Positions 1 through 51,289 of a stretch of DNA of 51,289 nt are shown here, piece after piece. How positions within the stretch are numbered: position 1 is the first letter of the stretch; every line of letters starts with the position of its first letter. This DNA comes from a virus (Duplodnaviria; Caudoviricetes), in IMG/VR virus record IMGVR_UViG_3300018062_000001, positions 1-51,289 of that record; one strand, 5' to 3'. Under the pieces are notes generated by a model. The model searched no databases. It was not told where the DNA came from and worked only from the letters and a program-made list of their open reading frames with translations. The translations under genes and the position numbers were made by a program.

Positions 1-123
1 TATCTAAAAGTTATATAATCTCAAATTGAGATAGTCTCCATACTGTTGATTCTAAAGAATTTAGAAGTATTGACATTATAGACAAGACTTTGGTATTCTA
101 ATAAAATCTAGAGAGGATTAAAA
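1..123. repeat. Terminal direct repeat (circular assembly overlap), copy 1
   Basis: 1-123 identical to 51167-51289. Confidence 0.97.
70..99 (+). promoter_or_regulatory. Sigma70-type promoter
   Basis: TTGACA-18 nt-TATTCT with extended -10 TG, just downstream of the terminator at 51129 and upstream of ORF 126. Confidence 0.6.
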
Positions 124-125
124 AT

Positions 126-500
126 ATGAAAGTAAAAATAATAACTCCACCAAATGCACTAAATACTAAAAACTTATTATCAGAACGTCTTTATAAACTA
201 TCAGAACTACTCGCAAAAATAAATCCAAAAAATCAGACACATGGATTATTAGGTGGGGAATTTGGATACGGACAAAAATTTGAAAATTCAATTTTTAAAA
301 TGGAACCTTATTGTTGGTGCGCACAAGAGAATTGTAATATGTGTAATGGAGATGGTTCTAATTTTATATTTAAACCAACAAAGTTCTGTCTAAATTGGTA
401 CAAATGGATTGGTCGTTCAATGGAATTTGAGCCGCAGAATATCTCAGATAAAGAAATAAATAAAATGTTCGATTTGTGTGAAAAATCTATAAGGAACTAA
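126..500 (+). CDS. Hypothetical Cys-cluster protein
   Basis: ORF with GAGG RBS; YCWC..C..C and WYKWIGR motifs. Confidence 0.75.
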   Translation: MKVKIITPPNALNTKNLLSERLYKLSELLAKINPKNQTHGLLGGEFGYGQKFENSIFKMEPYCWCAQENCNMCNGDGSNFIFKPTKFCLNWYKWIGRSMEFEPQNISDKEINKMFDLCEKSIRN

Positions 501-503
501 AAA

Positions 504-1124
504 ATGTCTAGATATTCTAGAAAATCTCATATTTATTATGACAAATATCAAAAGACCAGAGTCTCTATTCATTGGTCTAACAAAGCCTCCGCCTACGCGA
601 TTCATTTTGAAAAACTTCCCAATAGCAAATGGTTTGCTGGTGGCAAAGAAAGATTCCAAAAAATTCAAACTGCCTTTATTGGCTTCATTAATAATCTACC
701 ATATGGAGAAAAAGAAAAAGTCATTAAGATTGATATAGTAAATAACGAAGAAGTCCAAGATTGGACTTACTATATTCACGAAAAACATCTTAATAATTTT
801 AGAAATTTAGTAGAATTGATGCCAGAAGATTTTGAGATAGACTTTATCGAGAAGCCAGATGAAACAGCAAGATTTACCAGTAAATTTATTCCCATAGATG
901 TATGGCTAGATAAGTTTAAGGAGATAACAGGTGAAAGCATATCAAATCTTGATTATAATGGAAGTCGTTCTATTTACCGCCGTATGTGTAGACTTCTCCA
1001 TCCTGATTATAATCCCAACGATTTGGAAATTGCCAGTAAAATGAGTGAATTAAATGAAATTTGGACAAATTTAGAAATATATCATTTTAAAACAAAACAG
1101 ATAGAACAATTACAAGAAGTATAA
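504..1124 (+). CDS. J-domain (DnaJ-like) protein with C-terminal J domain
   Basis: IYRRMCRLLHPDYNP...MSELNEIW: HPD motif between J-domain helices. Confidence 0.8.
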   Translation: MSRYSRKSHIYYDKYQKTRVSIHWSNKASAYAIHFEKLPNSKWFAGGKERFQKIQTAFIGFINNLPYGEKEKVIKIDIVNNEEVQDWTYYIHEKHLNNFRNLVELMPEDFEIDFIEKPDETARFTSKFIPIDVWLDKFKEITGESISNLDYNGSRSIYRRMCRLLHPDYNPNDLEIASKMSELNEIWTNLEIYHFKTKQIEQLQEV

Positions 1125-1139
1125 AATAGGATAATAAAG

Positions 1140-1364
1140 ATGAGAAGAATACAATGGAAAAGACCAATTTGGAAATTAGTAATAGATAAAAATTCAAAAT
1201 CACTAACAAATAGTATATATGAGGTATTTGATATTGTAATTCAATCTTGTGTTATATCTTGTATACATGGATCAAGAACAATATATTCAAAAGGGCCATT
1301 TACATTAAAGTGGCAATTACCGTCGGGAAAAGTTAAAGAAAAATTCGCAAAATATTATTCATAG
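1140..1364 (+). CDS. Hypothetical protein
   Basis: ORF in operon, AGGA upstream. Confidence 0.55.
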   Translation: MRRIQWKRPIWKLVIDKNSKSLTNSIYEVFDIVIQSCVISCIHGSRTIYSKGPFTLKWQLPSGKVKEKFAKYYS

Positions 1365-1390
1365 AGAAAACAATTACAGGAGATATAAAA

Positions 1391-1552
1391 ATGAAATTAT
1401 TAGTATCATTTGAATTAGATGATAGTGAAGAAATGGATGAGGATGATCTAATACAAAGTCATATTAAAGCAACAGAAGATTTAATAAATGATCTTACAAA
1501 TCAATTTAATATTAAAATTACAAACATAAAAGTAAGTCCAAAAAAGGATTAA
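1391..1552 (+). CDS. Small acidic hypothetical protein (53 aa, below ORF-track cutoff)
   Basis: AGGAG RBS; MKLLVSFELDDSEEMDEDD...; fills the intergenic gap. Confidence 0.65.
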   Translation: MKLLVSFELDDSEEMDEDDLIQSHIKATEDLINDLTNQFNIKITNIKVSPKKD

Positions 1553-1559
1553 AAAAAAT

Positions 1560-2288
1560 ATGACTGAAAATAACACCGGAATAGCAACAAAAGACCAACT
1601 AAAAAATCCATTCGGCAAGAGAGGTCTAGCCAAAAATATTAATGATGCAACAGAAACACTAGCAAAGCTAGACCCAAATACCCGCCAGAATCGTCTTGGT
1701 TTAGTATGCGACGATTCTGGTAGTATGTCTGGTGAGGCTATTTCAAACGCTCACACTGCTGTTTCAAATTTCTGTTCTAATTGTAAACCACAAGAAACAA
1801 GTATCTGTATTTATCCACTAAATGCATCCAAAAAAGAATTAATTTGCGATTATGATATTCTTACAATTTATTGGAATAGCATAAACGCAACAGGTGGAAC
1901 ACCATTATATACAAAATTAGATGAAATGATAGAAAATGAAAAAATTACAAGAGCAGTAGTTTTTTCTGATGGTGGGCCTACAGATGGGCGTATATGGATA
2001 GATGGAGATTTATTTGGAAATAATTCTGTTGATAATGAAAAAGTAAAAGAAATTATAAATAAATATAAATCAAAAGAAATTCCTATAGATTGTATTTTTA
2101 TCGGTTTAAAAGATTCTACAGGATATAAAGAACTAGAATTACTTGCAAAGCTAACTAATGGAATTTTTGTTCATTTTACAGATAGTAAATCCTTATCAAC
2201 AAGTCTCAAATATTTAACGCCGGGACTTAGAGGGTTACTTGCTAATTCAGAGATAAAGGAGAAAATACAACGTGGAGAAAAAATCTAA
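1560..2288 (+). CDS. von Willebrand factor A (vWA) domain protein
   Basis: MIDAS DDSGSM, GGTPL, VVFSDG, CIFIG. Confidence 0.9.
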   Translation: MTENNTGIATKDQLKNPFGKRGLAKNINDATETLAKLDPNTRQNRLGLVCDDSGSMSGEAISNAHTAVSNFCSNCKPQETSICIYPLNASKKELICDYDILTIYWNSINATGGTPLYTKLDEMIENEKITRAVVFSDGGPTDGRIWIDGDLFGNNSVDNEKVKEIINKYKSKEIPIDCIFIGLKDSTGYKELELLAKLTNGIFVHFTDSKSLSTSLKYLTPGLRGLLANSEIKEKIQRGEKI

Positions 2289-2487
2289 AATTAAAGAAAA
2301 AAAATATGACAAAGCAATGGATACTGTTATTGAAAATGCTAATTGTAAATTACTAGTAATTGATGTAGACTTTGGTACTGTATGGCATTTTAATACATTA
2401 AAGGAACTAATTAATAATTTTCATGATCAAAAAGTCTTATTAGATTATATTAATGAAAGAGAAACTTATTATAATAGCAAGGATTAA
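2272..2487 (+). CDS. Hypothetical protein
   Basis: ORF overlapping vWA stop; AAGGAG upstream. Confidence 0.55.
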   Translation: MEKKSKIKEKKYDKAMDTVIENANCKLLVIDVDFGTVWHFNTLKELINNFHDQKVLLDYINERETYYNSKD

Positions 2488-2490
2488 AAT

Positions 2491-3747
2491 ATGAAAGATT
2501 TCAGAAAACAAGAGGAGCCAGAAAAAAATGGACAATATAGCAATAGTTCTAGCATTAATAGCGATAACATTTGCGATAATCAATCTAACCAGAACAATAG
2601 AAAAGAAGAAATAACCGAAGAAGAAAAAAACGTCGTAAAATTATCTTCTAAGTTTCTCGGTCTAGGAATCAGAACAAAATTCGTTTACTATCTTAAAGGT
2701 CCAGTCGTTACAAATTATACTTTTACTTTATCTAATGACGTTCCACTTTCAAAAGTCTTAGGAAAGTCAGAAGATTTAGCATTATCTGTGGGCGCAGTCT
2801 CTTGTATTATTCAAAGAATAGGTGGAGAAATAGTTATATCTATTCCAAATAATCCAGAAGATCGCCAGATTGTAGATTTCAAAGACAATTTATATTGGTA
2901 TCTTCATAATGAAAAAGTGCGCGAAGCACGAATACCAATTCCTTTAGGTATAAATATTCAAGGACAAAAATCATTTTTTGAATTAACAGACATGCCACAT
3001 GCCTTAGTTGCTGGAAGTACAGGCGCGGGAAAATCAGTATGGCTTTCTTCAATAATTGAATCTTTAGTTTATAAATTTGATTCTGATTATGTTAAAATGT
3101 ATTTAGTAGATACTAAAAGAGTAGACCTGCCTCTTTTTAAAGACCTCCCACATATTATAGGACTTGCTGATGATATTAAATCTTTTCACTCAGAAGTTTG
3201 TTATCAAGTAATGGGAGAGATACGTCATAGATTGCAATTATTTCAAACTGAATCTATTCGTAATATTGATTCATATAAAAAGAAAACCGGAAACAAAATT
3301 CCATACATTCTTGTTATTATAGATGAACTAGCAGATGTTCTAGAATTAGATAAAGAACTTGATAGAAAAAAGGATGGAGAATATGAAGGAACACCCACAG
3401 TTAAAGCATGGCTCAAACGAGTTACCGCTATTGCAAGAGCAGCCGGAATACATATTATTGCTTGTACGCAAAGAAGCAGCGTCAAAATTATTGACGGAGA
3501 TATTAAAGCCAACTTTAACTGTAGAATCGCCTTACGTTTACCAACTGGCTTTGATTCTCGCACAATACTTGGAGAAAATGGAGCGGAAAATCTTTTGGGT
3601 AAAGGAGATATGTTAGTAAAGAAACCAGATACAGATATTCTTGAAAGATTTCATGGGCCTTTTGTAAGAGATGAAGATATTAAAGAATTAGTAGAAAATT
3701 ATAATCAATTAAAAACTATACTTTCCGCTCCAATAATATCACATTAG
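2491..3747 (+). CDS. ftsK: FtsK/SpoIIIE-family DNA translocase motor domain (no TM region, no gamma domain)
   Basis: MPHALVAGSTGAGKS, IIDELAD, ARAAGIHIIACTQR, IKANF, SRTILGENGAENLLGKGDML. Confidence 0.92.
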   Translation: MKDFRKQEEPEKNGQYSNSSSINSDNICDNQSNQNNRKEEITEEEKNVVKLSSKFLGLGIRTKFVYYLKGPVVTNYTFTLSNDVPLSKVLGKSEDLALSVGAVSCIIQRIGGEIVISIPNNPEDRQIVDFKDNLYWYLHNEKVREARIPIPLGINIQGQKSFFELTDMPHALVAGSTGAGKSVWLSSIIESLVYKFDSDYVKMYLVDTKRVDLPLFKDLPHIIGLADDIKSFHSEVCYQVMGEIRHRLQLFQTESIRNIDSYKKKTGNKIPYILVIIDELADVLELDKELDRKKDGEYEGTPTVKAWLKRVTAIARAAGIHIIACTQRSSVKIIDGDIKANFNCRIALRLPTGFDSRTILGENGAENLLGKGDMLVKKPDTDILERFHGPFVRDEDIKELVENYNQLKTILSAPIISH

Positions 3748-3772
3748 GGAGCAGGAAATTGGAGAGATTAAA

Positions 3773-3991
3773 ATGCATAATGTAATAACATTAAGACATA
3801 ACTCTGGTATGTTACGAGATTGTTGGTGGGAAAAAGATCCTAAAGATAATCAACCAATATTAGTTATTCGTCAAGTAAAATTTATTGAAGATAATGCACA
3901 ACAACCTATAACTAAATTAATTAGATTAACAAATAACGAATTTGTAAAATTAGGAGAATTAATATCAAAAGGTCCAGATATAATCAGTTAA
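3773..3991 (+). CDS. Hypothetical protein
   Basis: ORF with GGAG RBS. Confidence 0.6.
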   Translation: MHNVITLRHNSGMLRDCWWEKDPKDNQPILVIRQVKFIEDNAQQPITKLIRLTNNEFVKLGELISKGPDIIS

Positions 3992-4020
3992 AATTTATAC
4001 TTTACGGAGATTAAAAAAAT

Positions 4021-4203
4021 ATGAAAGCAGAAGAAGTTCAAACACAAATAATCAAATGGTGGCGCGAACCATCTAAACTAGATTGGACTATATTTGAGTC
4101 TTTATTAGTAGCTATACTAAGATCAAATGATTCAGATTCTAATAAAATAGAAATATGTAAAGAAGCGTTAGATGCTTTTACAAGAAGAGGATATTTTCAG
4201 TAA
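4021..4203 (+). CDS. Hypothetical protein
   Basis: ORF with GGAG RBS. Confidence 0.6.
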   Translation: MKAEEVQTQIIKWWREPSKLDWTIFESLLVAILRSNDSDSNKIEICKEALDAFTRRGYFQ

Positions 4204-4205
4204 TT

Positions 4206-4310
4206 ATGAAACTAGAAGAATGCCAAGAACTCGTCAATAAATTAATGTCCATTCATGTCTTATTTACTCTAGGATGGAAATTTAAATGGGACATTCACAA
4301 TGACGTTTAA
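4206..4310 (+). pseudogene. Truncated N-terminus resembling phage SprT-like proteins
   Basis: MKLEECQELVNKLMSIHVLFTLGWKFKWD, then runs into a GC-richer block; resemblance judged by eye. Confidence 0.35.
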
Positions 4311-4497
4311 CTATGATCACATAGCGGACGTGCTGTATGTAACATTTGAGCAGAGCACTACCGGTGTGTCGTATATCGAGAACCGTGAGGGCGACATCCT
4401 GCGCATTGACAAAAAATCTGGGAAAATTGTTGGTGTGACTGTTGTATTCTTCCTGCGGCGTGCCAAGCTTGGACCGATCACAGTGCCGGAGGTATAA
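4300..4497 (+). CDS. DUF2283-like small protein
   Basis: YDHIADVLYVTF...ILRIDKKSGKIVGVTV; markedly higher GC than flanks. Confidence 0.75.
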   Translation: MTFNYDHIADVLYVTFEQSTTGVSYIENREGDILRIDKKSGKIVGVTVVFFLRRAKLGPITVPEV

Positions 4498-4669
4498 TAA
4501 TCAATTAATATATTTGTTGTCTACATCATTGTAGACAAATATAAAATTAAGTGACTATAAAATGATACTAGCGGGCTGTGGAAATCTCTGTGGAGATTGT
4601 ATACGGCTGTCTACAAACTATTGTAGGATAAGGACTTATCAGCCTATTGCATTCACAGAGGAAAAGCTG

Positions 4670-4698
4670 TAGACTAAAGCCTAAGCCAATTCTATACT
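4670..4698 (+). promoter_or_regulatory. Sigma70-type promoter of the RHH gene
   Basis: TAGACT-17 nt-TATACT. Confidence 0.6.
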
Positions 4699-4724
4699 TA
4701 TACTAAAGACGAATTTAAAAATAT

Positions 4725-4928
4725 ATGGCCCGTGATTATAGACTTAATACTAATAATTCAGCGATAGCTGAAAAGAAAAAAGAAAAAAAAGAAAACTGGC
4801 CTGTTGTTTCTGCTAGAATACCAAATAATCTTAGAAAAAAATTAGAGAAAATGTATCCAAAAAGAGGACAGCTATCAGACGCTATAAAAAATCTGCTTGA
4901 GAATCATGTGCAAGTTTTAGGATATTAA
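4725..4928 (+). CDS. Ribbon-helix-helix (Arc/CopG-like) regulator
   Basis: Beta strand VVSARIP followed by helices NLRKKLEKM and LSDAIKNLLENH. Confidence 0.65.
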   Translation: MARDYRLNTNNSAIAEKKKEKKENWPVVSARIPNNLRKKLEKMYPKRGQLSDAIKNLLENHVQVLGY

Positions 4929-4941
4929 AGGTGATAAAAAT

Positions 4942-5607
4942 ATGATAGAAAATATAACAGAAGATTCTTCTGTTGATAAATCAGAAGTAATTCTTCTAGA
5001 GAATTATGATTACCAACAAGAAAATATTAACAAAATATTACACCCCGAAGAGTGGCCTGCCTCATTAATAAAATGCGTTTTTGATTGTTCCAGCGAAGAA
5101 ACAAAATCCTGCCTAAAATGTCATAGAAACTATTGTATTCTTCATTCTTCTAGAATATCCTCGAATTTTTGTCAAGACTGCTTTAAAAATCTATCTCTAA
5201 TAGTAGATAAGTTTGAACGTAGAGTAGAAGATTATGATTCTGTTACTGATACAGTAACAACAAAGAAAGAATCTTGCAAAAGACTTAAATTTGATGGTCC
5301 TGACTGGATATTCTATACAGCATGGATAGATAAATTAACAGATGATGAATTACAAACAGTCTGGGAGTTTCACTTCTTCGTTTTAAAACTTATAGAACAA
5401 CAAAATGAAATTCGCGGTGCAAAAAGAAGAGATCAATTAAAATCTAAATCTACTCAATTTATGAGTGGAGTACAGGTAACAACTACTAAAGAAACAAGGA
5501 CTAGAAAAGAAGTAAAGCCGAAAGACCCATTAATTGAACTTAAGAAAATATTTCCAAATAAAAGCGAAGATTTTTACAAACAAATGATGGCGGTGATGAA
5601 ACCATGA
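4942..5607 (+). CDS. Zinc-finger protein
   Basis: CxxxC...CxxC...YCxxH...CxxC. Confidence 0.7.
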   Translation: MIENITEDSSVDKSEVILLENYDYQQENINKILHPEEWPASLIKCVFDCSSEETKSCLKCHRNYCILHSSRISSNFCQDCFKNLSLIVDKFERRVEDYDSVTDTVTTKKESCKRLKFDGPDWIFYTAWIDKLTDDELQTVWEFHFFVLKLIEQQNEIRGAKRRDQLKSKSTQFMSGVQVTTTKETRTRKEVKPKDPLIELKKIFPNKSEDFYKQMMAVMKP

Positions 5608-5867
5608 AAAAAATAATATTATTATTTATATGGTTACTATGTGGATTTTTTGCTTGGGAAGTTAACTTAGCAGAGAATTCTAATGAGTATGTTCCTTTTG
5701 CAATTAGTTATAAAGATAGTTCACTTGATTGTCGCCATCAACAAGCATTTGCAATTATCTGGGGTGAAGCATTTGGACCAATTTCTTTAATTATTGCTCT
5801 TGAAAACTCTGGTTTCGCAGAACATGGACTAAAATGGACTTGTAATGTTGATGAAAATGTAAAATAA
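5604..5867 (+). CDS. Membrane/exported hypothetical protein
   Basis: Hydrophobic N-terminus and second hydrophobic segment; ATGA coupling. Confidence 0.65.
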   Translation: MKKIILLFIWLLCGFFAWEVNLAENSNEYVPFAISYKDSSLDCRHQQAFAIIWGEAFGPISLIIALENSGFAEHGLKWTCNVDENVK

Positions 5868-5872
5868 AAAAT

Positions 5873-7210
5873 ATGACACCAGAACAAGCATCACAAAAAT
5901 ATAAATGGGTTAAATATAATTCTTCTACAAATACAGTAGAATTATATCTTGACCATCATATGTTATCTTGGGCCAGAATGTGTGAAGCTGGATTTTACTT
6001 TCAACACATTTTGAAAATAAATCCTAGTTATAAAAGAGTAGAGGCTCCAAAAATACCAATTTTAAGACCAACAAACACAGAGAAAGAAATTATAGATTCT
6101 ACATTAGAAGGATTAATAGATAATCAAAAAGAAGAAAGTGAAAGATTAGAAAATATAAGAGCCTCAATACACAAACCTTGGTTCCTAGAATTCGGTGAAT
6201 ATCTTCATTATATGTTTGAAATTTATTACAAATCTTTTATTCATCGAGAAAAATCTTATATCTTAGATTATCTATTATCTCCCACACAACAGTGTCTTAA
6301 TCTTACAGATTTCTTAAACATTGGTAAAAAAGTATGGAATTTAATGGATATAGAGTGGTTTGCAGGCATAAATGAAAAGAAACCCGGAAATGTAGATTCT
6401 GCTAGTCACAAAAGATATTATGAAGTTGGAGGATGGAAGGGAGTTAGTAGTCTACTAACACAATATTATGTATATTATCAAGATTTGAGAGTTAGAATTA
6501 TAGATACAGAAATTATATTTGGGTATAATAAAGAAGTAAAAATTGGAGAATTTAATTTAATAACTGATTATTGGAAAGAGAGGTCTCCATATGGATCGTG
6601 GGATGAGGATAAAATAGAAACAATAGAAATTAATTGTTTTCTAACAGGCCGCATTGATCTTCTAATAGACAACGGCTATAAAATTGGTCCAGTAGATCAT
6701 AAACATTCTCATAAATTTTACGGAGATGAATCAGATCATTATAATCCACAAGATGCGATTACTGGATATATATTAGCAACACGCGAAATAATGCAAAGAA
6801 ATTATCCCAAGTATTTTGAAACTGGGCGCGAGTGTCTTAGTGCTTGGGTCTATCATATCTGCGCCACAGAGCCATCAGAACCAAGAGATAAAAATAAATC
6901 AAGACAACCAAGATTTAAGACAACTCCAATAGATAAATCACCACAACAATTAGAAGATTTTAAAAAGCGTCAACTAAGTACATTTAAAAGAATAGCAGAG
7001 TTATTATTTAATGATAAAACTCCAGAATGGAATACTCTTGTATGTAACAACATATTCAATAGAGATTGCATGTATAAAGATATACATGAAAGAAGTCCCG
7101 AACAGTGGGAAAATATCATTAGAGAATATTATTTAGTTGGACAAGAATGGAATCCTAGAGAAAGAGATAGTGATAAAATTGATGAGATTTTAAAAATAGA
7201 AAGAATATGA
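5873..7210 (+). CDS. PD-(D/E)XK (RecB/Cas4-like) exonuclease
   Basis: FGEYLH, LTGRIDLL, VDHK, terminal C..FNRDCMYKDI. Confidence 0.8.
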   Translation: MTPEQASQKYKWVKYNSSTNTVELYLDHHMLSWARMCEAGFYFQHILKINPSYKRVEAPKIPILRPTNTEKEIIDSTLEGLIDNQKEESERLENIRASIHKPWFLEFGEYLHYMFEIYYKSFIHREKSYILDYLLSPTQQCLNLTDFLNIGKKVWNLMDIEWFAGINEKKPGNVDSASHKRYYEVGGWKGVSSLLTQYYVYYQDLRVRIIDTEIIFGYNKEVKIGEFNLITDYWKERSPYGSWDEDKIETIEINCFLTGRIDLLIDNGYKIGPVDHKHSHKFYGDESDHYNPQDAITGYILATREIMQRNYPKYFETGRECLSAWVYHICATEPSEPRDKNKSRQPRFKTTPIDKSPQQLEDFKKRQLSTFKRIAELLFNDKTPEWNTLVCNNIFNRDCMYKDIHERSPEQWENIIREYYLVGQEWNPRERDSDKIDEILKIERI

Positions 7211-7371
7211 TATTCCTATGCGGAATTTGTGGAGAAGGATTGTTTAAACCCAAATTTAGAACTTTGTACGATCTTATAGATCATTGGGCTAATAAACATC
7301 AAAGAAGAAAATATGATATTAAATACAATTTAGCGTGGCGACTATTAAAAATATGGCCGATGAATAGGTGA
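7207..7371 (+). CDS. Small C2H2-like zinc-finger protein (54 aa)
   Basis: ATGA coupling; CGIC...DHWANKH. Confidence 0.55.
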   Translation: MIFLCGICGEGLFKPKFRTLYDLIDHWANKHQRRKYDIKYNLAWRLLKIWPMNR

Positions 7372-7378
7372 GAAATAT

Positions 7379-8194
7379 ATGTCAGAACAAGATTTACTCG
7401 CAAATATGTTTCAATATATAGAAGGAGCTAAAAGAGCAGAAGATATTATAGCTGGAGATAGAATACATGCTGCTCTTTGTGGTCCATCTGGAACAGGTAA
7501 AACATATAATACATGTATATCAGCTAGAAAGCCTATATTTGTTGCTGATTTTGATGATAGAAGGGCATCTGTAGCACAACTACCGGAAGTAATCATAAAA
7601 ACTTATACTGACAAATATGATGATACTCCTGAAGCATGGGGGAACTTTGAACAGGATTTAGGAATTTTTGAAATGCTTAAACAAAGAACTCCTTCTGAAT
7701 TACCATTTAAATCATTAATACTTTCTAGTATAACATATTTGAGAAAATATGCAGAACATCAATCTCTTAAAGACTGTGCTTCAAAAATAAAATCTAGAGA
7801 ATTAAAAATAGGACAAGTAAAATATCTAATTCCTAAAGATTGGGATGCAGTTAATAGTGTTCAGCATATGTTAGAAACATTAATTGAAAGATTATATCGT
7901 CTTGATATAGATATATATGCTGAATTTCATATAAAACAAGAAAAAGATAAATCTAAATCAACACCAGAGAATCCAGTATATAAAGAAAGTTTTACTGTCG
8001 AACCGGAATATCTTGCTATGCTTCTTCCCAAATTTGATGAAGTTTATAGAACTTTTGTAGAGAATGGAGAATTTAAAATGCAAGTACGTCCTGATGCTTA
8101 TTTTGGAGCAAAATCGGCCTTAAGACCTAGTGAAGATATTGTAAAACAAGATATACAAGAAATGATTAAAAAATATCAAGATTCTTCCAAATAA
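7379..8194 (+). CDS. AAA_24 / Sak4-like P-loop ATPase
   Basis: GPSGTGKT Walker A; lies between nuclease and SSB; PKFDEV motif. Confidence 0.8.
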   Translation: MSEQDLLANMFQYIEGAKRAEDIIAGDRIHAALCGPSGTGKTYNTCISARKPIFVADFDDRRASVAQLPEVIIKTYTDKYDDTPEAWGNFEQDLGIFEMLKQRTPSELPFKSLILSSITYLRKYAEHQSLKDCASKIKSRELKIGQVKYLIPKDWDAVNSVQHMLETLIERLYRLDIDIYAEFHIKQEKDKSKSTPENPVYKESFTVEPEYLAMLLPKFDEVYRTFVENGEFKMQVRPDAYFGAKSALRPSEDIVKQDIQEMIKKYQDSSK

Positions 8195-8251
8195 ATTTTG
8201 GAGAATAATTGGCAGGAATAGCCTAAAAATCCATTAAAAAGGAGCTACAAT

Positions 8252-8776
8252 ATGTGTCCTGTTAGAATGGGTGTTGACCCAGAAACAACTAAAGCACCAA
8301 AACCAGTACCAGCAGGATGGTATGATTTAAAAGTAAAAGCACTTAGAGCAAAATACACCAAAGGAACAAAACCAGAGGATGGTAAAATTAACTATGAAAT
8401 CGATACGAATGTTGTATCAGCTCGCGATCCAAATCATAATGATTCCTTTGTTATGGTTAGAGCAAATAATGGTCCATTTCAAGGTTTTGCAGTAGTTGAT
8501 ATTTGTCATGGAGCTGGATTACATATAGAAAAAGATGGTAGTTGGCCCGGTGGTTTATCAGCATGGTCTTTTGATCCTAAAGACCCTGAAAATGTAGAAA
8601 AAGCTCAATACAAAGGCCCATTACTGGGAAGAGTCTTAAATGCTGAAGTAATTACAACGTCATGGGAAGGAAATGAAAGAAATTCAGTTAAACAAATAAG
8701 GTGTAAAGTACCGGATTGCGCTGTAAAATTTCCAGATATTAGACATAGACTGGATTTGCTTGGAAAGAATAAATAA
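8252..8776 (+). CDS. Putative ssDNA-binding protein (DUF669-like)
   Basis: PVPAGWYDLKV, WEGNERNSVK; synteny with AAA ATPase. Confidence 0.65.
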   Translation: MCPVRMGVDPETTKAPKPVPAGWYDLKVKALRAKYTKGTKPEDGKINYEIDTNVVSARDPNHNDSFVMVRANNGPFQGFAVVDICHGAGLHIEKDGSWPGGLSAWSFDPKDPENVEKAQYKGPLLGRVLNAEVITTSWEGNERNSVKQIRCKVPDCAVKFPDIRHRLDLLGKNK

Positions 8777-8865
8777 ATTTATTAAGTTTGTTTGCCAAGG
8801 CATTCTATTATTATGCTACAAGTATAGTGTTATGGGAGCATTATACTTAACCTGCAATAATAGAT

Positions 8866-9270
8866 ATGAGTCCTAGCAAACAACTGTCGCCTCTCAAGGT
8901 TACATATTACCTTATCACACACAGACATTATCGGGCATGGAGAGGAATCCCGATAATAAATTTTATGCCAATATATACAGAAAATGGATATAGAATAGAA
9001 ACATGGATTTGTCAAAGATGTTATTTTGAAAATACATGGGAATGTATATGTTGTATAGCATGTACTGGAAATAATATGCTAACAGAAGAAAGAATAAAAC
9101 AACTTGCTCATATTTCTAAAAAATTAGAACATATGATAGAAGTAGAAAAATTTTCACCCTTTACAGAAGAAGAAGAATTTCATTTAAGAACAATTTTATC
9201 ACAAGTAATTAGGAGACATACTTTATATGGCGGAACAAAAAGAAAAAATGAATCGTCAACAATATCTTGA
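8866..9270 (+). CDS. Hypothetical protein (start uncertain)
   Basis: ORF with CxxC...CxxC; true start may be internal. Confidence 0.4.
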   Translation: MSPSKQLSPLKVTYYLITHRHYRAWRGIPIINFMPIYTENGYRIETWICQRCYFENTWECICCIACTGNNMLTEERIKQLAHISKKLEHMIEVEKFSPFTEEEEFHLRTILSQVIRRHTLYGGTKRKNESSTIS

Positions 9271-9550
9271 TGTTTTTAAAGATACTTGTGATGAAATGTT
9301 AAATCTTACAACTCGTAAAAATAATGATTATGGTGGTGTAACTGATCCATTTAAAAACTTTAGAGACTTTGGAGTTAAAGGTGTTTTAGTACGAATGTCA
9401 GATAAATTTGCTAGAATAAAAACAGCACTATGGGAAGAAAGAGAATTAAAAGTTGCAGATGAAGTTATTGAGGATACAATATTTGATCTTGCTGTTTATT
9501 CTGTGATTCTTAGAATTATATTAGAAGCTCAGAAAAATGGAACTTATTAA
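9227..9550 (+). CDS. DUF1599 / nucleotide-modification-associated domain protein
   Basis: RKNNDYG..DPFKNF, VRMSDKFARI, DTIFDLAVYS. Confidence 0.8.
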   Translation: MAEQKEKMNRQQYLDVFKDTCDEMLNLTTRKNNDYGGVTDPFKNFRDFGVKGVLVRMSDKFARIKTALWEERELKVADEVIEDTIFDLAVYSVILRIILEAQKNGTY

Positions 9551-9728
9551 ACATCCAGATTTAGATCAAGTATTTCATGCCTGTCATTTAATACAATATT
9601 GTAATGATGCATTAAAAATATTTGAGTCTAAAATACATAAAGAGTCAAATGATAAATTATTTATTATGGTCGGTGTACTAGATTGGGTAACTGAATTACA
9701 CAGATTAATATATGTCTCTAATAAATAA
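9537..9728 (+). CDS. Hypothetical protein
   Basis: Overlap-coupled ORF. Confidence 0.55.
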   Translation: MELIKHPDLDQVFHACHLIQYCNDALKIFESKIHKESNDKLFIMVGVLDWVTELHRLIYVSNK

Positions 9729-10830
9729 CCAAGGATCCGAATCTAATCCTCTCTGGATTATTACAGGAACTCCTTATGAAAATGATGCCCCACAGAGCAC
9801 TATATTCTCTGGTGGTTTTGGATGGAATTGGAAAAAAATCTGGAGACTTTCAAATCTTCCCGAAGCTCATATTAGGTCTATATATCCTTGTCTTGGTTCT
9901 ACTTATGATCCTGCCACTATTCTTTATAAAACTCACGAGTTAATTAATCAACACAAACCAACATTTATTATATTATTAACAGATGAGTTACTTAACTATT
10001 TTGTACCAGAAACAACTCAAATAAAAGAGAAGAATTCTAGTATAAGAAAATGGGCAGGCTCTATCCTAAAGTGTGAAACACTACAATACGATCATTATAT
10101 TTTTTGTTGTCAACCACCAGACTATTTAACAAGAAATTGGGACGAACATGAAATAGCTGGATATATTGATCTAGGTCATGTAAAAGAAGAGTATGATTTT
10201 TACATCAAAAATAAATTTTTACAACCACCTCCAAGGCGCAGCCTTATAACTGCGCCTTCTTTTGGAGATTTAATTAATTTATTACAAGAGACACTTAATA
10301 AATTTTACAAAAAAGAACTTATATACATAAGTAATGATATTGAGACAATAAGACCAAAAGAAAAATCTTTTTATAGAAGAGAGATGAAACATCCCGGCTT
10401 GATTTATTGTACAGCAATAGCTTGGTCAAAAGATTTTTCTTTTAGTTTTAGTCTTTGGGATTATGAACCATTTCAATGCGTAAAAATCTGGCGTTTATTA
10501 GCAGAAATATTAGCAAATATTCCTCAAATTGGGCAAAATTATTTTGAATTCGATTCTCATTATTTAGAAAGAATGGGATTCAGAATTTGTCTTTCAAAAT
10601 GTCTTGATACACGTATAAGACACCATATTTTATGGCCCGGATTACCACATTCACTTCAATTTCAAACAAAACAGTATACAAGAGAGAAGTTTTATAAAGA
10701 TGAGGGGAAAAATTTTAGACTTGCCTTTAAAAAACAGTATATGGAATACAATGCAAAGGATAGTGCTGTTACTTTTGAGATAAAAGAGAAACAAGATGAA
10801 GAATTTTCAGAAAGAAAATGGCTCCAATAA
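9712..10830 (+). CDS. DNA polymerase A N-terminal part: degenerate UDG-like domain plus 3'-5' exonuclease
   Basis: Exo I DIET, Exo II GQNYFEFD, DTRIRHH, Exo III YNAKD; N-terminus follows the family-4 UDG pattern. Confidence 0.85.
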   Translation: MSLINNQGSESNPLWIITGTPYENDAPQSTIFSGGFGWNWKKIWRLSNLPEAHIRSIYPCLGSTYDPATILYKTHELINQHKPTFIILLTDELLNYFVPETTQIKEKNSSIRKWAGSILKCETLQYDHYIFCCQPPDYLTRNWDEHEIAGYIDLGHVKEEYDFYIKNKFLQPPPRRSLITAPSFGDLINLLQETLNKFYKKELIYISNDIETIRPKEKSFYRREMKHPGLIYCTAIAWSKDFSFSFSLWDYEPFQCVKIWRLLAEILANIPQIGQNYFEFDSHYLERMGFRICLSKCLDTRIRHHILWPGLPHSLQFQTKQYTREKFYKDEGKNFRLAFKKQYMEYNAKDSAVTFEIKEKQDEEFSERKWLQ

Positions 10831-11005
10831 TCATCATAGTAATAAAGTATTTATGGGACCAAATGGATTAATACATCCACCAAAACAAGAATTTAAACTA
10901 GGAAAGGGAATAAAAGTATTTTGTCATGCTTGTAATAAAGGATTTAAAAGTTTAGATGAGGGACAAATACATAATAAATCTAAGGAACATCTAAGGAACA
11001 TCTAA
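10796..11005 (+). CDS. Small C2H2 zinc-finger protein
   Basis: CHAC-NKGFKS...H.....H. Confidence 0.5.
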   Translation: MKNFQKENGSNNHHSNKVFMGPNGLIHPPKQEFKLGKGIKVFCHACNKGFKSLDEGQIHNKSKEHLRNI

Positions 11006-11022
11006 GGAACATCTAAGGAACA
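10978..11022. repeat. Tandem repeat (ATCTAAGGAAC)x4
   Basis: Four perfect 11-bp units. Confidence 0.95.
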
Positions 11023-11056
11023 AAATAATATATTTAGAGAAAGGTATAAGTTTAAT

Positions 11057-11347
11057 ATGATAAAGGACATGAACGGTAATATTTTAGAAGTTGGTGATAA
11101 AATAATGGTAATGATACAAGGAGTTCAAAAGGCTACTATTACCAAAATAAATGAAGGTGGAATAGCAGTAAAAATTCCAGGTACAAATCAAGTTGTTCAA
11201 ACAGCTCCTGCTGTAACATTTGTACTTGATGAATTACAAAGTCCTATTCAACCAAATACGCCAATGATGGCATGGAAGGCTTATTTACCACCAGAGGAAA
11301 GAAATAAACCAGACAATAATGAGGGAAGTAAGAAAGATGTACAATAA
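11057..11347 (+). CDS. Hypothetical SH3/KOW-like protein
   Basis: KDMNGNILEVGDKIMV pattern. Confidence 0.65.
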   Translation: MIKDMNGNILEVGDKIMVMIQGVQKATITKINEGGIAVKIPGTNQVVQTAPAVTFVLDELQSPIQPNTPMMAWKAYLPPEERNKPDNNEGSKKDVQ

Positions 11348-11350
11348 ATC

Positions 11351-11536
11351 ATGAATAAAAATATGCAATTTTATTGTCTTAACTGTGAAGAAATGGTAGA
11401 TGTTACTCTTACTTTTAACGATAAGAATGAATTAGAAAATGTAACAGCTTGCCCAAAATGTAAATCACATAATTTCAGAGCTAGATTTTCTACAGATAGA
11501 AAAAATTGGTTTGGAGTTATTGGATCAAATGGATAA
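11351..11536 (+). CDS. Zinc-ribbon protein
   Basis: CLNC...CPKC. Confidence 0.65.
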   Translation: MNKNMQFYCLNCEEMVDVTLTFNDKNELENVTACPKCKSHNFRARFSTDRKNWFGVIGSNG

Positions 11537-11542
11537 TAACAA

Positions 11543-11748
11543 ACACCCTCGAAACTCAACCCGGTTTTGTTACGGAACGAGAAAACCACTTCAAGAGAGG
11601 GCAATATGCGCTATGCGATTATTTTAAAATCTATGCAACGCAGTTTCTACCCGGTTCTGCGACATAGGGAACGAGATAATCAACAAGAGCTAATTGATTT
11701 TGGTCTTTCTCGTTCCATAAAAAAATCGGGGATTTGTTTCGAGGGTGT
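11543..11748 (+). ncRNA. Candidate ~205-nt structured RNA/DNA hairpin element
   Basis: Nested inverted repeats 11543-55/11736-48, 11560-68/11722-30, 11574-84/11706-16; strand uncertain. Confidence 0.55.
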
Positions 11749-12215
11749 ATGGATATAAATATATGAATTTTATTAATGGAACTATTGGAATAGTTGGAAA
11801 TGAAGAAGCTAAATTTACTTCCTTAGGTCGTACTAGAGCTTTTGATAAGTTAGTACAATTAATTGATCGTCCAGAAATAATTAAAGTTGTTAGTGGTGGT
11901 TGTCATCTTGGTGGTATAGATAAATGGGCAATTCAAGTTGCCAGTGAATTAGGAAAGGAAATAGAAGAATTTTTACCAGAAAAATTACAGTGGGAAGGTG
12001 GATATAAACAACGTAATATTCAAATAGCAGAAGCTAGTGAAGAAGTACATTGTTTATCTGTAAACAAACTTCCAGAAAATTATTCTGGCATGAAATTTGA
12101 ATATTGTTATCATTGTCATAGAAACGATCATATTAAATCTGGTGGTTGTTGGACAATATTATATGCAAAAAGAATTGAACGAAAAGGATTTTTGTGGATT
12201 ATAGAGAATTTTTAA
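11745..12215 (+). CDS. SLOG/YspA-like (DUF2493-type) protein; likely start 11763
   Basis: IGIVG, VVSGG..GGIDKWA, GYKQRNIQIA. Confidence 0.7.
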   Translation: MYGYKYMNFINGTIGIVGNEEAKFTSLGRTRAFDKLVQLIDRPEIIKVVSGGCHLGGIDKWAIQVASELGKEIEEFLPEKLQWEGGYKQRNIQIAEASEEVHCLSVNKLPENYSGMKFEYCYHCHRNDHIKSGGCWTILYAKRIERKGFLWIIENF

Positions 12216-13781
12216 ATGCGACAATACATTACCAGTTCTTATGAGCATGAACTAGCATATTATTTTCATCAAATAGATAATAGAGGTCTTTTATTAGACC
12301 ATAAAAAATTAGTAGAATTAAAAATAGCTTGCCAAAAAGAATTAAAAGATAATTGTGCTTATTTAAGTTCTCTTTGGTGTATTCCAGTTTATATAGGAAA
12401 AGAAAATGATCCTGATATTCCTGGTTCTTTAAATTTAAATAGTAAATCTAAACAATTATTACCAAGACTAAAAGATTTAGGTTATCAGGTTCCAAAAGTA
12501 CGACAGAGAGATCAAGAGTCTGGAGAGTATGAATTTAAAGATTCCGTAAATAAATTAGCTCTCCAAAAATTATTATCTGACCCATCTCTTTGGCCCATTA
12601 GTATTAATAATGCCGCAGGTGATGGAATAAAAAAACTTCTTGAAACTATAGAAGTTATTACATTTAGAAATAGATATATTAATGCCCGACTTTATAACAA
12701 CACATATTTCTCTAACTATGGCACAGCCTCAACAGTCACAGGTAGAAGAGGCTCTAAAAAGAATATATTTGGATTTGGCGGTAACGCACAGAATTTTCCA
12801 GCTAGAGGACGCTTATCCTCTTTATGGAAATCGTGTATCATTAGCAGACCAAGAAAAATATTCTTCTTTATTGACCAAATGCAGGCAGAAGATTGGCCTG
12901 TGCAGGCACTTTCAGCAAATTATAATGCCTTGGATGATATGCGAAGAGGAATTAATAGGCATTACAAATTCGCTTCTCTTATATTTGGCATTCCAGTTGA
13001 TGACCTTAAAAGAATTAGAGGAGATCATAATCATCCACAATATCTTGAAACAGAAATGCAATATAATCTTGGGAAACGCGGACGCCATGCGAATAATTAT
13101 GGAATGCAACCAACAAGATTATCCGAAATATTGGCAGCGGAAGGATATAGTATTCCCGCTACATCTGCAAATAAAAAGTTTAAATACATAAGTGGAATGT
13201 TGTCTCAACAACCTGAAGTGCTAACAACTAAATGGATTTTAGAAACTATTAATACTCTTGACCCCAATGTTAAAGCAATATTCCATAAATATATACAAGA
13301 TGAATTATCCAAATCCTCACATATGTTACGAACACCATTGGGACGGGAACGACAATTTTTTGGACTTCGCTCAGGTGAAAAGAATTATAATATATTTAAT
13401 GAAGCATTTGGATATATTCCACAAAGTACAGTTGGTGACAATACAGGTATTGCGATACGAGAATTGGAGTCTAGTTGTAGTTACAATGAATCTTCCACGG
13501 GAATTGTACAAGATGGACATGACTCGTTATGTCAGGAGCTATGTGATACTGAGAAAGAATTATTGCATGTTTTTAGAGAAACTAAAAAAGCATTTGACAG
13601 AGATATTGAATTTCACAATGGAATTATAATAAATATTCCAATAGAAGCAAAAATTGGATATGATTGGTGGAATACTGTAGAAATAGGTGGCGGTGTTAAT
13701 TATACAGAAGAAAATTTATTAAAGGCATATAAGGAGCTAAAAGAAAAATATGAGTGTCCTGTCAGCACAATCAATTCGTAG
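12216..13781 (+). CDS. polA: DNA polymerase A, polymerase domain
   Basis: TVTGR, NAQNFP, motif A IDQMQAE, motif B K...HANNYGM, TPLGRER, PQSTVGD, motif C GHDS. Confidence 0.92.
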   Translation: MRQYITSSYEHELAYYFHQIDNRGLLLDHKKLVELKIACQKELKDNCAYLSSLWCIPVYIGKENDPDIPGSLNLNSKSKQLLPRLKDLGYQVPKVRQRDQESGEYEFKDSVNKLALQKLLSDPSLWPISINNAAGDGIKKLLETIEVITFRNRYINARLYNNTYFSNYGTASTVTGRRGSKKNIFGFGGNAQNFPARGRLSSLWKSCIISRPRKIFFFIDQMQAEDWPVQALSANYNALDDMRRGINRHYKFASLIFGIPVDDLKRIRGDHNHPQYLETEMQYNLGKRGRHANNYGMQPTRLSEILAAEGYSIPATSANKKFKYISGMLSQQPEVLTTKWILETINTLDPNVKAIFHKYIQDELSKSSHMLRTPLGRERQFFGLRSGEKNYNIFNEAFGYIPQSTVGDNTGIAIRELESSCSYNESSTGIVQDGHDSLCQELCDTEKELLHVFRETKKAFDRDIEFHNGIIINIPIEAKIGYDWWNTVEIGGGVNYTEENLLKAYKELKEKYECPVSTINS

Positions 13782-14361
13782 ATTATGTAATCCACATTAT
13801 GCTTATGGTGGACCACTAACAGAAGAATGGAAAAGTAGGTTAGTATTTAAACCAATGCTTGATCCATTTTGTGAAGAAGAAAGAATAGAAATTGAAACTT
13901 TTAATGAAGAATTAAAATACGATAAAGAAAGAAAACAATATTTAAGTAATGGAGTTTTAAAAGTATCTCATGGTCTTGGTTCTGCTAGTTATTCTGTGAG
14001 ACTTGCACAAGATTTATGGTTGGGGTTACATTATATACCAAATAAATTACCACCAGAACATAAATATTTTGGACTTTTTTCTACTATGGAAAAATTTCAA
14101 ATGCCTAATAATATTTGTGCAACAGTCCATGATAAATCTACATGGGCTAGAAGAGGTCTTGCAGTACAAACTACCTTTATTGATCCGGGTTGGATAGGTT
14201 TTCTAACACTTGAAATTTCATATCATGGAGAGAATTATATACAAATTCCGAAGGGAACTGGAATAGCACAAATAGTATTTCACGAATTAGATGAAACTAC
14301 TGAGAATCCATATAAAGGGAAATATCAACACCAAGGAGAGAAGCCACAAAAAGCATTATGA
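13750..14361 (+). CDS. dcd: dCTP deaminase
   Basis: KSTWARRGL, IDPGWIGFLTLE, IAQIVF, YKGKYQHQ. Confidence 0.9.
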   Translation: MSVLSAQSIRRLCNPHYAYGGPLTEEWKSRLVFKPMLDPFCEEERIEIETFNEELKYDKERKQYLSNGVLKVSHGLGSASYSVRLAQDLWLGLHYIPNKLPPEHKYFGLFSTMEKFQMPNNICATVHDKSTWARRGLAVQTTFIDPGWIGFLTLEISYHGENYIQIPKGTGIAQIVFHELDETTENPYKGKYQHQGEKPQKAL

Positions 14362-14510
14362 GTTTTTATAATCAAGATGAAGATGAAACTCAAATAAAAA
14401 ATTCAGTTCTTTATAATAGAGAAGAAAAAGAATATTTAAGAGAAATATTAATAGAATTGAAAATTATGAATCATAGAATAGATATGATATTATCACATTT
14501 ACCAGAATAA
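14358..14510 (+). CDS. Small hypothetical protein (50 aa)
   Basis: ATGA coupling to dcd; fills the gap. Confidence 0.5.
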   Translation: MSFYNQDEDETQIKNSVLYNREEKEYLREILIELKIMNHRIDMILSHLPE

Positions 14511-14521
14511 AAAGGAAAGAA

Positions 14522-15748
14522 ATGCCACGACTTCTGAAAAAGTCTTGGTTAGATTCCTTTCTCGAATATACAGATGAAAGTACAGCCCCTCTAGAATGGT
14601 TACGTTGGGCAGGTATTAGTGCTATCTCCACTTCTTTAAAAAGGAATTCATATATATGGTGGCATAGAATTCAACTATATCCAAACCAATATATAATTCT
14701 TATCGGTCCACCCGGTATTGGAAAAGGAGATGCAGTAGGATTTGCCATTGACATTACTAGAGCAGCGGGAACTGTTAACTATCTGTCCGATTGGAATACG
14801 CCACAAGAGATGATAGACGAACTTGCAACAGGATATAATAAACCAGTTCTAAGTGTCAGCTCTACTGGCGTAACTACAGGATTAATTTCAGTAGATCGCT
14901 CCGCATGTATATTAGGAAAAGAATTAGCGGTAGTATTACAGTCTTATGATAATTTACATACAATATTATGTAGATGGTGGGATGATGGAGAATTTGATTA
15001 TAAAACTAAGAACAAAGGCAAATTTCTAATACGAGAATTATGTGTTTCAATGCTTGCTGGTTGTGTCCCAAGATATATAAAGCATCTTTTGAAAGATACT
15101 CAAGCAGTAGTAACATCTGGCTTTACTGCTCGTTGTATATTTATTCTTGAAAAAGAAAAACGAAAACAAATAGAATTTGATTTTGGTAAAGTATCTAATA
15201 CTAATCAACAATTAAGAGATGATTTAGTACATGATCTTAAAGAGATAGGAAATATAAATGGCGAATTTTGTTTTGACATCGGTGCCGAAGGATTTTGGAG
15301 ACAAAAATTCCAAGAAAGACAAAAGAGATATTCTGGAAGGGGAAATAATAGTAGTGATGTTAGTCAGGACTTTGAGTCCAGAGTCGAAGCCCACATCATT
15401 AAAACTGCCATTGCAATTTGCGCTTCAGACGCTGATACGAGAACAATCACAAGAGATCACCTTGAAAGAGCTACAGAATATGTTGAAAGAGTCGAAAATA
15501 AAATTGATACTATCTTCAGGGGTGTTGGTGAAAGTCCTTTGGCCCCAGGAGAAGGATACGTCTTAGATTTTATAGAAAGTTCTAAATATACAACACTTAA
15601 TGATGTTATAAGAGCATGTAAAAGACATGTGACTGTTTCACAAATAAATGATATAATAGCACAATTACAATATAGTGGTGATGTAATTTATGATTTAAAT
15701 GGGACTGGAAAACAAGTTATTAAATATATAGGAAAATCTCATCCATGA
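14522..15748 (+). CDS. DUF3987-type P-loop ATPase, probable replicative helicase
   Basis: YPNQYIILIGPPGIGKG, SGFTARCIF, C-terminal winged-helix-like region. Confidence 0.75.
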   Translation: MPRLLKKSWLDSFLEYTDESTAPLEWLRWAGISAISTSLKRNSYIWWHRIQLYPNQYIILIGPPGIGKGDAVGFAIDITRAAGTVNYLSDWNTPQEMIDELATGYNKPVLSVSSTGVTTGLISVDRSACILGKELAVVLQSYDNLHTILCRWWDDGEFDYKTKNKGKFLIRELCVSMLAGCVPRYIKHLLKDTQAVVTSGFTARCIFILEKEKRKQIEFDFGKVSNTNQQLRDDLVHDLKEIGNINGEFCFDIGAEGFWRQKFQERQKRYSGRGNNSSDVSQDFESRVEAHIIKTAIAICASDADTRTITRDHLERATEYVERVENKIDTIFRGVGESPLAPGEGYVLDFIESSKYTTLNDVIRACKRHVTVSQINDIIAQLQYSGDVIYDLNGTGKQVIKYIGKSHP

Positions 15749-16122
15749 GTGTAGCATTAGGAAAGTATAAGAATTATTCTATTGAAGAAATTTGTTATCC
15801 GCATTCTGTTAACTTAATTAAAGAAAAATTATTAACTAGACGTAATATATTAAATAATAATTATTTAACACCTTGTTGGATATACACTGGATGTTTAACT
15901 AAAAAAGGTTATGGAGTAATAACAATAGTAAGAAGAAATTTACCAGTGCATGTATTATCATTTATGATATTTAAATCAAATGAATATAATTATAAATTAT
16001 GGGTACTTCATAAATGTGATATAAGATCATGTTTTAATCCAGAACATTTATATCAGGGGACGAATAGTAATAATATGAAAGATATGTGGAAACGTGGTAG
16101 AAGAAAAATAAAAGGAGATTAA
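15745..16122 (+). CDS. HNH homing endonuclease
   Basis: CWIYTG..GYG, VLHKCD..CFNPEHL..GT..NN.D. Confidence 0.9.
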   Translation: MSVALGKYKNYSIEEICYPHSVNLIKEKLLTRRNILNNNYLTPCWIYTGCLTKKGYGVITIVRRNLPVHVLSFMIFKSNEYNYKLWVLHKCDIRSCFNPEHLYQGTNSNNMKDMWKRGRRKIKGD

Positions 16123-16128
16123 TATTAA

Positions 16129-16686
16129 ATGGAGAATAATGAGAGAGAGTGGGGAATAATAGCCGAAAAACATGCAATACGTCCAATACATGATCGTGTT
16201 CTTATTCTTATTGATCCAATAAAAACACATTATGATTGTAAGGATTGCCTTGGAAAAGGGCACACAGATGAAATTTGTCCTAATTGTAATGGTACAAAAT
16301 TAGAACCAAGACACTCAAAAGATTCAGAACCGGAGGCTTGTAGAGACTGTACATTTTCTGGTGAAGTAACTAGAACATATGGATATAGAATATGTCCAGT
16401 ATGTAAAGGACGTAAAGGGATTATTGCTATTCCCGAGAATGCTCTAAAAAGACCTCTTACTGGTAAAATAATTTCTATAGGACAAAAGGTGGAATATTTT
16501 AAAGTCGGAAATCATGTTATATTCACTACATTTACTGGAACTGAATTTGAAATAGAAGGAATACCATTAAGAATTGCTGTTGAAAAAGATATTATTGGAG
16601 AATATAAAGCTCTTACTAAAGATGCTACACAAGATAAAATACAAGAAGAAAAATACGAAGAATTAAGTGATTTGGGAGTTGAATAA
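16129..16686 (+). CDS. groES: GroES-like co-chaperonin with inserted DnaJ-type Cys-rich zinc finger
   Basis: IRPIHDRVLI ... GIIAIPE ... GKIISIG ... KVGNHVIF ... EKDIIG; four CxxC(xGxG) units in between. Confidence 0.85.
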   Translation: MENNEREWGIIAEKHAIRPIHDRVLILIDPIKTHYDCKDCLGKGHTDEICPNCNGTKLEPRHSKDSEPEACRDCTFSGEVTRTYGYRICPVCKGRKGIIAIPENALKRPLTGKIISIGQKVEYFKVGNHVIFTTFTGTEFEIEGIPLRIAVEKDIIGEYKALTKDATQDKIQEEKYEELSDLGVE

Positions 16687-16964
16687 TGGATATAACAGTT
16701 AATAAAACAACATTTAGATTCCATTGGGGATTTCCATTATTTTTACTATTTATTATTTTCAGTTTTTATTTGTGGCACTCTCATAGTAATTTATATTGGA
16801 ATAATCAATGGAAAAAACACCGATGGGCTTCTGATTATTGTAAAGATAGAGGATATGATATAAGAAATTGTACAATACAATTTAAATTGCCGGATCAACT
16901 ATCAAGAGAAACAGCTTATTTTGATTACTGTTTTGAACATGGAGAGTTACGCAGAATAAAATAA
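16686..16964 (+). CDS. Membrane-anchored hypothetical protein
   Basis: One TM segment; last + strand gene before the convergent late operon. Confidence 0.6.
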   Translation: MDITVNKTTFRFHWGFPLFLLFIIFSFYLWHSHSNLYWNNQWKKHRWASDYCKDRGYDIRNCTIQFKLPDQLSRETAYFDYCFEHGELRRIK

Positions 16965-16973
16965 TAAAATAAA

Positions 16974-18953
16974 TTATGTGCCAATACAAAATCCATTAAG
17001 AGTATCTGTACCTGTCCCTGTAAGAGCAAAAGCACTTCCAGAGGAGGGAACAAATTTTATAGCGGCTGCACTATTATTATCAAAGCCACTACAATAATAA
17101 GTTGAAGAATTAGTATAAACAGCAGAACCAGAAAGAGTAATATTACAAGAAGTTCCTAATATACAACTCCAAACAACTATATGTGGATTAATAACTTGAG
17201 TTCCATTAATTGTATAAGCAAGCGGAGAGGTTGTTAAATTTGTAACTGGAGTGGTACTTGTAATAGAAAATGGTGTTGTACCCGTAGCAAGTGTAGATAC
17301 TATTTGAGATATTGTTGTAATAGTTCCAGAAGCATTAATATTTGCTACAGGTGTCCCACAATTTGTACTATTACCACAAAAATAAACAATACTACCAGTT
17401 CCAGCACCTACCATAAATTTTACAGAAGCAGTACCAGCAGCATTAATTTGGGTATCACCATTTCCAGATGACGGAGCTATAAGATTAATTCTATTAACTG
17501 TTCCATCACTAATAAAGAGATTATCACCAGTAGAAGTATTTCCAGTAATTTTCCATTTAATTGAGTTCTGATCCGAAAAAGCGATACTAACTGGTTTACC
17601 AGCACTACAAGACGGACATGTAGGATATAAATTATCTAAAACGAGAATATTATCATTTCCGGCGTCATCTCTATTAAGATGAAACCCATATCCGCCCGAC
17701 TGCCAACCACCTTGCATTACTGCTACTCTTTGCCAATTAGATGCACTTCTATTATTTGAAGTCCATAATGTTCCAATACCACCAGCATAATTACCAGTGG
17801 TGGATATTATTGATGCTGTAGCATTTAAATCTCCATTTTGTGCATTACTATTAAATACTGCATTTTCAGCACCTACAGACAAATCAAATTCTACTGTTCT
17901 ACAGGGGCCACGATTAGAAAGTCCAAAACATATTGCTACACCATTAATTGCCTCTATCCCACCAGAATATGATGGAGATGATAAATTTAATCCTTCTGTT
18001 CTATTTGCATTAACAAATAATAAAGCAGATTCATTTCCAGTCGCAACCCCACCTGGACAACTATAAGTAGTACCGTCCCAAAAACAACCTTGTATTAAAT
18101 AAGGAAATGTAAAATTTCCATTATTTCCAGTAATACTATAACTTTCAAAATGACTTGTATTTACAGTTCCTTGTCCAAATGCACCTACTTGTTGATTTTG
18201 CCATTGATCTGACAATGATAAAAATGTATAACTTCCTTGCGGTGGTGTTATAGTTTCATTAGTAAATAAACCAATATTAGGAGTAATATCTCCTATCGGT
18301 CCTTGTATATGTGTAAAAACTCCTGCATTGGGAGTAACAGAACCAATAGAACCGGGACTTCCCCAATTAGCGCTAGAAATTGAAGTAAATCCCGAACCAT
18401 TACAAGTAAGATTAACACATTGACGAAAAGAACTATCAGTTGTTCTTACATACATACCACCTATACCAGTATTAACTTCTGCATCAGAATAAGCATATCC
18501 TATTACTGGATTAGGATTAATTACAGGTGGAATTACTTGATTACTAAATATTGTACTTAAATTCATACTGCTACCAGTTATAACAATAGCAATCATCTGA
18601 GAACAAGCACGAACACTAGCCTGTGGACAAATAGTAAATTGCCATTTACTTCCGCTTGGTAAGATACCATTTATATTATCATCAAGAGTTACTGATAAAG
18701 TTCCAGAAGAGTTAATAGAACCTGTAATTAATCCACCACCTTGTAATGAATGGCCTTGATTTGTGAATGGACCTGGAATATTCGGGGTTGCTATAAATTG
18801 AACAGAATAAGAACCATTATTCCAAGTTTGTCCCTGAGAATCTGTTATAGTTGCAGTTACTGATGTAAGTATTTGAGCTTTAGATATATTAAGGCCCAAA
18901 AGCAATAGGCTCATCAAGATCAAGAATTGCTTGTTCATATTCCCGCCAATCAA
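16974..18953 (-). CDS. Tail fibre/adhesin-like protein with signal peptide (start likely MNKQF, 18938)
   Basis: G/S/T/N-rich beta-type sequence with Cys pairs; MNKQFLILMSLLLLGLNISKA-Q. Confidence 0.7.
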   Translation of the reverse strand: MIGGNMNKQFLILMSLLLLGLNISKAQILTSVTATITDSQGQTWNNGSYSVQFIATPNIPGPFTNQGHSLQGGGLITGSINSSGTLSVTLDDNINGILPSGSKWQFTICPQASVRACSQMIAIVITGSSMNLSTIFSNQVIPPVINPNPVIGYAYSDAEVNTGIGGMYVRTTDSSFRQCVNLTCNGSGFTSISSANWGSPGSIGSVTPNAGVFTHIQGPIGDITPNIGLFTNETITPPQGSYTFLSLSDQWQNQQVGAFGQGTVNTSHFESYSITGNNGNFTFPYLIQGCFWDGTTYSCPGGVATGNESALLFVNANRTEGLNLSSPSYSGGIEAINGVAICFGLSNRGPCRTVEFDLSVGAENAVFNSNAQNGDLNATASIISTTGNYAGGIGTLWTSNNRSASNWQRVAVMQGGWQSGGYGFHLNRDDAGNDNILVLDNLYPTCPSCSAGKPVSIAFSDQNSIKWKITGNTSTGDNLFISDGTVNRINLIAPSSGNGDTQINAAGTASVKFMVGAGTGSIVYFCGNSTNCGTPVANINASGTITTISQIVSTLATGTTPFSITSTTPVTNLTTSPLAYTINGTQVINPHIVVWSCILGTSCNITLSGSAVYTNSSTYYCSGFDNNSAAAIKFVPSSGSAFALTGTGTDTLNGFCIGT

Positions 18954-19290
18954 TATTCATTTCTATTGCAAGTAATTTTTCTATAAAAGTTGCAAATACA
19001 TGTTCTTTATGATATGGAGCAAGAGGAGAATCTCCGGGTTCTGATATATCATATTTTAATCTTCTAGTTTCATATTCTTTATCAAATGCTGTAATAACTT
19101 CTTCTCTTATTCCTTTTCTTCTAGTAAGAAATTCTTCTATCTGTTCATGTATAGAAACAAGAAATTCATATTCTTCTTTATGCATTCTACTAATACGAAA
19201 TTGTTTTACTCCGGCGTAATCATAATAATCGCCAACAGTACAATATCTCTGTTGATTATGTGGAATAGTCTTTATTTCATTGTGAATCAT
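18889..19290 (-). CDS. Phage protein with HExxE putative metal-binding motif
   Basis: QRY.TVGDY, IHEQIE, EPGDSPLAPYHKEH. Confidence 0.7.
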   Translation of the reverse strand: MIHNEIKTIPHNQQRYCTVGDYYDYAGVKQFRISRMHKEEYEFLVSIHEQIEEFLTRRKGIREEVITAFDKEYETRRLKYDISEPGDSPLAPYHKEHVFATFIEKLLAIEMNIDWREYEQAILDLDEPIAFGP

Positions 19291-19299
19291 AATATTATC

Positions 19300-19704
19300 C
19301 TATCTAAGCCAACTTAAAACTTGATTTTGTTTAATTTTAGATAAGAATTGAAATATGGTTAATCCAATTCCTAATGCTCATGAACCATAAACAGTCCATT
19401 CATATTGATCTTTATGTTTAATATTTTGTTTATTTCTATATCTAATTCGTATTCTACCGCCAAATATTTCTTTTAATTTATCTATTGGTTCTTTATTTAC
19501 TTGTGCAAGAAATATACGAATTGCACCATTAATTTTATGTTTACTAATACATCCTTCTCCTTCGATAAATCCTGCTGCCCAACAAATATCTTTAGTAGTT
19601 ATATTTCTTATAGCTTTATTTCCACCATCTCGTCTAATTCGATGAATGAATACAGTTCCAGGTTCTATAATAATATTCTTTCTATAGTCAATCATTTCAA
19701 CCAC
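19300..19704 (-). pseudogene. LAGLIDADG homing endonuclease with in-frame TGA at 19378-19380
   Basis: WAAGFIEGEGCI motif; frame continues for 25 codons after TGA to TAG at 19300. Confidence 0.7.
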
Positions 19705-20984
19705 CCATGTCTTGCCAAAATCTCATATCTTTTTATACATTTTTCCTCAAGATCAGTTCGATATTGCATGTCTGGTATTTGAATTTTTTTTAATTTTTCT
19801 CCCAACTTTCCAAATGCCTTTTGCGGTGTGTAGTCGGCTTGAATAGGAACGCCGATAAGACCAGACACACCAAGGCTATACAACTCACTAGATTTATCAA
19901 GATAGCAATCATATAAAAAACAATTTTTAATAATATCATCTTCTTCTATTCCTTCAATAGGTACATCACTTCTTAAAATTTTTTCATCTTTAGTTTCCGT
20001 AGGATATGGAGGAATAGATAGACGAACGCCAACAGCAAAAGTAGAATCAATATTATAATTAGGAGTATTCCCCGAAGCAATATCAAAAAGAAATTCACCA
20101 AGGTCTGAACTAATACAAGAAAAAATTGTAGCACTTGCATCATAACCAAATCTTGGTGTCCACTCTAGTCCATATAATTCTGAATCAGTTACTATAGAAT
20201 TAAGATCAAGCATTCCTCTATAATTATATTGTTGAAGAAATGATTTTAATTTTCCAAGACCTTCTCTAAATATATAAGGTCTATTTGCAGGAAGATCGTC
20301 ATAAAGCCAAACAAGATTACCAGCACAACCAGTATTAGGACCAACTCCATCATTCATTAATTTCTTTTCTTCTATAGTCCCATTTATTAAATAGAAATTT
20401 TCTCCATTAAAGTATCCCTCTGTAGAGATTTCAGTTCCTTCAACAAATTCTTGTAATATAAAAGTTGCCCCTTTAGAGAGACTTCCAAGCCTGTCAATAT
20501 ATTTAAGTAAGTCCTCTGCGCTTTTAGAGACATATGTTGTGGCTGTATCTTGTTCTTGTCCACCGAAAGGTTTAAAAACATATCGTTTATTTGTTTTTCT
20601 AATAAATTTCTTTGCAGCGTTAAGTTCCTCAAAGACTTCATATTCTGGCACCTTTATATCACATTCTTCCATTACCTCTATTCCAAATAGACGATTATCT
20701 TCAAGCTCAGAATTTAAATCCCCATCTCCAATACAAGGTATATTTTTAGCAATACAAGTCTCCGCTAATTTTGGATGACCAGTAAGATCAAATAAAACAA
20801 GATCATATTTTGTAATGTCTGGTAAAGACAACAAGGGTTGCTTTATCAACCCTTGTAAAATGTATTTAAGATTTTTATTTTCTTTTTGATCTAAATAAAT
20901 ATCGACAGAATGACCTTCAGCCTCTAATCTAATAGAGAACCAAGCACCATACATTGAATATGTACAAATAAGTATTTTTGCCAT
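19692..20984 (-). CDS. PurD (GAR synthetase)-like ATP-grasp ligase
   Basis: LEDNRLFG, YVFKP, LQEFVEGTEIS, EKKLMNDGVGPNTG, LEWTPRFG. Confidence 0.85.
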   Translation of the reverse strand: MAKILICTYSMYGAWFSIRLEAEGHSVDIYLDQKENKNLKYILQGLIKQPLLSLPDITKYDLVLFDLTGHPKLAETCIAKNIPCIGDGDLNSELEDNRLFGIEVMEECDIKVPEYEVFEELNAAKKFIRKTNKRYVFKPFGGQEQDTATTYVSKSAEDLLKYIDRLGSLSKGATFILQEFVEGTEISTEGYFNGENFYLINGTIEEKKLMNDGVGPNTGCAGNLVWLYDDLPANRPYIFREGLGKLKSFLQQYNYRGMLDLNSIVTDSELYGLEWTPRFGYDASATIFSCISSDLGEFLFDIASGNTPNYNIDSTFAVGVRLSIPPYPTETKDEKILRSDVPIEGIEEDDIIKNCFLYDCYLDKSSELYSLGVSGLIGVPIQADYTPQKAFGKLGEKLKKIQIPDMQYRTDLEEKCIKRYEILARHGWLK

Positions 20985-21003
20985 TCATTTGATAAAAATA
21001 TTA

Positions 21004-21213
21004 TTAATATGGTGATGTCCATCCTGCAATATTTGGATTCCCACTTGCATGTTTCTTCTTCTTACTTTTTCCAGCCTTAGACATAGCAATAGCTATAGCT
21101 TGTTCTTGTGGTTTACCTGAGTGCATTTCTGTTTTTATATTTTCAGAGATAACTTTTTTACTCTTTCCTTTCTTTAAAGGCATAGTAACTCCTGTAAAAT
21201 TATTTCTAATCAT
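21004..21213 (-). CDS. Small basic phage protein (start likely MPLKKG, 21183)
   Basis: [33 protein letters not shown], a pattern common in phages. Confidence 0.75.
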
Positions 21214-21237
21214 AATATAAAAAGATTAAAAATAAAA

Positions 21238-21477
21238 TTATTTTGCATGACTATGAGGAAGATTTAAATTAGTTTTCTTTTTTGATTTTCTGATATCTGC
21301 CCAATCAGCTCCTTTTTGCATTCCTGTATTAACAACTTCATCTGTACTTGTTGTTATAACACCAGAAGAACCACCACCAATTCCCACTGGTGGACCAGAA
21401 TCATGTCCACCATCATGTCCTACCTTATGAATTGCTTCCTTAACTTCTTGAGTCGTATGAAAATGCGGTGCTACCAT
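21238..21477 (-). CDS. Small Gly/His-rich hypothetical protein
   Basis: AAGGAG RBS. Confidence 0.65.
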   Translation of the reverse strand: MVAPHFHTTQEVKEAIHKVGHDGGHDSGPPVGIGGGSSGVITTSTDEVVNTGMQKGADWADIRKSKKKTNLNLPHSHAK

Positions 21478-21494
21478 TATATTTCTCCTTTTTA

Positions 21495-21872
21495 TTAATC
21501 TACCGTACCCGACAACGATGTTGGTGTTGGTGTTGTGATATTTGGCACTGCTATTTGTACCTCAGTATCGCAGGCACTTTCACCTCCAGTCGCTGAGTTT
21601 ACTGCACTAACATTATAATTATATGTTGTGCCCAACGTCACATTTGTATCCGTATAACCAAGAGCAACTATACCTGTAGCATACGGAACTGGATTATTAA
21701 CTCCGGTACAAGCATTACCACCTACAGCACGATAAATATTATATGTACATCCTGTCGTACATGTATCATTCCATGTTAAAACAACAGTATGCTTACCGGG
21801 ATTATTTGCTAAACTTCTCACTCCAGAAAAGAAAAACAAGCTCAATACGATTAGCAGTATAAGTTTTTTCAT
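21495..21872 (-). CDS. Secreted fibronectin type III-like protein
   Basis: Signal peptide; VVLTW, YNIYR, YTDTNV..GTTYNYNVSAVN..ES. Confidence 0.8.
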   Translation of the reverse strand: MKKLILLIVLSLFFFSGVRSLANNPGKHTVVLTWNDTCTTGCTYNIYRAVGGNACTGVNNPVPYATGIVALGYTDTNVTLGTTYNYNVSAVNSATGGESACDTEVQIAVPNITTPTPTSLSGTVD

Positions 21873-22032
21873 AAATTTTACTTAGTATTTGTTTTAAATA
21901 GTCTTTTGATATATTAAGTCTAAATACTATTGCATCTAAAGACCAACCAAGAGCACTTAATTCACATATTTCATATTCCTTGCCAGAAAGTTCAGAGCAT
22001 TTTTTATATTCATCTTTATTTAATTTTATTAT
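21802..22032 (-). CDS. LuxR/GerE-type HTH protein with non-canonical (ATA) start, absent from ORF track
   Basis: Manual translation IIKLNKDEYKKCSELSGKEYEICELSALGWSLDAIVFRLNISKDYLKQILSKIYEKTYTANRIELVFLFWSEKFSK; AAGGAG at 22043-22038. Confidence 0.65.
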   Translation of the reverse strand: MIKLNKDEYKKCSELSGKEYEICELSALGWSLDAIVFRLNISKDYLKQILSKIYEKTYTANRIELVFLFWSEKFSK

Positions 22033-23537
22033 TTATTCTCCTTTTCTAATTGTTCCAATTTTTGTTTTTCTAATTCATATTCATTATTAGCTTTATCAAC
22101 TTGGATTTTAAATATATTATATGCAGCCTTTGTAGCAGCAGGAAGATTTTTACCTTGTGCTCTTATATAACTTTCATAAGCCTCAACACCTTCTGTAGAT
22201 GTTATAATACGAGCAGCGGTATTTAAAACTCCTGCTTCTAATGCAATCTTTCCCATACCACCAGCAGACATGGCACCTCTAAATGGACCAAGAACAAATA
22301 CAAGATTCATAAAACGACCAACAAAAGAACTTTGATCACCAGTAGTATGAGCAATAAGTTTCTCAAATTTTTCTATAGCCTCATATTGCTTTGAAGTAAA
22401 TATTGTTTTAAGTCTATCTTCTCCAATCTTATCAAGAGCAGCAGTAAATCTTTTTCCAAGAAATCTTTCAGATAATTCAGGTGCTCTTTTAAGTGTTGGG
22501 TCTTTGCTTCCTCTTAAAGTTTGTTCTATAACATCATATACTATTCTTGTTCTAGCAGCTTCTATAGCATGAAATTGATCTGTACCAGAAAATAATTTAA
22601 TTAAATCTCTAATTTCCTCATGTCCGAATTTGGGACTAACTAAAGCTCCAGATAATTGTTCTACATTTTTAGACTTCATTATTGTACCAAGAAGTCCTTT
22701 TGCAAATGGTTTCTCTACATATTTTTCAAGCATAGCTGCTGCATTCTGCGGAGACATTTTACTTAATTGTGGAGCTAATTTAGCAATGGCAGCTTTCTTA
22801 GCAGCTTTAGTCGCATCTTGTAATAATACTCCAAACTCTTCTGGAGTTCCTTTAAATTTTGATAAAGCATTTGCAATGGTTTCAGCACCTTTAGTAATTG
22901 CCTCTGCCTGACCAGTATAAAATTCTTTCATTTTTCCAGCAGAAGGAATTAGATTAGTCATTAACTGTTCAAAATAACGAGAAAGACCACCATTCACTTC
23001 ACTTGGTAATAAAGGAATTTTTATTTTACTAAGAACTTTTCCAGTTCCAACTGTAAATTCTTGAGCATGTGGTATTTTAGAAAGTAATTTTAAAATAGCA
23101 GAACCAACAGGTTCAGCTTCTGTAATACCAATTTTCTCAAGACCACCACCCATCGCTATTAAACCACCTTCCGTAAGCCATTTAGATTCTTTTCCAAGAT
23201 AATCTTTTTGTATTTTTTGCCAATCTTCTTTAGTTAGTTTCGCAGCATCTTCTTTAGAAATATTTAAAAATTCATGTGGCTGTCTTTGTAAAGCAGAAGA
23301 TACAATTCGTTGACGAACTTGATTTTCTGCTAGTTTAGCATTATTAGGTAGTTTAGTTTGTTTTGATTCTGTAGTAATTATAGAGTCTTGTTTTTTAATT
23401 CCTTTCTTATTAAACCAATCTTTAGCTTGTTGAACAGTTGTTCCTGATTTAAAAGTATATAATTTTCCATCTGGTCCTATACCTTTAAGTGGTTTAGTAG
23501 GGTCGGGAGCAGTTATTTGTTGTATTCCATTTGACAT
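22029..23537 (-). CDS. Putative internal virion (ejection) protein
   Basis: Helical Ala/Lys-rich; third gene of a cluster after the tail genes. Confidence 0.6.
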   Translation of the reverse strand: MSNGIQQITAPDPTKPLKGIGPDGKLYTFKSGTTVQQAKDWFNKKGIKKQDSIITTESKQTKLPNNAKLAENQVRQRIVSSALQRQPHEFLNISKEDAAKLTKEDWQKIQKDYLGKESKWLTEGGLIAMGGGLEKIGITEAEPVGSAILKLLSKIPHAQEFTVGTGKVLSKIKIPLLPSEVNGGLSRYFEQLMTNLIPSAGKMKEFYTGQAEAITKGAETIANALSKFKGTPEEFGVLLQDATKAAKKAAIAKLAPQLSKMSPQNAAAMLEKYVEKPFAKGLLGTIMKSKNVEQLSGALVSPKFGHEEIRDLIKLFSGTDQFHAIEAARTRIVYDVIEQTLRGSKDPTLKRAPELSERFLGKRFTAALDKIGEDRLKTIFTSKQYEAIEKFEKLIAHTTGDQSSFVGRFMNLVFVLGPFRGAMSAGGMGKIALEAGVLNTAARIITSTEGVEAYESYIRAQGKNLPAATKAAYNIFKIQVDKANNEYELEKQKLEQLEKENK

Positions 23538-23549
23538 AAAAATATTAAA

Positions 23550-24896
23550 CTATTGAGGCGTAGCCTCTTCACTAAAATTAAAATTAATATCTCCACCAGT
23601 ATTTATAGGAGTGGTATCTTTTTCAGTATCTATTGGAGCAGTATCACTTCCAGTATCAGGAGTCTGAATATTTGATAAAGCACCAACAGCTCCTTTTAAC
23701 ATACCAGAAGCATCCATATATTTAATTTGACTTTGTACATTTTGCCATGCTTTACTTTGAATTTCTAAATCTTGCTGTGCTTTCATCATCTGTAATTGTA
23801 AATCTTTTATCTGAGCACTAGGCATTCCACCTTTTTTAAAATCAAACCAACCTGGATTACTTTCTATATCTTTACTTAATTTTTCAATTAAATCTTGATC
23901 TGTTTTAATTTTATTTTGAATTTCTGTAGCATTTTGATGCACAGATTTTATTAATTCAGATGCACCTTTTACATCTGTTAATTTATTAATTGCATCTACT
24001 CTTAATTTAACAGCTTGAAACATTCTATCCGCACGATATTTTATTCCCTGTAAAGTTAATTGAGCACGATCTTGCAAAGACATATCTCGTTCAATAGCGG
24101 AAGCAACTTGAGCATCAACTCCATATTTTTTAGACTCTGCGATTAATTTAGCAGCATCTGCAATAGCCGTTGTTCTTGCTTGATAATCCTTAGATTTTTG
24201 AACAGCTTCTTTAGATTTTTGAAGTGATTCTAATACTTTATTTGCTTCTGGCAAAATCTTTGCTTGTATTAACTGAGCACGCAAAGCAAGTCTTGGATCA
24301 ATTTGTTGTCTCTGTGGCATTTGTCCAAGTATTCTTTGTGCATTAGGATTTAATGGAGTTTCTCCCTTTTGTTGTTTTTGTGCGAATGTCTTATACGCAT
24401 TGAATAATGCTTGATTCTCAAGTTTATTTTTCCCACCACCGAGTAAATCAATATTGAATGCTTTAGCAATAAGTTTCGATTTCTTTGGGTCTTTTGTAAT
24501 ATCATTTATAATCTCAGCATTTTTTTGATATGCCTCTTTATTTCCTGCTGTCTGTGCTTCTTGCATTCCCTGCCATGCAGATATTAATCTTTCAATATCC
24601 ATCTCAAGAGCACGTTGTTTTTTCTGTTGAATATAACTCGTACCACTTTTTACCATTTCTGCTATACCACTAAATATTCTTTGTCTATCATATCTTTTTC
24701 TTTCACCAGTAGTTGCAAAACTACCCCGACCGGGAGGATTTTGTTGTATTAAATTTTGTATTGGTGGTGGTTGATACATTACTGGCATTTTAGGTTGTTG
24801 CATTTGTGGTGCAAAACTAATAGCACTAGATAAATCTTGTTGTAAAGCACTACTAGCACCAAGAGCAAGAGAAGTATCAGTATTTCCATTTGCCAT
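23550..24896 (-). CDS. Putative internal virion (ejection) protein
   Basis: Gln/Ala-rich coiled coil; synteny. Confidence 0.6.
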   Translation of the reverse strand: MANGNTDTSLALGASSALQQDLSSAISFAPQMQQPKMPVMYQPPPIQNLIQQNPPGRGSFATTGERKRYDRQRIFSGIAEMVKSGTSYIQQKKQRALEMDIERLISAWQGMQEAQTAGNKEAYQKNAEIINDITKDPKKSKLIAKAFNIDLLGGGKNKLENQALFNAYKTFAQKQQKGETPLNPNAQRILGQMPQRQQIDPRLALRAQLIQAKILPEANKVLESLQKSKEAVQKSKDYQARTTAIADAAKLIAESKKYGVDAQVASAIERDMSLQDRAQLTLQGIKYRADRMFQAVKLRVDAINKLTDVKGASELIKSVHQNATEIQNKIKTDQDLIEKLSKDIESNPGWFDFKKGGMPSAQIKDLQLQMMKAQQDLEIQSKAWQNVQSQIKYMDASGMLKGAVGALSNIQTPDTGSDTAPIDTEKDTTPINTGGDINFNFSEEATPQ

Positions 24897-24909
24897 ATAA
24901 AATCCTATT

Positions 24910-25872
24910 TTATTGTGGTGCCTGTCCCGTTATCCAAGGTACTAAATTTGCATTATCTGGAACATCACCATAAATATATGGTGCTAATGAGGCAGGATCA
25001 AGTGGAGAACCACCTAAATCAGCACCAGCACTAATTGACTGAACATCTGGAAACCAAGACTCAGCAGAATAGTCTGGAGTATATCCTAAATTATTTTGTA
25101 AATTTCCATATGTTTGTGTACCAGCAGATAATCCTAAATTAGTTAATGCACCTAAAGAACTACCACCACCACCTTGCATATTTGAACCAGCTATTGTTCC
25201 TATTCCGGCACCTATTAACGGAATAGTAGCACCACCAGTAAAGGGAGCAGCAATAGCACCGCCAGCTACCTCAAGACCACCTAATATATCTCCTAAAATC
25301 CCACCACCACTAGCTTTTTCAGCATGAAGAGTTGGAAGAATACTTTGCAATAATCCTAATTGTTCTTGCTGTGAAGTTAAAAACATATTTGCAAGAGTCT
25401 GTTGTTCTTCAAGACCAAATTGACTTGCATAATTTCCTAATCCCAATGCAGCCGCACTTCCAAATCTTGAACCTTCAGCACCAAAAGCATTCTCAATACC
25501 AGCAACTCCTTGATTATATGCAGGTTGCATAGCATTAAGAAATGCAGAAGCAACAGAGGGATTAAATAAACCACCCTGTAATATATTCCAAAGAAGTCCT
25601 GCTGTTCCACTACCGAAAGCATTAGATAAACTTTTATAGAATTGATCTCCACTACCAGGACCATAACCTGCTGTAAATGGGAAACCACTTGACATTCCAG
25701 ATAAACTTGTTCCACCAAAAACAGGAGCATTAGCACTAGGAGTAGTAATACCAAATAAATTAGATTGTGGTGTCCCACCAGATGTAGAAGGTGGATTACC
25801 AACATTACCCGGTGTTGGTAAAGGCTGTGGAGCATTATTTCCACCAAATGCAAATATAGGAGAAGTTGCCAT
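24910..25872 (-). CDS. Putative DNA ejection/pilot protein
   Basis: Gly-rich with hydrophobic GGAIAAPFTGGATIPLIGAGIG segment. Confidence 0.65.
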   Translation of the reverse strand: MATSPIFAFGGNNAPQPLPTPGNVGNPPSTSGGTPQSNLFGITTPSANAPVFGGTSLSGMSSGFPFTAGYGPGSGDQFYKSLSNAFGSGTAGLLWNILQGGLFNPSVASAFLNAMQPAYNQGVAGIENAFGAEGSRFGSAAALGLGNYASQFGLEEQQTLANMFLTSQQEQLGLLQSILPTLHAEKASGGGILGDILGGLEVAGGAIAAPFTGGATIPLIGAGIGTIAGSNMQGGGGSSLGALTNLGLSAGTQTYGNLQNNLGYTPDYSAESWFPDVQSISAGADLGGSPLDPASLAPYIYGDVPDNANLVPWITGQAPQ

Positions 25873-25893
25873 AAAAATCCTTTTTAATCAACT

Positions 25894-26688
25894 CTAGGTA
25901 TATCTACGAACAACTGGTAATAATCTACGCTCATTATATGACATCATTCTTTCTTGTTGAGATTTTCTTGCCATTATAAGTCCCGGTATTTCATTACCAT
26001 ATTTATCTTTATATCCAAATAATTTTTGATGATATTTCATTCCTAAATCTGTCATACCTAATTGATCGCAAAGTTTTTCAGCAGTTGCATATTCTAATAT
26101 ATCTTGCCAGTCAATAGGCATAAATATTACTTGTTGTGCTAATAAATTATTATAATTACTATTTTGACTACTTAAATTAGCATCTGGAAATGGATGTTGT
26201 CTCTGATAACGCATTTGACAGGCATATGGATTATTTGGCATATTACCAACAATAATTACACCATTATTACGAGGTGTTCCATGAATACAATATACAGATG
26301 GTATTCCTTGTATTTTTGACATTGGCTCAACAACTCTAAGAGAGCGAGCCTTCATTTCCATTCCCATACTAACACCAGGAGTTACTACTCCAGATTGGTC
26401 ATAATAAACAAACCAAGATGTTATAAAAGTAAGAGCAACATCAGTATTTTCTATAAATGGATTCCCTGATATACCTAAAGGATCATATCCATTTAAGGGG
26501 TATTCTGCTATAGCATTTGGAGCAGATACAAAATTAGTTATAGCTCCAGTAATTTTTAATTCTTCAAATTCATAATTTTCTGTTAAATCAAGTATTGCAG
26601 CCTTCGCAGCAAATGGTATAGATGGAATAATATCATCTCGACCACGAAGTTTATTTACAACACCTTGATATAAATCTTGTATAATCAC
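25894..26688 (-). CDS. Head-tail adaptor / tail tubular protein A-like
   Basis: AILDL..YEFEEL, P.DWQDILEYATA; size and position. Confidence 0.6.
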   Translation of the reverse strand: MIIQDLYQGVVNKLRGRDDIIPSIPFAAKAAILDLTENYEFEELKITGAITNFVSAPNAIAEYPLNGYDPLGISGNPFIENTDVALTFITSWFVYYDQSGVVTPGVSMGMEMKARSLRVVEPMSKIQGIPSVYCIHGTPRNNGVIIVGNMPNNPYACQMRYQRQHPFPDANLSSQNSNYNNLLAQQVIFMPIDWQDILEYATAEKLCDQLGMTDLGMKYHQKLFGYKDKYGNEIPGLIMARKSQQERMMSYNERRLLPVVRRYT

Positions 26689-27095
26689 TAAATTCCACCA
26701 ATAAAAAATTCAACTAAAGCATTAGCAGCAGAAGGTGTTAATGTTAATGCTGATATACCAGGGGTATTACCAGAAGGATTTGTCCAAAATATAATTTGAT
26801 CCCCACTATTTAAAACTATAACAGTAGCAGAAGCTCCTCCATTTGGAGTCCAAGTTACAGTAACAGTTTTATTATTTGGATCAACATTTTTTATATATAC
26901 TTCCGCAGCTATTCCAGATGGAGTAGAAATAGCAATAACATTAGCACCAGCACTTAAATTGTGGTATCTTTCTAATTTTGCAATAGCACTATCAAAAGCA
27001 GGATTTCCAGTTCCAAAATTAATAGGAACATTTCCTGTTGTATCATCAGTAGCTACTATAGTTGCAATAAAAGCATTATTAGTATTTTGTCCCAT
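26688..27095 (-). CDS. Virion structural protein
   Basis: Beta-rich, VYIKNVD; in tail cluster. Confidence 0.6.
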   Translation of the reverse strand: MGQNTNNAFIATIVATDDTTGNVPINFGTGNPAFDSAIAKLERYHNLSAGANVIAISTPSGIAAEVYIKNVDPNNKTVTVTWTPNGGASATVIVLNSGDQIIFWTNPSGNTPGISALTLTPSAANALVEFFIGGI

Positions 27096-27108
27096 TTCAT
27101 TATCCTAG

Positions 27109-27486
27109 TTAATGAATATGTAAAATAAGTTTTGCATTATTTCCAGAAAATTTTATAAATATTTGTGTTTTAGTCCATGTAGTACCACTATCATACCAAA
27201 CACCAGATACATTAGAATATTTTAAATCAATTCCCATTGGTACTCTTCCTAAATTATGTATAACTATAAATTGTGTATTAGCACTTCCGCTATTAGGAAT
27301 CATTACTAATACACCATCTATATTATCACAATGTTTTGGACGAGTTTGAAAGCCTCCGGCTATTAATATAGTATCTGGAACTCCAAAACTAATTCCACCA
27401 TTTATAGCTTTCTCAACATCTTGATGAAATTTAAAACGTTCTTGTATACTTTGTATAAATGAATATGCAAGATGCCTTACTTGCAT
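27109..27486 (-). CDS. Tail-associated protein
   Basis: AINGGISFG, VIHNLGRVP motif. Confidence 0.6.
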   Translation of the reverse strand: MQVRHLAYSFIQSIQERFKFHQDVEKAINGGISFGVPDTILIAGGFQTRPKHCDNIDGVLVMIPNSGSANTQFIVIHNLGRVPMGIDLKYSNVSGVWYDSGTTWTKTQIFIKFSGNNAKLILHIH

Positions 27487-37123: not shown

Positions 37124-38167
37124 CTATGTGTGCATTCCTTCATTCATAGCTTCTAGTCCCTGTGTAAAAGCCATATCATCAGGACCAGATTCTTTTCTAA
37201 ATTGTTGATCTTTTTCCCATTCTTTATCAGACATATTATCAAGACCTGGGATATAAAATTCTACATTATGTCCAGCGGATTTCATACGTCTATATGCTGA
37301 TATAAGTTTTTCACCTTTATGAGCACCTTGTTCTACAACACCAGCATAAAGTTCATCATAAAATTGTTTTTGTGCTAATGAACGCGCTGTTTCTTGAAAA
37401 CGACCTACCATTCTAAGAGAAGCCATAATATTTCTCTTATAACGCGCCATAAGTACAAATACATTAATCTTCATTAAAATAACATCATACCATTTTATTT
37501 CAGAACCATGTAATGCAGAAGGCCATATAGGTGTCTTTTCAATATCTACATCATTAGGACCAGCATTTACAAAACCCAAAGCAGAATAATATTGATAATT
37601 ACCACCCTCATAATTTTTATAATTTACCCAATGAAAACGAATTTGAGGATCTTTTGGCTTTAAAAATAGAATACCTGGAATGATATCATCAGTTGCTTTA
37701 ATCCAAGGTATATCCATAATTTGAGACTCATTAAGACTTGCAGCAAATGAATCTAAGTCTTTTTTACTAGCAGGACGAGCGGTTTTACCAATATTTTCAA
37801 AACCACTTTGATTTACTGGTTGAGGAATAGCATATGATTCACTTGTCATTCCAGATGTTACTGTTGCTCTAGGACGAGCACCAACTTGAATATCTGGAGA
37901 AAAATCCTGAGGCTCTTCATTTTTAAGACTTGTTATAAAATCATGTACTTGTTTTTGCTCTTTAGATTCCGTTAATGTTTCTTGATTTGTTAATTTCTCA
38001 AATTGCTCTTTTGTATCTTTAGTAGAAAATGGAGCATCTTTTTTTACATGAATTTCAGAAGCAAGAGTAGAGCCACCATCTACAGCATCAGAGAGAGTTT
38101 TTTCAATATTTGATGCTGCTGCATTAATTACTTCTTTTGTAGGATTTTCATTAAATTTTTTTGCCAT
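37124..38167 (-). CDS. Head-associated hypothetical protein
   Basis: Between scaffold and capsid genes; FHWVN, DVILMK. Confidence 0.65.
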   Translation of the reverse strand: MAKKFNENPTKEVINAAASNIEKTLSDAVDGGSTLASEIHVKKDAPFSTKDTKEQFEKLTNQETLTESKEQKQVHDFITSLKNEEPQDFSPDIQVGARPRATVTSGMTSESYAIPQPVNQSGFENIGKTARPASKKDLDSFAASLNESQIMDIPWIKATDDIIPGILFLKPKDPQIRFHWVNYKNYEGGNYQYYSALGFVNAGPNDVDIEKTPIWPSALHGSEIKWYDVILMKINVFVLMARYKRNIMASLRMVGRFQETARSLAQKQFYDELYAGVVEQGAHKGEKLISAYRRMKSAGHNVEFYIPGLDNMSDKEWEKDQQFRKESGPDDMAFTQGLEAMNEGMHT

Positions 38168-38199
38168 ATATTTACCTTATAATTATATAATTTATAAAT

Positions 38200-39027
38200 T
38201 TATATAATCATAGCCCTCCCCTCTGATACCATAGCTGTCTGTTCTTTATACCATTCTTCTGGTGTCATACCATATCTTTTTGCCATAGCTAATTCATTAG
38301 CATCAAGACCAAAATTATTAGCTGCTGTTCTTTCTCCATCATTAGTACCTCTATTAGTATTAAGATTTGTACTCTCTACTCTAGAAGTACCACCACCCTG
38401 AATAAGATTAAATTTACCTTCTTTTTTAGCAGTATCTCGTTGAATTTCTGTAAAATGAGCACCCATTATAGAATCATGGACTTTCTTAATAACTATCTCC
38501 GGATCACTTCCCATTTGTACCAATAATTGAGGAGTATATCTTTTCCACTCCTCATCAATTTCAGATTTAATAGTTTCATTCTTAAATCCATCTAAAGTTG
38601 CTGTTGCATTTCTATATGCTAATGTACGCATAAAATTCATATTTTGAATACGACCATCCATAGCAACAGCAGTTGCAACTTTTCTAAGACCAGAAGCAGG
38701 ATCAGTTGCGAATTCTATCGGATCAATATCATCAAAAACTGTTTTATTTTTATTCCCGTTATCATTATTACGTTCACCAGAATTATTACCCGAGTTATTA
38801 TTTCCCTCATTATTTCCTTCACTGCTGGACCTAGATACAGAAGTAGTTGTCATTTTCGTCTCTAAAGCAGTAATCATATCTTTAATACTATTAATTCCAC
38901 CGTCAAATTTTTGCTCTACAGCAGTTAATTCTGCTTTAGTAACCGCACCACCAAGTTTACCCATAAAATCATCAATATCAAAACCAGCTTCTTTAAAATC
39001 TTCTTTTGTCATTTTTCCGAATGCCAT
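38200..39027 (-). CDS. Putative scaffolding protein
   Basis: Low-complexity N/G linker; C-terminal ELAMAKRYGMTPEEW. Confidence 0.65.
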   Translation of the reverse strand: MAFGKMTKEDFKEAGFDIDDFMGKLGGAVTKAELTAVEQKFDGGINSIKDMITALETKMTTTSVSRSSSEGNNEGNNNSGNNSGERNNDNGNKNKTVFDDIDPIEFATDPASGLRKVATAVAMDGRIQNMNFMRTLAYRNATATLDGFKNETIKSEIDEEWKRYTPQLLVQMGSDPEIVIKKVHDSIMGAHFTEIQRDTAKKEGKFNLIQGGGTSRVESTNLNTNRGTNDGERTAANNFGLDANELAMAKRYGMTPEEWYKEQTAMVSEGRAMII

Positions 39028-39061
39028 ATATTATTCTACTTATTTAGTAGCTCCTTTTATA

Positions 39062-39418
39062 TTATGATGCAGTTTTTCTCATTTTCTCTTCTATATCTCT
39101 TAATTTCTTTTGATTTTCTTCATATCTTTCTATCTCTTCCATAAATCCAAATACACCTCTTACACCAATAATTTGTCCACGAAGAATATCAGATTTATCT
39201 TTTCCAGTTCTATTATCATATGGAAATAATAATAATTGTTTATTTAATTCTTCACAACCATTATTGACGTAAAACTCCTCCAACATTTTCCATTCCGGCG
39301 ATTGCAAAAGTATTTTCAGACGTTCCTTGCTCTGGACTAATCTCTGAAATGCTTTGTTCTCCTTGAGTGATTCTACTTGTTTCTTGGTTATTTCCCACTG
39401 TGCGTTGTCCATTTGCAT
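39062..39418 (-). CDS. Small portal-adjacent protein
   Basis: LLQSPEWK...ILRGQIIG; overlaps the portal 3' end. Confidence 0.65.
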   Translation of the reverse strand: MQMDNAQWEITKKQVESLKENKAFQRLVQSKERLKILLQSPEWKMLEEFYVNNGCEELNKQLLLFPYDNRTGKDKSDILRGQIIGVRGVFGFMEEIERYEENQKKLRDIEEKMRKTAS

Positions 39419-41264
39419 TAGATTGGCTCCTTATTTGTTCTATAAATCTTAATTCTGGTTGCATTCTAGAAATATTATCATAACCAAACGCTCTTATAAG
39501 TTTAGTCATTATATATGCCTGAGCTTGAATACCACCAATAATTAATTCACGAAATTCAGGCATATCTTTCATCATTGGATTCATTATTGCCTGAGCCGCC
39601 TGATTAATAGATGCTATATGTCTTTCCATCACTTGAACAAAAAGCATCCCGGTTTGTTTTTCAACCTCTCTATTTATAGAAGCTGTAGCAGCTTTAATTG
39701 GAAGAGCAAGTTTTCCAAATTTAATAGATTGAAGAGCTTTTATTAATAGAGGCTTATTTGTACCGAATTTTCGTAACCTTTCATCTCCTACACCAAAATC
39801 TGCATATTGTCGTCCCATTTTATTACCAAGACCAAGATGAAGATAACGAAAATCAGTTACATTAATATTTACTCGACGAGTACCAGTTTGCATTAATGCA
39901 AATGTACCCTGGGCAGAATACTGTGGGCCTGATTTTGAAGAACCTTTTGTTGTTATTCCAGAACCAGTACCACTAGGAAGCCCTAAATCTGTACCAAATC
40001 TAGCTTTTGCAAGAGCGATTGTAAATTGTTCATCTGCTAGATTATCTACTGGCTGTGGACCTCCAAGTTGTTTTATATCAAAATCATCTGGATGAAATGG
40101 CAAACAGGCCATAGGAGTAATAGAAAATCCTGAATCTATTCTCATTCCTGCATATGATGTGCCTGTTAAGATGATAGATGTATTTTGTAGTAATTCATGG
40201 TCATTACGAGTATTATGTTGTGTTGAAACTTGTTCTTGATACATCTCTCCCATTTCAGCAAGACCATATCCAATTATACCATCGTCTGTATAACCAAGAC
40301 GACCAAACTCAAATGGTTCATCATTATCAGCATAAATATTGAAAATTGCTTTCATGCGAGTTTTAGTCGCATAGTGCATTGTATAAATAAGAGAATATTT
40401 TACATTATTTTGAGTATATTTAAACCAACACTCATAAAAATCCCATTCTGCTGTATTTTCATTAGGATTCCATCCAGTTATATTTTGATCTTGCAACTGT
40501 TCCGTTGTAGCAGTATCAAGACCTTGACGATCTGGAGTTCCTAATATCTTACGAGTAGAGTCATTATCATCAAATGCACCAGAATGAAATTTTTCTTCAA
40601 TTTGCCATTTCTTTAATTTATAAGGACCATGATATTTGAAATCTGCATCTTTAAACGTATTCGCAGTAGGAGTGGCGGCCCATTCTTGAATATTTAATTT
40701 TTCTGGTCTTGGGCCATCATATATAATCTTTTCTTCATAATTTGGTTTATTTCTATCTTCTGAGTTTATTCCTATTACTATAGCCTCCGTATTAGTAATC
40801 CAAGGTGCTTTTACAACAACCATTCCAAATTCTCCAATATCATTTGCAGCAAGACTCTCAACTCTCATAAGATCAAGTTCATCTTTAGAAAGAGCCATTA
40901 AATCCATAAAATCTTCATAAACTCTTCTTTGTTCTTCACCTTTTTCTGTTTCTAGCCAATCTCCAACTAATCCAGCTACCCAAATAGGAAGAACTTCATA
41001 AATTGAACCGATTTGTATAGCTTTAAGTATATCAATATTTTCGCCTATTAATTGTATAGCTGTATTAGATGCACCAGGCCAAGGAAATTCTTTAACTTTA
41101 TCTTTTGGTATTCCCTTTGCTAATCTACGCCACTTAGGAATTTTATTCTCATGTAAATCTTGAAAGGCAGCTTTAAGAGTTAGAATATTTTCATAGACAA
41201 ATTTGTCTAAAGAAATATTACCATCAACTCCAAAATCTACTGAGATTGGTTCTGTTAGAGGCAT
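39261..41264 (-). CDS. Portal protein
   Basis: 667 aa, FPWPGASN, FYECW, GIIGYGLAE; position after TerL. Confidence 0.8.
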   Translation of the reverse strand: MPLTEPISVDFGVDGNISLDKFVYENILTLKAAFQDLHENKIPKWRRLAKGIPKDKVKEFPWPGASNTAIQLIGENIDILKAIQIGSIYEVLPIWVAGLVGDWLETEKGEEQRRVYEDFMDLMALSKDELDLMRVESLAANDIGEFGMVVVKAPWITNTEAIVIGINSEDRNKPNYEEKIIYDGPRPEKLNIQEWAATPTANTFKDADFKYHGPYKLKKWQIEEKFHSGAFDDNDSTRKILGTPDRQGLDTATTEQLQDQNITGWNPNENTAEWDFYECWFKYTQNNVKYSLIYTMHYATKTRMKAIFNIYADNDEPFEFGRLGYTDDGIIGYGLAEMGEMYQEQVSTQHNTRNDHELLQNTSIILTGTSYAGMRIDSGFSITPMACLPFHPDDFDIKQLGGPQPVDNLADEQFTIALAKARFGTDLGLPSGTGSGITTKGSSKSGPQYSAQGTFALMQTGTRRVNINVTDFRYLHLGLGNKMGRQYADFGVGDERLRKFGTNKPLLIKALQSIKFGKLALPIKAATASINREVEKQTGMLFVQVMERHIASINQAAQAIMNPMMKDMPEFRELIIGGIQAQAYIMTKLIRAFGYDNISRMQPELRFIEQIRSQSNANGQRTVGNNQETSRITQGEQSISEISPEQGTSENTFAIAGMENVGGVLRQ

Positions 41265-41311
41265 TTTAATATTCTAATTAGTCCATATATTTATATGGAC
41301 TAAATATAAGA

Positions 41312-41905
41312 CTAAAAATGAAAATTAGGTCCAAAAGCAAATGATGGTGTCCATCTAGAATAGCCTGGAAAATTATTTGCTTGTATTTCTAATGCTAACC
41401 CAGTAGTAGCACTAAGTTTATAATTTATAAACATTCCAACACGCTCTCCCCAACGAGAAGAACCAGAAGAACCAACTGGTTTTACAACTCCAATACTACC
41501 AGTGGCTCCAAATTGAAATTGATAACCATTAAGAGATGGACTTAAATTATTTAATAGTTTTGATAGTGGTTGTATTAAATAATCTCCACGACCACCAGCA
41601 AATACAAATGTATTACTTAATAAACTGGTTGGACCACCATCAAAATTATTCGTAAATTGAACTTTACCGTCTGTTTCTGCACCTGTTAGAGAATTAAGTC
41701 CTGGTAAGTTTACTGGAGTTAAATTAAAATTAACTGTTGTTTCTGTAAAAGCACTTGTTGGTTGTGTTGTTGTTTGACATTTAGATACTGGTACTAAAAT
41801 ACCAAACATAAATGATAAAAATGCTACAACAAGAATCAAATTTCTAGTTTCTCTACTCATATCAGCTCCTTTATTGAGGTGGTTGTTGATTATGTGCATA
41901 TACAT
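41312..41905 (-). CDS. Signal-peptide outer-membrane beta-barrel-like protein (start likely MSRET, 41860)
   Basis: Signal peptide, amphipathic beta strands, C-terminal Phe (FAFGPNFHF). Confidence 0.6.
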   Translation of the reverse strand: MYMHIINNHLNKGADMSRETRNLILVVAFLSFMFGILVPVSKCQTTTQPTSAFTETTVNFNLTPVNLPGLNSLTGAETDGKVQFTNNFDGGPTSLLSNTFVFAGGRGDYLIQPLSKLLNNLSPSLNGYQFQFGATGSIGVVKPVGSSGSSRWGERVGMFINYKLSATTGLALEIQANNFPGYSRWTPSFAFGPNFHF

Positions 41906-42071
41906 GCAATAATGCCTGTGCTACTGCTACTACTCCTGCTACAACAGCCTGATAATGCCCAGATACTTGTGGCATTAATAGATTACCAACTTGTACAACT
42001 CCCATTAATATCTGTAATACTAAATGCCATGTTAATTTAAATTTCATTTTATTATAGCTCCTTTTTTCCAT
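41871..42071 (-). CDS. Holin-like two-TM protein (start likely 42047)
   Basis: Two hydrophobic segments in a small protein. Confidence 0.5.
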   Translation of the reverse strand: MEKRSYNKMKFKLTWHLVLQILMGVVQVGNLLMPQVSGHYQAVVAGVVAVAQALLHVYAHNQQPPQ

Positions 42072-42243
42072 TTCCTACTGGTTTATATTGTATTCCATGT
42101 TTAATACAATAATCTTGCCACATTTGATTTATACGTTCAATTAAAATTACATGCACTTTATATTGTTTCAATACTATAATTAAAACAGTTATAGTAGAAA
42201 CAACACTTATATGTCTTAAAACAAGATCATATGTAGTTTCCAT
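42052..42243 (-). CDS. Single-TM small protein (lysis-cassette-like)
   Basis: One TM segment followed by a charged tail. Confidence 0.5.
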   Translation of the reverse strand: METTYDLVLRHISVVSTITVLIIVLKQYKVHVILIERINQMWQDYCIKHGIQYKPVGNGKKEL

Positions 42244-44187
42244 TTAATATCCAGTCATAGATGATCTAGTTGGATTTTTAAAATCGCTTGTTGATCGCAT
42301 ATACAAATTTGATAAATCATGTTCCGTTATTAAATTTTTATCAAAATTTTCACAAATATGACCTATTGTATCAAGAATATCTTTAAAACGACCATGTGGA
42401 TATTCTTCATATTCTTCCAAAAATTTATCTAAAAAATTCTTTCCATCTTTATCTCTATTTTCATCATTCTGACAGAGATAAATAAGTCCGCGACGATAAA
42501 ATGGTTCGGAATTATCTATACGCTCATCTTTTGCATTTTCATTTCTATTATCTTTAAAGGGGAGAAAATTATCAAAATACCATTTACCATCTTTACGTTT
42601 ATAATTATTTAACTCTGTTAATAAAGTGGGAATCCAACTTTGTCCTGCGCTTCCCTCTATCCAGACGTTTCTAATGCGCCATCGCTCTCCTATTATATAT
42701 AGCATCTGCGCGGCATCTTCGCGGCTTGAAATTTCGCAAAATCCTTCTAATAGATGTAGTTTAAGAGGTTCCTTACTTAAACCAGTAGCTATTATACAAT
42801 TACGGGAACGTCCTTTTTCTCCGGCGTGATTAGGGTCAAACCAGAGACATTTAATAAGGTTGTTTGTAACTACATCTCGTTCCGTAGCTCCTTGCTCTGT
42901 TGGATAATGAATTGCTTTATATTGACGATTTCTTTTATCAAAAAATTGGTCATTATCTCGACCATATACTCTAAACGGCTGGTATAATCCACCAGCCGTC
43001 ATATTTCTTAGTATTTCTTGTTCTACTTTACATGTTTCTTTATATACTTGACGATCTATTAAGGGAACAGAAACTGACATTGGAATAGTTTTAAAAACAA
43101 AATATTTTAACCATTCAAGTTTAAATTTATTTCCACCGGGAGGTATAGGTCGATTACGAAATTGACAACTATAAAAATAATCACCAAACCAATGCTTTAA
43201 TCTTGCTAACTTTTTTATTGAAAATTCCTCTGGAAATAAAGGAGTATTAGGAGGATGAAGAGAACAACAACCACCTTCCGCATCATGTGTATGAAAGCGG
43301 AAGCCCATTCTTTCTTTTTTAATACGCCAATTTAGGTCTTTATATGACCAACGATTACCATCCACAATTACATCTGGCAATTCATCTGGGTTACCTTTGA
43401 CGGAATCAAAAGCACCAGCAATTAGTCTAACATATTCCCATGTAGATTCTGCTACAAGATCAGATTTAAGAGCTTCTTTGCCAAATAAGTCGTCTAAAAA
43501 GAAACGATTTGCATGTTGACTCTGTAGGGCCGCATCTATTCCGGTAAAATTATAAGTCCCCTCACCTTGATTAGCCGAGGCTAAATTATAATCTCTTTTA
43601 TGTGTTTTTACATCCATTGACCACTGACAGGAAGAATCAGGAAGAATTTCTTTAAAAAGAGATCGGAATAGATTATTACTCTTGTATTCTCTATCTATAA
43701 TATTGCCTTTTTTCCAAGCATTTTTAATTGTTTCAGTTACGAATATTGATCTTGTATTTACATCGTGAGCACGCTCCATCCATCTAATCCATTCTTCTGA
43801 ATAACCGAGAGCGCGCATTAGATTTTTCTCTCGATCACCAAAAGGGAGCGCGTACCAAATCATCATTCCTAATGCTATTGTAGTTTTAAAATGATCTCGC
43901 GGAATTTCAAAAACCTCTAGAAGATGTTCACATTCGTAGAGAGAACAATAATAGCGATGAAAATTTGGAGAGAGTCTATGTTTTCTAAGAACTGCTTTAA
44001 TAAAAAAGAATGGAGAACCAAGAGAATTTAAACGCCAAGCTGTTCTTACTGCTTTAGAAGAAAGACCACTAGAAGAGGTACAAGGAAGAAGAGTCCATTG
44101 AGAGGCATAAGAAGTCCTATTAACTTCTATTAGTTTCTCTAATCGCTCTGATAATTCTAATGGTTGGAGTTCGTTTATTAGAGACAT
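42244..44187 (-). CDS. terL: Terminase large subunit
   Basis: EIPRDHFKTT Walker A variant, FLDD Walker B, GNRW, CQFRNRP, WFDP, YPHGRFKDILD. Confidence 0.9.
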   Translation of the reverse strand: MSLINELQPLELSERLEKLIEVNRTSYASQWTLLPCTSSSGLSSKAVRTAWRLNSLGSPFFFIKAVLRKHRLSPNFHRYYCSLYECEHLLEVFEIPRDHFKTTIALGMMIWYALPFGDREKNLMRALGYSEEWIRWMERAHDVNTRSIFVTETIKNAWKKGNIIDREYKSNNLFRSLFKEILPDSSCQWSMDVKTHKRDYNLASANQGEGTYNFTGIDAALQSQHANRFFLDDLFGKEALKSDLVAESTWEYVRLIAGAFDSVKGNPDELPDVIVDGNRWSYKDLNWRIKKERMGFRFHTHDAEGGCCSLHPPNTPLFPEEFSIKKLARLKHWFGDYFYSCQFRNRPIPPGGNKFKLEWLKYFVFKTIPMSVSVPLIDRQVYKETCKVEQEILRNMTAGGLYQPFRVYGRDNDQFFDKRNRQYKAIHYPTEQGATERDVVTNNLIKCLWFDPNHAGEKGRSRNCIIATGLSKEPLKLHLLEGFCEISSREDAAQMLYIIGERWRIRNVWIEGSAGQSWIPTLLTELNNYKRKDGKWYFDNFLPFKDNRNENAKDERIDNSEPFYRRGLIYLCQNDENRDKDGKNFLDKFLEEYEEYPHGRFKDILDTIGHICENFDKNLITEHDLSNLYMRSTSDFKNPTRSSMTGY

Positions 44188-44198
44188 ATAAAAATTTA

Positions 44199-44403
44199 TG
44201 AGCTAAGGTGAATCTACAAACCCCCGTTAAATAATATACTCATCTATAGGAACCATATCCCAGAGCAAGTTCTTCTATTCCTATCTTGTGGGCGCTGGAA
44301 ACTTCGTATATATCTAACTTATAGCTTTAGGCTATCTGTCCACATGGCTCGTTTTATATTCTGGCTTACTGCCACAACCAGTACGTTAGATTTTTTTAGC
44401 TCA
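44199..44403 (-). ncRNA. Candidate ~205-nt structured RNA between terS and terL
   Basis: Closing stem UGAGCUAA/UUAGCUCA plus several internal and crossing pairings with G-U on the - strand; no long ORF. Confidence 0.5.
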
Positions 44404-44411
44404 AGATTAAA

Positions 44412-44951
44412 CTATTGTACAGTTTCTGTTATATTATCTTTTTCCTCTAAAGATTCATTTTGATTTTCAAGTTGTTTCTTTTTACTAAGAGCAGCAAGTA
44501 ATTCTAAAGCCATCTGTTCATCTTCTTTATTTGTTATTCCGCCCTGATCTTTAGTTGGCAGACCAATACGAGAAACAGCCGCAAAATTACCTTCTCTATT
44601 AAGAATCTCTTTAGTTGCTTCCATGCAATATTTTGGTTCATCTCTCCGACTTGCAAAATACAACAAATTTTCTATCGAAATCTTTCTACCTAATTTAAGA
44701 GCATGTAAATCTTCATCAAGATTATCCGCAAGATCAGCATCTAGAAATGAGAGAATACCTGATTGATATTGATTTTTTAGAATTTTATAGAGATTAGTCT
44801 TGCGAAGAATACTGAATGCTGAAGGACTTATACCAATAAAAGCGGCAATATCTTGAAGAGGTATTCCTAAATTTCTCATCTCTAAACGCACAGCAATTCT
44901 TGCTTTTTGAATCGTGCGTATATGAGGTTTGCCTTTATTTGCTAGTGGCAT
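44412..44951 (-). CDS. terS: Putative terminase small subunit
   Basis: N-terminal HTH (LQDIAAFIGIS), EATKEILNREG; upstream of terL. Confidence 0.65.
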   Translation of the reverse strand: MPLANKGKPHIRTIQKARIAVRLEMRNLGIPLQDIAAFIGISPSAFSILRKTNLYKILKNQYQSGILSFLDADLADNLDEDLHALKLGRKISIENLLYFASRRDEPKYCMEATKEILNREGNFAAVSRIGLPTKDQGGITNKEDEQMALELLAALSKKKQLENQNESLEEKDNITETVQ

Positions 44952-45206
44952 TTAAATATTCACCAAATCTGGTTCATATTTTTTAAAATGTAAAAAAAGA
45001 GCATCATTAAGAGGACTGGCATCCTGTTCTTTTAGATTTTTTTGCAGTCCCATTCCGCAAGAGTTCTTCTGATTTTCTGAACGATCAAGACCTTCAATAA
45101 TATCTTCTTTGTAAGAAGAAATAGGAGCCTCTAGATTAATATCTATAAAATCGGCCAAGGTTTTAGATATTTCTAAAGTCCTATTTTTTATACGAAAGTC
45201 TCGCAT
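44952..45206 (-). CDS. Hypothetical protein, first gene of the late operon
   Basis: Abuts the terS start. Confidence 0.5.
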   Translation of the reverse strand: MRDFRIKNRTLEISKTLADFIDINLEAPISSYKEDIIEGLDRSENQKNSCGMGLQKNLKEQDASPLNDALFLHFKKYEPDLVNI

Positions 45207-45282
45207 AATGATGCTCTTAAATTGGTCACAAGCTCAAAATAAAGCACGCTCTTGGCAAAATACACTTATCGCATCTGAAATC

Positions 45283-45311
45283 AGCATGACATAATTTTCC
45301 TTGAAAGTCAA
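45283..45311 (-). promoter_or_regulatory. Candidate late-operon promoter
   Basis: TTGACT-17 nt-CATGCT with extended -10 TG. Confidence 0.4.
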
Positions 45312-45653
45312 GTAGAAAATCATAAGTAGCTTTATAATCAACAATCTAATGAAACTAGTCTACAAATTTTTAGAAAAATTTTCTAGTCTACAGCTTTTAA
45401 TTAATATTATTATTATTTTTATAGTAATATTATTTTTGTAAATTAATATTTTTGTCGTAGACAAGAGACTAAAAATTTTAAAAAATTTTATTATGACGTA
45501 TGCAATTTTCATGCCAAAGTATCTAATATAGGTGTCGCCTTGGTTAATAACATAATGGTTAATAACTACATAATAACTACAATATATAGCTGTCACTAAA
45601 AATGACAATACAATATATTGAATGTCTATTAAATATATAGACTTTGTAGTATA

Positions 45654-45686
45654 TACAATTCTTTACAATTCTATACAATTCTTTAC
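45654..45686. repeat. Tandem 10-mer TACAATTCT(T/A) x3.3
   Basis: Seen directly. Confidence 0.85.
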
Positions 45687-45974
45687 TTGACTACCGTTCT
45701 AGACAGGCGTAGTCTCAAGATGCTAGACGGAGTTAAAAAATCTCTAGCTGTGATTACGGTGTTAGTTCTCACAACGGTGCAGCGTCTATTAGCGTCTATC
45801 GCAAGTGGTAACACTTCCACGCTATACAGATATGCCTGTGACGATAGATGTAATGTCTATTGTAAGATGGCCCGCCGCGTGTAATCATACAAATTTTATT
45901 CTCCTATTCTGTGCTATAGCAGATACGGGCTGTGATAGTTATGGGATTATCATACATAATCCATCATTCCCATA

Positions 45975-46409
45975 GTGGTAATTATCACAGTCCATACCTG
46001 CTATGGCAGGAGAATGAGGATAAAAAACATGGCGACTCTGAATGGTAAGACTCCTGAAACGATTGCAAAGGAAATCATTAATGATGCGGTTACTACATCA
46101 TTGATTGAAATTGATGGAGTAACTTCTCAGCATCTTGACAAGTTGGCACGAAAAGCAAATCTCAATTCCATTGAAGCCTTTGGCGAACGTCATTGGAATA
46201 AGCATCGTGACCAATTTCGTCGTGAGGTCATATGCAATTTCATTAACTCGTATTTCAAGCAAATGGTGAAACAGCTTGAAAAACGGGAACGTGAAATGGC
46301 ACAGACCTATTATGATTCTCTCATCAAGCAAGGAATGTCACCCAACGAAGCACACAAGCTGGCTTTCAATGGTGACGAGAAGAAAGAAGAAGTTGCTGAA
46401 AAGAAGTAA
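45975..46409 (+). CDS. Early hypothetical protein (start likely ATG 46029)
   Basis: GAGG RBS before MATLNGKTPE; higher GC. Confidence 0.7.
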   Translation: MVIITVHTCYGRRMRIKNMATLNGKTPETIAKEIINDAVTTSLIEIDGVTSQHLDKLARKANLNSIEAFGERHWNKHRDQFRREVICNFINSYFKQMVKQLEKREREMAQTYYDSLIKQGMSPNEAHKLAFNGDEKKEEVAEKK

Positions 46410-46445
46410 AAGAATTTGCTATAGCATGGAATAGGAGAATAACAA

Positions 46446-46652
46446 ATGAGAATAGTAAAAAACAGTTGGTATAGTATTACTCCAACTGTTTGCAAACCAG
46501 CGCGGGCTAAAATTGCTGGCCCAAACCGAAATAAAATGCAACATAAGACAGATTTTGTCTCAAGAAATATCAAAGATGCGCAAAGCGCGCAGGATATTTT
46601 TCAAAAGCAGTTTTTAATGAGACAGATTTGCAGAGAAGTCTTGGGAAAATGA
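46446..46652 (+). CDS. Hypothetical basic protein
   Basis: AGGAG RBS. Confidence 0.55.
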   Translation: MRIVKNSWYSITPTVCKPARAKIAGPNRNKMQHKTDFVSRNIKDAQSAQDIFQKQFLMRQICREVLGK

Positions 46653-46947
46653 ATTTCAAAGCGATTTTTCATCTTGAAAATGAAAATAATAGTGAAATCT
46701 GAGAAAACTGCTAGATTTTTATTTTTGTTTTTTCTTTGTAAATATATGAAAACTAACAGTTTTCTCATGTTTTTAAAAATGTTGTTATTCCTCCCCCTAC
46801 ACCTCCCGGGGTGTATCTTTTGGAATTTTGTTTATATTTTTTTTTTATAAACAAATTTCCATATAAGACGGGGGGAGGGTCTGGGGGAGTGCTAGAAACA
46901 ATTTCGTAACACACTCTAAGTCCCGGAAAACAAACGACTTCCCGGCC

Positions 46948-46976
46948 TTGACAGGGCAGAAAATTTCACACAGAAT
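46948..46976 (+). promoter_or_regulatory. Candidate sigma70 promoter
   Basis: TTGACA-17 nt-CAGAAT. Confidence 0.45.
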
Positions 46977-47015
46977 TATAGGAGATACACAATAAGACAG
47001 TAAGGAGATAAAAAT

Positions 47016-47201
47016 ATGGGTGAATTCTGGTGGATAAAAAATAAAGAAACTGTAAGTTATTCAATAGTTTTTAGAACAAAAAACGGAACTCTCTTTATTG
47101 GAGATTCTCATTGTTATAAAGACTCCGAAATTCCACATTATGAATTTATACAACGTGTTACAAATTTATATGTGGAAATGAAAATTGTATGTAATTACTA
47201 A
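47016..47201 (+). CDS. Hypothetical protein
   Basis: AAGGAG RBS. Confidence 0.65.
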   Translation: MGEFWWIKNKETVSYSIVFRTKNGTLFIGDSHCYKDSEIPHYEFIQRVTNLYVEMKIVCNY

Positions 47202-47219
47202 AACTATTAGTAATTACAT

Positions 47220-47633
47220 ATGTCACAAAAATTAATAAAAAGGAGAAAAAATATGTCAGCAGACAATGGCATCTATATTCTCAAAACTCCAAGACATGAA
47301 GATAAACATGAGCAAATACTTGACGGAAATATATTTGAATATCGTGTTGCTCATGCTCAAGCGATTGAAAATATCTATTGGGAATATGAGGATGGAAACC
47401 CAGAAGAAATAATCATATATTTTGGTGGATGTGAGATAATGAAAGAAAAAGAAGCACATGAAGAGGCATTTAGATTAGAACACAAAATTATTTCTGATCC
47501 AATTTGTCCAATTCTTGAATATGGAATTTCAACAATAGAATTACCACATTCATTCAAATATTATCAAGAAATATTTGGAAAACTTCCAAAATGCAGTAAA
47601 TGTAATCATTCATTCTCACTTTGTTATTGCTAA
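47220..47633 (+). CDS. Phage hypothetical protein (start likely MSADNG, 47253)
   Basis: MSADNGIYIL, YRVAHAQAIEN, ILEYGI; AAGGAG before 47253. Confidence 0.75.
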   Translation: MSQKLIKRRKNMSADNGIYILKTPRHEDKHEQILDGNIFEYRVAHAQAIENIYWEYEDGNPEEIIIYFGGCEIMKEKEAHEEAFRLEHKIISDPICPILEYGISTIELPHSFKYYQEIFGKLPKCSKCNHSFSLCYC

Positions 47634-48660
47634 TTTTATGATTCCCAACGAAGCAACAAAAGATCAATTTTGTCGTTGTCTGCGACTAATGAATCATATT
47701 CATTGCACAGAATGTGGTTCTCCTTCCATTTATGTCTTATCCAAAAAGAAAACTTCTCATTTAATAGAAGATATAAACGGAAATAAAATCATCAAGGAAT
47801 TTATAGTTTTCAGATGCAGAACATGCAGTCATGTATTTGACAAATACGAATTTCTTTATGAATGTGAAGCTGAAGAAAAGAAAACCGCAGGACAACGACA
47901 CGCGGAAAAAGTAAAACAGCTTTTACAAAATCTAGAGGATGGAATAAAATTAAGTAAAGAAGAAAGACGATACATAAATGAACATTCTCCTCTAAAATAC
48001 GAAGAAATAAAAGCTGCATTAGACAGAAAAAAACAAAGACTTCAAGATCAAAAATTAGAGGACTTTGCAAAAAATTTTGAAACATTAACACCAGAAGAAC
48101 AAAAAATTGCTGATAAACAACAAGAAGAAAAAGAAGAACAAAAAGAAATACAAGAATCAGAAATAAGACAAGCGGAAATAGCTGCAAATTTAGCTAAATC
48201 TCCAACAGAAAGACTAAAACATATTCGTTTTGTACGTAGAAAAAGAAATGAATCAATAATTGTAGAAACTTTAGAACAACGAGAACAAAGATTGTATGAA
48301 CTTGCTTTAGAAATAATAAAAGATCATGGAAAGACAGAGCATCCCGAATATATACAAGTTCTTGAAAAAAGAGGACTAGATAGATTCGGGAATAAAATAC
48401 AACAAGAACTAAAACAACAAGAATCTCAACAAGCTCAAGAAACCCAACAAAAGGAAACCCAACAAAATGGACACGGAGATAACAGTTCTACAAGCAATAT
48501 TAGTAATATTCACAGTGATTCCACTTTGGATCCTAATAACAATAATATGGAATCTAAAGAACAAAAAAGAAAACCAGGACGACCAGTAGAATTTGAGGGA
48601 AATTTGACAGATGAAGATTTAAGAAATTTACCGGGAGTTATGGAAATATCAAACAAATAA
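47575..48660 (+). CDS. Zn-ribbon / coiled-coil protein (start likely 47638)
   Basis: HCTECGS...CRTCSH; Q/E-rich C-terminus. Confidence 0.7.
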   Translation: MENFQNAVNVIIHSHFVIANFMIPNEATKDQFCRCLRLMNHIHCTECGSPSIYVLSKKKTSHLIEDINGNKIIKEFIVFRCRTCSHVFDKYEFLYECEAEEKKTAGQRHAEKVKQLLQNLEDGIKLSKEERRYINEHSPLKYEEIKAALDRKKQRLQDQKLEDFAKNFETLTPEEQKIADKQQEEKEEQKEIQESEIRQAEIAANLAKSPTERLKHIRFVRRKRNESIIVETLEQREQRLYELALEIIKDHGKTEHPEYIQVLEKRGLDRFGNKIQQELKQQESQQAQETQQKETQQNGHGDNSSTSNISNIHSDSTLDPNNNNMESKEQKRKPGRPVEFEGNLTDEDLRNLPGVMEISNK

Positions 48661-48662
48661 AT

Positions 48663-48893
48663 ATGATATTTCTAGACCCTACAAAAAGGAGAAATAACAT
48701 GATTAAAAATACATTTTACAAAGTATCAAAAGAAATGGGGAACGTAAAAGATTATAACTACAACTATATAGTAACTGATACAACAACAGAAAGTATAATT
48801 GCGTTTTGTCATGATAAACAAGATGCAACATTAATTAAACGCGCTCTAAATCACTATTCACTTAAATTAGCAAAAAAAGTTCCAAAATGTTAA
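48663..48893 (+). CDS. Hypothetical protein
   Basis: AAGGAG before internal ATG. Confidence 0.55.
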   Translation: MIFLDPTKRRNNMIKNTFYKVSKEMGNVKDYNYNYIVTDTTTESIIAFCHDKQDATLIKRALNHYSLKLAKKVPKC

Positions 48894-48954
48894 AAGAATA
48901 AATAAATTATGAAATAAGATATGATTAAATACTTATACCCAAAATTCAGTTAAT

Positions 48955-49164
48955 TTGCAAATTTTGAGGAATAAAAATATGCGCGAAGATTTACAAATCG
49001 TCTTCCATAATCCACTACCACAGTTTACAAACTTTAATTTAATATCAAAACTTCAATTAGAATATGGACTTTCTCATAAACAAGCAAAAATTTTTACAAA
49101 CTGGAAAGAACAAAAAGAAAGAATACAAAAATTAGCGAAGAAAGTAATTCCAATAACATTTTAA
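48955..49164 (+). CDS. Hypothetical protein (start likely MREDL)
   Basis: GAGG RBS. Confidence 0.55.
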   Translation: MQILRNKNMREDLQIVFHNPLPQFTNFNLISKLQLEYGLSHKQAKIFTNWKEQKERIQKLAKKVIPITF

Positions 49165-49180
49165 AAAGGACATAAAAGCC

Positions 49181-49354
49181 ATGAATTTTCAAGAATATAT
49201 ATCTCAACCAAAAAGAATAATTACTCCACAAATGAAATTTGAAGATTTCTTAGATAAAAATCAAATAATAGGGCAAACAGCAATGACATTAAGAGCAATA
49301 TATTTAGAAGCATTATATCAGGAGAAACATCCCAGACAGTTTTGTGGATTATAA
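49181..49354 (+). CDS. Small hypothetical protein (57 aa)
   Basis: AAGGA RBS; MNFQEYISQP...; fills the gap. Confidence 0.55.
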   Translation: MNFQEYISQPKRIITPQMKFEDFLDKNQIIGQTAMTLRAIYLEALYQEKHPRQFCGL

Positions 49355-49763
49355 CATGCTCCAATATCTAAAACCTCTAAAAGAATTAATGGATGTATGT
49401 TCAGAAAATCCTTTAATACATTCCACATATATGCACGAACCACAAACAAAATGGAATGTTATTAAAACAGGAATAGCTCAATTAGTATTTACACTTGATT
49501 TTAAACAGAATCCAACAACAAATGAGTCTGAAATTCAAGACCGTCAAAATAAAATATTAGATTTTATAAATTCTCACTATCAAAATTTAATCCAAGATCA
49601 AAAAGATTCTGACGTATTTGTAAAAGGAAATTTAATACCTTGGCGTCTACATGATACTCATTTTCATGTAGACTTAAAAGAGTATATTCAATGTCCTTTT
49701 ACATGTATGCCAGAAATAAGCGAGATGTTAGAAAAAATCATAAAAAAGATAGAGGAAATATGA
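49344..49763 (+). CDS. Hypothetical protein
   Basis: ORF in operon. Confidence 0.6.
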   Translation: MDYNMLQYLKPLKELMDVCSENPLIHSTYMHEPQTKWNVIKTGIAQLVFTLDFKQNPTTNESEIQDRQNKILDFINSHYQNLIQDQKDSDVFVKGNLIPWRLHDTHFHVDLKEYIQCPFTCMPEISEMLEKIIKKIEEI

Positions 49764-49903
49764 AATTTTTACTTTTAGTAAAAAATAAAAACAAACAAAT
49801 TAATAGAGTAAAAACAATATTAATTAATCATATCTGGATTAATCACGATAAAGAAAATTGTTTCGTGTGTACAATAATTAAAAATTAAAAGGAGCCAACA
49901 AAA

Positions 49904-50242
49904 ATGAAAACAGTAGTCTTAGCACTAGTAACAAAAGTAACACAAGAAAGAAGATATTTATACTCAATTGAAAGAGCAAAACATGAACAAAAATATGGAA
50001 AAGAGTCAGTAGATTCATTTGGATATGCAAACACAAAATCAACAGAATTAAAAATTCAAGAAAATAAATATGGTATTAATGGTACAATTATCGTTGATAA
50101 TATATTTCTTCCCTATGGCGCATTATTCCCTCTTACAGTAGACCTAGAAAACAAAATTTCTACTGAAAAACTTGCTTCACAAGTGCAAGAAACTACTGAA
50201 CTTGTTGATCGAGTTTTAGAAAAAAGTGAAAAATCATTCTAA
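49904..50242 (+). CDS. Hypothetical protein
   Basis: AAGGAGCCA RBS. Confidence 0.7.
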   Translation: MKTVVLALVTKVTQERRYLYSIERAKHEQKYGKESVDSFGYANTKSTELKIQENKYGINGTIIVDNIFLPYGALFPLTVDLENKISTEKLASQVQETTELVDRVLEKSEKSF

Positions 50243-50247
50243 ATTAC

Positions 50248-50276
50248 TTGACAAGCTCTCCCTCATCTAATATACT
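50248..50276 (+). promoter_or_regulatory. Strong sigma70 promoter
   Basis: TTGACA-17 nt-TATACT. Confidence 0.8.
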
Positions 50277-50282
50277 GTACTT

Positions 50283-50442
50283 GCTCTTAGGATAGAGTCC
50301 CCGGCACCGGAGGGTAAAATCTGGTGCAGTTTTATTAGAGTAGTTATCTCCAAGAATGGTATAGGTTGTTTACTATACTGTGGCTTGGTTATTATTTCCC
50401 GAATCTTTGACGAAAGATAGGGTTATTATAAGATAACTACTC
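50283..50442 (+). ncRNA. Candidate structured leader/ncRNA
   Basis: 12-bp stem 50338-49/50431-42 enclosing two hairpins; upstream hairpin 50304-27. Confidence 0.55.
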
Positions 50443-50492
50443 CATTAAAATTAATTTTAATTAAAATAAAAACAAAGGAGCTACAAAATAAT

Positions 50493-51062
50493 ATGACCGA
50501 AGCAACAAAAACCGCACCACAAGCAACACAGGCTGTAGAAGATTATTCTACAGAACGTGAAACTATTATATTTGGATTTAATGTAATAAAAGAAAAGGAT
50601 GAAAAAACAGGACAAGAAAAAATAGTAAAAACTCCTGCTTTATATAGTCCTAATAAAGCAGAAGAACTTGAAAAAGAAGGAAAATTTACTTGTCCAGACG
50701 AATTAAATTGCGGTATTGTAGATGTAGTTATACGATACCCTAAAACATTAGAAGCTCTTTTAAAGATGGCAGATACACCAGAAAAACAAAAGGAGCTTGT
50801 AGATAATCATAATCGTGGTGCATCAGTAAAAGTTGGTAATAGATTACGTTCTAAAGTTCTTGTTCTTGATGACGATGGAAAATTTTCATTATCTGAAAAA
50901 GACGCTCCTAATGGAGTTATTGATCTTACTGATGAAATTCTCTCTGAGAGTAAACGTAGAGTTCTAACTCTCGAAGAGAAGTTTGATCGCTTTGTCAAGG
51001 ATAATAATTTTACGCCTGAAGTTGCTGCAAAGATGAAAGCAATTTGGATGGCTTCAAATTAA
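50493..51062 (+). CDS. Hypothetical protein, probably highly expressed
   Basis: Own promoter, AAGGAGCTA RBS and terminator. Confidence 0.8.
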   Translation: MTEATKTAPQATQAVEDYSTERETIIFGFNVIKEKDEKTGQEKIVKTPALYSPNKAEELEKEGKFTCPDELNCGIVDVVIRYPKTLEALLKMADTPEKQKELVDNHNRGASVKVGNRLRSKVLVLDDDGKFSLSEKDAPNGVIDLTDEILSESKRRVLTLEEKFDRFVKDNNFTPEVAAKMKAIWMASN

Positions 51063-51128
51063 TAAATCTTCATCATTAGATAATTTGTAACTTATCAATG
51101 GTGAGGTAGTGCTTAATCAATACGATAC

Positions 51129-51167
51129 ATAGGCTAGAGTAGAAATATTCTAGCCTATATTTTTTTT
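51129..51167 (+). terminator. Rho-independent terminator
   Basis: ATAGGCTAGAGTA-GAAA-TATTCTAGCCTAT followed by a T-tract. Confidence 0.85.
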
Positions 51168-51289
51168 ATCTAAAAGTTATATAATCTCAAATTGAGATAG
51201 TCTCCATACTGTTGATTCTAAAGAATTTAGAAGTATTGACATTATAGACAAGACTTTGGTATTCTAATAAAATCTAGAGAGGATTAAAA
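51167..51289. repeat. Terminal direct repeat (circular assembly overlap), copy 2
   Basis: Identical to 1-123. Confidence 0.97.

Follow-up and report, generated by a model that had tools for sequence, protein, structure and literature searches.

Textbook accounts place the assembly of all virion parts of tailed phages in the reducing cytoplasm. We analysed a stretch of DNA of 51,289 nucleotides (the window), a complete 51-kb podovirus-like phage genome, in which several late genes encode proteins that begin with apparent secretion signals, and we asked whether such proteins could belong to the particle. Our analysis describes a short-tailed phage whose variable proteins in the fibre slots have secretion signals and paired cysteines. 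Folding of these proteins very probably takes place in the periplasm, and not in the cytoplasm, the site of particle assembly. The leader-bearing late proteins are referred to here as A to E; all five open reading frames are present on the minus strand (Table 1).

Table 1. Coordinates of the leader-bearing late proteins, their domains and their neighbours in the window
Feature	Position	Strand	Description	Predicted cleavage site	Cysteines in mature chain
A	16974..18953	-	659 aa from TTG, probable ATG at 18938; conserved N-terminal ~215 aa, variable middle	SKA-Q	16
C-terminal module of A	16977..17216	-	~80 aa, one conserved Cys pair
E	21495..21872	-	125 aa, FN3-like; leader not followed by +1 Gln	VRS-L or SLA-N	4
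130-aa protein	29449..29841	-	N-terminal hydrophobic anchor, looks uncleaved; start overlaps end of B by 19 nt
B	29823..32573	-	916 aa from TTG, probable ATG at 32567; N-terminal jelly roll, then long Ser/Thr/Gly/Asn-rich region	SWA-Q	26
N-terminal domain of B	32139..32504	-	residues 24-145; eight-stranded jelly roll, two invariant Cys
Signal-less neighbours of B	32583..33569	-	98 aa (32583-32879) and 220 aa (32907-33569); conserved tail-module genes
C	34338..35333	-	331 aa, directly after major capsid protein gene; N-terminal beta domain, CBM-like jelly-roll C-terminal domain	SFA-Q	6
D	41312..41905	-	197 aa, probable ATG at 41860; predicted small beta-barrel ending in Phe	SKC-Q	0
Two small hydrophobic proteins	41871..42243	-	66 aa and 63 aa, between terminase gene and D

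Conserved leaders with a predicted cleavage site before Gln

All signal-peptide calls made here are heuristic and combine hydropathy with n-h-c layout. A crude hydropathy filter, which required a Kyte-Doolittle mean of at least 2.2 over 11 residues within the first 45 residues, flagged 13 of the 80 non-overlapping open reading frames in the window. The full layout, defined as a basic n-region, an h-region of 10-15 residues and then small residues at -3/-1, was found only in A to E and in one early protein of 87 aa (5604-5867, plus strand). Gln occupies the +1 position in A, B, C and D and is missing from E. An earlier note on this DNA had listed five late-operon proteins with classical signal peptides, four of them with Gln at +1, and our analysis confirms that list. 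In D the residue at -1 is Cys, followed by Gln, and homologues of D have G-Q or A-Q sites.

The probable ATG codons of A, B and D lie directly before the n-regions, and AAGGAG precedes that of D. In B and C, the next in-frame Met is about 90-120 residues downstream, within conserved sequence, and a start 3' of the leader would therefore remove conserved domain. The earlier note had allowed that true starts might lie downstream of the hydrophobic segments; this would cut the conserved domain in both proteins. Leaders are also present on the A-type, B-type and post-capsid proteins of two complete related genomes, G001 and G002. Among the 149 best representatives of the family defined by the N-terminal domain of B (see below), 147 have an N-terminal hydrophobic leader by the same heuristic and 125 have a site with small residues and Gln, while leader and +1 Gln are found in five of five homologues of C. 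Members of the B family that lack Gln retain the leader and have A-DG or A-P sites. These +1 residues shift as a block in sub-lineages, which is expected if the residue tracks the host peptidase.

Cleavage before Gln points to a host in the Bacteroidota, or in a close relative with the same Q-rule. This host call is not firm, because Shine-Dalgarno-like motifs lie upstream of 37 of the 80 window genes, a frequency that is unusual for Bacteroidota. As for the rule itself, a Q-value above 48% is given for 332 of 334 Bacteroidetes species (PMC5837995, excerpt).

Even cysteine counts after leader removal

In the late region, the median cysteine density is 2.37% in six leader-bearing proteins versus 0.31% in 16 others. 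Of the 132 predicted mature chains of the leader-bearing family, 124 have an even number of cysteines and 8 an odd number, whereas the signal-less proteins of the three genomes (the window, G001 and G002), used as a control, gave 41 even and 49 odd counts. Even parity depends on removal of the leader: B has 27 cysteines in total and 26 when mature, and C has 7 and 6. Oxidative folding is strongly supported, because mature counts are even where the signal-less controls are split. The description of the exported proteins as rich in Cys pairs holds for A, B and C but not for D (Table 1). Conserved leaders, +1 Gln and even cysteine counts lend strong sequence-based support to the earlier proposal of export and oxidative folding for A, B, C and E, and we consider it well supported that these four are putative substrates of Sec and signal peptidase I that would be folded with disulfides.

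The N-terminal jelly roll of B and its neighbours

A word-indexed protein search with B matched only B itself. A profile of its N-terminal jelly-roll domain, which lies just past the cleavage site (profile A1), found 658 clusters at a cut-off of E<=1e-3. In nearly all of the best 150 of these 658, the domain begins at about residue 20-60, although the proteins themselves range from 128 to 1162 aa in length. Contigs of this family reach at most 46-52 kb, and no relatives of the portal protein were found among the 185,579 species genomes searched; we therefore take the family to have a phage-only context.

The AlphaFold2 model of the domain has a mean pLDDT of 86.6. The folds that match it best are those of XepA, YomS and phage cement proteins (Z 9.3-11.2), among which the cement proteins of BPP-1, Pam1 and KHP40 give middling values (Z 9.3-9.5, rmsd 2.8-9.2), and a baseplate protein and a lambda tail-tip domain are further near folds. 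XepA, YomS and the cement proteins resemble the domain in their eight-stranded jelly-roll fold and also stand at the top of the Foldseek list, in which no match reached E<=1e-3 (best E 1.4e-3). Proteins with this domain are encoded directly after the capsid gene in relatives. In contrast, cement-type jelly rolls have no sequence similarity to the domain, and scores in this middling range could equally come from a fold that is simply common; the solved XepA, YomS and cement-type chains presumably have no leader.

The long Ser/Thr/Gly/Asn-rich region that follows in B is possibly a beta-helix. The ESM-Atlas feature neighbours of B are pectate-lyase/beta-helix clusters (0.78-0.83), which we treat as a lead only, and the 73 longest family members include sub-threshold matches to K1-lyase_C in three and to GDSL in one. 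Next to B, the 130-aa protein may be a periplasm-facing helper; its slot holds a leader-bearing protein of 507 aa with 12 Cys in G001 and is empty in G002. The two signal-less neighbours on the other side are candidate docking partners, with identities in relatives of 57-68% for the 98-aa protein and 41-60% for the 220-aa protein.

Proteins A and C

Residues 3-214 of A match a 1069-aa open reading frame of G001 with 37% identity, and residues 25-218 match G002 with 35% identity. G002 has two adjoining leader-bearing open reading frames (762 and 854 aa) whose N-terminal regions resemble that of A. No Pfam or PHROG families were found on A, B or C. The C-terminal module of A resembles the C-terminus of gp48 of Burkholderia phage BgManors32, labelled 'tail protein' (tblastn E 5e-4; blastp E 9e-12 in a small set), and that of Bcep1 gp51 (E 3e-8). 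Through both Burkholderia proteins it also resembles the C-terminus of the post-capsid leader-bearing protein of G001 (E 5e-4 to 8e-4), and the C-terminus of the G002 post-capsid protein was aligned with it by eye only. The last 80 aa of A match phrog_32740; the tail-fibre labels of related proteins are annotation.

The structure model of C is of low confidence (pLDDT 57.8), and in this model residues 145-330 resemble carbohydrate-binding modules (Z ~10). In homologues of C, domains are shuffled with those of B-type and post-capsid proteins. A leader-bearing protein follows the capsid gene in relatives L002 and L006, in G001 and in G002/L010, but not in L008, L012 or L013.

A fibre-like build in varying gene slots

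Tailspikes and fibres of the P22 gp9 and T7 gp17 type have a conserved N-terminal particle-binding part and exchangeable receptor-binding or glycan-cutting parts, and they are the most variable late genes. Proteins A, B and C are built likewise, with conserved N-terminal parts and exchanged C-terminal parts, and the latter look like sugar-binding or sugar-cutting domains. Classical tailspikes and fibres of this type have no signal peptide, are not disulfide-built and join the particle in the cytoplasm.

In the three complete genomes, proteins of the A, B and C types are the sole long variable late proteins. The longest signal-less proteins of the tail module are a conserved core protein of 447-452 aa and a protein of 163-220 aa, and the observation that no long signal-less fibre gene is apparent, made earlier for the window, thus extends to both complete relatives. 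Cys-free proteins of 310-549 aa may be internal or ejection proteins. The more distant L013 subgroup has a signal-less, fibre-like protein of 640 aa at the slot of the 220-aa protein, and B is absent. Slots of leader-bearing genes vary, one example being a position after the portal gene in L036, and because of this variation and their absence from the L013 subgroup these genes appear partly insertion-like. The earlier description of the whole set as virion-type can be kept for A, B and C, on the basis of architecture, fibre and post-capsid slots and the C-terminal module of A, and must be given up for D.

Comparison with known systems

Leader-bearing late proteins are also encoded by phages of Cellulophaga baltica, another Bacteroidota host if our host call is right: phi10:1 (gp091-094, KC821618), phi18:3 (gp085-087, KC821620) and phi46:3 (gp079-083, KC821622). 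These proteins of 300-850 aa occur in runs in the late-gene block (after the tail genes in phi10:1) and have a Sec-type leader cut before Gln, with leader and +1 Gln present in all four proteins of phi10:1 and all three of phi18:3. For all seven, the GenBank note reads 'structural protein, experimental MS/MS proteomics analysis', and these notes are the sole source for the detection. They differ from the window proteins in that they have neither sequence similarity to them nor their jelly-roll N-domain, and in that they are Cys-poor (0-4 Cys, and 0-3 in those detected by MS). A literature search found no discussion of the leaders of Cellulophaga phage proteins. Detection by MS in a purified phage stock may reflect co-purifying envelope material.

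Bcep1 gp51 (with homologues in Bcep43 and Bcep781 according to its GenBank note, and a match in BcepNY3) and BgManors32 gp48 are fibre-like proteins of 521-651 aa from tail modules, with a leader cut before Gln, and their C-terminus is the ~80-aa two-Cys module that is also found in A. The GenBank note on Bcep1 gp51 reads 'possible tail fiber; possible signal peptide domain'. Unlike the window phage, these phages have contractile tails and infect a proteobacterium; their proteins have only the C-terminal module in common with A, and the function label is annotation.

WceF of Pantoea stewartii is exported, has a tailspike fold that includes a head-binding-like N-terminal domain, and acts on the exopolysaccharide of its producer; it differs in being encoded in a bacterial polysaccharide cluster, outside a phage late operon, in having a Tat rather than a Sec signal, and in that the excerpt describes no family-wide N-domain (PMC7949094, excerpt). 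WceF retains an N-terminal domain of P22 type although no virion is involved, and a conserved N-domain is therefore no proof of docking. In Porphyromonas gingivalis prophages, five function-unassigned phage genes encode proteins with leaders predicted to expose Gln; the excerpt reads them as host-surface modifiers and does not describe them as fibre-slot, modular or Cys-paired (PMC10367356, excerpt).

A proposed pathway and its alternatives

We propose, as a reading for which the chances are evenly balanced, that A, B and C are fibres that undergo maturation in the periplasm and join the particle at lysis. Proteins A, B, C and E would be exported by Sec and would lose their leader to signal peptidase I. 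The new N-terminal Gln of A, B and C could be cyclised to pyroglutamate, and every Cys of A, B, C and E would pair in the oxidising periplasm. A, B and C would serve as host-recognition appendages (a tail spike or fibre, and a head fibre) and would be stockpiled in the periplasm, with particles being built in the cytoplasm. Holin lesions would then merge the compartments, and the conserved N-terminal parts would dock onto particles at or just before lysis. D would act apart from this, on the host envelope, as a Lom-like barrel of the membrane/lysis cassette. The proposed virion membership of A, B and C rests on analogy to the MS/MS-detected, non-homologous Cellulophaga phage proteins. We advance more tentatively, as a little short of an even chance, the general reading that many tailed phages, as a large group, complete their particles in two compartments. 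The cytoplasm would supply the head and the tail core, whereas the receptor-binding spikes, fibres and head fibres would pass through Sec, be cut before Gln by signal peptidase I of the host and be cross-linked by its periplasmic disulfide machinery, with jelly-roll docking only when the holin opens the inner membrane. Such a route would be widespread, with 658 clusters that have this domain, plus unrelated leader-bearing fibre proteins in Cellulophaga and Burkholderia phages.

The main rival, possible though on the doubtful side, is that A, B and C are exported but never reach the particle, and are periplasmic or lysis-released proteins that bind or cut glycans. Working from inside, they would act on the capsule, slime or receptor polysaccharide of the host by trimming, masking or destroying it, with the outcome that progeny are freed, that they do not stick to debris, or that superinfecting phages are excluded. 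The evidence for export and disulfides also fits this. The CBM-like C-terminal domain of C, the pectate-lyase-like nearest feature clusters of B and the sub-threshold K1-lyase_C and GDSL matches speak for it, but it is hard to see why a free enzyme would need an N-domain conserved over 658 clusters while the rest is swapped. The receptor binder would then be the signal-less 220- or 452-aa tail protein, and three complete genomes would be left without a long or hypervariable receptor-binding candidate, with about 2,000 codons spent on accessory proteins. Variable gene positions and absence from the L013 subgroup favour such an accessory role, as does the best fold match, XepA, which an excerpted source places in a prophage lytic cassette. 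Precedents are WceF, as a Tat-exported tailspike-like enzyme on exopolysaccharide (PMC7949094, excerpt), and the Q-rule leader proteins of P. gingivalis prophages, as presumed host-surface modifiers (PMC10367356, excerpt); against these stand the non-homologous leader-bearing Cellulophaga phage proteins detected in virion preparations.

Display on the infected cell, which the earlier note also offered, is still a live alternative but in our view an improbable one: A, B and C would be anchored in or on the outer membrane, or shed on vesicles, as decoys or adhesins that, for example, bind neighbouring cells or soak up competing phages. Display would agree with the export evidence, with the lectin-like folds of the B N-domain and of C, and with the outer-membrane barrel D and the lipoproteins that relatives encode in the same cassette. 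However, a lipobox with +1 Cys is missing from A, B, C and E, a Pfam search of 34 late proteins at E<=0.01 found no type-IX C-terminal sorting domain (Por_Secre_tail, PF18962; a divergent domain is still possible), and neither a beta-barrel nor any other membrane anchor is present in A, B or C, so that no route across the outer membrane is visible. Very improbable, finally, is that A, B and C are not exported and that their leaders either stay uncut, as membrane tethers or as handles for the assembly of cytoplasmic fibres, or result from mis-called starts, with Cys pairing only after release: this agrees with textbook expectation, and the leader calls are heuristic, but the n-h-c layout, small -3/-1 residues and host-specific +1 Gln are conserved across the family, the +1 residue shifts in blocks, downstream starts would delete conserved sequence and cysteine parity is even only once the leader is gone.

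If docking at lysis is correct, the assembly pathway gains a new final step, and fibres could carry periplasmic modifications (pyroglutamate caps, disulfides) that may explain their stability outside the cell. The presence of a signal peptide has been argued as evidence against virion origin (PMC6199706); filters that read it in this way would miss host-range determinants. Recombinant receptor-binding proteins of this kind would need periplasmic expression. If A, B and C instead never join the particle, they would represent a large unrecognised class of phage-exported enzymes that act on host surface glycans. A direct test is within reach, since virion proteomics already exists for Cellulophaga phages in culture.

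Proteins E and D and the membrane cassette

Protein E, named an FN3 protein in the earlier note, does have a leader and is FN3-like, but the match is of modest significance (E-value 5.2e-5 to 3mpc_A, 'Fn3-like protein') and a Pfam search gave no match. It also matches phrog_4245 (E-value 5.8e-4) and, weakly, a leader-bearing 124-aa protein near the terminase in G002 (E-value 3e-4 over 33 residues).

Protein D is not a virion part and probably acts on the host envelope. It had been counted among the Cys-rich, virion-type proteins; a mature chain free of Cys, a beta-barrel model and a C-terminal Phe contradict this. ESM Atlas feature scores of 0.96-0.97 place D with membrane and beta-barrel clusters, the structure-based matches are labelled PF13505, PagL and OmpA_membrane/YfaZ, with one cluster that is mostly viral, and its homologues in L002, L004 and L006 all end GPNF[HRK]F. 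As modelled, D has the fold of a small outer-membrane beta-barrel and probably works like one; membership of a family (PF13505) is not claimed. We take D to be a phage outer-membrane barrel like Lom of lambda. It shares with lambda Lom and with the viral OmpA_membrane/YfaZ cluster a leader, a small barrel model, a C-terminal Phe and an inserted position among late genes, and differs from these barrels in that no Pfam family was found on it at E<=0.01.

The 66-aa and 63-aa proteins beside D possibly form a holin-like lysis or membrane cassette. In relatives, the same slot holds small membrane proteins together with lipobox proteins (L003, L007), or with both twin-arginine and lipobox proteins (L009/G001, L016, L018).

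Genome organization and late region

At 51,289 bp, the window spans a complete virus record, with direct terminal repeats at its ends; its GC content is ~32%, and no tRNA genes were found. Its plus strand carries the early and replication genes, among which a Pfam scan recognized an FtsK-like ATPase, a split family-A DNA polymerase, a dCTP deaminase, a DUF3987 protein, and a Cpn10-like protein; the late genes lie on the minus strand, from ~44187 down to 16974. The capsid protein is ~30% identical to capsid proteins of assorted phages, and the terminase matches barely anything. The 667-aa portal-sized protein matched no family in Pfam or PHROGs, and PDB sequence searches gave no match for it and nothing usable for the capsid, 452-aa, 264-aa, and 215-aa proteins. 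By sequence comparison, this phage lies far from cultured phages.

We note two features of the early region. The 3'-5' exonuclease and polymerase parts of the family-A enzyme are apparently encoded by separate genes, with ~1.4 kb and small ORFs between them. The Cpn10 (GroES-like) protein has 8 Cys and an extension N-terminal to the Cpn10 domain; annotated Cpn10 genes occur in Cellulophaga phages too, as gp092 of phi46:3 and gp080 of phi18:3.

Features of the window, with predicted cleavage sites (hyphen) and cysteines of the mature protein
Feature	Position	Strand	Site	Mature Cys	Basis
A	16974..18953	-	SKA-Q	16	
B	29823..32573	-	SWA-Q	26	
C	34338..35333	-	SFA-Q	6	
D	41312..41905	-	SKC-Q	0	
E	21495..21872	-	no Gln at +1	4	
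Large terminase	late region	-			phrog_38, E 3e-38
Portal-sized protein, 667 aa	late region	-			label from size and position only
HK97-type capsid protein	late region	-			PF25209, E 1.5e-10
D and two small hydrophobic proteins	41312-42243	-			
Two 103-aa proteins	33579-33890, 34004-34315	-			zinc-ribbon-like Cys/His patterns
ATP-grasp protein	19692-20984	-			GARS_A-like, E 1.9e-12
Small LAGLIDADG/HNH-type homing endonuclease ORF	19378-19704	-			phrog_5046, E 3e-14
Cpn10 domain protein	16129-16686	+			PF00166, E 4.7e-10
Split family-A DNA polymerase	9712-10830, 12216-13781	+			
Early 87-aa protein	5604-5867	+			

Signal peptides of the five late proteins

The earlier note had proposed that five late proteins, A to E, begin with signal peptides. 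All five ORFs are real, and each opens with a textbook signal-peptide layout. A hydropathy filter alone flagged 13 of 80 ORFs; the whole layout occurs only in A to E and in one early 87-aa protein. The latter has a leader-like N-terminus followed by a second hydrophobic segment, and is possibly a membrane protein, for example of the superinfection-exclusion type. The probable starts are the ATGs directly before the basic n-regions, with AAGGAG upstream of the ATG of D. A start past the leader can be dismissed for B and C, whose conserved domain follows the cleavage site directly and whose next Met comes ~90-120 residues in. The cysteine counts of these two proteins are even only once the leader is removed (27 to 26 in B, 7 to 6 in C). 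Pfam and PHROGs recognized no family on A, B, C, or D. We dropped the idea of O-glycosylation, as the Bacteroidota motif D[ST][AILVMT] is not enriched (0-3 observed, 0.4-2.0 expected).

A family with conserved leaders and even cysteine counts

We searched 1.84 billion proteins with a profile of the domain that follows the cleavage site of B (the N-domain) and obtained 658 representative clusters at E<=1e-3, 366 of them at E<=1e-10. In nearly all of the best 150, which span 128 to 1162 aa, the domain begins at about residue 20-60. The proposal of export depended on the leaders being conserved, and conserved they proved to be: a hydrophobic leader is present in 147 of 149 family representatives (the best-scoring set, B excluded). 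Just past it, 125 of those 147 have a small residue and then Gln, and most others read A-DG or A-P. Among the 132 family proteins with a predicted site before Gln, the mature Cys count is even in 124 and odd in 8 (binomial p ~7e-28); the control set, made up of the signal-less proteins of >=120 aa in three complete genomes, gave 41 even, 49 odd, and 24 without Cys. We regard leader conservation and Cys parity together as strong evidence that the family proteins are exported, cleaved, and fully disulfide-bonded. Judging from the sequence evidence, A, B, C, and E are very probably exported and oxidatively folded.

The family context is phage-only: the largest contigs with family members measure 46-52 kb, and no portal relatives were found in 185,579 species genomes. 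A word-indexed homologue search with B returned only B itself, and tblastn against 50,697 phage records gave no match with the N-domain, C, or a post-capsid relative as query. Among the 73 longest family members, 69 had no Pfam family at E<=1e-4; sub-threshold matches were to K1-lyase_C in three and GDSL in one.

The N-domain of B is confidently predicted (pLDDT 86.6) to fold into an eight-stranded jelly roll, and it has two invariant Cys. Its top structural matches are XepA (Z 11.2) and YomS (10.7), both from Bacillus prophage lytic cassettes, and PirA (10.2), followed by the cement proteins of Pam1, KHP40, and BPP-1 (9.3-9.5) and a Klebsiella phage baseplate protein (9.2). Foldseek placed the KHP40 cement protein, YomS, and the lambda tail tip on top, none at E<=1e-3. 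As these scores exceed the background given for the tool only moderately, they show a phage-typical jelly roll and nothing beyond that. For the rest of B, the nearest language-model neighbors are pectate-lyase/beta-helix clusters; by the tool's own rating, scores of 0.78-0.83 are no more than a lead. The C-terminal half of C resembles carbohydrate-binding modules (Z ~10) in a low-confidence model (pLDDT 57.8), whose fold matches are likewise leads only. Domains are shuffled: one protein (P0003) joins a B-type N-domain to the C-terminal half of C, and another (P0007) joins the N-terminal half of C to the C-terminal module of post-capsid proteins.

Long variable proteins with leaders in the relatives

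We retrieved 17 related loci with the portal protein at ~50% identity, and read two complete relative genomes (G001 and G002) in full. In L002, L006, G001, and G002/L010, the capsid gene is followed by one for a protein with a leader, Gln at +1, and 9-12 Cys; no such protein was found there in L008, L012, or L013. The slot of B, after a conserved 98-aa gene, holds a leader-bearing protein of 920 aa in G001 and of 418 aa in G002, of which only the first ~120 mature residues are common with B. Similarly, counterparts of the first ~215 residues of A open one protein of G001 (1069 aa) and two of G002 (762 and 854 aa). Each complete genome encodes four to six long, Cys-rich, leader-bearing proteins. 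The earlier observation that no long fiber gene lacks a signal peptide now extends to three complete genomes, which have no other long variable late protein; their signal-less tail-module proteins are conserved and short (<=452 aa). A distant subgroup, L012-L014, has no leader-bearing genes in the stretch examined, and has a signal-less 640-aa fiber-like protein instead. An origin by splitting of a fiber is unsupported, as the 220-aa protein has no similarity to the signal-less 640-aa fiber of L013 or to the 163-aa protein in the corresponding slot of G002.

The two 103-aa proteins, which lie in the structural module, are conserved in relatives. The late-operon ATP-grasp protein is 62% identical in G001 and G002, and a version with 34% identity lies upstream of a leader-bearing N-domain protein in a distant lineage (L037, 54% GC). 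The homing endonuclease ORF sits between the ATP-grasp gene and a 133-aa gene, where G001 and G002 have other genes.

Leader-bearing proteins of cultured phages

The last ~80 residues of A match the C-termini of two Burkholderia phage proteins, BgManors32 gp48 ('tail protein') and Bcep1 gp51, both with an N-terminal leader and a predicted cut before Gln. A 2003-era GenBank note on Bcep1 gp51 reads 'possible tail fiber; possible signal peptide domain'. Leaders with a predicted cut before Gln also open Cellulophaga phage proteins phi10:1 gp091-094 and phi18:3 gp085-087, and all seven are noted in GenBank as 'structural protein, annotation based on experimental MS/MS proteomics analysis'. The same leaders occur in phi46:3 gp079-083, four of which are labeled structural by similarity. 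The Cellulophaga proteins are not homologous to those of the window and are Cys-poor; by analogy, they serve as a precedent for the route and not as evidence on the window's family.

Two of these Cellulophaga proteins, both large, phi10:1 gp093 (L040, 16101-18434; annotated structural by MS/MS) and phi46:3 gp080 (L043, 1980-4511; by similarity), are identical over their first 50 residues, leader included. phi10:1 is a long-tailed and phi46:3 a short-tailed phage. Such N-terminal sharing is the kind of exchange seen with host-range genes.

Where the leader-bearing proteins may act

Our leading reading, held at about even confidence, is that A, B, C, and E mature in the periplasm and dock on the particle at lysis. 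They would be exported, their leaders cut, and their cysteines paired in the periplasm, and the matured proteins would join particles at lysis. Five observations count for joining the particle: (i) a build like that of receptor-binding proteins; (ii) the lack of any other long variable late protein in three complete genomes; (iii) a conserved N-domain with everything downstream swapped; (iv) the C-terminal module of A in proteins annotated as tail fibers; and (v) the detection of leader-bearing proteins in Cellulophaga phage virion preparations. We hold as a tentative alternative, less likely but serious, that these proteins are exported to act on glycans and do not join the particle. The insertion-like placement of the genes and their absence from the sister subgroup count against joining. 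So does WceF, described in PMC7949094 as a bacterial exported tailspike-like enzyme that retains an N-terminal domain of the P22 type in the absence of any virion. In addition, the MS-detected proteins may merely co-purify with particles. No endolysin is recognizable in the window, with no Pfam cell-wall hydrolase among the 34 late and 25 early proteins scanned, which bears on the proposed docking at lysis. Display on the surface or on vesicles seems improbable. That the proteins are not exported at all is the least probable reading, given the conserved leaders and the Cys parity.

We found no description of Sec-exported virion fibers in tailed phages in the literature searched. Q-rule leaders are known on Porphyromonas gingivalis prophage genes of unknown function, according to PMC10367356, and the Bcep1 record had already mentioned a 'possible signal peptide' for its possible tail fiber. 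What is new here is (i) the family-wide statistics, that is, leader conservation and Cys parity; (ii) a definition of the conserved jelly roll that follows the cleavage site, with 658 clusters; and (iii) the link to MS-detected leader-bearing proteins of cultured phages.

Host

The Bacteroidetes Q-rule denotes Gln at +1; in PMC5837995, 332 of 334 species have Q-values >48%, most Chlorobi have <9%, and Ignavibacterium album has 77%. The +1 Gln in the family therefore suggests a host in the Bacteroidota or a relative obeying the Q-rule. Shine-Dalgarno-like 4-mers precede 37 of 80 ORFs (10% background), with G enriched at -14 to -9. Such a rate is unusual for Bacteroidota, which is a caveat on that host call; Ignavibacteria-like hosts follow the Q-rule too. 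One family member is labeled as coming from a Bacteroidia MAG, on a 3.9-kb contig, and is a weak pointer to the host.

D and a swappable membrane cassette

D had been listed among the candidate virion parts; going by its modeled features, we now consider it an envelope protein similar to Lom, encoded in a membrane or lysis cassette, and no part of the virion. It matched no Pfam profile. Its ESM Atlas neighbors are outer-membrane beta-barrel clusters (features 0.96-0.97), its structure matches include PF13505, PagL, and a mostly viral OmpA_membrane/YfaZ cluster, and a C-terminal Phe is present in D and its three homologs. D and two small hydrophobic proteins lie between the terminase and portal genes. 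This slot, a membrane cassette with exchangeable content, carries small hydrophobic proteins and an outer-membrane barrel in the window, L002, L004, and L006; lipobox proteins in L003 and L007; and ~197-aa proteins with a twin-arginine motif and then a lipobox in L009/G001, L016, and L018. The cassette is possibly a lysis or outer-membrane disruption module.
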